DNA from: Bryobacterales bacterium
GTDB lineage: Bacteria > Acidobacteriota > Terriglobia > Bryobacterales > UBA6623
Reading direction: 5' to 3'
Assembly: GCA_963422375.2 (NCBI GenBank)
Contig: OY729428.2
Location: forward strand, 2,336,001-2,400,000
Length of the DNA: 64,000 nucleotides
Shown here: positions 1 to 64,000 of the stretch, in pieces
Position numbering within the stretch: the stretch's first letter is position 1
How the letters are laid out: the number at the start of each line of letters is the position of its first letter
The notes under the pieces: generated by a model
Database searches by the model: none
The model's input: the letters and a program-made list of their open reading frames with translations, nothing else
What the model was told of the DNA's origin: nothing
Position numbers and translations under genes: made by a program

Positions 1-2
1 TG

Positions 3-167
3 GAGACCGGGCACCGTACGGCGGTCTTCTGCCACTTGGGCAACATCGCGACCCGTCTGAGGCGGTCCCTGCAGTGGGACCACGCAAGCGAGACCGTGGT
101 CGGGGACGAAGAGGCGAATCGCTGGCTGTCGAAGTCCTACCGCAGCCCGTGGACGCTCGACATCTAG
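3..167 (+). CDS. C-terminal end of Gfo/Idh/MocA-family oxidoreductase (partial, runs in from window edge)
   Basis: Frame 3 reads ETGHRTAVFCHLGNIATRLRRSLQWDHASETVVGDEEANRWLSKSYRSPWTLDI*, the typical CHLGNIA...WD...EAN..L...YR.PW tail of this family. Confidence 0.75.
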   Translation, partial: ETGHRTAVFCHLGNIATRLRRSLQWDHASETVVGDEEANRWLSKSYRSPWTLDI

Positions 168-688
168 GCCGCGATCCCGCCACGCCGTTCCTCCGAGGTT
201 CGCCGGCCGCCCCCCTTCCCTAGGCGATTCCCCTGCCGGTCGGGAGGGCGTGGTGCCCGCATGCCGCAGGAACCGCAGCCAGCGCGCTGCCTGCTCCCTC
301 GAGCCGAACCGTCCTCGCCGGCAGGGCCCGGCAGTGCCGGGAGACCGAGCCAGCCCTGCGTCCCGCCGGTCAGGCGGCCTAGCGGCGCGAGGCGCGCCTC
401 GGACATGGCGAGCGATCTCGCCAAGGGGTCGGCGCCGTGTCACGAGCAGCGACCGGTCGCCGACCTGACGACTTCGACCCGCAGCCGAAGTTTCTCGTCG
501 CCGATGTACACCTCGATACGGGCATCCAGTTCCCTGAGGTGCGCTTGGTTCTTGGCGATTTGCTCGTCATCTCCGGCCTTGAACTCAACCTTTTTGCCAG
601 AGACATCTCGTAGGATTCTGGTGGTCCTACCGCACTCAGGGCGTAGGACAACTGCCCCTATTGCAAGCCTGAGATCCTCATCGGACTT

Positions 689-1730
689 CCTGATTACCAA
701 CGAACGTCAGCCGAGGATATGCTATACTGGAGGAGGTCGGAAACCTCTGACAGGAAAGGGGATAGCTGATGAAACGCAATCGCGTGCAATTCCAGAAGGG
801 ACTCAGCCCGGGCAAGTTCCTGCAGCGCTACGGCAGCGAGGGGCCATGCGAGCAGGCCGTCTTCAAGGCCCGCTGGCCGGACGGCTTCCGCTGCCCGGAG
901 TGCGGCTCCCGGCGGCACTGCCGCATCCGCTCCCGCAAGCTCTGGCAGTGCCATGCCTGCCACCGCCAGACTTCCCTCGTCGCCGGCACGATCTTCGCCG
1001 CCACCAAGCTGCCGCTGACCGTCTGGTTCCTGGCGCTCCACCTGCTGACGCAGGGCAAGCACGGCGTTTCGTCGCTGGAACTGGCGCGGCAGCTGGGGGT
1101 CAGCCAGAACACGGCTTGGAAGATGAAGCACAAGCTCTTGCAAGTGATGAAGGAGCGCGACGAGCGCCTGCCGCTGGCCGGCATCGTGCAGGTGGACGAC
1201 GCCTACTGGGGCGGGGAGCGGAGCGGCGGCCAGCGCGGTCGCGGCGCGGCGGGCAAGACGCCGTTCGTGGCCGCCGTGCAGGTCACCGCCGCCGGCCAGC
1301 CGGCAAGGATGCGCATGATCAGCGTGGCCAGCGTGGCGGGCTTGCGCAAGAAGACGCTGGCAGCGTGGGCCGGGCGGCACTTGCAGCCCGGCACGGAGGT
1401 GCATTCCGACGGCCCGGCCTGCTTGCGGGGCGTGGCCGGCGCCGGCTGCGAGCACGTGCCGACCGTCACCGGAGGCGGGCAGCGGAACTGCGGGGATTCC
1501 CGCTTCGTCCGGGTCAACACCATGCTGGCGAACGTCAAGCGGTCCCTGGCGGGAACCTGCCATGCGCTCGACCGCAAGCACCTGCCGCGGTACCTCGCCG
1601 AGTTCCGCTACCGCTTCAACCGCCGCTACGACCTGGAGGCTCTGGTCCCCCGCCTGCTCCACGCCTCCGTGCGCACCCCGCCCATGCCTTACCGTCTCCT
1701 AACCTTGGCTGAGTCTTGTGGGCAATCAGG
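689..1730 (+). mobile_element. IS1595-family element (CCTGATT-ended group), copy 1
   Basis: Imperfect ~28-bp terminal IRs (CCTGATTACCAACGAACGTCAGCCGAGG ... CCTTGGCTGAGTCTTGTGGGCAATCAGG) and 8-bp TSD TCGGACTT at 681-688 and 1731-1738. Confidence 0.95.
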
Positions 1731-1767
1731 TCGGACTTTGGGTTGGCTCCGTCAATGCGTCCGATGA
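769..1767 (+). CDS. IS1595-family transposase (degenerate; native stop lost, reads through the right IR)
   Basis: N-terminal Zn ribbon CPEC...CHAC, VQVDDAY, VHSDG and RYLAEFRYRFNRRY motifs. The TAA found in the other copies is CAA at 1723-1725. Confidence 0.9.
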   Translation: MKRNRVQFQKGLSPGKFLQRYGSEGPCEQAVFKARWPDGFRCPECGSRRHCRIRSRKLWQCHACHRQTSLVAGTIFAATKLPLTVWFLALHLLTQGKHGVSSLELARQLGVSQNTAWKMKHKLLQVMKERDERLPLAGIVQVDDAYWGGERSGGQRGRGAAGKTPFVAAVQVTAAGQPARMRMISVASVAGLRKKTLAAWAGRHLQPGTEVHSDGPACLRGVAGAGCEHVPTVTGGGQRNCGDSRFVRVNTMLANVKRSLAGTCHALDRKHLPRYLAEFRYRFNRRYDLEALVPRLLHASVRTPPMPYRLLTLAESCGQSGRTLGWLRQCVR

Positions 1768-2034
1768 CGGCAATAGTTAGCACGGAGTATTGCAGGCTGT
1801 CACCGGCATCCAATTCCAAGATCTCGACCCGCTTGCAAAGGTCTTCTTCTGCGGATAAGAATCTCTGATGATAGTGTCTAATCCCTTGATTAGCGCTCTA
1901 TTTGCGTTGACCAATTCGCGGTTCACTCGCTTGACATTGTCGGCACTCGTGGCACGCAATCGTTTCAGATCCCTCAACCCTCTCCTGAATTGGAGGCGGA
2001 AGTTGAGGAACTCTCTCACGTGCCCATTCCTCTT

Positions 2035-3053
2035 CCTGATTACCAACGAACGTCAGCCGAGGATATGCTATACTGAAGGAGGTCGGAAATCTCTGACAGG
2101 AAAGGGGCTAGCAGATGAAACGCAATCGCGTGCAATTCCAGCAGGGACTCAGTCTGGGCAAGTTCCTGCAGCGCTACGGCAGCGAGGGGCCATGCGAGCA
2201 GGCCGTCTTCAAGGCCCGCTGGCCGGACGGCTTCCGCTGCCCGGAGTGCGGCTCCCGCCGGCACTGCCGCATCCGCTCCCGCAAGCTCTGGCAGTGCCAT
2301 GCCTGCCACCGCCAGAGCTCCCTCGTGGCCGGCACGATCTTCGCCGCCACCAAGCTGCCGCTGACCGTCTGGTTCCTGGCGCTCCACCTGCTGACGCAGG
2401 GCAAGCACGGCGTTTCGTCGCTGGAACTGGCGCGGCAGCCGGGCGTCAGCCGGAACACGGCTTGGAAGATGAAGCACAAGCTCTTGCAAGTGATGAAGGA
2501 GCGCGACGAGCGCCTGCCGCTGGGCGGCATCGTGCAGGTGGACGACGCCTACTGGGGCGGGGAGCGGAGCGGCGGCCAGCGCGGGCGCGGCGCCGTTCGT
2601 GGCCGCCGTGCAGGTCACCGCCGCCGGCCAGCCGGCAAGGATGCGCCTGAGCAGCGTGGCGGGCTTCCGCAAGAAGACGCTGGCAGCGTGGGCCGGGCGG
2701 CACTTGCAGCCCGGCACGAAGGTGCATTCCGACGGCCCGGCCTGCTTGCGGGGCGTGGCCGACGCCGGCTGCGAGCACGTGCCGACCGTCACCGGAGGCG
2801 GGAAGCGGAGCTGCGAGGATTCCCGCTTCTTCCGGGTCAACACGATGCTGGCGAACGTCAAGCAGTCCCTGGCGGGAACCTGCCATGCGCTCGACGGCAA
2901 GCACCTGCCGCGGTACCTCGCAGAGTTCCGCTACCGCTTCAACCGCCGCTACGATCTAGAGGCGCTGGTCCCCCGCCTGCTCCACGCCTCCGTGCGCACC
3001 CCGCCCATGCCTTACCGCCTCCTAACCCTGGCTGAGTCTTGTGGGTAATCAGG
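2035..3053 (+). mobile_element. IS1595-family element, copy 2 (transposase 2115-3048 frameshifted)
   Basis: Same IRs, 8-bp TSD TTCCTCTT at 2027-2034 and 3054-3061. A 14-nt deletion near 2592 relative to copy 1 shifts the frame. Confidence 0.95.
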
Positions 3054-3743
3054 TTCCTCTTTGAATTCGGGTCGCCTCCGTCGATCCCTCGCCCTCGCGC
3101 AAAGGTCACCGGGACCTCGTCGCCGTGGCCGTCGTCACGCAGATCTCCCCGCTCGAACTGGGCGAAGAGCTCGACGGTGTCGTCCTCCGCGACGAGCGCG
3201 TGCATCCCAGCCGAGACGAGGCACCGATGGAGGGCGCGCCACTCGCGACCCGAGCACCCCATGACCACCCGCAGCAAGCCCGAGGCGCGCAGCCAGTCGC
3301 CCAGGGCGCGCCGTCCCCGGGCGGGTCCAAGCGGCGCTTGTCAATCCGGATGCCCGCCTACGGAGGGCTGCCTGGCACCCCAGTCAGGGGCAGCCCGCCT
3401 TGCCGATTCGTCATCGCACGGTCATTCCCCGGCACGGCAGCTCCCGGTCTGTCATGGCGCCGGGTGCAAGCACTGAAGCGGCATTCCGGGGTCCCCCGTG
3501 CGCACCTTGCATGGGACCCGAATTCCTGCTGCCAGCTGCGGGGCCCGGGCCTCCCTGCTAGCCACTGCCACCTGCTCGGCAGGGCGCGAGTCATCGGCGC
3601 GGGACGAGCCTACCCTGCGCCGTGTCGAGCACGCGGGCGGACGCAAGCCTCAGGACCGTGCAGCGAAGGCGCGCGCGGTCGCCGACGCGAATCACATCCG
3701 GCTCATCGGAACGCGCGGCCGCCGACCCAGTCCCGCCGACGCG

Positions 3744-6700
3744 TCAGAACGAATACTTCAACGAGAATTGGCCGATCCTCCCCGCTCCGGCCCCGGTGAT
3801 GCGGCCGAGGCGGCGGTCGGTGGCGCTGCCCCGCCGAGGCGTCCCGAAGTTCGGGTGGTTGGGCAGGTTGAAGAAGTCCACGCGGAAGTCTAGGGAATGT
3901 CCTTCCCGGATCGGGATCCGCTTGCGCAGCGAGATGTCGAGATTGATTACACCGGGGCCCTGGAGGTTGTTCCGGCCCGAATTACCGTACGAGCCGACCG
4001 GGGCGAGCGCGAAGGCATCCTTGTTGAACCACTCGAAGATCTTCTCGCCGCGCGACCGGCCGGAAGGCAGCCTCGGGTCGCCCACGATCTGGGCGCGGTC
4101 ATGCCGGACCGCGGTCAGGGAGCGGTCGCGCCCGGCATCGACATGGAACGGACGGCCCTCCTGCAGGGTGATGATCGAGCCCAGCTCCCAGCCGCCGAGC
4201 ACGCTCCGAGCCACGCCGCTCTTGGGTCCCGGAATCTCGAACAGGAACGAGCTGACCATGCGCTGCTGGATGTCGAAGTCGCCCCGGCCGCGCTCGGCGG
4301 CGCGGTTGTTGGGGTCCTGCAGGCCGTTCTGCGTCACAGTCGCGAATGCGGAACTGGTGAGGACCTCGTCGATCGCGCGCCCGTAGGTGTACGCGACCTG
4401 GAAGGTCAGTCCCCGGCTGAAGCGGCGCTGCACCTGGACCTGGAGGCTGTTGTACAACGAGGACGCGCCGCTGTTGAGCTGGCCGATGCTGCCGAAGCCT
4501 TGGTGGATGCGCCGCTGGTCGGTGTTCCCGGCGGTCGACTCGGGGCCGTACACGGCCCGGTTCTGCTCCCGGTTGTAGGTCAAGTTCCGGCCCACGTTCC
4601 CGACGTAGGCGACTTCGACCATGAGGTTGTCCGACACCTGCTGCTGCACGGTCAGGTTGTAGGTCTGCATGTACGGATTGCGCAATCCCGGCGCGAAGCC
4701 CTTGGGAATGGTGATCGGGTAGACGAAATTCGGATCGCTCGGGTCGAACACGAAGGGAAAGGGATTGAGGTGCCCCCTGAACGGGGCCGCGAGCGCGAAG
4801 GGCTGGTTGATGTCTACCGAGGCGCCGAACGGCTGCAGAGCCTGCACGCCGCCGGCCATCTCGGCGGTCAGGGGGTCGTAGGAGACGCCGTAGCTTGTGC
4901 GAATCGAAGTCCGCCCGTCACCAAAGACATCCCACGCGACGCCGAACCGCGGGGCGACGTTGACCAGGCCGTCCCGGTAGGGGAAGCCCGCGTCCGACAG
5001 CCAGAGCAAGCCCGCCGGAGCGTCCGGAATGAACGAGGACTGCGCCCCTGGCACTAAGGCCGTCTGCTGGTTCTGCTGCTCTTCCCAGCGCGGGAAGAAC
5101 TCGTTGCGCACGCCCAGCGTCATCGTGACGTTGCGCCGGATCTTGAAGCTGTCCTGGAAGAACAGTCCTGTCTGGATATAGCGGTGATCGAACTCGATGG
5201 GCGAGGCCTGCCGGATTCGCCGCGCCTTGCCCGTCACGAAGTCGGCCATCGGCAGGCCGGTCCGGTTGCCCGTGAACTGCCACTCGGTCCCGGTGGCGCG
5301 GTTGTCGCGGTAGAGGAACTGGTTGCGCTGCGTGTCCACGCCCCATTTCATGTTGTGGTTGCCCCGCAGCCAGCTCATGTTCCATGACACGGCGTAGTTC
5401 TGTGAGAGGCGCTGGCGGTGCCGCCCCGGTCCCAGTCGGAAGCGGTTCGTGATCTGGACCAAGGGCCGGCTCTTGACCACGCCTCCGGCGTGGTTGAAGT
5501 CGGTCGCGCCGAAATCCGCTAGGTCGTCGTCGAAGGGAATGCTCTCTTGGTAGTTGAAGCGCGTGTAGGTCAGCCGAACGGTGCTGGCCAAGGTGGGGCC
5601 GAACAGGTGCGTGTCCTCGAGCGTGTAGGTCTGCATCCGGTTGAACCGAGGGTTCGGGCCGTAGTTGATGAAGTCCGCGTTGCGCAGCGGGTCGGCGCCT
5701 TGGTTGTGGTCGTAGAAGAGCCGGAAGTTGACCTTGTTGCGGTCGGTCAGGTTGTGATCCATTCGCGCAAGGTACTGGTTGTCGTCGCTCGGCTGGCTGA
5801 CCTGCGTGACGAAGCTCCCGTCCGGCCGGTCGGGCAGAGGCACCCATCCGTCCAGCATGTGCTTCGCGACAGGATCGAGCAGGTTCGCGGGCACCATGTT
5901 GTTAGGGAACGGATCGCCGGTATCCGCATTCTTGATGGCGTCCAAGCCGCCGAAGTCGCCGCCCCGTTCCGCCGTGGTCGCGGGGAAGGCGGTCCGGAGG
6001 CGGTCCTCGCGAATCCGCTGCCCTTGGTAGGTGAACTGGAAGAAGGAGCGGTCCTTGCTGAGCGGACCGCCCACGGTGCCGCCGAACTGGTTGAAGCGCA
6101 GCTTGGGCACCGTGCGGGAAAAGAAGTTGCGGGCGTCAAGTGCGTCGTTGCGCAGGAAGTGCCAGACGCTGCCGTGGAACTCGTTCGTCCCGGACCGCGT
6201 GACGGCGCTGATCACGCTGAACCCGCGCCCGTGCTCGGCGGTGACGCCGGTGGTCGAGACGCGGAACTCCTGGACTGCGTCCGGAGGCGGCAGGATGAGC
6301 CCCTGGCCGCGGTGGAAGTAGCTCATGGATCCGCCGTCGAGCAGGTAGTTCACCGAGAAGTGCCGACCGCCGTTGATGTTCATGTTCTGCTGGCCGAACG
6401 AAGGCCGGATCGTGGTGCTCACGCGCTGGACGCCGGGCACCAGCCGGACCAGGTCCAGCGGATTGCGGCCGTTCAGGGGGAGATACCCGGATGCGACGGT
6501 CGTCGACAGTCATGCCGATCTGCGTCGAGCGCGTGTCCACCTGCGGCGCCTGGCTGGTGATGGTGACTGTTTCCGTCACCTGGCCCAGTTCCAGCACGAA
6601 GTCGACGCGCAAGCTCTGCAGGGCCGAGAGGGCGATTTTCGGACGCTCCGTGGTGCGGAAGCCCTCCGACTGGACCGAGGCCCGGTAACTACCGACCGGG

Positions 6701-6900
6701 AGTTGCGTGGCGAGGTAGTCGCCGACCGCTCCCGACTCCACCGCCTTCACCTCGCCGGTGTTCTCGTTGGTAAAGGTGATCTGCACGCCAGGGACCGCGG
6801 CGCCGGTCGGATCGGTCACGGTCCCAGCGATTTCGCCGGTCGTGGATTGGCTCATCGCCGTCACGGCAGCGAGGAGGAACGCGACAGCAAGTCTTCTCAT
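3744..6900 (-). CDS. TonB-dependent receptor with N-terminal carboxypeptidase-regulatory-like domain (Oar-like); one frameshift near 6485
   Basis: Signal peptide, GEIAGTVTDPTGAAVPG, ELGQVTETVTIT, then LPLNGRNPLDL in a shifted frame, TRSGTNEFHGS, and a C-terminal QFSLKYSF beta-barrel signature. Confidence 0.9.
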
Positions 6901-7008
6901 GGCTGAACTCCCTTGGCGAGAAGATTACCAAACGGCACCAAATCCCACGCCTCCTCGGCACCCGGACTTCCGCGCCCGCCGCCCTCGCGGGCCTGCAGTC
7001 GCGCTCCC

Positions 7009-8484
7009 CTACAGCAGCCGGCCGACCTGCTGGTACAGGGCGATTCCCGAGATGCCCAGAAAGAATACGAAGCAGGCAACCTGGCTCGCCTGCATGATCG
7101 TCGGCGGGCGCAGGGGCTTGGGGAGCAGCCTTCGATTAACGGCGAGCGCATGCAGGGCGGTCGCACTCATCCCGAGATTGCGCAGCGCCCCGGTGACAAC
7201 CGCGAGGAACAGGGGGTCAGGCGTCAGGCGCAACGCAATGAGGCCCCAAGCGAAGTACATGCCCATGATCGTGTAGTAGATGTACTTCACTTGATTGCCC
7301 CGGAGGTGCCGGACGCGCTTGCTGCCCGTCCAGATCAGCTCCGTCCAGCGGCGCACGATGTTGTCGATATCGGAAATCTGGCCGGGCGACAGCACGATGA
7401 ATCCGCACAGCAGGGTCAGGAACCAAAACACGTCCCCGGACCGCTCGGCGATCCCCCGCGCGGTCATCGCTGCCGCCGCATGCCCCTCGACTTCGGCTCC
7501 GGCGATGTACTCCAGCGACAGCATGGACGGAAGCGCCATGCCGATCACGCAGCCGACGGCCCAGATGCAGATTTGATCCCGCAGGAGGTGCCGCATCCAG
7601 CCCTTCCAGCGGGCAAGGGCCTGGGCGCTGAGCGGGAACACCTTGCCGACGTGCGCCAGTTCGACGTTCTTGCCACCCACCATGCTGGGGATCGCGCCGA
7701 CCAGCGGTCCCATGCCCCAGCCCTTGTCGCGGGCGTAGTTCGAGAAGCCCGTGTTCGTGAGGCCGCCCATGCCCGCGATCGCCGCGAACGCCGCGAGCGT
7801 GGCCCAGTCGATTTCCTGGTCGGGGAAGGAGCCGATGCGGAGGAACCCCGTGAACACCGCCGTCCACGTATCCCAGCTCACCATGAACAGGCATACGAAT
7901 CCCAGATAGCCGAGCACGACGATGATCTTGCCGACCATCACCTTCTCGACCATGTTGTAGATCTTGCCGCCGAAGATCAGCGGCAGGAAGGCAGCCGAAA
8001 AGATGCAGTAGGACACGAGGCGCAGCAAGCCTTCGTGCTCGGGTCCCGGCAGGTCTCCCAGAAAGGCCGACACCAGCGGGACCGCTGCGTTGGACGCTAG
8101 GTACGGAAATATCCCGGGCAGATCCAGCAGCAGGTAGAGAGCGACCCAGAACCCCGGCCCGGGCGTCAGTCGGAAGAATCCGACCATGATCGGCTCGCCG
8201 GTGTACAGGGTGTAACGCATCATGCACAGGTTGTGGCTGACCTGCAGCAGGATACTGAGCATGGCGATCCACATGAGCTGACCGCCGTACTGCGCCGTGA
8301 CGATGGGCCCGAACAGCCACTCGCCACCCCCGATCGCGCTGCCCGCGAAGAGCAGGCCGGGCCCGATCAGGATCTTCCACTGGCCCCGAGTGAGCCGCGG
8401 CGCTTCCGGCAGGTCCGCGGTCTGCCACCGCGGGAAGTAACGCGACGCCTTGGCGCGGATCGACTCCGAGTTGTCCGCGGGCAT
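7009..8484 (-). CDS. NRAMP-like (APC superfamily) polytopic membrane transporter
   Basis: GPGLLFAGSAIGGGEW motif, RYTLYTGE, about 11 hydrophobic segments. Confidence 0.75.
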   Translation of the reverse strand: MPADNSESIRAKASRYFPRWQTADLPEAPRLTRGQWKILIGPGLLFAGSAIGGGEWLFGPIVTAQYGGQLMWIAMLSILLQVSHNLCMMRYTLYTGEPIMVGFFRLTPGPGFWVALYLLLDLPGIFPYLASNAAVPLVSAFLGDLPGPEHEGLLRLVSYCIFSAAFLPLIFGGKIYNMVEKVMVGKIIVVLGYLGFVCLFMVSWDTWTAVFTGFLRIGSFPDQEIDWATLAAFAAIAGMGGLTNTGFSNYARDKGWGMGPLVGAIPSMVGGKNVELAHVGKVFPLSAQALARWKGWMRHLLRDQICIWAVGCVIGMALPSMLSLEYIAGAEVEGHAAAAMTARGIAERSGDVFWFLTLLCGFIVLSPGQISDIDNIVRRWTELIWTGSKRVRHLRGNQVKYIYYTIMGMYFAWGLIALRLTPDPLFLAVVTGALRNLGMSATALHALAVNRRLLPKPLRPPTIMQASQVACFVFFLGISGIALYQQVGRLL

Positions 8485-8509
8485 TCCGAAGATAATACCC
8501 GAACGACTT

Positions 8510-9877
8510 TCACTGGACCCGGGAGGATCCTCCGCTCGGGGGGCAATGCCCGACCGTGCGGGAGCCCGCGACGCGGTCGATCGTCACGTCAACCAATGCT
8601 CCGGGCCGGGCCGGGCAGCCGGGTACGTCGATTTCGACGAAGTTGTCGCTCAGCGCGCGCGCTCCCCCGCCGGCCGATGCCAAGGCGACAGACGAGACAC
8701 TGGTGCCGACCAAGCTGCGCCGGAAGGCGGCGTTCTTGCGGTCCGCGAGGTCCCGGAGAAGACGGCTGCGCTCGCGCTTGACGGCCTTCGGCACCTGCCC
8801 TCCGAGTCCGGCCGCTTCCGTGCCTTCCCGAGACGAATACGCGAACACGTGCAAGTAGGTGAAGGGCATCCTCTCGACGAACGCCGCGGTCTCTTGGAAG
8901 TCGGCCCTCCCCTCGCCCGGGAATCCGACCATCACGTCGGCTCCGATTGCCGCCGCGGGCATGGCCGCCCTAGCTGCCAGCAAGCGGCTCTCGTAGTGAC
9001 GGACCCGGTAGCGACGGCGCATGCGGCGCAGGATCGCGTCGCACCCCGACTGCAGAGGCATGTGGACGTGCCGGGCGATGCGGGGCGACGAGGCCATCAG
9101 CTGGATCAGGCGGTCGCTCCAGTCCATGGGTTCCACCGAGCTGAGCCGGACCCGGCGCACCGAGGTCTCCGCGAGAAGGGTCTCGAGCAGGTCCGCCAGG
9201 CGCGGGCGGCCGTCAAGATCCCGGCCCCAGCGCCCGAGGTTGATGCCCGTCAGCACGACTTCGGAGTAGTCGCCCTGCAATCGCCTCACCTCCCGGATCA
9301 CGGCGTCCGCCTCGGCACTGCGGCCCCTGCCGCGGACTGACGGAATGACGCAGAACGAGCACCGGTTGTCGCAGCCGTCCTGGACCTTCACGTTCGGGCG
9401 GCTGCGTCCGTATGCCACGCCAGCAGGCACGGCCGCCACGCCGGCGCGGCGGCCGATCTCGCCTACGAGGGTGCCGCCCGACTCGATCCCGCCGTGATAC
9501 GAGAGCGACGCCGTGCCGGCGCCGCCGATGTTCACCAGGGGCGGGGCGACGACCTCCCCGATCTCGTGCTTGTGGGAGTTCCCGACGACCCACTTCACGC
9601 CATCCAGCGCCGCCAGATCGGCGGGTTTCCGCTGGGCGTAGCACCCGGTGACGAGAATGTCCGCTGCGGGATTCTCGCGTCGAGCGCGGCGAATCGCCTG
9701 GCGCGCGTCCCGGTCGGCCTCGTTCGTAACCGTGCAGGCGTTGATGACGACGAGGTCGGCGGTGCCCTGTTCCGAGGCCGGCAGGAGCCCTCGCACCGCC
9801 AAGTCCGCGGCGATGCCCGCTCCGTCGGCCTGGGCCGCGCGGCAGCCGAAGTTCTTCATGGCGAATGAGCGCGGCAC
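8510..9877 (-). CDS. mtaB: tRNA methylthiotransferase, MtaB-type (radical SAM)
   Basis: NFGC, INACTVT...AD, VTGCYAQ, KVQDGCDNRCSFCVIP, YLHVFAYS. GGAGG SD upstream of GTG at 9877. Confidence 0.85.
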   Translation of the reverse strand: MPRSFAMKNFGCRAAQADGAGIAADLAVRGLLPASEQGTADLVVINACTVTNEADRDARQAIRRARRENPAADILVTGCYAQRKPADLAALDGVKWVVGNSHKHEIGEVVAPPLVNIGGAGTASLSYHGGIESGGTLVGEIGRRAGVAAVPAGVAYGRSRPNVKVQDGCDNRCSFCVIPSVRGRGRSAEADAVIREVRRLQGDYSEVVLTGINLGRWGRDLDGRPRLADLLETLLAETSVRRVRLSSVEPMDWSDRLIQLMASSPRIARHVHMPLQSGCDAILRRMRRRYRVRHYESRLLAARAAMPAAAIGADVMVGFPGEGRADFQETAAFVERMPFTYLHVFAYSSREGTEAAGLGGQVPKAVKRERSRLLRDLADRKNAAFRRSLVGTSVSSVALASAGGGARALSDNFVEIDVPGCPARPGALVDVTIDRVAGSRTVGHCPPSGGSSRVQ

Positions 9878-10191
9878 GGCTACCTCCATTGAAGCAGGAA
9901 CGAAGGCCTGGACCGGGACGGTGGGGGGACGCCAGCGTGTCCGCTGCCATAATGGGCTGGCAAGGCGCTGCACCCGACTCGGCGCTGGTGCCCGAGTCGA
10001 TCGCGTCCGTGCATCCGCTGAAGGGACGTCGACCAAGGCAGCGGCAGCTCCGCTCCGCGAGGCATCATGCGGGGCTGAGCGCCCAGCGATCACCGGATTC
10101 AGGCCGGGGGCGAGGCATTCGGGACCGCGGCGATCAAGCCGTCGGATATCGCTGCAAGGCGTTCGGGGCGGCCGGTCCCGAGGAGGGTTTT

Positions 10192-11205
10192 CTGAAAGTA
10201 CTAGTAACGGGAGTGGCTGGATTCATCGGCTTTCACACAGCGGCCGCATTGCTGGAACGAGGCGACGAAGTCGTCGGTATCGACAACCTTAACGACTATT
10301 ACGACGTTTCGCTTAAGGTCGACCGCCTCAACCTATTGCATTCAAACGATCGGTTTGCCTTCCTGAGGCTGGATCTATGCGACTCCGACGGAATGACTGC
10401 GCTCTTCTCCAAGGAATCCTTCCAGAGAGTGGTGCATCTAGCGGCGCAGGCAGGAGTTCGATACAGCATCGACCGGCCGCAAACCTATATCGACAGCAAT
10501 GTCGTCGGAATGCTAGCCGTTCTCGAGGGATGCCGGCACCACGGCACGGAGCATTTGGTGTTCGCCTCCAGCAGTTCGGTCTACGGCTCGAACGCCACTC
10601 TTCCCTTCTCCGCCCGTCACGGTGCCGACCATCCGCTGTCCCTGTACGCGGCAACCAAGAGATCCGGCGAACTGCTGGCGCATTCGTACGCGAGCATGCA
10701 CTCCCTGCCCGTGACGGGACTGCGCTTCTTTTCAGTCTACGGGCCGTTCGGCCGTCCAGACTCGGTATTCTTCAAGTTCACGAAGCGGATTCTGGCCGGC
10801 GAGACGGTCGACCTTTATCACTTCGGCCGTCACCGACGCGACTTCACCTACATCGACGACGTGGTGCAGGGGGTTCTCGGGGTCCTAGACCAAGCGCCGA
10901 GGCCTGATCCCGGCTGGAGCGCCAGCACCCCCGATCCTGCCGCGAGCCACGCCCCGTTCAAGATCTACAACGTCGGCAACCAGGAACCCGTCGAGGTGCT
11001 GCGACTGGTCGAAATCATCGAGGGACTGTTGGGAAGGAAGGCCATGCGGAACCTGGTGCCGATAATGATTGGGGATGTCGCGGACTCCTGGTCGGACACG
11101 CGGGACCTGACAACCGCTCTCGGCGGGATCGCAAGCACGTCCATCGAGGACGGCACGCGGATGTTCCTAGAGTGGTACTTGGACTACTACAAGATCACGC
11201 CGTGA
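10192..11205 (+). CDS. NAD-dependent epimerase (UDP-glucuronate 4-epimerase-like)
   Basis: KVLVTGVAGFIGFH, HLAAQAGVRYS, ASSSSVYG, YAATK, RDFTYIDD. Apparent start is CTG after a GAGGAGG SD. Confidence 0.9.
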   Translation: MKVLVTGVAGFIGFHTAAALLERGDEVVGIDNLNDYYDVSLKVDRLNLLHSNDRFAFLRLDLCDSDGMTALFSKESFQRVVHLAAQAGVRYSIDRPQTYIDSNVVGMLAVLEGCRHHGTEHLVFASSSSVYGSNATLPFSARHGADHPLSLYAATKRSGELLAHSYASMHSLPVTGLRFFSVYGPFGRPDSVFFKFTKRILAGETVDLYHFGRHRRDFTYIDDVVQGVLGVLDQAPRPDPGWSASTPDPAASHAPFKIYNVGNQEPVEVLRLVEIIEGLLGRKAMRNLVPIMIGDVADSWSDTRDLTTALGGIASTSIEDGTRMFLEWYLDYYKITP

Positions 11206-11317
11206 GCCGAAGCCCCGCCCAGGCGGAAGCCGGCGCATCCCTGCCCCAGGCAGCCGGCTCGGCATGCGAGCGCCTAGCCCGGCGCCAAGGTCGGGACGGG
11301 TCGCGGCCCCGGCGGCG

Positions 11318-12535
11318 CTAGAGGCGGACCCGGGCCCACTTCTTGCCGAACTTCAGGACCAGCTCCGTCACGCCAGGCGACACTTGGTAGCTCATCTCCT
11401 TGTGCTTGACGCCGTTGACACTGACCGCGTTCTCCCGGAGCTTGCGGTTCGCCTCCCCTCCCGACTTCGCCAGCCCGGCGACCCGGAGAAGCTTGTCGAT
11501 GCGAATCGTGGGCTGGTCGCGCATCTCGGGAGGGATGTCCAATTCGGGCATCTCGGGCGGGACCTCCTTGTTCTGGACCACGCGGCGGAAGATCTCGCCG
11601 CCGCGCCGTGACTCGCTCGCTCCGTGGAAGTCAGTCACGATCCGCTCCGCCAGGGAATGCTTCAGGTTCATCGGATGGACCGCCTCTTCGGCCGCTTGGA
11701 GCTTCAACTCGGCGATCTCGCTCTTCGGCACGTCCGTGAGCAGCTCGTAGTACCGCCACATCAGCTTGTCCGAGACCTGCATTACCTTGCGGTACATGAT
11801 CTCGGGCGGCTCGCAGATGCCGATGAAGTTGCCAAGCGACTTCGACATTTTCTGGGCGCCGTCCAAGCCCTCGAGAATCGGCATCGTCGCGACGACCTGG
11901 CGCGGCTGGCCCCGGCTGGCCTGCAGTTCCCTGCCGAGTAGGAGGTTGAACTTCTGGTCCGTCCCGCCAAGCTCCACGTCGGCTCGCAGGGCCACCGAGT
12001 CCCGGGCCTGCGTCAGGGGATAGAGCAGCTCGTGCAGGCGGATGGGCCGGCCCTGCTTGTAGCGCCGGGAGAAGTCCTCTCGCTCGAGCAGCTGCGCGAT
12101 GGTGGCCTCGGCGCACAGCCGGATCATGCCGAGGGTCCCGAGCTCGAGCAGCCACTCCCCGTTGAAGCGGACCTCGGTCCTGTCCCGGTCTAGGATCCGG
12201 AACACCTGCTTCTTGTAGGTCTCGGCGTTTTCGCGAATCTGATCTCGGGTCATGGGCGGCCGCGTGGTGTTGCGCCCTGTCGGGTCGCCGATCAGTCCCG
12301 TGACGTCGCCGATCAGGAAGATCGCCGTGTGCCCGAGGTCCTGGAAGTGCCTCATCTTGCGCAGTAGGACCGTGTGGCCGAGATGGAGGTCCGGGGCGGT
12401 CGGGTCGAAGCCGGCCTTGACACGCAGGGGCCGCCCTTCCCGGGCGCACTGCACCAAGCGCTGGCGAAGCTCCCCCTCCGAGATGATCTCCGCGCAACCC
12501 TTGCGCAGGTACTCGAGTTGCTGGTCGACCGTCAC
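11318..12535 (-). CDS. tyrS: Tyrosine--tRNA ligase
   Basis: GFDPTAPDLHLGH (HIGH), GGTDQKFN, KMSKS, C-terminal S4 domain. Confidence 0.97.
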   Translation of the reverse strand: MTVDQQLEYLRKGCAEIISEGELRQRLVQCAREGRPLRVKAGFDPTAPDLHLGHTVLLRKMRHFQDLGHTAIFLIGDVTGLIGDPTGRNTTRPPMTRDQIRENAETYKKQVFRILDRDRTEVRFNGEWLLELGTLGMIRLCAEATIAQLLEREDFSRRYKQGRPIRLHELLYPLTQARDSVALRADVELGGTDQKFNLLLGRELQASRGQPRQVVATMPILEGLDGAQKMSKSLGNFIGICEPPEIMYRKVMQVSDKLMWRYYELLTDVPKSEIAELKLQAAEEAVHPMNLKHSLAERIVTDFHGASESRRGGEIFRRVVQNKEVPPEMPELDIPPEMRDQPTIRIDKLLRVAGLAKSGGEANRKLRENAVSVNGVKHKEMSYQVSPGVTELVLKFGKKWARVRL

Positions 12536-13134
12536 TTCGTGCGCAAGACCCGGCGCCCGTCGATGCGGTAGCGCCCGCTCAGAACCAAGGCGATTGCCTC
12601 GGTGTAGATCCGGTGCTCCTGCTCGAGGATGCGAGCCGACAATGTGTCTTCGTCGTCCGCATCCAGCACCGGCACGACAGCTTGCTCAATGACCGGGCCT
12701 GCATCGAGACGCTCGTCAACGAAATGCACTGTGCAGCCCGTGTACCTCACCCCGTGCTCCAAAGCCTGGGCCTGGCCCTCCAGTCCAGGGAAGGAGGGCA
12801 GCAGAGATGGATGGATGTTCAGAATTCGCTGCGGGTACGTTTCGACGAAGTAGGCGCTCAGCAGGCGCATGAAGCCGGCGAGGCAGACCAAATCGACTCG
12901 CTCTCGGCGCAGCCGGTCCACGACCAAGCGGTCGTAGGCCTCCCGCTCCATCCTGCGCGAGGGAATGCACACGTTCTCCAACCCGCGCTCACCGGCCCGC
13001 CGCAAACCAAGAGCCCTGGGGTTGTTGCTGATGACGACGGCGATCTCCGCATCGAGCCGCCCCGCGTCGATGCTGTCGGCGATCGCTTCAAAGTTCGACC
13101 CCCGCCCCGAGATCAGAATCCCAAGCCGATTCAT
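12532..13134 (-). CDS. purN: Phosphoribosylglycinamide formyltransferase
   Basis: ISGRGSN, LAGFMRLL, NIHPSLLP, GCTVHFVDE. Overlaps purM and tyrS by 4 nt. Confidence 0.97.
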   Translation of the reverse strand: MNRLGILISGRGSNFEAIADSIDAGRLDAEIAVVISNNPRALGLRRAGERGLENVCIPSRRMEREAYDRLVVDRLRRERVDLVCLAGFMRLLSAYFVETYPQRILNIHPSLLPSFPGLEGQAQALEHGVRYTGCTVHFVDERLDAGPVIEQAVVPVLDADDEDTLSARILEQEHRIYTEAIALVLSGRYRIDGRRVLRTK

Positions 13135-14171
13135 GGGCCGTAAACCACTTCCCTGTCGCCGGACTCCACGACGCCCACCTCGTAGGCCTGGATTTCGGTC
13201 GCGCGCAGCACGTCCAGCGCTAGTCCGACCGTACCGGGCGGCACGCAGGCCACCATGCCGATCCCCATGTTGAATGTCCGCAGCATCTCGGAGTCCTCAA
13301 TCCCGCCAAGCTCCTGCAGCAATCCGAAAACGGCGGGGACGGGCCACCGACCCGTCCAGATTCGAGCCCGCAGGCCGTTGGGCAGCATGCGGTGAGCGTT
13401 GCCCGGAATCCCGCCGCCGGTGATGTGAGCGGCCGCCTGCAGCAGTCCGCGGACTTTCAGCGCTCGCAGAGGCTGCAGATAGCTGCGATGCACCTTGAGG
13501 AGCTCCTCCCCAACGGTGCATTCGAGTTCGGGCCGCCAATCGTCCACCTGCATGCCCGCCACGTCGAAGAGGACCTTGCGGGCCAAGGAGTAACCGTTGG
13601 TGTGCAGTCCAGTCGAGGCGATCCCGATGAGATGGCTGCCACCGGTGACGCCCGCGCCGACCATCAGGTCGTCTCGGTCGGCAATTCCGACGATGAACCC
13701 AGCGAGGTCGTACTCGCCGTCCTTGTAGATGCCGGGCATCTCGGCGGTCTCCCCGCCCACCAGCGATACGCCGTTGTCCGAGCACGCAACGCTGACACCG
13801 CGAACCACGCTTTCCACAACGCCCGGCACCAAGCGGCCAGTCGAGAAGTAGTCGAGGAAGAACAGAGGCGTAGCGCCCTGCACGGCGATATCGTTCACGC
13901 AGTGGTTCACGAGGCACTGGCCCACCGTGTCGTGCCTGTTCGCGGCGAATGCGACCTTGAGCTTCGTTCCGACGCCGTCGGCCGAGCTCACGAGCACGGG
14001 ATTCGACACGTTCGCGCCTTCCAAGGAGTACGCGGCTCCGAACGATCCGATGCCGGTCAGGACGTTGGCGTCGAAGGTCCTGCGCGCCAGTTCCTTGATC
14101 CGGTCGGTGGCCCGCTCAGCACTATCGATGTCCACGCCCGCCTCGGCGTACGTCAGGGGGCTTCGCGCCAT
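13131..14171 (-). CDS. purM: Phosphoribosylformylglycinamidine cyclo-ligase
   Basis: YAEAGVDI, DGVGTKL, GGETAEMPG, GLHTNGYSL, HITGGG, TFNMGIG. Confidence 0.97.
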   Translation of the reverse strand: MARSPLTYAEAGVDIDSAERATDRIKELARRTFDANVLTGIGSFGAAYSLEGANVSNPVLVSSADGVGTKLKVAFAANRHDTVGQCLVNHCVNDIAVQGATPLFFLDYFSTGRLVPGVVESVVRGVSVACSDNGVSLVGGETAEMPGIYKDGEYDLAGFIVGIADRDDLMVGAGVTGGSHLIGIASTGLHTNGYSLARKVLFDVAGMQVDDWRPELECTVGEELLKVHRSYLQPLRALKVRGLLQAAAHITGGGIPGNAHRMLPNGLRARIWTGRWPVPAVFGLLQELGGIEDSEMLRTFNMGIGMVACVPPGTVGLALDVLRATEIQAYEVGVVESGDREVVYGP

Positions 14172-14998
14172 CGTCTGAATCCATTATCGCAACGGGCTTC
14201 GCCGCCCGGCGACGTCACTGGCAGGCGGGTGCGCGCGACCGGCCTGCAGTTGGGGCGGGAGCGTCCAGCAACGCCACTCGGCCAGTCCGAGCGGCCTTGA
14301 GCTACCAGGTACTGGACGCGCAGATTCAGCCCCAAGTGACCGCTGGCATGAAAAGTCGAGGATTGCAACGACAGGACTGGTCCGGATGGTTTCCGCGTGA
14401 CGACGATTCCTTGTAGGGATGCTTTGGCGTGGACCTGCGGACCGGATCCAGGATTCTCTCGGCCACCGAATGCGTAGATCACCTGCACCGACCTGGGAGC
14501 CCCTAGAGCCGCCCGCACGTATGCTCGCTCGGGCAGGCGGCCCGCGCTCCGGAACAGCTAGGATGCACGGGAAAGCGTCGGCAGCCTAGGCTTGCAAGCG
14601 TTGCGCTGCAGCCGGTCGAAACCCGTCCGCGCCACCATGGCGCGCCCCTCGTCTACGACGTTGCGCGTTCGTCTGCGGTCATGACGCATTTTCGGGGCGA
14701 TGCCTTCCCCGCCAGAACACCGATACAGGAGCCCCTCCGCATGCGTGGAGTCCACCAACCCCGATGGATCATGAATCAACAGGACCTAGCTGCGGGGTAT
14801 CGAGACAAGGCACAGCTACGGCCCGGAGCCTCCCGGGAAGTGCAAGCGGGCGCGTCGCGGCCCTGCCTGCCTCCCTCCACCGAGGTAGCCGAGCATCCGA
14901 ACTGGTCCGCGGTCGCAGGCTACGGCCCGGCACCCCGTCATGCGGGCGCAGGGCGGGCTTGATTCTTCCCTTTAGACTACGGAATACGGGAAACGCCA

Positions 14999-17101
14999 GT
15001 GACTGTCGAAACGAGACTTCGGCTCAGCATTCTGCCAGTGGCCTTGGCCCTCCTTGCAGCGGGTGCAAGTGCGCACGACGAGCCCATCGCCGTTTATTCG
15101 GCGGCAAGCTTGGACAGCGACCGGCCCGTGGCGCCACGCTCGATCGCCATCGTCGAAGGCGATTTCGGGGATCGCCTGGCGATGGCGCCGAACGGCGTGC
15201 CGACGGTCGAGCTTGACTCGGTCCGCGTGCGAATCTCCGGATCGGACGGCGTCGAGCAGGACGCTGCCATCTTCGCGGTCAATCCCCAGCATGTCCGCAT
15301 CCTCGTGCCGAGCCTGCCGGCAGGCACGGCTCACATCGAGGTAAGGCGCGCCGCCGAGGTGATCGCCGACGGCACGTTTCGAGTGCAATCCGTCAGCCCT
15401 GGGCTGTTCTCGGCAGCGGGCAGCGGCGGCGGTTTCGCGGACGCCATGGCCGTTCGCGTCAACATGGCAACGGGCGCACGGAGCGTCGAGGCCGTTGCCT
15501 ACCTGAATGACCGGACAGGAGCCTACGAGCCGGTTCCGCTCAATCCGGCCGCGGACGACGTCGTCCTGTTCCTGAAGCTTCGCGGAACCGGGATCCGCAA
15601 CGCCTCCAAGGTGTCTGTGACGATCGCGGGGGTCTCCGTACCGGCAAACTGCCGGCACCCCGGCGACGCGCCCGCCGGAATCGACGAAGTCAGCGTCGGC
15701 CCGCTTCCTGTGCAGCTCGCCCACCGCGAAGTCGCCGAGGTCGTCCTGACGGCAGACGAAATCACGTCGAATGCCGTCCGGGTCGCCTTCTCGCCAAGCA
15801 CCGGCGAAGCAATCACGTTCTCGAACCAGATCTCGCGGCTGTTTCAAGAGCACTGCCAGGAATGCCACCGGCCGGGCGAGGTCGCGCCGTTCCCGCTGAT
15901 CGAGTACCAAGACGCAATGTCGCGGGCTACCAGCATAGTCAGTGCAGCCGAGAGTAGATCTATGCCCCCGTGGAAGCCTGTCCCGGGGCACGGCAAATTT
16001 CTGAACGAGCGACGCTTAAGCGAAGAGGAGATCAAGCTGCTGCGACTGTGGGTGGACGCGGGCGCCCCGGAGGGCAACCCAGCGGACCTGCCAGCCCCTC
16101 GCGAGTTCAGCAACGATTGGTCGCTGGGCGAGCCGGACGTCATCCTAGAAGCCCCTACGTACTCCCCCGACCCAAACGCGAACGACGATTACCGCTGCTT
16201 CAGCGTTCAACTCCCGGAGAGCATCACCGAAAGCAAGAGCATCACCAAGATCGAAGTCCAGCCGGGAAACCGCAGGATTGTTCACCACGTGATTCTGTAC
16301 GGCGACCCCATTGGGGAATCGGCAGCGCTCCAAGCATCGACCAGCGACGGGAAACCCGGATACCGATGCTTCGGCAGCGGCGGCATATCGCTGAGCGGGT
16401 TCACCCTCGGAGTGGAGTCGTATCTCATGGGCGGCTGGGCACCGGGGACGCGCCCGATGGTGCTTCCAGAGGACACCGGGCTTTACGTCCGGCGAGGCGC
16501 GCGCTTCGCGCTCCAAGTCCACTATCACCCCGACGGCAAGCCGGAATCGGACAGCACTCGGATCGGTCTGCATTTCGCCGACCGGAGAACTTCGCAGAAC
16601 GCCTCCGTCATCCCGGTGATCAACACGCGATTCGTGATACCTCCGGGCGAACCGCGCCACGAGGTTACGGCATCGCTCGATCTGGAGGGATTCGCCGGCG
16701 ACTTGGTTCCAGCCGCCTTTCTCCCGGCTATTGAAGCAAGCGGAATCTTCCCGGTGGATATTATCAATGTCCTCCCGCACATGCACAAGCTGGGCCAGGA
16801 GATCCGGATGGACAAGATCTCCTCGGACGGAACGAGGACGCCCATGGTCTATATCGACGACTGGGATTTCAACTGGCAAGACTTCTACTATTACGTCGAG
16901 CCTGTCAAGTTCAACATAGGGGATCGTCTCGAAGTATCTGCGATCTACGACAACTCGACATCCAATCCGAACAATCCCAATAATCCGCCGAGATCTGTCG
17001 GTTGGGGCAATGGCTCTGACGACGAGATGTGCATCGTTTTCTTCACAGTGGTGCTACCCGATCTCTGCCGATTTCCGTTGGGCCTCTGCAACAGCCATTG
17101 A
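14999..17101 (+). CDS. Secreted fusion: TIGR03437-like domain + c-type cytochrome + copper type II monooxygenase-like domains
   Basis: Signal peptide; SAAS...VAPRSI...SPGLFSAAGSG...GTGIR (TIGR03437-like); CQECH and MPPW; HHVILY, HYH, PHMH, WDFNWQ, DEMC copper-ligand motifs. Confidence 0.8.
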   Translation: MTVETRLRLSILPVALALLAAGASAHDEPIAVYSAASLDSDRPVAPRSIAIVEGDFGDRLAMAPNGVPTVELDSVRVRISGSDGVEQDAAIFAVNPQHVRILVPSLPAGTAHIEVRRAAEVIADGTFRVQSVSPGLFSAAGSGGGFADAMAVRVNMATGARSVEAVAYLNDRTGAYEPVPLNPAADDVVLFLKLRGTGIRNASKVSVTIAGVSVPANCRHPGDAPAGIDEVSVGPLPVQLAHREVAEVVLTADEITSNAVRVAFSPSTGEAITFSNQISRLFQEHCQECHRPGEVAPFPLIEYQDAMSRATSIVSAAESRSMPPWKPVPGHGKFLNERRLSEEEIKLLRLWVDAGAPEGNPADLPAPREFSNDWSLGEPDVILEAPTYSPDPNANDDYRCFSVQLPESITESKSITKIEVQPGNRRIVHHVILYGDPIGESAALQASTSDGKPGYRCFGSGGISLSGFTLGVESYLMGGWAPGTRPMVLPEDTGLYVRRGARFALQVHYHPDGKPESDSTRIGLHFADRRTSQNASVIPVINTRFVIPPGEPRHEVTASLDLEGFAGDLVPAAFLPAIEASGIFPVDIINVLPHMHKLGQEIRMDKISSDGTRTPMVYIDDWDFNWQDFYYYVEPVKFNIGDRLEVSAIYDNSTSNPNNPNNPPRSVGWGNGSDDEMCIVFFTVVLPDLCRFPLGLCNSH

Positions 17102-17717
17102 CCTCTCGCGCACGGATCGCTCACGACGGCTCCCGGAACTGATCTCGGGCCGCATAGAATCAATTGAGCGGGATAGATCGGTTCCATCTGCTACTTGGCG
17201 AGAGTGCCTAGTCATTCACCAAGATGCCAGCACCCTCGTGCGCGGTCGGGCGTGCGGCCAGCGAGCAGAATCCAAGAGAGCGAAAGCCGGCCGGTTCTCC
17301 AGCATGTGCCGAACGGCGACGGCAGGCCGAATCGCCCAGTGCATCGCTCGAGTGCCAAACAATCCGCTCGTCAGTCCGGGGAGGGGCATTGCCAGCACAT
17401 CACGTAGAAGGACTCCACTAGTCCGGATGATTCGCGGCTGAAGTCCGACTGGAGGAATCCGGTTTCAGCAGGTCGGAATTGAGGCTCGACGCACATGGAT
17501 AGCCGGATTCAGGGCTTCCGCTGGTCGGTTCTGCCTGCACGGACGTCCGGCCCGGCGTTCCGCGGCCGAAATGCGAACGAGCGCCCGATTCGATGGCTCG
17601 ATGAGTCCTTCGGGCTAGGAGCGGCACATCTGCGGGCGCGGGCGCCTCCGCCGCAGCGGAATGGTCGCCTGCTGGCGGCGTCGCCCGACACGAGAATTGA
17701 CGGCGAGCGGCAGCCGC

Positions 17718-18337
17718 TCAATCATCAGCGTCCTCCAGCGGTAGCAACTGCGCCGCCATCCACTGGGGAGGGTCTGCGTCGAATTCCCGTACCGGCCCGG
17801 AACTGGCGGGCCGAGCCTCGATGTGCAGAACTGCCGATTGCAGCCTCCTCAATTTCCATTCGTGCTCGGCTTGACGCCTCTGAATCGGCTCGATCTGCAT
17901 CAGTCCGCCGGTGAGCGTGGCCAGTAGTTCTCCGTTGCGAGCGGCTTGCTCCGAGAGATTGCGGTGGTCCTCCCGCTGCCTCGTCGCGAGCTTCTCGACG
18001 GCCCCGTCCCGCTGCCTCGAGAGCTGCTCGAAAGCCTCCTGCTGCCCCGCCGCAAGAGCGCCGTAGCCGCCCGTCAGCCGCTCCGAGAGCCTGCGGAGGT
18101 GAACCTCCTGCCGCTCCAACAACTCGTCGAAGGCCCCAGCTGCAGCTGGATTGCCTCATAGCCTTGCACCACCTGGACAGCTAGGGTGCTTTGGCCCGCT
18201 GGTACCCGCCGAATGACATTCCGGACCCTGCCGACCCCGTCCGACAGCTCTTGGACGGCACTCGCGCGCTTGCGGGATCCCTCGCGATACTCTCCCGAGC
18301 GAAACGCGAACCTCAGAGTCGCCCAATTTATTATCAA
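17718..18337 (-). pseudogene. Hypothetical coiled-coil protein, probably frameshifted near 18125
   Basis: Two overlapping ORFs (18074-18337 and 17718-18122) with heptad-like Q/E/R/L-rich sequence; no family recognised. Confidence 0.35.
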
Positions 18338-18464
18338 ATCTATGACGTTGTCCCCGAAACACCGACGGACACTGCTGTTGCTATTTGAGCGACATCCACT
18401 GTCTAGACCAGAGCATGGGCGCTACTCACGCGCATCAGTCTGCCCCCTGCCCTGCCGATATCTA

Positions 18465-18719
18465 GTGCTTGTGACAAAACCCCTGAATTCTGGCCCGATC
18501 AGCATTTCATACTACATCCTGAAGTCGGATGGATCTCCAAACACAACATATAGGGCCCAAGGTCGGAAATTGCTCAGACGCCAATCGCGAAGATTTCGAC
18601 GCTCTATTCAGAATCGCCAGGGTTTCGGATTAGTCGTAGCATTCCAGCGAAATCTTCGCCTTGAGAGATTGGATCTAACGCCTTTGTTGTCAAGGGGATA
18701 CGAGTTTTGTCACGGGCAC
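18465..18719. mobile_element. Putative MITE or internally deleted IS (255 bp)
   Basis: Terminal IRs GTGCTTGTGACAAAAC (18465-18480) and GTTTTGTCACGGGCAC (18704-18719), 14/16 match. Flanks TATCTA / GATCTA. Lower GC than host genes. Confidence 0.6.
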
Positions 18720-18722
18720 GAT

Positions 18723-19352
18723 CTAGTCAATTAGGTTCAGGCCGCCGTCTTCAAGTGTCACGGGTCGCTGCCAGTACCCGAACTGGGGAGTCCAGTCGTC
18801 CCCTCCGTGGCCCGCTAGAGCGAGGAAACTCCAAGCCGAGCAGAACATGTCGCCGGGACCGAACACCACGGCATTCTTCCGCAGGATGGTACCGTCGCTC
18901 TTCTCGTAGAGCACGGCCCCGGGCATATTGTCCTGGCCGGACATGGTGGTCTGCTCGCGGATGTAGCTGCCGGCCTGATGCGAAGCAAGCCGGAACCGCC
19001 AGCCGCGAGCGTTGGCGAACCGTCGCTGGACTTCGGGCGGATCCTTCGAAAGCAGCACGACCGCCATGGCCGACTCCAAGTGATGCAGGAAGCCGTTGAT
19101 GCCGTCGGCCCACAACGTACAGTACCTGCACGCCTGCCCCATGTTGTGTATCGCTAGTAGCTTGTCCTTTCCGGCGAAGAGGTCGGCGAGATGCGTTTCG
19201 CCTTCCAGCGTTTGCAATGGGTAGTTCGGCACCGGGGTGCCCACTGCGGTCCGTCTCAGCTTGTTGAGCTGCTCCGTCAGTTCCGCGACTCGGCGCTCGA
19301 GGTCCGTGATGGTGGACTCGGAATCGGTAGGGCTTGTAGTAGGCTCTGGCAC
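18723..19352 (-). CDS. DUF899-family thioredoxin-like protein
   Basis: N-terminal coiled coil, LADLFAGKDKL, CRYCTLWADG, RGWRF. Confidence 0.8.
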   Translation of the reverse strand: MPEPTTSPTDSESTITDLERRVAELTEQLNKLRRTAVGTPVPNYPLQTLEGETHLADLFAGKDKLLAIHNMGQACRYCTLWADGINGFLHHLESAMAVVLLSKDPPEVQRRFANARGWRFRLASHQAGSYIREQTTMSGQDNMPGAVLYEKSDGTILRKNAVVFGPGDMFCSAWSFLALAGHGGDDWTPQFGYWQRPVTLEDGGLNLID

Positions 19353-19976
19353 GGCAGGTCGTCCAATTCTGGCTAAGGCCTAGCCTCGCGGGAGTGACCG
19401 TACGGCCGTCACCCGGCGCAGGCGAGTTGGCTGAGTAAGTCTAGCACGCGGCTAGCGGTCTCCTCCTCCCCGCTGACGGCGAGGTCACGGCGGGACGGTC
19501 TCGCCCAGCTGGGGCACCAGGCGCCGTGGAAGTCGATTCGGTCTGGAGCCGGGGCGGTGCCTGTTCGCAGGACGGATTGAGACGATCAGCGTGCCCGTCG
19601 GGCACTTATTCTTCGGCGTGTCCGGCTCATCGCCGCCGACGGGACCGCCGGGATCGTCCGCGGGGCATCCCAAGAACCGGCCCCCAGGTGCCGGGGGTTC
19701 GGCGATGGCAGAACTTCGAGCCCCCTAGAGTGGTCTCGGACCAAGCGTGGCTGGTGTTCGGGCAGACATGTCTACTGGGCCCGATTTCTCCATCAAAGCC
19801 CGCAACCTTCGCTGCCCGGGCACCGAGAGACCGTGGTATGCAGCAACGAACTCGAGAGACAGGTCAACTTCACCCTAGCGAGCAGTTCATTGTCTTAGGG
19901 CAGTCGCCTCGCCTTGGGCCGTGCCCTCGCCGCTTGCCGCTGCGAGCCATCTCTCAGAATTCCAGGGCCGGCCAGC

Positions 19977-20495
19977 CTAGCGTGAACGCACGGTGCCGAA
20001 GCGAGAGGCGAACTCGTCCCACGCGACACGGTACTCCTCCTCTCGGTCGCAGCGATCAAACGGGGCGCGGTACTCGATCACGCGCTCGACCGGGCTGCCG
20101 GACTGCGTGTCGTCAAGAATCTTGCGCGTGACGACTCCCTCCTTGAGGTCTCGGATGTCCTCCCATCCGAGCGATAGACCCGATTCGGACCGATCCGGCG
20201 CGACCAGTCCGTAGCACGTGTCCTGTTTGTTCGGCTTGCGCGGCAGGCCCACCCCGGGTAGGCCCTTGGACGAAGTGAACACGATTCGTCCGTTCGCGTC
20301 GTACCAAGTGTCTACCTCGTAGCCGCGCATCACCGGGAACAGAACTCGGTAGACGACAAGCAGCTCGTCGAGTCCGAGTCCGAGAGCCATCGAGGCCAGC
20401 ACGTCGATCTCGACCAACGCCTGCCGCCGGGCGTAGTCGGACCGGAGAGCGCATGCGCGATGCCAAGAAGGTCCGAGGGACGAAAAGTAGCCATT
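19977..20495 (-). pseudogene. C-terminal remnant of a large Type IIG RM / N6-adenine DNA methyltransferase
   Basis: [18 protein letters not shown]...[33 protein letters not shown]...GWEDI...[16 protein letters not shown] resembles the tail of these enzymes. Catalytic N-terminal part is absent. Confidence 0.7.
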
Positions 20496-20875
20496 CGAAA
20501 GAGTCCTGTCGCATCCGGCTCCTTTTCCGACTCTCGGTGGGAAATGCACTCCTCGCACGCTCCACGGTGTCGATGGCGGATATGGCACGGTAATCGATTC
20601 AGCCAAGCCACTCGCATTTGCACTATCGAGTGATGGCACTTCGCTGACGTTACAGGCCTGCTTCCCATCTGGGTCCGCGGAAAGGCAGCATCTCGCGTAA
20701 ACTGCATGAAGGAATCCTAGAAGTATGGCCCGCCGAGTATTCTTTAGCTTCGCCCATTCAACTCCGAAGTGCGACACGCGCCGAGCCACAAGATGGCAGG
20801 GAGGGGAGAGGGGGGGCAGCGAGCGGTGGTGTGGCGGCAGTAGGCTGGTAGGTGCTGGAAGGAGCAGGGAGGCGG

Positions 20876-21919
20876 ATGCGGAAGAGCTACACGCACGTGA
20901 CGCAGGAGGAGCGCTGCCGGAGCGAGACGCTGCGGGCGGCGGGCTGGGCGGGCTGGGGAGCGGACAGGATCGCCGGGCAGCCGGGCCGCAAGCGGGCCAC
21001 GATCTACCGGGAAGTGGGCCGCAACGGCCGACCGGCGGAGGGCGAGCGCGCGGCGAGCTACAGCTTGGGGAGCGCGCGGGAGCGCGCGGAGCGGCGGCGG
21101 CGCGCGGCGTCGTGCCGGCCGCGCCAGCTGACGTCGGCGCTGCGGGCGCGGAGCGAGGACTGCCTGCGGCAGGACTGGAGCCCGGAGCAGGAGCCCGGAG
21201 CAGGAGCCCGGAGCAGGAGCCCGGAGCAGGTCGCGGCGCGGCTGCAGCGGGAAGGGGCGCTGGAGATCAGCCCTGAACGGATCTACCAGCTGGTGCGCGC
21301 GGACCGGCGGCAGGGGGGCCGGCTGTACCGGCACCCGAGGCAGGGCGGCCGCAAGCGCGTCCGGCGGGTCGGCCGGACGGCGGGCCGCGGCCTGATCCCG
21401 GGGCGCGCGGACATCGCGGAGCGCCCGGCGGAGGCGCGAGCGCAGGCGCGCGTCGGCGACCGGGAGGCCGACACCGTGATCGGCGGGCAGCGCCGCGGGG
21501 CGCCGGTGACGCTGGTGGACCGGTTCTCTAAGTACCTGCTAGTGCAGCCGGTTAGCCGGCGCACGGCGCGGCTGGTCGGGGCGGCGATGACGGCCATGCT
21601 CGCAGGCAGCGGGGCCGTGACGCGCACGATCACGGCCGACAACGGCAAGGAGTTCGCGGGGCGCCGGGAGGTGGCGCAGCGGCTGGGGGCGGGCTTCTAC
21701 TGCGCGCGGCTCTGCCACTCCTGGGAGCGCGGGCTGAACGAGCATGCCAACGGGCTGCCGCGGCAGTACTGCCCGCAGGGGACGGACCTGCGGCGGGTGG
21801 ACCCGGCCCGGGTGCGGCAGGCGCGGGACCGCCTGAACCGGCGTCCGCGGAAGGTGCCGGGCGGGCGCACGCCGGAGGAAGTCTTCCCGGCGGAGCGCGA
21901 GCGGGTGCCGCGGGGCTGA
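20876..21919 (+). CDS. IS30-family transposase (open frame but degenerate)
   Basis: [49 protein letters not shown]. Confidence 0.9.
21177..21228 (+). repeat. 13-bp tandem repeat GGAGCCCGGAGCA x4 inside the IS30 transposase
   Basis: Four exact units here, versus two units at 58304-58329 in the second IS30 copy. Confidence 0.95.
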
Positions 21920-22678
21920 GGCAGGGCTGGCAGCCCGCCGCCCCGGACAGGGGCGCGGGGGAGCTGCGCCCGGACAGGCGCGGATTCGACCCTCCGGGCC
22001 TTGCTGCGGTCGCTCCGCTCCCTGCGCAAGGCCCGGAAGGTCCCCGTTCCGGAAACGGGGCACGCATGCCCGCCTGCCCGGGACGCGGCCCCCCGCTGCG
22101 GCCCGGCAGCGGCTTGTCCGGCGCCGCTGGATCTGCTACTGTGGTCCTAGTATCCCAGCCCACCGCCCCTTACCCGCGTGTCGCACTTCGGAGTTGAATG
22201 GGCGCTTTGATTACGTACGGGACGTTTCTCGTGCTATGATCGTGCGGAATAGCTGGGTGACACAGGGTCGAGAGGATGTGGGTTTTGTCGATGCAGCTGA
22301 GATCCAGAACGTGGAGAAGTCTGGCAGCCGTGCGATCCGCCATTGGATCAATGAGCAAATGATGGGAACATCCGTCACTGTAGTCTTGGTGGGATCGCAT
22401 ACATGTCGCAGCCGTTGGGTCCGGTATGAAATCGAGTTGAGCGAAGAGCGATGTAATGGCTTGCTCGGAATCGACATTAGCAAAATCAAGGATTTTGCCG
22501 GGAATACGAGCTCCTGTTGTCGCATGATGCCAATCGGCCATCCGTTCTACCGATGGAATCGTGATCACGGGTACCAGAGTCTCGGAAAGTAGATTGAATG
22601 GGCAGCACGGTCAGTCGGGCGCTAGGGACTTCAGGTCAAGTGCCAGATCATCTTGATTCGGAATCGCGAAGCATTGCA

Positions 22679-24737
22679 GTGTTCGCGACACCTGACAGAG
22701 GGGAGAGACGCGACATATATGACGACATGATCATTGATCAATCCGAGTTTGAAGAGGAAGAATTGGCCGTGCATCCACGGTACTCAATTACGACTTATGG
22801 AGTGGATTTATCCGTAGATAGTGTGGCACGGCGCCTAGCGAGAGGAGACATTGTCCTGCCGATTTTCCAGCGGGGCTTCGTATGGAGCCTCACACAGGCA
22901 TCAAGATTTGTCGAATCCTTGTTGCTAGGACTTCCCGTACCGGGAGTCTTCTTGTGCAATCAACCTGCAACTCAAAGACTGATGATTGTCGACGGAAATC
23001 AGCGGCTTCAGACGATATCAAGTTTCTATATCGGAAAGAATCCGTAATCAGCCGTTGGCATTGGCTAGCGTGGAATTGTCACTACAAGGATTGACATATC
23101 AGACCTTGGATGAGGATGATTGACGTGCCCTAGATCGTTCGTTTCTGCACACAACCGTGTTTCATCAGGAACAAACAACAAGTGATAAGAGTAGAATTTT
23201 TCAAGTGTTTGAGCGCCTAAATATGACTGAAATTCCGCTTTCCACGCAAGAAATTCGAGCATGTCTATACCGAGGGTCTGTCAACGATCTTCTAAAATAT
23301 TCCTGATTACCAACGAACGTCAGCCGAGGATATGCTATACTGAAGGAGGTCGGAAATCCCTGATAGGAAAGGGGATAGCAGCTGAAACGCAATCGCGTGC
23401 AATGCCAGAAGGGACTCAGCCCGGGCAAGTTCCTGCAGCGCTACGGCAGCGAGGGGCCATGCGAGCAGGCCGTCTTCAAGGCCCGCTGGCCGGACGGCTT
23501 CCGCTGCCCGGAGTGCGGCTCCCGGCGGCACTGCCGCATCCGCTCCCGCAAGCTCCGGCAGTGCCATGCCTGCCACCGCCAGACCTCCCTGGTCGCCGGC
23601 ACGATCTTCGCCGCCACCAAGCTGCCGCTGACCGTCCGGTTCCTGGCTATGCACCTGCTGACGCAGGGCCAGCACGGCGTTTCGTCGCTGGAACTGGCGC
23701 GGCAGCCGGGCGTGAGCCGGAACACGGCTTGGAAGATGAAGCACAAGCTCTTGCAAGTGATGAAGGAGCGCGACGAGCGCCTGCCGCCGGGCGGCATCGT
23801 GCAGGTGGACGACGCCTGCTGGGGCCTGCTGGGGCGGGGAGCGGAGCGGCGGCAAGCGCGGGCGCGGCGGGCAAGACGCCGTTCGTCGCCGCCGTGCAGG
23901 TCACCGCCGACGGCAAGCCGGCAAGGATGCGCATGAGCAGCGTGGCCAGCGTGGCGGGCTTCCGCAAGAAGACGCTGGCAGCGTGGGCCGGGCGGCACTT
24001 GCAGCCCGGCACGGAGGTGCATTCCGACGGCCCGGCCTGCTTGCAGGGCGTGGCCGGCGCCGGCTGCGAGCACGTGCCGACCGTCACCGCAGGCGGGCAG
24101 CGGAGCTGCGGGGATTCCCGCTTCGTCCGGGTCAACGTCCGGGTCAACACGATGCTGGCGCACGTCAAGCGGTCCCTGGCGGGAACCTGCCATGCGCTCG
24201 ACGGCAAGCACCTGCCGCGCTACCTCGCCGAGTTCCGCTACCGCTGCAACCGCCGCTACGACCTGCAGGCGCTGGTCCCCCGCCTGCTCCACGCCTCCGT
24301 GCGCACCCCGCCCAGGCCTTACCGCCTCCTAACCTTGGCTGAGTCTTGTGGGTAATCAGGTAAAAGAATACTCTAGACCTCTTCGACACTTCTTGAACTG
24401 GTATATGGAATCGAACGCCAACGCAAGCGGAGAATGAGTAGAAGAGCATCGCATGAAGTTTTATCATGCTGTAGAAATCGCTTCTCGTTACTTGAGGAGG
24501 GATGGGTTTTGTCAAGGTTCAAGGTTGAATTCTGCGATCACTGATGCAATGTTAGTGGGCCTGATGTGTCGTATCGATCATGGGAGCATCAAGCATCCAA
24601 GTCGACTGCGAGGTGTTGCCATTGATCTTCGAGACTCCTCAGAATTTGCTAGCGTAGTCCATCGTAACACAACAAATATCAACTCTGTTCAGAGTAGGAT
24701 TCAGCAAGCTTGCGAAGCCTTCTGGAGGGTTGCATGA
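22679..24737 (+). pseudogene. DUF262 (GmrSD N-terminal/ParB-like) protein, disrupted
   Basis: FQRGFVW, VESLLLGLPVPG, VDGNQRL, then after a frameshift (~23040) and a stop, FQVFERLN...QEIR. IS1595 inserted; C-terminal part resumes at 24361. Low GC. Confidence 0.85.
23302..24360 (+). mobile_element. IS1595-family element, copy 3 (start codon ATG->CTG, frameshifted, no TSD)
   Basis: Both IRs present; flanks AAAATATT and TAAAAGAA do not match. Confidence 0.95.
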
Positions 24738-25170
24738 ATCCAAGCAGGGAGCCGCAGGGAATCTTGGCAGAAGTCAGAAGAGTAGTGGCAGAGCTGCTCG
24801 GTCCGTCCCGGCCGCTGGCGTTGCCAAGAAGGCCCTCCCGCTCGAACTCCCCCTGCCCTCCTCGCCCCCCCGGCCCAGCCGGTGCGACAGCCCAGTTGAC
24901 GGCCGCTCGAGACGCCAAGGCGTCCTCGGATGTGGGAAGCTCGCATTGGCGGCAGCTGCGGCGCTGGGCGTATCTGACTCTGCCGAGGCGTGGGGGGAGG
25001 AGCCTGCCGGCTGGCCGTCCGCCGAACGGACTGTCCCGTCACCGCCACGCCCCGTCATGGGGGCTGCTGGTGCGTCATCCTCAGCGAATCCAGCCTGTCT
25101 GCAATCGGCGGCGGAGCGGCTGACAAACTGTGGGCCCGGCCATCACGGTCGGTACAATGGAAGCGGGACG

Positions 25171-25962
25171 ATGCCGGAAGAGCTGCTATTCGAGAAGCGC
25201 GGGCGCGTAGCGGTGCTGACCTTCAACCGGCCCGAGAGGAACAACGCCCTGACGCCCGCCATGCGCGAACACTACTTCGATCTGCTGGATCGATGCAGGG
25301 ACGACCGGAATGTCCGCGCTATCGTGCTGACCGGCGCTGGCAAGTCGTTCAGCGTGGGTGCCGACGTCGAGTCCCTCAAGACCTCCGGCGAGCACACGAT
25401 CAACAGGATTCGCCAAGCTGGCCGCCCCGTTCATTACTCGCTCTCGATCCCGAAGCCGATCATTTGTGCGATCAACGGCGGCTGCGCCGGCGTCTCGCTA
25501 GTTCACGCGCTTTGCTGCGACGTCCGCTTCGCGGCGGCGGGAGCCAAGCTCACCACCGCCTTCGCCCGTCGCGGCCTGATCGCGGAGTACGGTATCTCGT
25601 GGCTGCTGCCCCGGCTGGTAGGCCAGGCCAGGGCGCTGGACTTGCTCCTCTCGGCGCGGGTCGTGACCGCTGAGGAGGCCGAGAGAATCGGCTTGGTCAA
25701 CGCCGTCTTCCCGCGCGACGGATTGCTTGACGCTGCGCTTGCATACGCGGCGGACTTGGCTGCCAATTGCTCTCCGGCCTCGATGGCGACGATCAAGCGC
25801 CAAGTGTACGCCGACTACGACCGCTCTGTGGACGATGCGGCTACGGCCGCCCTCGAGGAGATGGTTGACTCCCTGCGCCGACCGGACGTGCGGGAAGGAG
25901 CGTCGAGCTTCATCGAGCGGCGCCAGGCGGAGTTCCCGCCGTATGGCGGCAACGCCGAATAG
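25171..25962 (+). CDS. Enoyl-CoA hydratase/isomerase family protein
   Basis: LTFNRPERNNAL, LTGAGKSFSVGAD, PKPIICAING, AEEAERIGLVN. Confidence 0.92.
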   Translation: MPEELLFEKRGRVAVLTFNRPERNNALTPAMREHYFDLLDRCRDDRNVRAIVLTGAGKSFSVGADVESLKTSGEHTINRIRQAGRPVHYSLSIPKPIICAINGGCAGVSLVHALCCDVRFAAAGAKLTTAFARRGLIAEYGISWLLPRLVGQARALDLLLSARVVTAEEAERIGLVNAVFPRDGLLDAALAYAADLAANCSPASMATIKRQVYADYDRSVDDAATAALEEMVDSLRRPDVREGASSFIERRQAEFPPYGGNAE

Positions 25963-26048
25963 CGATCGGGACCGGGCGGTCGACCGGTGTTCTGCATGCC
26001 GAGCACCGAACGGCTCCGCGACACAGCGCGGAATCCAGGAGTTGACCC

Positions 26049-26822
26049 GTGAAGGCGTCCGCCTATCCCAGTGACCGGCCGGTCCACCGCCGGACCGACG
26101 AGGTCGGGCGCGAGTTCGACGAATGGGTGCGGACTGGCAAGGCAGACGGGATGGAGCGTCGTCACAGGCGGCTGGCGGAGCTCATGCTCCAGCGCGTCGA
26201 ACTCTCCGCCGACTCCCGGGTACTTGACATCGGCTGCGGCGATGGCTGGACCGCCCGGATGCTCGCAGACCGCACCCAAGGTGGGGCGCTCGTCGGCATC
26301 GATGTCTCAGCCGAGATGGTCCGAACGGCGAGGCGCCGGTGCGAGAGCATCGATCACGCGCTGTTCGCCCCGGCACCGGCCGAAGAGGTCCCATGGGCCG
26401 AGGACTACTTCACACATATTCTGAGCATCGAGTCCGCATATTACTGGATTGACTTAGCTTCTGCCGTACGCGAGATGTATCGCGTGGCGGCGTACGGCGG
26501 ATCGTTCCATGTTCTCATCAACTACTACGAGGAGAACCCGTACTCGGAAGGCTGGGACAGCGAGACTGGCCTTCCCATGCATCGGCTCTCTGCGGACCAA
26601 TGGTCGGAAGTGTTTCGCGTGCAGGGCTTCTCGGACGTCGAAACGGATCGGATTCCGGACGACAGTCCGGTCTCTCCCTTCAAGCGTCCAGCGGAGCGAA
26701 AGCGGCGCATCGGCCTCCAGAGGACCGGCGCATTGTACGTCACCGGGCGAAAGGCTGACCTGCCGCAAGCATCGAACGCCCTGCGCCGACCGAGTCCGAA
26801 TCCCTTCCGGATCCTTGGCTAG
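26049..26822 (+). CDS. Class I SAM-dependent methyltransferase
   Basis: VLDIGCGDGW, GIDVSAEM, SIESAYY. Confidence 0.85.
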   Translation: MKASAYPSDRPVHRRTDEVGREFDEWVRTGKADGMERRHRRLAELMLQRVELSADSRVLDIGCGDGWTARMLADRTQGGALVGIDVSAEMVRTARRRCESIDHALFAPAPAEEVPWAEDYFTHILSIESAYYWIDLASAVREMYRVAAYGGSFHVLINYYEENPYSEGWDSETGLPMHRLSADQWSEVFRVQGFSDVETDRIPDDSPVSPFKRPAERKRRIGLQRTGALYVTGRKADLPQASNALRRPSPNPFRILG

Positions 26823-27453
26823 TGCGAGCGACGCCACGCATCAAGACCAGACGCCGCAGCCGCGTAGCCTCGAGCTTCTGCCTTCGGAGGACTTCCGGCG
26901 GTACACCCTCCGTCAAGCCAAGAGATATGGCGCATCAACGCTACCTACCGCGCTACAGTTTCCTAGCCAGCAGCGCCGGACCGATTCCCGCCCAGTCCTA
27001 AGGGTGTTACGTCGCAACTTGGGACGTCGGTGTTTGGTTGCCCACCCCGCGCCTGCATCGCGCGTTCGAGACTTGAGTCCTGCACCATCCGAGGCGAGCG
27101 ATCAGGGCTCCCTCGGCAAGCACGTGCCTGCATTCAATGCTCCGTGCTATAAGGGACCCATGAGCGGACACCCGAGCGAGGAGTACAAGTTGGAGCGCAG
27201 CTTTCCGCTTGGCTTCAACGAGACATCGCCGATTCCCGTCCAGAGCCGTTCTACATCCCCGGCCGACCGGGACGACGAGGCATCAAGAAAGGCAGAGCGA
27301 AAGCTAATGGAACAGTCGCCCGTACCGTACGCAGTCCTTCGGCATCCCCTCGGGTGGCCAATCGCCTCGTAGCCGGGCAGTCCGGGCGCGGAACTCGAAG
27401 CCGGCCGCAACTCGCGTGACGAAGCGCCTCCGGAACTTACGAATAGCATAGGG

Positions 27454-28119
27454 ATGGAATTCGTGCTCGTGCCGGCAGGGAGGTTCCGCATGGGCTCGCC
27501 GGAATCCGAAGAAGGTCGGTTCGGAGACGAGGGCCTCGTACGCGACGTGACGATCAGCGAGCCCTTCTACCTAGCCAAGACTGGTGTAACGGTGAGGCAG
27601 TGGAAGGAATTGATGCAAGTGGACCCGTCAGAATCTGGCGCAAGCGGGGACGACTGCCCGGTGGGCGGTGTCTCTTGCTATCGCGTGAACCAGTTCATCT
27701 GGAAGCTGAATAAAGGAGAAGGTAGCGAGAGATACCGCTTGCCGACGGAAGCCGAATGGGAGTACGCAGCCCGCGCGGGGACAGAGGATGCACGTTACTC
27801 TCCCACGCTCGGGCAAATCGCTTGGTACAACGGTAACGGCGGTACTGGAAGGCAACCGGTCGGGCGCAAGACGCCCAACGCCATGGGGCTCTACGACATG
27901 CTAGGCAACGTGTTGGAGTGGGTGTCGGACTGGTATGGACCTTATTCGCTGAATGCATTGATGGATCCGCCAGGTCCCTCGACTGGCCCCAGCCGGGTGG
28001 CCCGCGGCGGAAGCTATGACAACGGTCCGCCGGGCTGCCGGTCCGCCAGCCGCTTCAAGTACGGACCCGGCAGCAGGTACGACAACTTAGGCTTCCGCTT
28101 GGCGAGGACGGTGGGATAA
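27454..28119 (+). CDS. Formylglycine-generating-enzyme (SUMF1/FGE-sulfatase) domain protein, possibly N-terminally truncated
   Basis: TNSIGMEFVLVPAGRFRMGS, RLPTEAEWEYAARAG, GLYDMLGNVLEW, RGGS, GFRLAR. The frame is open upstream to a stop at 27370-27372. Confidence 0.85.
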   Translation: MEFVLVPAGRFRMGSPESEEGRFGDEGLVRDVTISEPFYLAKTGVTVRQWKELMQVDPSESGASGDDCPVGGVSCYRVNQFIWKLNKGEGSERYRLPTEAEWEYAARAGTEDARYSPTLGQIAWYNGNGGTGRQPVGRKTPNAMGLYDMLGNVLEWVSDWYGPYSLNALMDPPGPSTGPSRVARGGSYDNGPPGCRSASRFKYGPGSRYDNLGFRLARTVG

Positions 28120-28649
28120 CGGCTTGGGTCGGCACGAACGGTGGCTTGATGGCTGCGCAGACGCGGCTATCGCCCGCGAAGCCGGTTCGGTGAGCCGGAT
28201 TCGTCTCGTCGCGTTACCGGAACGGGCCAGTCGCAAGAGGGCTCGCTGACCTACTACCCTCGTGCGTCGCAACGTGGCGTCGAGCCTGTCGACCGGAGCC
28301 GAGTGACCCGTCTTGCCGACGGACATGAAGGCTATTGCCGATGCGATCTTGCACGGCACTCTTCGACTTGGTCCCGGAAGTGGCTGACATACACGGTCCC
28401 GTCGCGGCAGCCGCAAGAAGCCGATTCGACAGGACGGCCAGCACGATTCAGAGCAACGCTGTCCAAGAAACGGCGACACGGCTATCGCATCACCATATCA
28501 ATCCGGACTTCGCGGGCTCACGGGCATAGCGTTCGGCACGCTTGACGCCAGGGAAAACCTAGTCTGGATTGTCTATCAACGGGAAGGAATCATCTAGGGG
28601 GAGTAGCCTATGTGGTCCGGGCTAGGGATGGCGTCTCTATTGATCAACA

Positions 28650-29681
28650 CTATTGGTGCCGACAATGCAGATAGAGGACTGCACCGATCTCAGTTCCGTT
28701 CGCGAACACAACGCTCTCATTCTGTCCGCTGGCAATCTCAGAAACTGTGTGCGTAGAGTAATCGACGCGATTATTCACACGTGTTTCCCCATTGTTATAG
28801 GAGAACATCTCCACTTTGCAGCCGAGACCAAGCTGATTCTCAATATTGATCGCGAGAGTCTTGTCGCCGAATAATTCCGGTAAGACGGTCTGAATCCACT
28901 CGATAGACTCCGGAATACTAGTGTAGATGGATGCGAGGGACCCGCTATTTCGAATCGAGATCGCACTGTTGATTTCCGAATAGGCCAAAATCCCTACCTG
29001 CTCCCACCGTCCGGAAACACGCACCAAGAGGGGTCCACCGCTGTCTCCGGTGGCCGATCGCATGAAAAACGATCCCGCGGTGCAGATTGATTTCTCGTCG
29101 GCCGCTCCTTTGTCCACGACGTCTTGCGGGCAATCGTAGATCGGCCACTCCACCTTCCGCGGCGCGGACGGAGTGCTTCCGTCTCCCAGTTCACCCCAGC
29201 CAACCGCGGTTGCCATCGTGCCGGGCATCGCATGCATTCGCTGTGATTCCAACAAGAGTAACGGAACATACGCTACCCCTGGCCCTCGAGCGGGAGAGGC
29301 GAGCCTCAAGAGGGCTATGTCGTTGCGCTGGCCGCTCTCGGTTCGCGAATAGTTGGGGTGGATTATGATTTTCCCGACTCTCGCCGTGGACTCGCCAACG
29401 CTGATCGCGTGCGAAACGGTCAGCGTTTGGATGGGAAGCGGTTCGATCACGTTGGAGAAGGTTACGCAGTGCGCAGCAGTGAGGACCCACAGGTGGTCGA
29501 TCAGAGTTCCCGTGCATCTGCCGGCCAAGGTGTTGACTCGTACGAGGAACGGGAACTCCTTCGTCGACGTCACTTGGCCCCCGGCGATGTGCCGTGATTC
29601 TAGGTCCTGCGATTCCGCGATGATGGCTGTCGGCGCTGTCATCAAGGCCAGGGAAAGAAGTAGCGGTTTCATCTGAAACAT
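28650..29681 (-). CDS. Secreted trypsin-like (S1) serine protease
   Basis: Signal peptide, IAGG mature N-terminus, CTGTLI...LTAAHC, DIALLRL, GDSGGPL. Lower GC. Confidence 0.9.
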   Translation of the reverse strand: MFQMKPLLLSLALMTAPTAIIAESQDLESRHIAGGQVTSTKEFPFLVRVNTLAGRCTGTLIDHLWVLTAAHCVTFSNVIEPLPIQTLTVSHAISVGESTARVGKIIIHPNYSRTESGQRNDIALLRLASPARGPGVAYVPLLLLESQRMHAMPGTMATAVGWGELGDGSTPSAPRKVEWPIYDCPQDVVDKGAADEKSICTAGSFFMRSATGDSGGPLLVRVSGRWEQVGILAYSEINSAISIRNSGSLASIYTSIPESIEWIQTVLPELFGDKTLAINIENQLGLGCKVEMFSYNNGETRVNNRVDYSTHTVSEIASGQNESVVFANGTEIGAVLYLHCRHQ

Positions 29682-31288
29682 GGAATGCCCTTTCTCGGAC
29701 GTGTGCGACACGTTCGACCCTCGACGCTCAGCCTCCCACGCCTACGGCAGCGCTGGTCGGGCTGTCGAAGAGAGTTGGACTAACGAGGGCTCCGTGCGGT
29801 TTCACTTAGCTTGGGATTTCGCAAGGCCGAGCCTGCTTGGTTCCATCGGGCTCGCAGGCCACCCACGCCTGCTCGCGTGCTCCGGGACGGGCAGGGCTGC
29901 TCGCCGGCCTGTAAGAGCACTCGGGGCGCGGACGGGCAACACCGTCAATCTGCTGTCCGGCTTCCGCCGACCCGGCGGGAGGCAGTTCCAGCGGCCGGGC
30001 ATTGAAGTGCCCCGAGCAGGAAGGGAGGGATGCACGGATTCCCCTGGTGACGACCGGCATCGGGTGTGAGTCGAATGCCCCATTCCGAGAGTCTGGTCCG
30101 GACAGGCATTCGGGACGGCAGGGGCAACGGAGGCTGCGAAGGAATAGTGCGTCGACGGGAACGGCGCGAACGCTCCGCCTAGGCTTGGGCAACAGGGCTG
30201 GACAGTATGCTACGGACCGGCCATTCGGGTAGAGATGCCCCCAGCATGCGGCATTCCAACGAGACGACCACGGCGAGACGGCGCCAACCCCGGCTCGCGG
30301 GCTCCGACTCCGGTCGGCGGGTGACCGCGAACGACGTACCGGTAAGGCCTAGCGGCACCTGCATCACGTCAGTGTCGAAAGGCTGGGTGCCAAGCCCTCG
30401 GGGCGGAGAGGCGACGCTCCGCTCCCTCGAGACCTGCTCGTACCAGCTGTGACTACGGTTCAGCCGCAGCAGGGCCTGTCCGCGATGGCTCCTCGTCCGT
30501 CGCTTGCGCCGGAATGCGAGCGGGTCGGCTCCGCCACGCCGGTCGAACTCTCGATCGGGTGCCGAGACTCGCTGTTGAGACTCCCGAATGAATCCGTCAA
30601 GGCGAGAACTTCCGCTCCGAGGCCCGCCGGTGACGTCGCCAGGTGAGACACTCCCGGCAACGCCCGTTGCACTTCGAGAGCCGAATCGCCGTCCCGTGTC
30701 CGCTGTCTCCGTCCGGGGCTATGGCCCGCGACCTGTCGCCGGTCACTTCACTTGACTCCCTGTGCCACCGGACGAATCGCCGCGCGGGCCGGTCCCACGC
30801 GGCTCCATAGGTCCAGCCATCCATGCGACATCCGATAGGGACACCCACGGGATGCCCGAGTCGTGCGACACGGGTGGAGCCAGGCAAGTTCGCGAGACCT
30901 CACTGGTGACGGAGTGCATGTGGTCTGGAGAATCGTTCGTGACGCCTCGCTCTTGTTCGAGTTGCCCCACTCGGCCGACCGACGGGGCAACCGAGCGTCT
31001 CCGGCCGCTCGATCAGATCGCGCCACTGCAGCAGGTAGCCAACGTCGAGCTCGCGGAGCGCCGGGGTGGGCACGAAGCCAGACGAGCAGCGTGCTCTGTT
31101 CCCGTGTCGCTGGCGCGATACTGGCGTTCGCCTCTATCTCTCCAAATCAGGCGCGGCACCCCCGGCCGAGGGGCTCGTCGCCGGGCGGACTTCGAGATGC
31201 CCCAAGTACGGCGGACCAGACCGGCATGCCGGACCGTCGTTGCATGGCATCCCGCTGCAACAAGGAATCGCTACGCTACAGTGAAGCG

Positions 31289-32932
31289 ATGCTCCGCTCG
31301 GCGGCGACCCTCGCCCTCGCCTCTCTACTCGGCTGCGTCGCGCCGTACCCGGAATCGGATCAATCCAGCATGGACTTTAGTGTCAAGGTGAAGGACTACG
31401 TATCCGTCAGGCTGGAGGCCGACACCAGCGCGCTGACCGCCGGGCAGAAAGCTATGATTCCAGTGCTGGTCGAGGCCGCAGCGATCATGGACGGCCTATT
31501 CTGGCAGCAAGCCTTCGGGGGCAAGGAACAGTTCCTGCGCGGGATTGCAGATCCGAACGCCCGGCGGTTCGCGGAAATCAACTACGGGCCGTGGGACCGC
31601 CTCGGTGCCAACCGGCCGTTTCTGGCGGGCTTCGGGCCCAAGCCTCCCGGCGCGAACTACTATCCTCCCGACATGACCAAGGAGGAATTCGATGAGGCGG
31701 CCAAGGCCGAGCCAGAGTTGCGCAGCCAGTACGCGCTGATTCGCCGGGATTCCGCAGGCGCGCTGATTGCCGTCCCGTACCACAAGGTATTCCAAGAGGA
31801 GCTATCGAAAGCGGCCGCGCTATTGCGGCAGGCGGCTGGAATGGCCGAGCACGGCGGCTTCCGGCACTACCTCAAATCTCGCGCAACCGCCCTGGAGACG
31901 AACGACTACCAAGGCAGCGATTTCGCTTGGATGGACATGCGCGGCAACGCCATCGACATCGTTATCGGTCCGATCGAGTCGTACGAGGACAGGCTTTTCG
32001 GCACCAAGACGGCATTCGAGGCCTACGTTCTGATCAAGGACCGGGAGTGGAGTTCGCGCTTGGAAAAGTACTCCTCCATGCTGCCGGAGCTGCAGGACGG
32101 CCTGCCCGTTCCCGAGCGGTACAAGTCCGAAGAGCCGGGGGGCGATTCGGAGCTCAATGCGTACGACGTCATCTACTACGCCGGCGATTGCAATGCAGGC
32201 GCCAAGACTATCGCCATCAATCTGCCGAACGACGAGCAGGTCCAGTTGGAGGTAGGCTCTCGCCGGCTTCAGCTCAAGAACGCGATGAAGGCCAAATTCG
32301 ACAGCATCCTACTCCCGATCGCGGAGGTGGTGGTAGCGAAAGAGCAGCGTCCCCAGATCGATTTCGACGCGTTCTTCGCGAATACCATGTTCCACGAAGT
32401 CGCCCACGGACTTGGCATCAAGAACACGGTCGAAGGGAACAGGACCGTGCGCGAGGCTCTGCGCGAAGCGGGCTCGGCCTTGGAGGAAGCGAAGGCCGAC
32501 ATTCTCGGATTGCACCTCATCGGCCGCCTCGAGGACTCGGGCGACCTGCCCGAGGGCAGCTTGGGCCGCAGTTATGTCACCTACCTTGCCGGGATCTTCC
32601 GCTCGATCCGATTCGGGTCTTCCAGCGCGCACGGTTCGGCCAACACCCTCAGCTTCAATTTCCTCCAGCGCAAGGGAGCGTTTTCCGCAGACGGCGATAC
32701 TGGCAGGTATCGCGTGAACGTCCACAGCATGCGATCCGCTGTCGACGCCTTGTCAGGCGAGATTCTGCGCATCCAAGGTGATGGCGACTACGAGCGAGCA
32801 ACGCAGTTCTTGCACGACCTAGGACAGGTGGAACCACCGTTGCAAGGAAGCCTCGACCTGATTGAGGCGGCGGACATTCCGGTCGACATCGTGTTCGAGC
32901 AGGGTCGCGGGACAGCGTCCGGACAGGAATAG
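31289..32932 (+). CDS. Zn-dependent peptidase, M49/dipeptidyl-peptidase-III-like lipoprotein
   Basis: Lipobox LLGC, NYGPWDRL, GPIESYED, IAINLPNDE, FHEVAHGLG, LEEAKADI. Confidence 0.85.
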   Translation: MLRSAATLALASLLGCVAPYPESDQSSMDFSVKVKDYVSVRLEADTSALTAGQKAMIPVLVEAAAIMDGLFWQQAFGGKEQFLRGIADPNARRFAEINYGPWDRLGANRPFLAGFGPKPPGANYYPPDMTKEEFDEAAKAEPELRSQYALIRRDSAGALIAVPYHKVFQEELSKAAALLRQAAGMAEHGGFRHYLKSRATALETNDYQGSDFAWMDMRGNAIDIVIGPIESYEDRLFGTKTAFEAYVLIKDREWSSRLEKYSSMLPELQDGLPVPERYKSEEPGGDSELNAYDVIYYAGDCNAGAKTIAINLPNDEQVQLEVGSRRLQLKNAMKAKFDSILLPIAEVVVAKEQRPQIDFDAFFANTMFHEVAHGLGIKNTVEGNRTVREALREAGSALEEAKADILGLHLIGRLEDSGDLPEGSLGRSYVTYLAGIFRSIRFGSSSAHGSANTLSFNFLQRKGAFSADGDTGRYRVNVHSMRSAVDALSGEILRIQGDGDYERATQFLHDLGQVEPPLQGSLDLIEAADIPVDIVFEQGRGTASGQE

Positions 32933-32944
32933 CCGACGGCATCG

Positions 32945-32966
32945 GCCCGCCCGTTCCAGGGCGGGC
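32945..32966 (+). terminator. GC-rich hairpin after the M49 gene
   Basis: GCCCGCCC-6nt-GGGCGGGC perfect stem 13 nt after the stop; no U tract. Confidence 0.3.
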
Positions 32967-33293
32967 GGTCATCTCGGAGTAGCCTGAAGCGCTCGCGAAG
33001 CACCTGCATCGCTTGGACGCACGCTTGTCCGCCGACCGTGACCGGGAAGCAGCTTCGATTCCCGGCTTGGTCGGTGACCGCGGCGCCAATTCATAGGCGC
33101 TAGGTCATTCGGGCCTAGACTGAATTGGACGCGGGCTAGTGCGATCGCTTGCGAGGCGAACCTGCGAGACGTTCGGATGTCTCGTCCCAGTCGGTCGGCG
33201 CCTGCGAGAACGGGTGCGGCGGCTCCAAGGACTGGGCGGCCTGACCCAGCACGAGATTGAAGTCACGCCATGCGCCGGAATGGCGGCGGCGCC

Positions 33294-33800
33294 TCAAGCC
33301 CGTAGCCGGAGGGGGAAGCAGAGCGGGCGGGGCGGATCCGCTTCTCTACAAGCAACATCACGGGCAACTTGCCGTCCCAGCAGGGTCTTGGCAAAGGCAT
33401 CGTCGCACCTGGGCAAGTGCGCGAGCCGCAGCAAGGACTTGAAGCGCTTGAGACTTACCTCCGGCTGCTGGCCTGCCGGGTACGACTCGATGACCTCCAC
33501 GGCGGGAAGCGCTCGTCGGGGACCGTTAGGAATACGGTCGGACACTTGGCGAAGTCCAAGGACTGCGGCCGCAGCTGTCTGCCCTTCCCGGACGCCTGCC
33601 AACGAATGCTCCCCTGCGCGATCCGAATCGATTCCCACATCCTTCCCCGGGTCTCTCGCGCGCCCCGGCACCCTCCCGCCGAGCCCGTCAACAGCTTGCA
33701 CCTCCCTGGCGCCGACCGCACCGGAGGGTCGGCGCGGCCCGACGGCTGCCAGCGAGCCGAAGGCCTGGCCCTGCCGCCCGTACCGGGGCAGTGCCTGCGT
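33294..33800 (-). pseudogene. Highly decayed IS4-family transposase C-terminal relic
   Basis: Across frameshifts reads IRIAQ..IR.QAS.KG.QL.PQSLDFAK..VF.T.PDERF...EVIESY....EV..KRFKSL..L.HLPR.DD..AK, resembling the Y-(2)-R-(3)-E-(6)-K region of IS4 transposases. Boundaries approximate. Confidence 0.5.
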
Positions 33801-33940
33801 GTTCGGGCCCAGCGCGGCCCGCTCGCGGCGCCGCCCTGCCGAGAGACCCTCGCGTGCCCGAGCCACACCCGCAGTAGCATGCAAGAAGGTCGCGCTGTCT
33901 ACGGTGCGCCCCCCTGCCCCAGCGGCTGGCAGCCGCCCAT

Positions 33941-35698
33941 ATGCCCCCGGCCAGGTCCCATCGCATCGGCGCGCTTCCATCCGCGATCCTCGACCGGCCT
34001 CGCTATACGCTGCTGCTCTTCTTCGGACTCACCCTGCTCGCTACGTTTCCTCTGGCGTTGTCATGGCGGACTTCCCTGCCCGCGGGCAGCGGCGACCTGT
34101 GGCAGAACTACTGGAACTTCTGGTGGTGGAAGAAGTGCCTGCTCGAAGGCCTCAACCCGTTGCATGCCCCGGTGCTGTTCCACCCAGGCGGGACGGACTT
34201 GGTATTTCACACGCATTCGCCCTTCAATCAGATCCTCGCGATGCCGGTCAACCTGCTCTTCGGGGAAGCGGCCGCGTACAACTTCTGCCTAGTACTCGCC
34301 CTGACCCTGAGCGGGTTCGGGACGTACCTTCTGGTTCGCGCCCTGACGGGGAGCGCCGCCGCGGGCTTCATCGCAGGCACGGTGTTCGCGTACTTCCCGC
34401 AGACCGTCGAGCAGACCCTGGAGCACCTGAATCTCTTCTCCGTCCAGTTCATTCCGCTTTCGTTATTCTTCCTGCTGAAGTGGAGCCGGTCCGCCCGCAC
34501 CTGCGACGCACTGGCCTTCGGTGCCTGCTTCGGCCTGAATGCCCTGTGTAGCTGGCACCTCGGGCTGAAGCTCGCGCTCGTGGCAGTTCCGTGGGCCATC
34601 TGGACCGCTTGGAGAGCCGGCCCACAGCGCCCGCGGGCGCTACGAGACCTAGCCGCGGCGGCAGCTCTGGCAACGCTGCTCGCGCTGCCATTTCTGGCTC
34701 CGATGCTGGCCCTGATCGGCAGCGGAAGCGAATACTACCTGAAGGGGGCCGTGAACCGGGGAATCGACGCAAGCTACCTATTCACGCCGACCTATGCCAA
34801 CCCCGTGGGCGGACCTCTCGTCCATGGGCGATTCATGAGCCGCGCCTACCAAGCTTCTGGCTTTGTCTGCTACCTGGGATTCCTGCCGACCGTGCTGGCT
34901 TGGCTCGCACTGAGGCGCCGTACCCGTGAGGCGCTTGCGTGGGGTTTGGTTTTCGCCGCTGGGCTGGTCTTGTCTCTCGGAGCCAAGCTCTGGTGGGATG
35001 GCTCCCTGTACAATCCCTTCCCTCTGCCCTTCTCCGCTCTTGGATGGCTCCCGTTCCTCGAGAACCTGCGGGTGGCGAACCGATTCCTGCTACTGGCGGG
35101 CCTCGCCCTGGCCGTCCTCGCCGGTTACGGCTGGACGGCTCTCCGACACCGGCCAGCGTGGGCGCTGCCCCTGGCAGCGGCCGTGATCCTCGTGGAATAC
35201 AGCTGGATGCCCTTCCCTACGCAGCAGGTCGACACCTCGCCGCTGCTGGCCGGGGTCGCGTCTCGTCCGGGCGCGGTGCTGGACATCCCGTTTCACCAGA
35301 GGAGTCGAACGGTTCACAACATGGTCGCCCAAACCGTCCACGGACGGCCGATCTCGGGAGGGTACCTGTCCAGCTACCCTCCCGAGATCGAGGAGCGCAT
35401 CCGAGGCGAGCCCGCCTTGGCGCAGCTGGCGGGGAATCCCGAAGCGGCCCCCGCTCTGGACATCGCTAGCCTGCGACAGCTCGGATTCCGAACGGTCATC
35501 ATCCACAAGTACCGGATGCAGAGCTACCGCGAGAGCCTGCAGGCCGCAGCCGGCGAAGTCGACCTGCTGGAGCGCAAGCGCATGCTGCGTCTGGGCGGGG
35601 TTCCGGACGACGTCGTCCTCTCGATTAGGCGGCAGCTGGACCAAGAGGTCGGGGCAGCCGCGCTCGAGGACGACCGGTTGGCAATCTATTTCCTCTAG
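33941..35698 (+). CDS. Polytopic membrane protein, GT-C/YfhO-like glycosyltransferase candidate
   Basis: GDLWQNYWNFWW after TM1, many TM segments, YLG, LRVANRF, QTVHGRPISGGY. Confidence 0.65.
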   Translation: MPPARSHRIGALPSAILDRPRYTLLLFFGLTLLATFPLALSWRTSLPAGSGDLWQNYWNFWWWKKCLLEGLNPLHAPVLFHPGGTDLVFHTHSPFNQILAMPVNLLFGEAAAYNFCLVLALTLSGFGTYLLVRALTGSAAAGFIAGTVFAYFPQTVEQTLEHLNLFSVQFIPLSLFFLLKWSRSARTCDALAFGACFGLNALCSWHLGLKLALVAVPWAIWTAWRAGPQRPRALRDLAAAAALATLLALPFLAPMLALIGSGSEYYLKGAVNRGIDASYLFTPTYANPVGGPLVHGRFMSRAYQASGFVCYLGFLPTVLAWLALRRRTREALAWGLVFAAGLVLSLGAKLWWDGSLYNPFPLPFSALGWLPFLENLRVANRFLLLAGLALAVLAGYGWTALRHRPAWALPLAAAVILVEYSWMPFPTQQVDTSPLLAGVASRPGAVLDIPFHQRSRTVHNMVAQTVHGRPISGGYLSSYPPEIEERIRGEPALAQLAGNPEAAPALDIASLRQLGFRTVIIHKYRMQSYRESLQAAAGEVDLLERKRMLRLGGVPDDVVLSIRRQLDQEVGAAALEDDRLAIYFL

Positions 35699-35788
35699 GG
35701 AGGGGTCCCAAAGGCGTGCTTGATTCGACGCCCGCTGAATGAATCCGTCCGACCAAGCCGCCAACCCTCGCGCCCGAGGTCGCTGCGG

Positions 35789-37762
35789 CTAGTCTCGCAG
35801 GTAGACGATGGCCTCGATCCAATGCCTGAGGTCGTGCTGGCCGAAGGAGACATCGCCGGTCACGACGCTGAGGCCAGATGCGCCGGGCTCGGGTACGATG
35901 CGGAATCGCGCCCGGCCTTCCTGACGCGCCTCGACACGCAAGTCGGCGAATGCCGGCTTCGCCTCCCAGCGATCAGGGAGCCGAGGCCGGATCCGGAAAG
36001 TCTCGTCTTCCGGCAGGTGATTCAGCACGACTGCGTAGAGGTCCAGCTCGCTTCCCTGCCCCGCCTCGAGACTGTACGGGTAGAATCTCGACCACTGCTC
36101 GTCGACGCCGAAATTGGGATCTTCCCACGGCACCAATTCCGAGACCACGCGCTTCTTCTCTTCCAGCGTCTGGCGCATCGTCTCGATCTGCCGCGCGTCG
36201 TAGCGGAATACCTCTTCGATGTGCTGGTTGACGAGCCAGAAGTCCCCTTGGATGCGCTCGATGATGTCGAGGCAGCGGAAATGCCCTGTTGCGGGATGGA
36301 GGAGGTGGCGGTTGAGCAGGCAATAGTCGTCGAGGCCCGACGGGCTGAAGGAATCCCCGATGAAGAAGTATCGATCGCCGTCGTCGCGCCGAACGTCAAG
36401 CCCGCCGTGATAGATCGCCTGCCCGGGGAAATAGGTGTAGCGCAACTCGAACTCGTGCCAGCGGAGCGTCTCGCCCTCCTCTAGCGCCCGCACGGGACGG
36501 ATCGGGTGGTAGGTCATGGCCGGCATGCGGTAGGCATCCGGGTTCTCGAGGATGTCCTGGAGTTCCTTGCCGGCGTAGACAGGGGCTCGCTCCTCCTCCG
36601 CCATCGACTGGACGAATTCGGTGTGGTCGTCGTGGAAGTGCGTGACGAAGATGCCCTCGAGCCTGTTGAAGACCCCGCGGCGCTTAAGCCTCCGGACCTG
36701 CCTCATGGCATCCTCGCTGCCGCAATCGATCAGGAACGCCGCCTTGTTGTCGGACACGAGCAGGCGCGAGGTGCCGAACTTGTGCCACCATCTCGGAGGA
36801 GTCTGGCGGAGCTTGACTGCCATCGGCATCCACTCGACAGGTGTGTCGCCGAGAATGCGGCGGGCCCGCTTCCGCAGGTTGTCCTCACCCCAGTACCAGC
36901 GCAACGCATCGGTTCGGAAGTATGCGACGAACAGGCGGCGGAGCCTGTCCAGCAGCAGGTCGATGTCCGTCGCCGGATCGGTGATGACCGGACCACGTGC
37001 CGGCACGACGAGGTCCGGTCTCTCGGCTGCAACGGCGTTGAGGCTGCGGATCAGATCCGCGGCTCTGGCGGCATATCCGTGGTATCCGCGCGTCTCGGTT
37101 TCCTCGATCGAGTCTTGGAGGCTGTAGAGGTCGAAGACCCGGCCGCCCGGGTAGATCAGATCTCCGGTGAAGGCCACGCGAGTCCCGTCCAGTTCCACGA
37201 GGTAGGAGACCGCCCCACGCGTGAATCCCGGCGTGTCGAGCACCTTGATCGAGACTCCTCGCCAGTCGAAGGTCCTGCCGCCGACCGCTGACTCCTGCAC
37301 AGCCAAATTCTCGGTGAGTATCTTGGTTGACTGCTGCGCGTAGTCGTGAAATCGGACCGCCCGGAACTCGTCCCAAAAGGCGGCCGCGTTGCTGATGAGC
37401 GGCAGTTCGGCGGCAGGCGCTACGACTCGGGCCCCCTTCGCCGCCAAGCCCAGCGCCGCCCAGGCGACATCCCTCCGGTGGTGGGTCAGAAAGACTTTCT
37501 CGATGTTCGCCGGCTCACCCGAGGGATCGCCGTAGATCGCGACTCGGTAGCCGTCCCGTTCGATGACGGCACCGTTCACCGGGCCCTCCACGATCTCCAG
37601 GTCGGCGGGCAAGCCTCCGATCCGATGCGAGCAAGTCGCCGTCACCGCAAGGAGGGCCGCAAGCACGGAGGCGGGCACAGAGACCGCCGCTGCCGACGCC
37701 TCGCCCAGTGCGCCGCGCCGTTGATTGAGCGGCGCGAGGGATTCCTTGGAGCCGGTCAGCAT
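35789..37762 (-). CDS. Tandem metallo-beta-lactamase-fold hydrolase
   Basis: THHRRD...TPGFT...FTGDL (domain 1) and IDCG...THFHDDH...PGQ...IGDS (domain 2). Start uncertain. Confidence 0.8.
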   Translation of the reverse strand: MLTGSKESLAPLNQRRGALGEASAAAVSVPASVLAALLAVTATCSHRIGGLPADLEIVEGPVNGAVIERDGYRVAIYGDPSGEPANIEKVFLTHHRRDVAWAALGLAAKGARVVAPAAELPLISNAAAFWDEFRAVRFHDYAQQSTKILTENLAVQESAVGGRTFDWRGVSIKVLDTPGFTRGAVSYLVELDGTRVAFTGDLIYPGGRVFDLYSLQDSIEETETRGYHGYAARAADLIRSLNAVAAERPDLVVPARGPVITDPATDIDLLLDRLRRLFVAYFRTDALRWYWGEDNLRKRARRILGDTPVEWMPMAVKLRQTPPRWWHKFGTSRLLVSDNKAAFLIDCGSEDAMRQVRRLKRRGVFNRLEGIFVTHFHDDHTEFVQSMAEEERAPVYAGKELQDILENPDAYRMPAMTYHPIRPVRALEEGETLRWHEFELRYTYFPGQAIYHGGLDVRRDDGDRYFFIGDSFSPSGLDDYCLLNRHLLHPATGHFRCLDIIERIQGDFWLVNQHIEEVFRYDARQIETMRQTLEEKKRVVSELVPWEDPNFGVDEQWSRFYPYSLEAGQGSELDLYAVVLNHLPEDETFRIRPRLPDRWEAKPAFADLRVEARQEGRARFRIVPEPGASGLSVVTGDVSFGQHDLRHWIEAIVYLRD

Positions 37763-38229
37763 CGGGACGATCCTACCAATCCAGGCACCGCGCAACGTCG
37801 AGCGTCGCAGGCGCTCCGGAGCTCCGCCCGCACCGTACGTGACGTCGCGCGAGCGGACGCACCGTCCAGTGATCGCACTTGGCAGTTTTGCGCTTGGCCG
37901 CGCCCCCGGCGAGGCCTCCGATATCCCGGCGCGGCCCGGTTCGCTCTTGCGCGACATCGATTCGCAGTCGCGGCGGATCTCGCGAGCGAAGGGGATGGCC
38001 ACCCGCGATTGGTCACCTCTGCCGGTCTGACGGCGATGGACCGCCCCCAGTGCCCCTCGCTTCGGTAGCGCTGGATCGCGGTAGGCCCGTCCTGATCCGG
38101 CTGCTCAGGAAGTGCGAAGCTCGCCTTGCCCCCTTGCTGGAACTGGCGCTGTCGCAACGGCCGCGCCGCGCTCGCACCGCCGGCGCCACAGCCACCGGGC
38201 TACGATGAATCGGGGGATACGCAGCACCG

Positions 38230-38919
38230 ATGCCACCGGCACCGCCCGAATCAAGACCGGCGGACGGACTGACTCGCGGAGTCGATGGCGAGCAGCGCTG
38301 CTTCTGGGCCGGCACGCATCCGGACTACATCGCCTACCACGACGAGGAATGGGGAGCGCCAGTGGCCGACGACCGGCTGCTCTTCGAGAAGGTTTGCCTG
38401 GAGGGCTTCCAGTCCGGCCTGTCATGGCTGACGATTCTGCGCAAGCGACCTAGCTTCCGCGAGGCCTTCGAGGGCTTCGAGTTCGAGCGGGTCGCTGCGT
38501 TCAGCCAGCGCCACGTGGAGCGGTTGCTCCTCAATCCCGGCATCGTCCGGCACCGAGGCAAGATCGAGGCGGTGATCAACAACGCCCGCAAAGCCTGCGA
38601 AATGGCGTCGGAGTTCGGCTCGCTTGCCGCCTTCTTCTGGCAGTGGGAGCCCGGCGCGGAGACGCGCCCCGATCCGCTGGATCATGCCGCGCTGCTGTCG
38701 CTCATGAAGTCGGCCGAGTCGGCAGCGATGTCCAAGGAATTGAAAAAGCGAGGCTGGCGTTTCGTCGGCCCGACGACCCTGTACGCCTTCATGCAAGCCA
38801 TGGGGCTGGTCAACGACCACATCGAGGGCTGCCGTTCACGAGCGGGAATCGAGGCCCTGCGTCAAGAATTCGCAAGACCCGCGGCTCCGCTCGGAAGAGC
38901 CCTCCGGCCGGTCGGCTGA
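38230..38919 (+). CDS. tag: DNA-3-methyladenine glycosylase I
   Basis: RCFWA, YHDEEWG, LEGFQSGLSWLTILRKR, FVGPTTLYAFMQAMGLVNDH. Confidence 0.95.
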   Translation: MPPAPPESRPADGLTRGVDGEQRCFWAGTHPDYIAYHDEEWGAPVADDRLLFEKVCLEGFQSGLSWLTILRKRPSFREAFEGFEFERVAAFSQRHVERLLLNPGIVRHRGKIEAVINNARKACEMASEFGSLAAFFWQWEPGAETRPDPLDHAALLSLMKSAESAAMSKELKKRGWRFVGPTTLYAFMQAMGLVNDHIEGCRSRAGIEALRQEFARPAAPLGRALRPVG

Positions 38920-38922
38920 GAA

Positions 38923-39711
38923 CTATTGCCCGGTGAAGTGCGGCCTGCGCTTCTCCACGAAAGCGAGGATCCCCTCCTGGCCGTCGTCTCTCCGCACGGC
39001 CTCGGCGATAGCGCGGGTCTCGAGTTCCATCTGCGTCTCGAGCGATTCCGTCGTGCCTCGGTGCAACAAGTCCTTGGTAGCCCCGAGCGCCATTGTCGCC
39101 CCTGCCGCTAAGTTGCGCGCAAGGTCCTCGGCGTCATCCAGCAGGCTCTCGTCCTTGCTGACGCGCGAGATCAAGCCCCAGTCGAGCGCCTCGCGGGCCG
39201 TCACCACACGATTCGTGAGGGCCATGTCCATAGCACGGCGTAGGCCCACGTACCGGGCCAAAAAATACGTCGAGGAGCCGTCGGGCGTGAGCCCGGCCCT
39301 CGTGTAGGCCATCGTGAACTTAGCGGACTCGGCGGCCACCACTAGGTCGCAGGCGATCGCCAAGCTAAAGCCGCCACCGGCCGCGAACCCGTGTACCGCG
39401 CACATCGTAGGTGCCGCCTGGCGAGCGAACCGAGAAATGGCGGCATGCAAGTAGGTCGTGGTCAGCTTGAGGTAGGCCGGCAAGTCGCCTTTCTTCCTCA
39501 CGAACGCCTTTAGGTCGCCGCCTCCGCTGAACATCGGGCCTTCGCCTCGGATCAAGATCGCCCTGACGCTCGGATCCTCGTCGCACTGGATCGACGCGGC
39601 CATTAGCTCCTTCGCCACATCCGCGTTGATCGAATTCGCTCGTTCAGGGCGATTCAGGACGATGCGCGCCACACCGTCGCGGACGTTGAACCGAATCGAC
39701 TGGTAGTCCAC
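38923..39711 (-). CDS. Enoyl-CoA hydratase/isomerase family protein (PaaG-like)
   Basis: LNRPERAN, FSGGGDL, AVHGFAAGGGFSLA, GLTPDGS, EGILAFVEKR. Confidence 0.92.
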   Translation of the reverse strand: MDYQSIRFNVRDGVARIVLNRPERANSINADVAKELMAASIQCDEDPSVRAILIRGEGPMFSGGGDLKAFVRKKGDLPAYLKLTTTYLHAAISRFARQAAPTMCAVHGFAAGGGFSLAIACDLVVAAESAKFTMAYTRAGLTPDGSSTYFLARYVGLRRAMDMALTNRVVTAREALDWGLISRVSKDESLLDDAEDLARNLAAGATMALGATKDLLHRGTTESLETQMELETRAIAEAVRRDDGQEGILAFVEKRRPHFTGQ

Positions 39712-40146
39712 CGCCCGAGTTTAGCCGAATCGCGCAAGACGGCTCCGCCTTCCGGGAGGCGTTCTCCATGGCACATAGGCAGCGACGCAGGAGGCGAGGT
39801 TGGAGCGGACGGCCCGCGCGGTCAACGAGTCATTGGAAGGTCGGCTATCTCAATCTACTTGGCCCGCCCCGCGGACCCGCACGCGATCGTCCGGACTGTA
39901 CCCCGCACACCGAGGGCGGCAGGTTTGCTTCGGCACGAATCGGCCCCGACCTGCTAGGACCGCTACGCAGGCCGTGCCAGACCGCAAGGGCCACCCGAGC
40001 GATGGCGCTGCTGGCATCCGGCACCTCAGGCAGCCAGCGGGGCTACTCTGCCAGGTGTTCCTCCGTGGGTTGGTTCGGCCGGTATACCCTCGGGCCCAGC
40101 TTGCCCGACACGTCGGCCGGTGCGGCCTGCAAGACCGGGAGGCCGT

Positions 40147-41562
40147 TCACCGAGCGATGGCGGCCTTCTCAACCTGTACCAAAGTCGCATCGATTCGCTC
40201 GATCAGCTCGGTCTGGCCGTAGCGCTGGGCCTCCTGCCGCGCTCGCCGGAACCGTTGAGTCGCTGCGTCCCTGTCTCCGCTCGCCAGTTCGGCGGCAGCC
40301 AGGGAGAAGAGGTATGTCGGCCTCCGGTCGGATTCCTCCTTGATGGCCTCGCTGAAGGAGCGCACCGCATCGTCGGCGCTTCGGCGCCGCATCGCCAGCA
40401 TGCCGAGCTTGTAGTGCGACAGGCCGTGGGCCGGTCTGCTCGCCAGCGCCCTGCGATAGAGGTCGGCAGCCTCGCCGAAGCGACCGGCCTCTTCACGCAT
40501 CTGCCCCAGATTGTGATTCGCCAACGCGTGGTCGGGGTTCACGGAAAGAGCCTTGCCGAAGGCAGCCTCGGCTTCCTCTCTCCGACCCTCCCGGTAAGCG
40601 ACCACGCCGAAGTTGTAGTGTAGTTCCGCGCTCTCGGACCCGGAGGCGAGGCCGAGGCGATACTGCTCCCTCGCCTCTTCGTGGCGGCCCGCGTTGCCGA
40701 GCAGGATGAGCAGGTTGGTTCGAGCCCGCAGCAGTTCCGGATCCTCGTCCAGCGCGCGCAAGTGCAACTGAACCGCCTGCTCGAACCGGCCCGTTTGCTG
40801 CGCCTCGACACCTCGCTGCAGATAGTCGGCGGCGCTCGCGCGCAGCGCGCGGACGGCCCTCATCAGTGGGTCGAGGCCGGGCGGCTCGCCGCCGTTGTGC
40901 CTCTCGAAGAGCGCCATGTGGCCTGTCGACGCGCCGTCCAAGCCTTGGTCGCGGTACACCAGCGCTAGCGCGTAGTGTGCCGCGCCATACTCTGGGGCCA
41001 GTTCCACTGCCCGCTCCAGATTCCGGCGGGCTCCCTCGAGCTCTCCGGCCGCGGCGGCGATGCGCCCCAAACCCAGCAGCGAGCGCGGGTCGTCCGGGGA
41101 CGCGCTCAACGCGTCGCGAAACAGCTCAGCTGACTCGTCGAGGTTCCCGGACTCGAAGAGCGCTTCGGCGAGCCTCCGGCGAGTCTGAGCGTGTTCCGGG
41201 TCGATCTGCAGGCACCGGCGAAACGAGCGCTCCGCGTCGGCATGCCTGCCAAAAGCGGCGAGCGAGACGCCGAGGTAGTAGTCCCAGCGGAACGAGCGCG
41301 GGTCCAAGCCGCGAGCCCGCTCCAGAAACCGCGCGGCCAGCTCATGCTGCGAGTAGGCCAGCAGCAGCATGCCGGCCCGGCCGGTCAGCTCGGGGTTCTC
41401 CGGAGCGCCAAGAGCCGCCGACAGCGCTGGCTCGAACCGCTCTGCGAGGCTTGGGCCGAGAGCCGTGACATCCACGCCCGGCACGGGCCCGACATCGGGG
41501 CCTGAAACCGAGCAAGCCCAGAGAATGCAGCCGACAGCGACTGCCTGGATGCTCCGGCGCAT
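40147..41562 (-). CDS. Tetratricopeptide-repeat lipoprotein
   Basis: Lipobox-like LWAC, many TPR units (YYLG, AHYALA, HYNFG, HNLG, HYKLG). Confidence 0.85.
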   Translation of the reverse strand: MRRSIQAVAVGCILWACSVSGPDVGPVPGVDVTALGPSLAERFEPALSAALGAPENPELTGRAGMLLLAYSQHELAARFLERARGLDPRSFRWDYYLGVSLAAFGRHADAERSFRRCLQIDPEHAQTRRRLAEALFESGNLDESAELFRDALSASPDDPRSLLGLGRIAAAAGELEGARRNLERAVELAPEYGAAHYALALVYRDQGLDGASTGHMALFERHNGGEPPGLDPLMRAVRALRASAADYLQRGVEAQQTGRFEQAVQLHLRALDEDPELLRARTNLLILLGNAGRHEEAREQYRLGLASGSESAELHYNFGVVAYREGRREEAEAAFGKALSVNPDHALANHNLGQMREEAGRFGEAADLYRRALASRPAHGLSHYKLGMLAMRRRSADDAVRSFSEAIKEESDRRPTYLFSLAAAELASGDRDAATQRFRRARQEAQRYGQTELIERIDATLVQVEKAAIAR

Positions 41563-42217
41563 GTTGCCATTCTAGCCCGGACCCTCCAGAGGGGTGATCC
41601 AGCGGCGAGAGCTGCGGGCTACTCATTCTCAAGAATCCACGAAATGTGAAGAGTATATATTTGAGGAAATATTAGCACAAGACTAATTTGAAATCACACA
41701 CAATTCGAAGATCACTCTCGCCATACTAATCAACTGGTAGACTTTCACGGTGCGCAATTTGATAATCCTGTTGACAAGATATCAATTTCTCTATTGGCAA
41801 TTTTCAAAAGAGTTTGACTCATGGAATGGCACTCGATATCCCGCAATATTCAATCGCTTTGTCTGCGGATTCATCCGAAAATAACCGAGAGAATTTCAAA
41901 CACCAAGGCGACTGGTACAGGTGCTTGAGAGCGTTGGAAAATCGGGAAAATTCCCATCGATACAGCTGCATCCGTCTTCTTGCTCAATCTGAGTTTTAGA
42001 GGCGACTAGATCATTGGACTGTAACCCATTTAACCTGACGTGGATGGTGATACTTGGTTTCGATTGATTCAGCCTAGCGAGCGACTCAGGAACTCGCTAG
42101 CACGATTGTACGGGATTGCCGTTTCCGATCAGCTTGGTACCATAGAGATTCACTCTAGGCAGTCACAGGAAGGGGCATAGGGCTGTCAGCCGGTCGTTTT
42201 CGCCAACCGAGTTGTGC

Positions 42218-42955
42218 CTACCACACTGTCCGCACAGAGTACTCCTGAATCCTCTTGTCCGGTGTCACGATTGACATCTCTCGCCTGATCGCCTGGGCGA
42301 TCAGAATTCGGTCAAACGGATCCTTGTGATGGTTGGGCAGGTCGCTCACGCCCAGCGCGTCAGACTCGTCGATGGGGACGGAAGCAATGCGATGACGCTG
42401 TCGCTGCCCCTCGACGAATTGCCGGGGAGGGCACTGAAGTTCCAAACGCCCGATGCTGTGCTTGATCGCGATCTCCCAACCCGAAGCAGCACTCAAGTAA
42501 AGTTCGTTCGACGAATCCTCGATCAGATTCCTAGCAAGCCGCCCCAACCGGTCCACGTCCTGGGCGATCCAGATGAATACCACGGTGTCAAGCAACAACT
42601 TGACGGGCCCCTCGTATGCCGGTTCCAAGACCGAATCTCCACCGTCGGTGACGGAACGCGCACGATGTTCGATGGTCCGATACCCGGCCGGTCCGTCCGG
42701 GAGATCGTCCCCTCGTCCCTCGAATAGATCAAGGAGGTCGTCCGGAAGAGGATCGAAGAAGGAGTCCTTCAACTTGACCAGTCCCTGGCCCTGCCCGAGC
42801 TTGCGTCGTTCGGGGTCGCGGTCAGAATAGGGCCGAATCTCGGCCAGCGGTTCGTTACGACGACAGACCACGATCCGGTCGCCTGCCCGGAGGCCGACGA
42901 TGTGCTTGGAGAAATTCGTCTCCGCCTCCTGAATAGTAATCCGCTGCGAGGGCAC
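42218..42955 (-). CDS. Single ORF fusing a Phd/YefM-type antitoxin and a PIN-domain VapC toxin
   Basis: ITIQEAETNFS...IVVCRRNEPLAEI...RKLG...FFDPLPDDLL (antitoxin), ~35 aa linker, KLLLDT...SAASGWEIAIK...HKDPFDRILIAQA...IVTPD (PIN); no stop between them. Confidence 0.85.
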   Translation of the reverse strand: MPSQRITIQEAETNFSKHIVGLRAGDRIVVCRRNEPLAEIRPYSDRDPERRKLGQGQGLVKLKDSFFDPLPDDLLDLFEGRGDDLPDGPAGYRTIEHRARSVTDGGDSVLEPAYEGPVKLLLDTVVFIWIAQDVDRLGRLARNLIEDSSNELYLSAASGWEIAIKHSIGRLELQCPPRQFVEGQRQRHRIASVPIDESDALGVSDLPNHHKDPFDRILIAQAIRREMSIVTPDKRIQEYSVRTVW

Positions 42956-43303
42956 GGCTCAGTACTAGCTTGAGTCTAGGGGACGGGACGACGCAGCGTC
43001 GAACCGCTGCCGACGCGCCTGCCGGAAGTCGGCCGAGCTGTCGATGGAGAGGTTAACGCGAATCCCCCTACACCTCCCCGGCCATCCAAGCGGGCGGTAC
43101 GGCCAGTTCCCTGCGCCGCGGCTCGCCTCGTTGTCCCAAGGGGCGACCGCTCCCGCACCGCCACGTCGCGCCGCGCTGCGAGTTGCATGTGCAGCCAAGA
43201 AGGGCAGCCACCGTTTGATGCGGCAATCCGGGCTTCCGCGACGTCGTGCGACAAAGCACCGCGAGAGGAAGCCGGGAGGCTCGGGTATACTCGGCTCAAG
43301 GGC

Positions 43304-44020
43304 ATGGACGAAACGGAAATCGTCGCGGCCATACAGGCCGCCATCAGGCGGAAGGGCACCAACCCAAGCAGGCTCGCCAAGGAGAACGGCTGGTCGGTGA
43401 ACGCCGTCCGCTACATCCTGGAGGGACGCCGGCCCAGCAGCAGCCGCCTAGCAGAGGTCTGCAAGGCACTGGGCCTCGAGTTTTACGTGGGCCCGCCCCG
43501 CATGCCCGGAGGGAGCCAGCTCAACGCCGAGCGGCTCGCGGACGAGCTAGAACGCCTCGCCGCGGAGGCCCGTCGACTTGCCCGGGCATCCCGGCCGCGA
43601 GTAACCGAAATCGACCAAGGCTTGTACGCTTCAGCACCGCTCTACAGCGTGCTTGCGGCCGCCGGCGAGGGTCTGACCGTCGATACGGAGGAGGTCAAGG
43701 GATACCTCGGGTTCAACAGGACCTGGCTCCGGAGCCAGCGGCTTGCAGCTGACAAGCTGGCCGTGATCGAGGTGCGTGGCGATTCGATGGAGCCGACTCT
43801 GTACGGCGGAGACACGGTGCTCCTCGACATGCAGGCGCATCCGTTGCGCGACCGCGAGATCTACACGCTCCGGCGCGAAAACGATCTCCTGGTCAAGCGC
43901 CTCCGTCGCAAGGGATCCGAATGGCGTATTGTCAGCGACAACCCCGCCTACTCGGAAGAAACACTGGGGCCTGAGCACGCCGTTGTCGGCAAGGTGGTCT
44001 GGCTCGGACGAGTGCTCTGA
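43304..44020 (+). CDS. HTH + S24 peptidase (CI/LexA-like) repressor
   Basis: N-terminal HTH, AAAG cleavage-site motif, VRGDSMEP and LVKRL catalytic Ser/Lys, VVGKVVW. Confidence 0.88.
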   Translation: MDETEIVAAIQAAIRRKGTNPSRLAKENGWSVNAVRYILEGRRPSSSRLAEVCKALGLEFYVGPPRMPGGSQLNAERLADELERLAAEARRLARASRPRVTEIDQGLYASAPLYSVLAAAGEGLTVDTEEVKGYLGFNRTWLRSQRLAADKLAVIEVRGDSMEPTLYGGDTVLLDMQAHPLRDREIYTLRRENDLLVKRLRRKGSEWRIVSDNPAYSEETLGPEHAVVGKVVWLGRVL

Positions 44021-44028
44021 ACGCGACG

Positions 44029-45348
44029 CTATCTCGGGACGGCCTGACCTGCGAGATAAACCGCGTGGATGTCGCGCAGGTTGCGGATGTTGCCGAGCGG
44101 GTTGCTGTTGAGGAGGATCATGTCGGCCGCCTTGCCTTCCGCTAGCGTGCCGTAGTCCCTGTCGATTCCAAGGCCTTCCGACGCGTTCTTCGAGAACGAC
44201 ACGATGACCTGCATGGGCGTCAGGCCGGCTTGGACCATCAGTTCCGCCTCCCAGTGCTCGAAGTACCCGGCGAAGCGCGCCGGCGGCCCGCTGTCGGTGC
44301 CGAAACCGATCCGTACTCCCGCATCGGACAGCCTCTTGAGATTCCTCATCGCCATGCGAAAGTTCGCGCGGTTTATCTGTTGCTCGGGATCCTTGGCCTG
44401 CGAGTCTCGCAATTGGGTGCGTAGCCCGCGCACCACGGCACCATCGACTCTCGACGCGAAGAACGGATCGCTCAGCCACGCGGGCGAGTCCGCGTAAGTG
44501 TAGGTCGACAGCTCGCGCGTCAGGGTCGGCGCATAGGCGATCCCGCGCGCCAGCAGGCGGCGGATCAGCTCCCGGTCCGCCTCGGCATCGCGGACGCTGT
44601 GGACGATAAGGTCCAACCCCGCATCGGCCAGGCGCTTGGCGTCAGCGAGTTCGTAAAGGTGCGCGGCGGCGCGCATTCCGCGCCGATGGGCTTGGTCGAT
44701 GATCGCCGCGTATACGTTCTGGTCAAGCTTCTCGAAGTTGCCGTGGTGGCTATCGACCCACATCTTGACCAAAGTCGCACCAGCGTCGGCCAGCCGGTCC
44801 ACGTGCTGGCGCGCTTCCTCCGGTGTCGCCACCTCCAAAGCCAACCCCTTGACCCCGGGCACTTGCGTCGGATAGCCATTCGCTGACGTGAAGCCCTGCA
44901 AGGCCGTGATCACCCGGGCGAGGCCCGGAAGCTTGCCTTGGCTCACCTCGTCCCGCACCCCGACAACGAGATCCAAGTCCGTTCCCATGCTCGTAGTCGT
45001 AGTTACTCCGTAGGACGCGTAGGTTCGCAGGTTCTCGATCACGTTCTCCCGCGTGTAGAAGTCTTGGGACTGGGCAAGCCCCTTCGTCAGCCCCACGTGG
45101 CCGTGGAGGTTGATGATGCCGGGAATGAGGGTCTTTCCCGTGCCGTCCACGATTTCCGCACCGTCCGAAACCGCTAGCGTGCCGCCCTCGCCGATCAGGG
45201 CGATGCGCCCGCCAACGGCCATTACGGTCGCGTCGAGAACCGGCGGCCCCCCGCTGCCGTCGATCAACGTGACGTTCTTGATGACCAAGGCCCCCTGCCC
45301 CCACAGCAGGAGCGGCAGGAGGAGCAGTGCGGCGAGGCGTAGCTTCAT
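44029..45348 (-). CDS. Secreted amidohydrolase-family protein
   Basis: Signal peptide, DGTGKTLIPGIINLHGH, AAH, IVHS, FGTDSG, GTLAEGKAAD. Confidence 0.9.
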   Translation of the reverse strand: MKLRLAALLLLPLLLWGQGALVIKNVTLIDGSGGPPVLDATVMAVGGRIALIGEGGTLAVSDGAEIVDGTGKTLIPGIINLHGHVGLTKGLAQSQDFYTRENVIENLRTYASYGVTTTTSMGTDLDLVVGVRDEVSQGKLPGLARVITALQGFTSANGYPTQVPGVKGLALEVATPEEARQHVDRLADAGATLVKMWVDSHHGNFEKLDQNVYAAIIDQAHRRGMRAAAHLYELADAKRLADAGLDLIVHSVRDAEADRELIRRLLARGIAYAPTLTRELSTYTYADSPAWLSDPFFASRVDGAVVRGLRTQLRDSQAKDPEQQINRANFRMAMRNLKRLSDAGVRIGFGTDSGPPARFAGYFEHWEAELMVQAGLTPMQVIVSFSKNASEGLGIDRDYGTLAEGKAADMILLNSNPLGNIRNLRDIHAVYLAGQAVPR

Positions 45349-45523
45349 CGGAGCTCGGATTCTAGCACGCGCCCCGCTCCGCCATCGAGAGGCGGCCGCT
45401 CCGTGCCGCGGGCTGTCCGGCACGCCCGGCGCGCGCCAAGGGTGGTAAGCTACTTGCAAGCAAGGTGACCCGTCGGCCTCCGCTCGGGGCCCGGCCCGAG
45501 GCCGCACCGGGCTCCTTGCCGTA

Positions 45524-46345
45524 TTGCGAATGCTGATCGACGCCGTCAAATGCGTGGCCTGCGCGAATTGCGTGCCGGTCTGCCCGATGGGCGCAATTTA
45601 CATCGATCCAAGCATCCAGCGCGCCACGATCAACCAAGACGAGTGCGTCGAATGCGGGACTTGCTTCCGCGGCATGAGCCAAGAGCACTTGAATCCTGCT
45701 CTGATAAGGACCGTGCGCAAGGTAGCCCGCTTGTTCCGCTTCCGATTCGAGCCCGAGCCGGACGTGTGCCCCACCGCGGCGTTCGTCATGAACGATCTGA
45801 CCATGCCCCGCCTGGTGCGCCAAGTGTTCTCGGACCCGGTGGTCGAGCACAAGTCCACCGGGATCAAGGGACGCGGCACCGAGGAAGTCAAGACAAACGA
45901 CGTCAACCCGCGCGTGAACGTCGGAGAGGTCGGCTACACGATCGAGTTCGGACGTCCGGGCGTCGGCGTGCGCTTCCGAGACATCCAAGAAATGACGGTG
46001 GCTCTCGCCAAGCTCGGGATCGCCTTCGAAGACAAGAACCCGATCAGCCATCTAATGACCGACAAGGCTGCCGGGACGCTCCGGCAAGATATCCTCGACG
46101 AGAAAATCCTTTCCGGAATTGTCGAAATCAAGACTCGTCTAGAGCAGGTCGAGGCCGTACTTGCGACGGTCGAGGAAGTGAATCGCGAGATCGACACCGT
46201 GACGGCCGTCGGAATCTCGACTCGCTGCGATTCCAGCGGCGAAGAGAACAAGCTGGCCCAAGTCCTAGAGGAACTCGGATTCGGCGCGGAGCGTGCCAAG
46301 ACCAACATGGGACTGGGCCGCGCAACGAACCCGGAGGCCGCATGA
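45524..46345 (+). CDS. 4Fe-4S dicluster ferredoxin domain fused to an uncharacterised C-terminal domain
   Basis: CVACANCVPVCP and CVECGTC...VCP; then GRGTEEVKTNDV, EFGRPGVG, AKTNMGLGR. Confidence 0.85.
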   Translation: MRMLIDAVKCVACANCVPVCPMGAIYIDPSIQRATINQDECVECGTCFRGMSQEHLNPALIRTVRKVARLFRFRFEPEPDVCPTAAFVMNDLTMPRLVRQVFSDPVVEHKSTGIKGRGTEEVKTNDVNPRVNVGEVGYTIEFGRPGVGVRFRDIQEMTVALAKLGIAFEDKNPISHLMTDKAAGTLRQDILDEKILSGIVEIKTRLEQVEAVLATVEEVNREIDTVTAVGISTRCDSSGEENKLAQVLEELGFGAERAKTNMGLGRATNPEAA

Positions 46346-47016
46346 CCAACACGCTGCACCGTTACGGCGAGTCCGCCTCGTTCCGGGACGACTACATCTT
46401 GTTCTGCATTCCGTCCCCGGGCAAGAACGACTCGGGGGCGGTCGAGAAGCAGCAGGCCTTCCTGCGCATCTGCTCGCGGCACCATCCAGTGAACATGGGC
46501 AACGGCAACCGAGGGTCGTTCAAGCCGGAGCGCCACCTGAATCCTCGAGCCCACTGGAACCGCGACTTCTCGCCTGACTGGGAAGGCGTCATCGAAGGCG
46601 TGCGAAAGCCGGGGACGGCAGCAGCTGTGTTCGATTCGAAGGAGAAGGCGGTCGCCTGCCTGCGCGAGGTAATCGAGGCCGACCTAGGGCTGTCGGTCAA
46701 CCTGAGCACGTCGGTCGCCGGGGCGCGGGACGTGGCGGCCTGCTGCGGGATCCCGCGCCACAGCGTCGAATACTCCCTCGGATTCTCGGACCCGCACGAC
46801 CACCTGCCCAATAGCCAGGTGCTCAAGCTCTCGACAATGTGCGGGCACGGGATGGTCTCGTTCAACATGGCGCGCAAGATGCTCGACATGGTGCGCGAGG
46901 GGCGGCGCACTCCGGGCCAAGCGGTCGCCACTCTGGCACGCTTCTGCCCCTGCGGCGTCTACAATCCGATTCGCGCCAAGCGCCTGCTCGAGGAAGCCCG
47001 CAAGCAGACGGCGTAG
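46342..47016 (+). CDS. Uncharacterised Cys-motif protein translationally coupled to the ferredoxin-domain gene
   Basis: GGAGG SD, ATGA overlap, MTNTLHRYG start, C-terminal STMCGHGMV and CPCGVYN. Confidence 0.8.
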   Translation: MTNTLHRYGESASFRDDYILFCIPSPGKNDSGAVEKQQAFLRICSRHHPVNMGNGNRGSFKPERHLNPRAHWNRDFSPDWEGVIEGVRKPGTAAAVFDSKEKAVACLREVIEADLGLSVNLSTSVAGARDVAACCGIPRHSVEYSLGFSDPHDHLPNSQVLKLSTMCGHGMVSFNMARKMLDMVREGRRTPGQAVATLARFCPCGVYNPIRAKRLLEEARKQTA

Positions 47017-47706
47017 TCGTGCCGTAGCCAACGACCGTGCCGCCTGCCATGGTCGCGTCGTGCGAAGCATCGGAGTACTGCGAATCGCGAAAGCTGTCGG
47101 GCCCGTCGGGTGTGTCCGAACCGGCCGACATCGTGGAGTTGAGCCGCTTGGCGCCGGGCGAACCTCCCGGCAGATTCAGTTGCAGATGTGTCGGGCCTGC
47201 GCGCGGGCCAGCCAAAGTCGACTAGCGAGCCGGGACCGGGGTCAGTTCGATCGCAGCCGCCTGCCGGAGGGGGGTTACCCGGGCGCTGGCCGAGAATTCC
47301 GGGAGCGGGAGCGGTGCCTGCGACCGGCGGGCTCACGAGAGCGGCAGGCGAAAGGACTCCGGCTCGGCAGCTGCAGCCAAGCCTTGTTCCGGGGCTAGCT
47401 CTCCGACGGGTCTTCGAAATCCTGCACGACACCCATTCCGAGCCCGGCTCCGTCCCGGATGGATGCCCGCGCGGACAGCCGGGAGGATTCCGATCAACCT
47501 CTGTAAGGTACTCTGAGGATGGACCTCTTGAGGATGCATGTGCTGGTCATGGTCTCCCGAATCCCGGACTTGCCGATGCATTAGAGGACCAAGGCGAATC
47601 TCGACAGCAGGTTTGAGACGCGTTTCGGTCTCTCCACCAGTGAAATTGACGATCGGGAATTGAGGGCTCGCGAGGTCCGCTGGGTAGCCGAGCCGCGTTC
47701 GGCACC

Positions 47707-48268
47707 GTGACCTCTTTCCAGTCGACAGCCCGGGATATCAGCACGGCCTGTCGCTATTTCCGGCGTAATCCGGGAATCTTCTCCGTCGCAGTGGTGGTTC
47801 TTGCGCTCGGAATCGGAGCGTCCACTGCCGTGTTTAGCGCGGCTGAGACGCTTTTGCTGCGCTCGCCCTTATATCCCGAAAGTGATCGCCTGGTGACGCT
47901 CCGAAGCGCCGATACGATAGGCGACGATCCGGCCACGCGTGTGCCCCCGGGCCTGCTTGCCGATTGGCAGATCAGGGCTACGGCGTTCGATGAAATTGCC
48001 GGATACCGCCGGACGACTGCCGATTTGATTTCTGGTGCGCAAAGCGACCGGTTGAGTGGACTTCTCGCCACGCCGGAATTCTTCGAAGTGTTCGGCGTGC
48101 CGCTTCTCGAACGATCCTTTCAGGACGGGGATCGCGGTGCCAAGCGACCCTTCAAATCGACAGATACAGGGGAGACGTTGATACTCGGCAACGAGGTCTG
48201 GCGTCGTCGATTCGATTGGGACGAGGCGCTCGTTGGGAAATCCGTGGAGATCTATGTCCTTAATTTTT
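47707..48268 (+). pseudogene. ABC transporter permease (ADOP/MacB-type), N-terminal fragment truncated by IS1595
   Basis: D...ACRYFRRNPG.F..AVVVLALGIGASTAVFS...LLR...YPESDRLV, FFEVFGV, WRRRF. Confidence 0.85.
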
Positions 48269-49243
48269 CCTGATTACCAACGAACTTCAGCCGAGGATAT
48301 GCTATACTGGAGGAGGTCGGAAATCTCTGACAGGAAAGGGGCTAGCAGATGAAACGCAATCGCGTGCAATTCCAGAAGGGACTCAGCCTGGGCAAGTTCC
48401 TGCAGCGCTACGGCAGCGAGGGGCCATGCGAGCAGGCCGTCTTCAAGGCCCGCTGGCCGGACGGCTTCCGCTGCCCGGAGTGCGGCTCCCGACGGCACTG
48501 CCGCATCCCCTCCCGCAAGCTCTGGCAGCGCAATACCGCAATGCCTGCCACCGCCGGACCGCCCTCGTCGCCGGCACGATCTTGGCCGCCACCCAGCTGC
48601 CGCTGACCGTCCGGTTGCTGGCGATCCATCTGCTGACGCAGGGCCAGCACGGCGTTTCGTCGCTGGAACTGGCGCGGCAGCTGGGCGTGAGCCGGAACAC
48701 GGCTTGGAAGGTGCAGCACAAGCTCCTGCTAGTGCTGAAGGAGCGCGGGCGCGGCGCGGCGGGCAAGACGCTGTTCGTCGTCGCCGTGCAGGTCACCGCC
48801 GCCGGCCAGCCGGCAAGGATGCGCCTGAGCAGCGTGGCGGGCTTGCGCCAGAAGACGCTGGCAGCGTGGGCCGGGCGGCACTTGCAGCCCGGCACGGAGG
48901 TGCATTCCGACGGCCCGGCCTGCTTCCGGGGCGTGGCCGGCGCCGGCTGCGAGCACGTGCCGACCGTCACCGCAGGCGGGAAGCGGAGCTGCGGGGATTC
49001 CCGCTTCGTCCGGGTCAACGTCCGGGTCAACACGATGCTGGCGCACGTCAAGCAGTCCCTGGCGGGAACCTGCCATGCGCTCGACGGCAAGCACCTGCCG
49101 CGGTACCTCGCCGAGTTCCGCTACCGCTTCAACCGCCGCTACGACCTGGAGGCGCTGGTCCCCCGCCTGCTCCACGCCTCCGTGCGCACCCCGCCCATGC
49201 CTTACCGCCTCCTAACCTTGGCTGAGTCTTGTGGGTAATCAGG
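48269..49243 (+). mobile_element. IS1595-family element, copy 4 (frameshifted, catalytic VDD segment deleted, no TSD)
   Basis: Both IRs present; flanks TAATTTTT and ATGTCTTT differ. The segment encoding DERLP...SGGQR is missing near 48746. Confidence 0.95.
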
Positions 49244-49338
49244 ATGTCTTTAGGCGCATCGTGATACGGGCTGCGCTCGGCTGTCTGCGCGGACAGGATC
49301 CCGGACAACGCCAGCAGCAGTGCGGTCCGGGGCCACAT
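49244..49338 (-). pseudogene. N-terminus of a secreted protein truncated by IS1595 copy 4
   Basis: MWPRTALLLALSGILSAQTAERSPYHDAPKD runs straight into the IS right end. Confidence 0.5.
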
Positions 49339-50435
49339 GACAGGCAGGGTATTGCTTTCGGAGGCTCCCGGTCAAGCCGCGCGGCGGTCGCATGAGGATT
49401 GAGGTGTGTCCGCGCAGTTCGCGGCTCGCACCTGTGCAGGGGGCCAGGCCTTTGAAGGCACGCGGCGAACCCCGAGAATGCTGTGGTCCAGATGTTGCTC
49501 GCAGGGGCGGAACGATTGGAAGGGACCTCGCGTCCTACGCCCGCGCGACGCATCGAATCGGGCCATCCAGAGTCGCTCAAGCCTGCGACCTTCGCTTGAG
49601 CTTGGGCTGCTCGTCGGTTTCCGAGCCCTCTTCGGTCTCGCCGGGAAGAACCGGCTCACTCCGGCCGCTCCGCTTGAGCGTCGGGCGGTTCGGATCCGCT
49701 TCCTTCTGCTTCTGGCGTGCGTTCAACTTCTCCAGCCGAGCCTTGATGTCTTGAAACTCGCTGCTCGTGACCGCGTACTCCCCTTGCTCCGGGAGCAGCT
49801 CGTTGATCGTTCTCTGGACCGCCTTGATACGAGCGGCGGTCAGCGGGTGCGAGCTGAACGCCTTGGCGATGGCGTTCTTTCTCTTCTTGCTCAGCGCCTT
49901 GAGACGCTCGGAGAACTGCACCATGGAAGCAGGGTCGTAGCCGGTCTTGTACAGGTACTGCACGCCGAGGAAGTCGGCATCCTTCTCGAACTGCCTGGAG
50001 AATTTCAGCAGAGTCATCGGCAAGGCGAAGTTGGCTGCCTGCTGCACGCCGTAGCCAGCCCAGCCGCCAATGAAGAGCAGAGGAATGCTGGCATGCGCAT
50101 GAGTGTCGCTCGGGACGCGCTGCGAGTGCCGTGGCGCGCAGCCACATGCGCAATCTCGTGGGCCATGACGCCCGCTAGTTCCGCTTCGTCCTCGGCGAGC
50201 TCGATCAGGCCGGTGTTGACGTAAAAGTGGCCTCCCGGCAGCGCGAGTTGTCCATTCTTGCAACTCGTTGTACAATATATACTTGTAGGTAGACTGCCAC
50301 CCCTGATTCCCTCGTCTATTACCACGTTCCGGACGGGAATCCGGCGGACCATCCGAGCCATTCTCGAACCGCTCCAGACCGCCGCCTGGTCACTGCACGC
50401 AGCCGTTCAGCGTTCCGAAACTGCCGCGAGTTGAC

Positions 50436-50751
50436 TCAACCGTCCGCTTCGCGGGAGGGTGCATTGTCAGCGTGACGTTCGTCAGCCGGATGCTCCACGC
50501 TGTCCGGCACCACCTCGTGCATGACCACCGGCGGCAGGTCTCGCCAGCGTTCGCCATCGAACCGCGCGAACAGCGTCCCGTCGCGGATTCCGACGACCGT
50601 CCCGCGGTACCCTTCACGCGGAGACCCCCACGTTATCCGAACCCGCGAGCCAACGGCGATTCGTCCTGAATCGGCCACCCTGTGAGCGGTGTCGGGCTTG
50701 CTCCATCAGGACTTTACGGGCTGACTCGAAGATGGCCCGGATCTTGCTCAT
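50436..50751 (-). pseudogene. Small hypothetical gene coupled (ATGA) to the MmeI-like gene, probably frameshifted
   Basis: MSKIRAIFESARKVLMEQA starts in the RM stop codon; an overlapping frame gives IAVGSRVRITW...GTVVGI...ARFDG (SH3/KOW-like). Confidence 0.35.
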
Positions 50752-53597
50752 GACCGTTGCGTGCCCCGCTCCGCGCCGTTCAGCGTCAGCAACTCGTGCA
50801 GGATGTCGTCGTCGGTCATATCCGCGGCCCAACCGTACGCGGCAGCCACGGCGGCGTCAAGGGCATCGTGAGCGTCGGCGAGCCACGGCGGCCGGGCGTT
50901 GTAGAGGTTCGTCAGCGTGCGATTCTTGAGCGCCTTCGCCGCGTGCTCGTTTCGCGGAACGGGTCGCTTCGGGTATCCGGGAACCGGCTCGTCGACCCAC
51001 TCAACCCATTCCGGCGGATTCAGCCATCGGTCGCGCAGCTCAACGAGGCGCTGAGCCTCCCGGGCTACAGTCACCGCACGCGGGTCGGCGGCGTAGTCGG
51101 CAGCCGGAACGTCGGGCGTCAGGCCGGCCGGGAAGGGGAACGTCTCGAAGGTGGTGGTCGGCGTGTAGCGCGGCCGGTCTTCCAGGCTCGTCCCGAGCCG
51201 TAGCGACCAGACCTCATGGAACCGGCTGTGGAGGATGCCGAACGTCGTGTCATCGTCACGAGCGATGACGATCAGTTGACAGTCAGGACAGACGCGGGCG
51301 TCGAGCCGGACGAACAGCCGGTGCTTGGCGACGCGCGGCGTCGCGATGTAGCGCGACAGACCGTCGAGCGCCTGCCACATGCCGGGCCGCGGGTTCCAGT
51401 GCCGGAACCAGAATTCGCGGCTCGCCGGTTCTCGGTTCTCCTGGCGGATTGGCCGCACATGCTCGCTGATGTAGCCGAAGGGAGCTTCGTAGAGCGCAGC
51501 TTGCCCCTCGCTCATCGTGTAGCCAAAGTCCACGATCCACTTGCCCGACGGACGCCTCGTCAAGTCCATTCCGTTCGCCCAAGGCCTGAGCACATCGGCG
51601 TTCGGGCGGCCATTCGGGTTGGCCGGTAATCGAAGCCAATCGCGAGCGACGTGCCCCGAGATGTCGAACGGTCCACGCTTGATATCGCCCATGAATGCCA
51701 TGCCGACGTTGCGGGTTAGTGTGCGTGCCGTGGTGAGATCCGATCGCCCGGCGGTCAGGTCTGCATTGATTCGGACAGCTTCGGCACCATTGAGCGCGGT
51801 CGGCAACCTGGACTCGGACTTGGCGAAGCAGATCAACGAAACGCGTACGGCAACACCCTCGACCACCCAAGGCTCGTCGGCCCAGGCGTCGAAGATTGCT
51901 GAGTCCTTCAGGATTCGGTCGAGTACCACCCGGTTCGTGCCACCTCGGATCGAGTTCGTCGCCACGAGACCGGCACTCCGAATGTCGCCGTTCGCGACGA
52001 GGCGTCCAGCCTTCGCGAACCAGTAGCACACAAGATCGGGTCTGCCACGGACGACCCGCCGATACGTTTGCTCCAGCGCATCGACGTACTCGGACCCCAA
52101 CTCTCGACGAGTCTTGCGGTTGCCCAGAAACGGTGGGTTTCCGATCACGACATCCGCCATCGGCCAGTCCGGTTCGGTGCCGTCCGGTGTCAGGATCGCG
52201 TCGCGGCACTCGATGGTGTCGAGCGGCTTCAGGATCGGGTCGCGGGCCTCCGAGAAACCGTTGCGCCGCATCCACTGGATCTCGCCGATCCAGACCGAGA
52301 CGCGGGCCAGCTCAGCCGCGTACGGGTTGATCTCGATGCCCTTGACGTTGGCCGGGCCGACCACCGGGAACGCCCGCTGGAAGCCGAGCGCCTCCGCCTC
52401 GAACTGCACGCGATGCTCCAGGTCCTTGAGCGCCTGCAAGGCGAGATACAGGAAGTTGCCCGAGCCGCAAGCCGGGTCCAGCACCGTGAAGGCTCTCAGA
52501 CGGTTCAGGAACGTCCGGTACCGCCGCTCCGCCTCGTTCCGGCGCTTCGTGCGCGTGGCCGGCGACTTGGCGGCTTCCGCCCGCTCCAGCTCGGCGGCGA
52601 TCTCCGCCTTCTCCGTGGCCCACTCGGCGAGCCACGGGCGAACCACCACCGGCTCGACGATCAGCATGACCTTGCCCCGGTCCGTGTAGTGCGCCCCGAG
52701 TTGCGCACGCTTGCCCGGATCGAGCCCGCGCTCGAACAGCGTCCCGAGGATCGACGGGTCGATCTCCGACCAGTCCAGGCGGGATGCGGCCAGCGCGGTG
52801 TCGATGTTGGCCCTCTCCAGCGTCAGTGCCGTGCCATCGTCGAACAGCCCGCCGTTGAACCAGTCGACCGTCTCGAAGCCGACCCGCCCGCCGGAGGCCA
52901 TGACTCGGAACAGATCGCCGGCAAGGTCGGCGAAATGTGCCGGTGTCCGCCGCGCCTGCTCCAGCATCCGCGTGAACATGTGGCCGGGCAGCAGGCCCAC
53001 GTCGTCGGCAAACATGCAGAACACCAGCCGGTTGACGAAGTGCGCGACCACGTGCGGATCGTGGCCGCGTTCCCGGAGTGACTGCGCGAGCGTCGCGAAA
53101 GACTCCGCCGCTTTCTTGGTGAGCGATTGCCGCGTCTCGCCCGGCCGCAGCCGCTCGGGGTCCGAGAACGCCCACGTGAGCCGGTCGCGTGTCGCGGCGT
53201 CGGCCAAGTCGTCGAGGCCGAACTCGTGGGTCTTGCTGACGCAGTTGGTCCAGTTGGTACGGATGCGGAACCGCTGCATGTCGGAGACGATCAGCAGCGG
53301 CGGGTTCTCCAGCGCCAGCGCGTACAGGCGGAGTTGTCCAAACGCCGCGTCCAGGTCCGCCCGTTTGCCCTTGTACTCCCACGCGAAGTGATGGCGCTTC
53401 CAGACATCGGCCCAGCCGTCTCCGCCGGTGTCCTTGCGGGCACCCCGCTCGAAGCAGTACGTCTCACCCTTCGGGTCGGCTTCGGCTGGCGTCGGCTCGC
53501 CGAGCAGCCGGCACAGGTCGATGAAGTGCTCCTGCGACGCCGAGCGCTCCTTCAACTCGGCGGCGCGCCACTTGTCGATGAACTCGTGCGGCGTCAT
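50748..53597 (-). CDS. MmeI-like (Type IIL/IIG) restriction endonuclease-N6-adenine methyltransferase fusion
   Basis: MTPHEFIDKW...QEHFIDLC, GWAD...WEYK nuclease motif, LFERGL...LGAHYT, VLDPACGSGNFL, GNPPFLG, RYTPTTTFETFPFP, TLTNLYN. 949 codons, uninterrupted. Confidence 0.92.
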   Translation of the reverse strand: MTPHEFIDKWRAAELKERSASQEHFIDLCRLLGEPTPAEADPKGETYCFERGARKDTGGDGWADVWKRHHFAWEYKGKRADLDAAFGQLRLYALALENPPLLIVSDMQRFRIRTNWTNCVSKTHEFGLDDLADAATRDRLTWAFSDPERLRPGETRQSLTKKAAESFATLAQSLRERGHDPHVVAHFVNRLVFCMFADDVGLLPGHMFTRMLEQARRTPAHFADLAGDLFRVMASGGRVGFETVDWFNGGLFDDGTALTLERANIDTALAASRLDWSEIDPSILGTLFERGLDPGKRAQLGAHYTDRGKVMLIVEPVVVRPWLAEWATEKAEIAAELERAEAAKSPATRTKRRNEAERRYRTFLNRLRAFTVLDPACGSGNFLYLALQALKDLEHRVQFEAEALGFQRAFPVVGPANVKGIEINPYAAELARVSVWIGEIQWMRRNGFSEARDPILKPLDTIECRDAILTPDGTEPDWPMADVVIGNPPFLGNRKTRRELGSEYVDALEQTYRRVVRGRPDLVCYWFAKAGRLVANGDIRSAGLVATNSIRGGTNRVVLDRILKDSAIFDAWADEPWVVEGVAVRVSLICFAKSESRLPTALNGAEAVRINADLTAGRSDLTTARTLTRNVGMAFMGDIKRGPFDISGHVARDWLRLPANPNGRPNADVLRPWANGMDLTRRPSGKWIVDFGYTMSEGQAALYEAPFGYISEHVRPIRQENREPASREFWFRHWNPRPGMWQALDGLSRYIATPRVAKHRLFVRLDARVCPDCQLIVIARDDDTTFGILHSRFHEVWSLRLGTSLEDRPRYTPTTTFETFPFPAGLTPDVPAADYAADPRAVTVAREAQRLVELRDRWLNPPEWVEWVDEPVPGYPKRPVPRNEHAAKALKNRTLTNLYNARPPWLADAHDALDAAVAAAYGWAADMTDDDILHELLTLNGAERGTQRS

Positions 53598-53997
53598 GGG
53601 GCATTCAGCGTAGCTCGTGATGCCGCCACCTGCTGCAACGGGGCCGGACGGCACATGCTTGCCGTGGCCACCGCCGGCATCGTCGGGCCAGATAGCGTGA
53701 GCCTGTGCTCGCCTCGCTCCCACCCTGCTGCGCGGGGCTGACGCCCTTGACGCCGGCTCCGCGCACGCTCGTCCGGATTGGCCCTTAGACGACGATGCCT
53801 GCTCAGACGCTCCCGTCCGAAGGGCTGACCGGACGGTTTTCGGCGCCGAAGAGAGGTCGTACCGGATGCCTGTGCGGTACGGTTTGCGCTCGACATCGGC
53901 AGCGAGGCGCTTGCCGAGCTGGATCTCCTTCTCGAGGCTGTACAGGTTGACGCCCTTGCCGACGCCGCGATCACCGATCCTCGATACGTCTTCCTTA

Positions 53998-55311
53998 GGG
54001 CTTTGATCGATATTAAGTTTCCAACTTCATCATGGATGTAGTTCGTAGTTCCAATCATCGTGGAACTCGTTCCGATGGAGCGACAGGGCGTCCATCTCCG
54101 CCTTCGTTACTGCCTCACCGGTCGGGTACTTTCTATTGTCAAGTTCGGCTTTGACCCGAAGGCCGGCGGCTGTGCGCGTACCGCCGATCAAGTCGACAAC
54201 GGTCTCAAATGTACGCAGTGGCTTGCCTCGCCAATTCTGCGTGACGTGGCAGAACAGGCGGCGCTCAATCTTATGCCATGGACTGGTCCCCGGCGGGAAG
54301 CGGCTGACGTGGATGCGAAGACATGTCCGGTCAGCGAACTTCTGCAGCCGATGCTTCCAGGCGCGAGAGCGATACCCGTTGCTACCGCCCGCATCGGCAG
54401 CGATGAACAGCTCGCCAGCCTCGGGGTAGCGGCGCTTCCCCGTCTCGTTCCACCACCGTCGCAGCGAGGCCGCGGCAAACGCGGGCGTGTCGTGATCACG
54501 TCCGACATGCACCCAGGCTTCGTTGCGCCCCAGGTCATGGATGCCATACGGCATCGCTTTGCCGGACGAGTCCTTGGGAAAATCATGCACCAGTGATTTC
54601 CCGGGGCCCCCCTTCGGTTGCCATTCCCGCCCGCCGTTCTTGAATTCACCCACCAGTTCCTTCTTCTTGGTGTCGACCGAGACCACTGGCTGACGACGTT
54701 GCAGAAAATCATCCGCCTTCGTATGGATGTGCTCGAACTGCGCGTCCCGGTCGGGGCGGGTTGTCCCTTCGAGACTCTTGCGCACCGATTGCAGGCTGTA
54801 GCCAAGCTCATGCAGTCAACGGCTCGCCGTCGTCGAACTCACCTGCCAACCCGCCTGCGACAACGCCGCGGCGAGCTTCGCCCGACTCTTGCATGTCCAG
54901 CGCAACGGCGACTGCAACGGCGACTCCGGGTCACCGCGAGTCAACGGGTCAACCAGCTTCTCCAGCGCTTGCTCGATGCCCGGCCGCGACTGCTCGATGC
55001 CGGGCCGCCCGGCCCCCGGGCGGCGTATCCGACCGCGTTCAACACTGCCGGATTCCAGCTCTCGACGCCCCGCGCGGATGGCGCGGACGGTCGGGCGCGA
55101 CAACCCAGTCGCGTCCGATACCAGCGCATCCCCCCCATACCCGATGGCACGCGACTCCGTCGCCGCCCATAGCCGACGCCCGCGCTCGTCGAGAAACGCT
55201 TCCACCGCCGCGTACTGCTCAACAATTGTCGCTTCGAGTTCAAGATTGCGTCTCATCGGATGATGAGAACACAAAACTCAGAACATGGAAATCTAATTCC
55301 CGACAACGTCC
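53998..55311 (-). mobile_element. ISAzo13-family element (transposase ~55256-54030, in-frame TGA at 54816-54818)
   Basis: LDERGRRLWAA, GYSLQ, SVDTKKKE, DAGGSNG, PPGTS, WNYEL. Imperfect 25-bp IRs; 3-bp TSD TTA at 53995-53997 and 55312-55314. Confidence 0.92.
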
Positions 55312-55443
55312 TTAGCGTTCTTGGGCTCCCGCTTGGCGGCTTCCTCCGGCAGGCGCACCTTGCTTGGGTCGATGCCGACCGTCAGGATTGGTACCGCTGC
55401 AAGCGCCGTGAGTGCCTTGGTGCGCATTCGATGCATGTCGTGC

Positions 55444-57001
55444 GAGCCTTTTGCAAAAATCCCGCGCTAATAGCATTATCATTTAGTTAGTCTATTAAGT
55501 ATTCGATATAATAAATGAAATAGAACTGTAGTAAATGTAGTTTTAATGGCTTGTCTGCGTTTTGAGTTTCCTGGCAATCCCTTGCCCTCCGTGCTATTAT
55601 TGTAATGAAATCCTAGTAAGCAGCTGGCAGAATTCAACGAATATGTCCTTGATAGAAACCGTATCCGCGTACTGGTTCACGTTCCAGCAGGGGCTGTTCC
55701 CCTGGCTCGAGCAGGAACTCGGCCCCCTCGGCGAGCGCTGCCGCAGCTTCGTTCAAGCGGTGGAACTGGCGCAGGTCGAGGACTGCCTGCCCGTCGGGCA
55801 GGGCGGCCGCGGCCGCCCCCTCGCAAGCCGCGCCGCCATGGCGCGCGCCTGCATCGCCAAGGCCGTCTTCGACCAGCCCGCTACGCGCTCGCCGGTCGAG
55901 CGCCTGCAGACCGATCGCACCCTGCGCCGACTGTGCGGCCGGGACCTGGCCGGGGCCGTGCCCGGCGAGGCAACCTTCTCGCGCGCCTGCGCCGAGTTCG
56001 CCGCCGGCGAACTGCCCGGACGCTTGCACCAGGCGCTGCTCGCGCGGACGCTCGACGGCCGCTTGGCAGGGCACGTCTCCCGCGACTCGACCGCCATCGA
56101 GGGCCGCGAGCGGCCCGCCGCGAAGCCCGCGCCGGAACCGGAGCCGAAACGCAAGCGCGGGCGCCCTCGCAAGGGCGAGCAGCGGCCGCCCGCTCCGCGC
56201 CGACTGGCGCGGCAGCCCGACATGAATCTCGAAGCAATGCTGCACGACCTGCCGCAGGGCTGCGATACCGGCACCAAGCGCAACGCCAAGGGCCGTACCG
56301 TCAGCTGGCGCGGCTACAAGCTGCCTATCGACGCGATCGACGGCGGGATCCCGGTCAGCTGCCTGCTCACCGCGGCTTCGCTGCACGACAGCCAGGCCGC
56401 GATCCCGCTGGCGACACGGACCGCGGGCCGCGTCGACAACCTGTACGACCGGATGGACAGCGCGCGCGACGCGGCCGGGATCCGGGCCTTCAGCGAGCGG
56501 CTCGGGCACGTGCCGCTCATTGATGTCAACCCGCGCGGCCGGACGGAGCTGCAGGCGGATCTGGCACGGGAGGCCCCGGCGCTGCGCAGCGCCGGGCGGG
56601 CGGATCCCGCCAAGCTGCGCTACCGCGAGCGCTCGACGGTGGAGCGTGTCAACGGCCGCCTGAAGGACGATTGCGGCGGGCGCCACGTGCGCGTCCGCGG
56701 CCACGGCAAGGTGGCCACGGCAAGGTGCTGTGCCACCTCCTGTTCGGCGTGCTCGCGCTGACGGTCGAGCAGCTCCTGCGCCTGGCGCTCCGAGAGCCCG
56801 GGCCGCCGGGACGGCCGGGAAGAGCGCCCGCCCGCCGGGCCGGGCCGGGAGAGCTGCGCCTGCACGGGGCCGCTCCTCGCAGGAGCGCCCCGAAGCGGAG
56901 CAAGCCCAGCTGAAGGGGGTCTTTTTCGGCGAGAATAACAGCCCGGAAACTAGTCGTTCATGGGGCGGTCAGCCCTCTTTTCTGAATTTTGCAAAAGGCT
57001 C
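55444..57001 (+). mobile_element. IS5/IS1182-like element (DUF772 + DDE transposase from 55643, frameshifted at ~56713)
   Basis: IRs GAGCCTTTTGCAAAA and TTTTGCAAAAGGCTC; 4-bp TSD GTGC at 55440-55443 and 57002-57005; SRDSTAIE, GYKL, HDSQ, YRERSTVERVN. Confidence 0.9.
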
Positions 57002-57167
57002 GTGCCTCTTTGAGTTTTTGGCCGAACCGTGTCCTGCGAGTGGTCAGACGCATCGAATGTCGACCCTCGCCAGCGTGGAGCAGCTGGCCGACCAGCGGCG
57101 GCGCGGCCCGCGCCGTGCTCTCGCCAGCTCCTGTGAATCGCTCTTACAATGCGAACTAGGCTTGTCC

Positions 57168-57592
57168 GTGATCGGTCGTTTACTAGCGGCGGTTCTCTGT
57201 GCCGCAGCGGTCCTTTACGGAAGCACCGCTGCGGACGACTTGCGCGCGATCAAGGGGTTGGAATTGGATCCCGACAACTGTTACCGCGTCCGGGATGCCT
57301 TCTTGGAGCGAGAGGAAGTCAAGCTCTACTTCACGGATGGGCATATCGTGTTCGCCAAGCCTGTCCTAGGCCGAACCCTAGCCGCGCTGTTCGTCGCAAC
57401 GGGGCCGACCGATGTTGGGGAGGTGCTGTTGATTCCACCGAGCCCAGCCGAACGCCAGTCCGTCGCGAGCTTTCTCGGCGAGACGATCATCAACGAGAAG
57501 TTTCGGAACGCGATGATGTTCTTCACCGATGACACCGCGACAGCGCTCGCCGCGTCGATCCGCGACGCGGCGGAGTCGCGGCTCGATCCCGA
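57168..57592 (+). pseudogene. N-terminal fragment of a secreted protein (resembles the N-terminus of acidobacterial M1 aminopeptidases), truncated at IS30
   Basis: Signal peptide, LDPDNCYRVRD...LYFTDG...GEVLLIPP...ERQS...FTDDT; the frame runs into IS30 sequence at 57593. Confidence 0.6.
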
Positions 57593-58755
57593 GGCGGGCT
57601 GCCAGCCCTGCCTCAGCCCCGCGGCACCCGCTCCCGCGCCGCCAGGAAGACTTCCTCCGGCGTGCGCCCGCCCGGCACCTTCCGCGGACGCCGGTTCAGG
57701 CGGTCCCGCGCCTGCCGCACCCGGGCCGGGTCCACCCGCCGCAGGTCCGTCCCCTGCGGGAAGTACTGCCGCGGCAGCCCGTTGGCATGCTCGTTCAGCC
57801 CGCGCTCCCAGGAGTGGCAGGGCCGCGCGCAGTAGAAGCCCGCCCCCAGCCGCTGCGCCACCTCCCGGCGCCCCGCGAACTCCTTGCCGTTGTCGGCCGT
57901 GATCGTGCGCGTCACGGCCCCGCTGCCTGCGAGCATGGCCGTCATCGCCGCCCCGACCAGCCGCGCCGTGCGCCGGCTAACCGGCTGCACTAGCAGGTAC
58001 TTAGAGAACCGGTCCACCAGCGTCACCAGCGCCCCGCGGCGCTGCCCGCCGATCACGGTGTCGGCCTCCCGCTCGCCGCCGCGCGCCTTCGCTCGCGCCT
58101 CCGCCGGGCGCTCCGCGATGTCCGCGCGCCCCGGGATCAGGCCGCGGCCCGCCGTCCGGCCGACCCGCCGCACGCGCTTGCGGCCGCCCTGCCTCAGGTG
58201 CCGGTACAGCCGGCCCCCCTGCCGCCGCTCCGCGCGCACCAGCTGGTAGATCCGTTCAGGGCTGATCTCCAGCGCCCCTTCCCGCTTCAGCCGCGCCGCG
58301 ACCTGCTCCGGGCTCCTGCTCCGGGCTCCAGTCCTGCCGCAGGCAGTCCTCGCTCCGCGCCCGCAGCGCCGACGTCAGCTGGCGCGGCCGGCACGACGCC
58401 GCGCGCCGCCGCCGCTCCGCGCGCTCCCGCGCGCTCCCCAAGCTGTAGCTCGCCGCGCGCTCGCCCTCCGCCGGTCGGCCGTTGCGGCTCACTTCCCGGT
58501 AGATCGTGGCCCGGTTGCGGCCCGGCTGCCCGGCGATCCTGTCCGCTCCCCAGCCCGCCCAGCCCGCCGCCCGCAGCGTCTCGATCCGGCAGCGCTCCTC
58601 CTGCGTCACGTGCGTGTAGCTCTTCCGCATCCGCCTCCCTGCTCCTTCCAGCACCTACCAGCCTACTGCCGCCACACCACCGCTCGCTGCCCCCCCTCTC
58701 CCCTCCCTGCCATCTTGTGGCTCGGCGCGTGTCGCACTTCGGAGTTGAATGGGCG
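57593..58755 (-). mobile_element. IS30-family element, copy 2 (right end missing, frameshifted)
   Basis: Left IR at 58726-58755 identical to copy 1. Homology to copy 1 stops 20 nt past the transposase stop. Two units of the 13-bp repeat shift the frame. Confidence 0.93.
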
Positions 58756-59591
58756 CCATAATAAGCCCCGGCTACTTTGCCACCATGCAAATTCCCATCG
58801 AAGCCGGCCGGGCCTTCGAAGCACACGACGAGGAGGGGCAGCGTGGGGCACCCCGCGGCATCTTGGTCAGCGACTCTTTCGCGAAGCGCTGTTGGAAAGG
58901 ACTGGAGCCGCTGGGGAAAATCATCAGCTTTGGTGAAGCATTTCGGGACTGGCAAATGACGGTAGTCGGCGTCGCGGGAGACGTGCGGTATTCGGGACTC
59001 GAGACGGGTCCGACCGTCGACATCTATCTTCCTCAGGCTCTGTTCCCGCAGGCGGCTATCACTCTGATCGCGCGAACGAGAAGCGACCCGCTCAATGAGG
59101 TGACGTCCGTGCGCGAACGCATTCACGCCGTGGACCGGCACGCCTTCGTGACAGACATTCGTTCTATGGGTCAACTGATCGCCGACTCGCAGGCCGAGCG
59201 TCGCGCTGGAACCTACGTCGCCTCGGCGTTCGGAGCAATCGGCCTAGTGTTGGTCGTGGCCGGCCTTTACGGTGTTACGGCACAGGCGGTCGTCGAGCGC
59301 CGCCGCGATTTCGCCATCCGGTCGGCGCTTGGCGCCGGACCAGGGCGGGTCTGCGCCACGGCAATGCAGACGGCACTGCTGCCCGTCGGTACCGGCATCG
59401 CGCTCGGCGGATTGGCGACGGTAGGAACGATCCGCGTTCTGATGTCACTGCTCTTCGAGGTAAGTGCCTTGGACCTCGTGACGTGGACGTGGGCATACGC
59501 CGTGACTCTCGCCGCCAGTGTGGCGGCGGGATTGCTCGCGGGGCGGCGTGCAGCACGGATCGATCCAATGGCAGCGCTAGGGACCGAGTAG
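58756..59591 (+). pseudogene. ABC transporter permease (ADOP/MacB-type), C-terminal fragment
   Basis: ISPGYFATMQIP...GRAF, VVGVAGDVRY.GL, GLYGV...V.ERRRDFAIRSALGA, RRAARIDPM.AL. Confidence 0.88.
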
Positions 59592-60378
59592 TTGCAACTC
59601 TGCGCGCTTCGGGGGCGCTCAAGACTCACTCGACCGCGTCTTGGACCTCGGCTGGAACGCGTGATTCCACTCGCCGGAGACGATGTCTTTCTTGATCGAT
59701 CACCGCTCGATCCGCGCCTCCGTAACCTTCCATCCGGGCTCGCAGCCTTTCCCGTCTAGTTCCGAAGAGATCATCAAGCCCGCCCGCGTCGTCGCTGCAC
59801 GGACCAGGTTCGCGGTCACCTCGCGGATGACCGGCCGATGACCGCGGCAATTCCGGGAGACGTGGCAGCGAGACGAGGACTCCTGGACGACGTCGCGCTA
59901 TTGCACAGCCTCCTCGGTCTTCGGTGACGCTCCTTGCCCGCTGTCCCGGGGGTGCCAAGCCATAGCTGGGCCACTCGCCCTGTTCCTGCCTTGGAGTCGC
60001 CGGTGCATAAGGCGCGGAGCGAGCCCGGCCAATGCTTCCCCGCAGTCTCCCCTCCCCCAAGACGAGAGCACCGTCGGGTCGCATTCTTGCCAGGCTACCG
60101 GGCCGACGGCAAGCACGCAGCGTACGGCCGCCCGCTCGTGGTGTCGATCCGCTCGGCGAGCGGACCAAGTGGACGGTGCGAGATCGGCGTGTCCGTCTCT
60201 CGAAGTGCAATCGGGTGGCTTCAAGAGCGCCAGCTGCCGCCCACGCCGAAGGCGGGAACCCTCTCGCTCGCGCCCGGCTGCGGTTGTCCCGGCAGGAGCT
60301 TGATCCCCGGCGCGGCCGCTACGACATCACTCGCCGGGTTGACATCGTCGCGAGACGGGTGCTACTTTTCGGACCGGG

Positions 60379-61590
60379 ATGACATCCCCGTTGCATCGTC
60401 GCGAGGCGCTTCGACGGCTCGCCGCCTTCATGCTGGCATCGCCGCTGCTGGCCGAAATCGAGAAGCCGGATCTGACGGATTCCAAGCAACTCGCCAGTGT
60501 ATTCGACTTCCGCGACCTCGCGCGCAAGCTGATCGACCCGGTCGCCTACGACTACCTAGCCGAAGGGGGCAAGGACGAGATCTCCCTCGCCGAAAACCGC
60601 TTGGCCTTCCGCCAGATCATCCTGCGTCCCAAGTTCCTCACAGACGTCCACAAGATCGACGTTACGACGGAGCTTCTCGGAAGCACGATGGACTCGCCAG
60701 TCTACATCTGCCCGGCGGGTGGCAAGAACTGCTTCCGGCCCGGAGGCGAGGAGGAGACCGCGCGGGGCGCGGCCCTCGCCAACGCCATGTACATCAGCAA
60801 CGGCGGGGTCGAGGCGTTCCTCGCCTCCGCCGACGCTCCCCGGCACTGGTGGCAGTACACAACGGGCGGCCAGTTCCGGAGCGAGAACTCCATGCTGGAC
60901 TTCGTGGAGCGCCTCGAGGACTCCGGCTGCACAGGCGTCTGCTTTACCGTCGACAACATGCTGGTCTCGCATCGCGAGCGCTCGATCCACAACGGCCTCG
61001 TACGGACTTGGTGCAACTTGGGCGAGATTCCGCGCGATGCCGACGGCAGGCTGGTTTACCAGCCCAACGACCGCACGTGGACTACGGGGGAATACCCGGG
61101 ACGCGCGACGCCCACGCCGACGTGGGAGACCGTCAAGCAGCTCAGGGACATTACCGAGCTCAAGATCATGCTGAAGGGCCTCATGATTGCGGAGGACGTC
61201 GAGAGGGCCGTCGAGGTCGGCGTGGACACTGTCGTCGTGTCCAATCACGGGGCGAGGCAGCTCGACCACACCGGATCGACGATCGAAGCGCTGCCCGAGT
61301 GCGTCCGGGCCGCCCGCGGCCGGATCCCCGTGCTCGTGGACGGCGGGTTCCGCCGGGGCACGGACATCCTGAAGGCCCTCGCGATCGGGGCGACCGCCGT
61401 GGGCGTCGCTCGCCCGTACCTGTGGGGCATGACGTGCTTCGCCCGCGACGGCGTAGCTCGGGTGCTCGAACTGCTCAAGACCGAGCTCGCCCTGGACATG
61501 GGCATGTCCGGAGTCGCTCGCATCGCCGACATCAGCCCGAGCCTAGTTCGTTGGCGGAACTGGTCCTACCAAGGAGGACTGCAACCATGA
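60379..61590 (+). CDS. FMN-dependent alpha-hydroxy acid oxidase/dehydrogenase with twin-arginine-like leader
   Basis: AYDYL, LRPKFL, FTVD, LKG, VSNHGARQLD, DGGFRRGTDILKALAIGA; N-terminal HRREAL. Confidence 0.92.
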   Translation: MTSPLHRREALRRLAAFMLASPLLAEIEKPDLTDSKQLASVFDFRDLARKLIDPVAYDYLAEGGKDEISLAENRLAFRQIILRPKFLTDVHKIDVTTELLGSTMDSPVYICPAGGKNCFRPGGEEETARGAALANAMYISNGGVEAFLASADAPRHWWQYTTGGQFRSENSMLDFVERLEDSGCTGVCFTVDNMLVSHRERSIHNGLVRTWCNLGEIPRDADGRLVYQPNDRTWTTGEYPGRATPTPTWETVKQLRDITELKIMLKGLMIAEDVERAVEVGVDTVVVSNHGARQLDHTGSTIEALPECVRAARGRIPVLVDGGFRRGTDILKALAIGATAVGVARPYLWGMTCFARDGVARVLELLKTELALDMGMSGVARIADISPSLVRWRNWSYQGGLQP

Positions 61591-62390
61591 CTCGACGCGA
61601 GTTTTCCGCAAGCTGCGGCACCGGCCTCGCCGCCGTTCTGGGGGGCCTCAAGGCAGCTGCGGGCGACAAGGGCAGCTACCCGATCCGCCGACGCAAGGAG
61701 GTGGAGATCCTCTACCAGTCCCCCGACGGCAACCCGAACGGGCTGGAGGCCACCGAGGAAGGCCTGTGGGTCGGCGAGCAGATCACCGACCGAGCCTATC
61801 TCCTCGACTGGAAGACCGGCCGCCCGCTGGCCCGGCACGAGACCCAGTCGTCCAACACCAGCGGCATCGGCGCCGGCGGCGGCTTCGTCTTCATGGGTGC
61901 CAACGGGCCAGCCCACCTTCGCCCGCGACGCCCGCACGACATCGTCCGAGGCGGCCGGATCGTCAAGCTCGACGCCAAGACCGGCGAGCACATCGCGAAC
62001 TACCAGACGCCGACGGGCGGGGGGCTGCACGGCTTGCTGTGGGCCAAGAACTCCCTCTGGATCACGCAGTTCAACCCTCTCAAGGTGGTTCAGGCCGACG
62101 CCGACCTGAACCTGTTCCACGATTTCGATTTGCCGCTCAACCGACCGCACGGTCTCGGATGGGACGGCGAGCACATCTGGTGCATGTTCTCGAATGACTA
62201 CCGCGCGCTGCGTTTCGAGATCCGCACCGGGCGCATCATCGAGGGCGTCCAGTTTGACCGCAGCGACCCCGACCCGCACGGCATGACTTGGTGGGACGGA
62301 GCGCTCTACTACTGCGACGCAGGCATCGCCCCCGGACACAAGGACAACCTCAGCGAGCATGCCGGGGCCATCTGCCGCATCCATCTCTAG
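61587..62390 (+). CDS. Tat-exported beta-propeller protein (Vgb/glutaminyl-cyclase-like repeats)
   Basis: ATGA overlap, GGAGG SD, MTRREF leader, repeats PNGL/TSGI/LHGL/PHGL.WDG/PHGM.W.DG. Confidence 0.75.
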   Translation: MTRREFSASCGTGLAAVLGGLKAAAGDKGSYPIRRRKEVEILYQSPDGNPNGLEATEEGLWVGEQITDRAYLLDWKTGRPLARHETQSSNTSGIGAGGGFVFMGANGPAHLRPRRPHDIVRGGRIVKLDAKTGEHIANYQTPTGGGLHGLLWAKNSLWITQFNPLKVVQADADLNLFHDFDLPLNRPHGLGWDGEHIWCMFSNDYRALRFEIRTGRIIEGVQFDRSDPDPHGMTWWDGALYYCDAGIAPGHKDNLSEHAGAICRIHL

Positions 62391-62931
62391 GATTCTTGCC
62401 ATTGCGGCAGCGTGTTCGGTTGTCGCTGCCGAGCCTTCTCCCATCGTCAAGCCACCGGACGGGTCGTGGATCCCCGGCGACACCATCGAGATCATCGCCA
62501 AGGCAGGGGAGGGCCGTCTCCTGCTTGACGGAAGGGCGCTCCCCACGGAGCAGCCATTTCCCGGGGTGCTTCGCGCCGAGGTGCAGGTGCAGGCAGGAAC
62601 CCATACGGTGAGGCTGGAAACGTCCGACGGCTCCCGGCAAGTGAGCTTCCACTCGGGCCCGGCGCCCGAAGGGCGGCACGGGGCGGCGTACCGAGACCAC
62701 CCGCCCGTCCAAGTCGACTGCAGCCACTGCCACAGCGTGAGCCGGCGGGGCCGGTTCCGCTTCAGTGGAGGGTGCCAGGCCTGCCATGCCGAGGACCTCT
62801 TCATCCGGACGCACAGCCACCAGAGCCACGAGCTGGCCAGCTGCGGCATGTGCCACGACGCGCACGGATCTAGCGCGGCCAAGCTGCTCGTCATGCCCCG
62901 GGAGCGGGCGTGCAAGCAGTGCCACAATTGA
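62359..62931 (+). CDS. Secreted tetraheme c-type cytochrome
   Basis: Signal peptide, then CSHCH, CQACH, CGMCHDAH and CKQCH. Confidence 0.85.
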   Translation: MPGPSAASISRILAIAAACSVVAAEPSPIVKPPDGSWIPGDTIEIIAKAGEGRLLLDGRALPTEQPFPGVLRAEVQVQAGTHTVRLETSDGSRQVSFHSGPAPEGRHGAAYRDHPPVQVDCSHCHSVSRRGRFRFSGGCQACHAEDLFIRTHSHQSHELASCGMCHDAHGSSAAKLLVMPRERACKQCHN

Positions 62932-63060
62932 GCCCTGCCGGCGAACTCCAAGCACATCCTGCACACGCCGACGCGTTGTATCGAGGGGCCGGTCCTGCAG
63001 GAGGCTGCCCTGCCCGGGCAGGCAAACCGGGCGTTCCGCTTCCAATTGAGCCTTTGCAAA

Positions 63061-64000
63061 GGGAATTATATATCTGAGTGCCGAGGGAATCAAGTCGGCA
63101 AATTATCAAGCCATAATAAGATTTCATATTTCTTCCGACTTTCCGTTGACATTCTGTGGTGTTTCTTGGTAGAATAGTTCCAGCAGGGGATGCCGTAAAT
63201 GAAGAAATCAGGTCCCGGAAAGTGGTTCCGTAAAGGCATCACATTGATCGAAGTAATCGCCATGTTCCCCGATGACGAATCCGCGGAAAAATGGTTCGCC
63301 TCCATACGCTGGCCGGACGGTCCCGCGTGCCCCCACTGCCGCGGCTCCAGCGTGCAGTCCGACGCGGCCCACCCTTCGATGCCGTACCGTTGCCGCGGCT
63401 GCGGCAAGCGCTTTTCCGTGCGCACCGGCAGCGTGATGGCCGACACCAAGCTCGGCTACCGCACCTGGGCTGTCGCCCTGTTCCTGCTGACCACCGGCAT
63501 CAAGGGCGTCTCGAGTATGAAGCTGCACCGCGACCCGGGCATCAGCCGGAAGTCGGCCCGGCACCTGGCGCACCGCATCCGCGCGTGCCGGGAGCGGGAT
63601 CGGGGCCTGTTCGCCGGCCCGGTGGAGGTGGACGAGACCTGCGTCGGCGGCAAGAAGCGCAACCAGCACGAGAGCAAGAAGGCCCGCGCCGGGCGCGGGC
63701 CCGTCGGCAAGACCCCGGTGGCGGGGGCGCGGGACCGCGCCACGAACGCAGTGGCCGCGCGGCCGCTGCCGGGCACCGCCGAGGGCGACCTGCAGGGCTT
63801 CGCGCGCGCCCGCGTCGCGCCGGGGGCGCAGGTCCGCTCCGACGAGGCGGCGGCCTGCGCCGGCATGGCGGAGTTCGCGCACGAAGCCGTCAGGCACTCC
63901 GGCGCTCCGGCGGCGAGTACGTGCGCGGGGCAGCGCATACGAACGGCATCGAATCGTTTTGGCCCCTGTTCAAGCGCGGCCTGTACGGCACCTATCACCG
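63061..64000 (+). mobile_element. Second IS1595-family element (ISNwi1-like end GGGAATTAT), partial; transposase from 63199, frameshifted at ~63905
   Basis: RWPDGPACPHC...CRGC, KGVSSMKLHRD, VEVDET, HTNGIESFW..FKRG..GTYH; runs off the window. Confidence 0.9.

Follow-up and report, generated by a model that had tools for sequence, protein, structure and literature searches.

How bacterial genomes become rich in G and C when mutation favours A and T has long been asked, and GC-biased gene conversion (gBGC) and selection are still debated as answers in the available text of two reports (PMC4450053; PMC13548323). Lassalle et al. 2015 (PMC4450053) proposed gBGC for bacteria on the grounds that, across strains, the GC content of single-copy core genes correlates with their allelic recombination, with mismatch repair as the proposed source. 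The system described here resembles theirs in that a recombination-linked bias towards fixing G/C appears able to override protein-level constraint, but it is ectopic, lies within one genome, offers a countable derived-allele spectrum and appears to drive inactivating changes through insertion sequence (IS) families. Conversion between paralogues in M. tuberculosis (PMC13061034) likewise involves short intragenomic tracts (median 101 bp), is rarer with divergence and is independent of distance, but the accessible portion of that report describes neither an association with GC content nor a directional GC drive, and the term 'GC-biased' occurs there solely in the title of a reference. Repeat-restricted conversion is also described, in the excerpts available, for plastid inverted repeats, where gBGC raised GC (PMC4524490, PMC5010901), and for human LTRs, where it is non-allelic (PMC4921805); these are organellar or eukaryotic systems, with two copies or meiosis, as opposed to about 100 dispersed bacterial ISs here. 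Wolbachia also keeps many old, decayed IS copies as a fossil record, but no GC-ward spreading is described in the corresponding sections (PMC3205602). Our literature search returned no report of such GC-ward spreading for bacterial ISs. Fungal RIP inactivates transposons in a repeat-restricted manner by new C>T changes; here inactivation appears similarly repeat-restricted, but existing alleles appear to be copied, and in the opposite direction.

Insertion sequence families of the window

The window is a stretch of 64,000 nt from the Bryobacterales bacterium assembly GCA_963422375.2 (contig OY729428.2, positions 2,336,001-2,400,000, forward strand). Its ISs belong to families with 9-97 full copies genome-wide, and its multicopy elements are as follows.

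689..1731, + strand: IS1595 family A, copy 1 (97 full copies genome-wide; NF033547 above cut-off; stop lost at 1723)
2035..3054, + strand: IS1595 family A, copy 2
18459..18726, no strand given: non-coding, MITE-like multicopy element of ~260 bp (60-66 copies)
20751..22204, + strand: IS30-family element (21 copies; NF033563 above cut-off)
23302..24361, + strand: IS1595 family A, copy 3 (start is CTG)
48269..49243, + strand: IS1595 family A, copy 4 (internal deletion)
53997..55315, - strand: ISAzo13-family element (9 copies)
55444..57001, + strand: IS5/IS1182-like element (20 copies; under NCBIfam cut-offs)
57588..58755, no strand given: second, shorter IS30-family copy (all 21 IS30 copies overlap family F)
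63061..64000, continuing beyond the window end, - strand: second IS1595 family, ISNwi1-like, f1/G (83-92 full copies)

The labels f1 and famG denote one family (90/92 overlap), and context tests were rerun without famG; f19 and f21 overlap in 25/44, also in the rerun tests.

The first-pass annotation had read a strong A/T-to-G/C mutation bias from these elements. The lesions that it listed are present: the stop of copy 1 is changed from TAA to CAA, copy 3 begins with CTG, and DPGISRKSAR, ETC, LPRQYC, GDRE and SRF all occur in window copies. The A/T-bearing forms DLGISQKSAW (9 copies), ETY and LLRQYF (3 copies) persist elsewhere in the genome; GDWE is absent from all 21 IS30 copies. Against a plain majority consensus, the four window copies of family A displayed no GC-ward lean (copy 1: 7 A/T-to-G/C and 12 G/C-to-A/T changes), because at many sites most copies already carry the derived state. 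Majority-consensus polarisation, which hides the effect, was dropped; taking as ancestral any A/T allele in at least six copies is circular for direction and was kept out of the headline counts.

Allele frequencies, shared tracts and single-locus controls

We denote A/T by W and G/C by S. The headline counts were restricted to outgroup-conserved codons of the two IS1595 families and polarised by outgroup transposases. Singletons were balanced (W->S 36/454 vs S->W 51/683, p=0.82), whereas alleles found in at least four copies were not (W->S 43/454 vs S->W 1/683, p=6e-17), and the lone shared S->W case becomes W->S when the closest outgroup is used. The decayed ISs thus do show a GC-ward bias, one that arises mostly as alleles spread, and it is not the mutation bias that had been claimed. 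C<->G changes, a spreading class overlooked earlier, were intermediate at these codons (12 singletons and 8 shared by at least four copies, of 395), and A<->T changes were nearly absent (0/233 opportunities common to at least four copies). The number of shared alleles per singleton therefore rises from S->W (1/51) through C<->G (8/12) to W->S (43/36), which is the order expected under gBGC. Per-copy loads at conserved codons, per 1000 opportunities, were 45 for A>G and 34 for A>C vs 2.0 for C>T and 3.3 for C>A in family A, and 50 and 6.7 vs 2.0 and 0.6 in the second IS1595 family. C>T alleles at conserved codons were limited to 1-3 copies, and conserved W, L, Y, F, K and Q codons were destroyed in up to 98% of the ~100 copies. 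At outgroup-conserved codons of the window's ISAzo13 copy, lesions comprise 10 W->S, 2 C>T and 1 C>G. Spreading extends to synonymous W->S alleles (18/47, with A/T assumed ancestral); the process acts regardless of fitness or coding effect, as gBGC would. Pooled singletons, at W->S 311/2600 against S->W 595/6631, tilt slightly towards GC, and position 844 of family A may have undergone an S->W sweep to 87%; both count against GC-biased conversion.

The copies are mosaics. All four gametes were found in 1930/1953 site pairs, and r2 was 0.13 at <10 bp and 0.016 at >300 bp. Carriers of a rare allele matched at nearby common sites above 100/100 permutations, at 4-25 bp in family A (z 3.3-3.9) and at 4-200 bp in f1 (z 3.2-6.7), and this sharing of flanks decayed within about 40-200 bp in these two largest families. 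With S->W rare alleles only, the value observed for sites 11-40 bp away was reached in 1/200 and 0/200 permutations, with no excess past 200 bp. These data indicate non-reciprocal transfer of short tracts in the two largest families. The tract test was non-significant in two smaller families (f19, 61/200 permutations; f26, 99/200), and the signal was weak or absent in the ~260-bp MITE-like element. Haplotypes at sites 1-5 bp apart were nested or mutually exclusive, some sites 2 bp apart were independent, and duplications of 9-14 bp with little microhomology were common to 7-19 otherwise unlinked copies. Matching target-site duplications were lost in 22/70 and 21/62 copies, and cross-matching of the orphans (5 vs 7.1 expected, and 0) gave no sign of simple reciprocal exchange. 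Copy similarity depends barely on physical distance, which we list against ectopic conversion.

Shared alleles were enriched at CCAG>CCGG, TAC>TGC, SAW>SCW and WCC>WGC (p 4e-4 to 4e-14), and context predicted hot sites with an AUC of at most 0.69-0.77, which are upper bounds with f1 and famG pooled. Hot sites are predictable from context under a hot-spot model also, a point listed against conversion. As other predictors, local template switching and drift to genome k-mer composition were rejected at an AUC of 0.54-0.65, and a duplex-stability rule was weak (0.57-0.62).

As a control of matched age we used the 8-bp target-site duplications (89 usable pairs), which were not callable in six other families tried. 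They held 16 W/S mismatches vs 27.7 expected from the context-matched, minority-only and hence conservative IS load (P=0.012); with the 0- and 1-mismatch pairs alone, 76 were perfect and 7 had a single mismatch vs 23.7 expected (P=6e-5). A/C accounted for 8/19 target-site mismatches, and background A>C may therefore be raised. One ISAzo13 copy, at C1:1285402, retains 154/158 conserved residues, its lesions being 3 S->W and 0 W->S, while the other 8 copies have 8-16 W->S lesions each; it is best read as an escaped copy outside the conversion pool. Lesions were mixed in the more diverged IS630 family (5 copies).

Single-copy genes were compared next to these controls. From a first, mostly false set of 51 pseudogenes, 12 were kept, then 20 after adding DNA. 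These 20 broken orthologues (6557 codons) showed 7.1 radical A>G and 7.3 radical A>C changes per 1000, where 842 intact genes had 3.9 and 4.5; the IS loads are far higher. Ten stop-bearing single-copy relic segments (932 codons), by contrast, showed radical A>G in 12/231 and A>C in 10/371 vs C>T in 4/225, with controls of 6.9, 6.9 and 10.2 per 1000 and the relics compared mostly with paralogues. On confinement to recombining DNA the evidence points both ways: the low loads of the target-site duplications, the escaped copy and the 20 broken orthologues favour it, whereas the GC-ward lean of the ten relic segments is IS-like in strength and counts against it. The GC3 of intact genes, 0.867 vs 0.827 in the congener G005, also counts against our preferred explanation. 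Q>R, H>R, F>C and W>R were about twofold asymmetric against G005 (one outgroup, unpolarised). Only 1 IS-interrupted gene had a G005 orthologue, and the 10 best-scoring IS1595 copies of 150 candidates in another congener, G042, showed many shared A/C differences and too few lesions to polarise.

In simulations without conversion, or with unbiased conversion, no W->S class appeared above 10% frequency; with a bias of 0.4-0.7 it did. This crude simulation, which was too low for singletons and for shared C<->G alleles, suggests that G/C would win roughly 70-85% of mismatches over 10-15 conversion rounds per site. Firm observations are the asymmetry that depends on allele frequency, the short tracts shared between copies, the unmutated target-site duplications and the intact repair and recombination ORFs described below. 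All but the ORFs lend support, along with the escaped copy, to GC-biased gene conversion between repeats, one of the processes that the first-pass annotation had put forward. We conclude that dispersed copies probably swap short tracts by ectopic gene conversion, with heteroduplexes repaired towards G:C. A new W->S allele arising in any copy would be copied into sister copies and a new S->W allele erased, so that nonsynonymous W->S alleles (W->R, L->P, Q->R, K->Q, Y->C, F->C) would sweep the family and leave it dead.

Mutation, selection and artefact as alternatives

A mutator that once pushed towards GC while the IS expansions were young, followed by unbiased conversion that shuffled the alleles under a spectrum normal since then, would explain the asymmetry between old shared and new private alleles; it is compatible with the tract signal and fits the GC lean of the older relics and of the intact genes relative to G005. 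We nevertheless hold it to be unlikely. It requires A>G, A>C and C>G to rise without C>T or 1-bp indels, and we know of no single mutator with this output. According to the available text of PMC12606429, mutT loss acts specifically on AT->CG, and transitions and frameshifts become more frequent when mutS/L is lost. Here A>G exceeds A>C, and one-base indels were rare in 97 family A copies (7 insertions and 7 deletions). The genome encodes ORFs above cut-offs for recA, mutS, mutL, vsr, nth, a family-4 UDG and two Fpg-domain proteins. MutS (878 aa) and MutL (629 aa) are intact, as are a mutY-like ORF (280 vs a cut-off of 286.5 bits) and a MutT-like Nudix ORF of unproven orthology (76 vs 97.9 bits); NucS had zero matches in the genome. 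Unrelated families behave alike (two IS1595, IS30, ISAzo13), the target-site duplications are clean, and sister copies differ mostly at the same shared hot sites (9/11 differences), which argues that the process is recent. The lineage-wide mutator proposed earlier is therefore disfavoured, although it keeps some room because the ten relic segments lean GC-ward too.

A lineage-wide, context-dependent GC-ward mutation process, striking the same hot sites independently in all copies and in all neutral DNA, is similarly improbable. The context enrichment of shared alleles, the independence of some sites 2 bp apart and the lean of the relics agree with it. However, identical 5-mers range from 0 to 77% derived (GCAAG), independent hits cannot yield shared flanks 11-200 bp from rare alleles, the load is missing from the target-site duplications, the escaped ISAzo13 copy and the 20 broken orthologues, and the repair genes are intact ORFs.

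Still less probable is a dedicated repeat-recognising mutagenic system, RIP-like or templated by an error-prone reverse transcriptase, that writes new W->S changes and silences repeats. The load appears repeat-restricted, conserved residues are destroyed and the genome holds two reverse transcriptase ORFs, but repeat singletons are unbiased, and the same derived base recurs at each site and travels with its flanks, which indicates copying. RIP would generate C:G->T:A de novo in repeats, and C>T stays here at 1-3 copies. DGR mutagenesis is adenine-specific, with strand-specific A->N changes that include A->T; W->S changes here are strand-symmetric (A>C 226, T>G 150, A>G 139, T>C 196) and A>T is shared in 0/233. 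The repeat-targeted mutagenesis suggested from the first reading is superfluous as an explanation.

Host selection for converted, higher-GC or transposase-inactivating alleles would shift the frequency spectrum in the same way, and in the available text of PMC13548323 it is selection for GC that stands against gBGC as the alternative for bacteria. We regard it as very improbable here: the transposase would be inactivated just as well by S->W changes at those conserved codons, yet these never spread, synonymous W->S alleles spread too, and the population looks near-clonal, with runs of two studies identical over 19.9 kb and essentially no between-sample SNPs in unique DNA. Finally, systematic sequencing or assembly error in repeats is hardly credible even though contig run X2 may be the assembly's own source and the library types of the contig runs are off record, since the same alternative alleles occur in Logan contigs of two studies, the second being X6, unique DNA is letter-identical across runs, and the indels are 9-27 bp events, not homopolymer errors.

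Mismatch repair and the fate of IS families

For ectopic conversion repaired towards G:C, the proposed source of the bias is mismatch-by-mismatch short-patch repair, probably of MutY/Vsr type; the observations that bear on it are the presence of the genes and the context enrichment. Vsr-type very-short-patch repair acts on T:G, which fits CTGG>CCGG here; Vsr or a T:G glycosylase would take T out of T:G, and MutY would take A out of A:G (and A:C). MutY removes A from G:A mispairs, the A>C direction, in the available text of two reports (PMC12606429, PMC10710837). Unlike in mutT or mutS/mutL mutators, whose gene losses are not seen here, these enzymes would act on recombination heteroduplexes. 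Such repair would account for the context preferences and for the independence of some sites 2 bp apart. A tentative extension, which we consider possible but rather doubtful, is that ectopic recombination, through MutY/Vsr short-patch repair, becomes a GC ratchet acting on whole families and serves, RIP-like, as a defence that needs no gene of its own.

The ~100 dead paralogues amount to a population within one genome, in which mutation input, read from singletons and target-site duplications, can be separated from fixation bias, read from shared alleles, together with tract lengths and contexts. A debated force on bacterial GC content would thereby become directly measurable, and a possible route for the joint extinction of high-copy ISs emerges. 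Caution is also due with the majority consensus of such a family, which differs from the ancestral, active sequence. If the ratchet holds true, any inactivating W->S allele of one IS copy would be driven into all, faster with copy number, newly arriving active copies of the same family would be poisoned too, and old IS families in complete genomes would serve generally to assay, within the genome itself, how strong bacterial gBGC is and which sequence rules it follows.

Repeat families and their variants

The Bryobacterales genome (6.0 Mb, three contigs C1-C3, 67% GC, one 16S gene) is occupied to about 9% by repeats of depth at least 10. The families represented in the window are:

IS1595 family A: 4 window copies, 97 full copies in the genome
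Second IS1595 family, f1: 1 window copy, 83-92 in the genome
IS30: 2 window copies, 21 in the genome
ISAzo13: 1 window copy, 9 in the genome
IS5/IS1182-like: 1 window copy, 20 in the genome
MITE-like element: present in the window, 60-66 copies in the genome

The window also holds a TonB-dependent-receptor-like gene broken into two overlapping frames (3744-6900), an N-terminal fragment of GmrSD (22598-23047) and an MmeI-like restriction-modification ORF of 991 aa (50748-53723). An integrase/ParB/exonuclease region of 77% GC is triplicated (C1:1824037-1844793, C2:1308656-1350163 and the C3 ends; L142), with three equally scoring C5-methyltransferase copies nearby. DNA of repeat depth 2-4 averages 71.6% GC, versus 67.1% for unique DNA.

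The base changes cited in the first-pass annotation were found in the window sequence, and a sequencing or assembly artefact is an unlikely source of the variants. Alternative alleles at hot sites (window 912, 968, 1178, 1205, 1223 and 1239) were seen in run contigs from two studies, the sources including run X2, which may itself underlie the assembly. Family A indels measure mostly 9-27 bp, with only 14 one-base indels across 97 copies. Three runs, belonging to two studies, had long contigs listed over the unique DNA at 24500-44400 (19.9 kb), and these displayed zero differences, which suggests a near-clonal population.

Direction and frequency of the changes

Polarised by majority, family A displayed 24.5 A/T->G/C (W->S) versus 10.8 G/C->A/T (S->W) changes per 1000 sites. 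Since this procedure conceals many sites with a derived majority, changes were polarised at codons conserved in outside transposases: 122 codons and 12 outgroups for family A, 135 codons and 96 outgroups for f1 (83 of 92 copies). In 98% of the copies of family A, one conserved Trp codon has become Arg.

Load per copy per 1000 opportunities at outgroup-conserved codons
A>G: family A 45, f1 50
A>C: family A 34, f1 6.7
C>G: family A 9.5, f1 2.5
C>T: family A 2.0, f1 2.0
C>A: family A 3.3, f1 0.6
A>T: family A 0.2, f1 0.2

At the conserved codons of both IS1595 families, changes present in a single copy were even (W->S 36/454 vs S->W 51/683, p=0.82), whereas alleles in at least four copies were almost exclusively W->S (43/454 vs 1/683, p=6e-17), with C<->G changes intermediate (12 singletons, 8 shared). 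The A/T->G/C mutation bias proposed from the window is therefore not borne out: singletons are balanced, the asymmetry is confined to shared alleles, and the lean reflects a fixation bias. One possible S->W sweep was detected, at family A position 844. Shared alleles were overrepresented at CCAG>CCGG, TAC>TGC, SAW>SCW and WCC>WGC, and singletons displayed no such enrichment, with the exception of SAW.

Loss of mutS/mutL or mutT, also suggested as a source, finds no support in the gene search: recA, mutS, mutL, vsr, nth, a family-4 UDG and two Fpg-domain ORFs passed cut-offs, and ORFs resembling MutY (280 bits, cut-off 286.5) and MutT (76 bits, cut-off 97.9) are intact but score too low to pass. 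NucS was not found in this genome. C5-methyltransferase matches number 18; the vicinity of the Vsr gene (C2:2578614, L039) holds none. Two reverse transcriptase ORFs lie at C1:1225019 and C2:2846352.

Spread of alleles between copies

Family A has 63 common sites, which are nearly unlinked, with four gametes in 1930 of 1953 pairs, and descent from mutated master copies is therefore ruled out, leaving recurrent mutation or conversion. With the closest 10% of copy pairs excluded, family A carriers of the same rare allele matched at nearby common sites more often than expected (0.73 vs 0.56 at 4-10 bp, 0.66 vs 0.57 at 11-25 bp), as did f1 carriers (0.73-0.78 vs 0.54-0.55 up to 50 bp, fading by 200 bp). 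For S->W rare alleles alone, at sites 11-40 bp off, the excess was reached by 1/200 permutations in family A and 0/200 in f1, and was not significant in two smaller families. Adjacent sites displayed nested or exclusive haplotypes, yet some pairs 2 bp apart were independent. Between recent sister copies, 9 of 11 differences fell at the same hot sites, and tandem duplications of 9-14 bp with little microhomology were common to 7-19 unlinked family A copies (consensus ~420-435, 511-519, 630-639 and 808-820). Flank sharing, haplotypes, spread duplications and the hot-site differences of sisters are marks of short-tract ectopic conversion.

In family A, insertions of at least 8 bp (89) exceed deletions of at least 5 bp (47), in contrast to the usual bacterial deletion bias, and insertion-biased conversion is possible. 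Matching 8-bp target-site duplications are lacking in 22/70 (family A) and 21/62 (f1) copies with both ends, consistent with earlier inter-copy rearrangement.

Single-copy DNA and a proposed repair step

Evidence on restriction of the load to repeats is mixed. Target-site duplications, which have the age of each insertion and thus provide an age-matched control, comprised 76 perfect pairs and 7 with one mismatch, against 23.7 expected from even the minority-only IS load (6 two-mismatch and 43 non-matching pairs excluded); with two-mismatch pairs included, 16 mismatches compared with 27.7 expected (P=0.012). The ISAzo13 copy at C1:1285402-1286705 carries three S->W lesions and no W->S lesion, versus 8-16 W->S in each of its 8 sisters. 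It retains 154/158 conserved residues and, at the majority of variable sites, the A/T allele; its GC content is 59.7% (vs 62-63%), and it may have avoided the family's GC drive or come later. Twenty broken single-copy orthologues of genes from a congener (G005), drawn from 2.4 of its 5.5 Mb and possibly of a different age from the ISs, displayed an excess of just ~3 per 1000. Against restriction, ten stop-bearing relic segments, with homologues including PhoX, an integrase, and DUF4143 and DUF1501 paralogues, resembled the ISs in their radical changes (A>G 12/231 and A>C 10/371, against 4/225 for C>T), and intact genes are GC-shifted relative to G005. In five genes compared with 9-29 congeners, however, the conserved third positions of this genome displayed S->W changes of the usual kind. 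A weaker genome-wide GC lean, such as allelic GC-biased gene conversion (gBGC), may lie beneath the strong ectopic effect. Another congener, G042, holds 150 IS1595 candidates (C1, L245-L260); two of its 5-copy families (95-99% identity) share 13 and 11 A/C differences versus 13 and 4 transitions, possibly an early stage of the same process.

Taken together, GC-biased ectopic gene conversion is, with reasonable confidence, the likeliest explanation of the real A/T->G/C lean of these IS families. In single, unreplicated simulation runs, W->S alleles above 10% frequency arose only with bias; the closest match (bias 0.4-0.7, 10-15 rounds) predicted too few singletons. We infer that the bias probably originates in patch repair of the MutY and Vsr type. 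An A/G difference between copies would create a T:G or A:C mispair, and these are substrates of Vsr and MutY. An A/C difference would place an A:G mispair in the heteroduplex, from which MutY, known to take A out of this mispair (PMC12606429), would remove the A. Patch repair of single mismatches would yield the GC drive, the context rules and the independence at 2 bp; it leaves directional C<->G changes and spreading duplications unexplained.

In the portions of the literature available to us, the case for bacterial gBGC is a correlation across core genes (PMC4450053), unlike the present case of IS families inside one genome, and paralogue conversion in M. tuberculosis (PMC13061034) is described without a GC drive. 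These portions also cover decayed ISs in Wolbachia (PMC3205602), TE base composition in eukaryotes (PMC9099904), gBGC in plastid repeats (PMC4524490, PMC5010901), LTR conversion (PMC4921805), AT bias (PMC2936535), mutation-bias reviews (PMC10710837, PMC12606429) and an IS niche study that treats why recombination is GC-biased as a matter of debate (PMC13548323). No report of GC-driven sweeps through bacterial IS families was found in a search reaching few subscription journals. With such families, bacterial gBGC would become countable inside a single genome.
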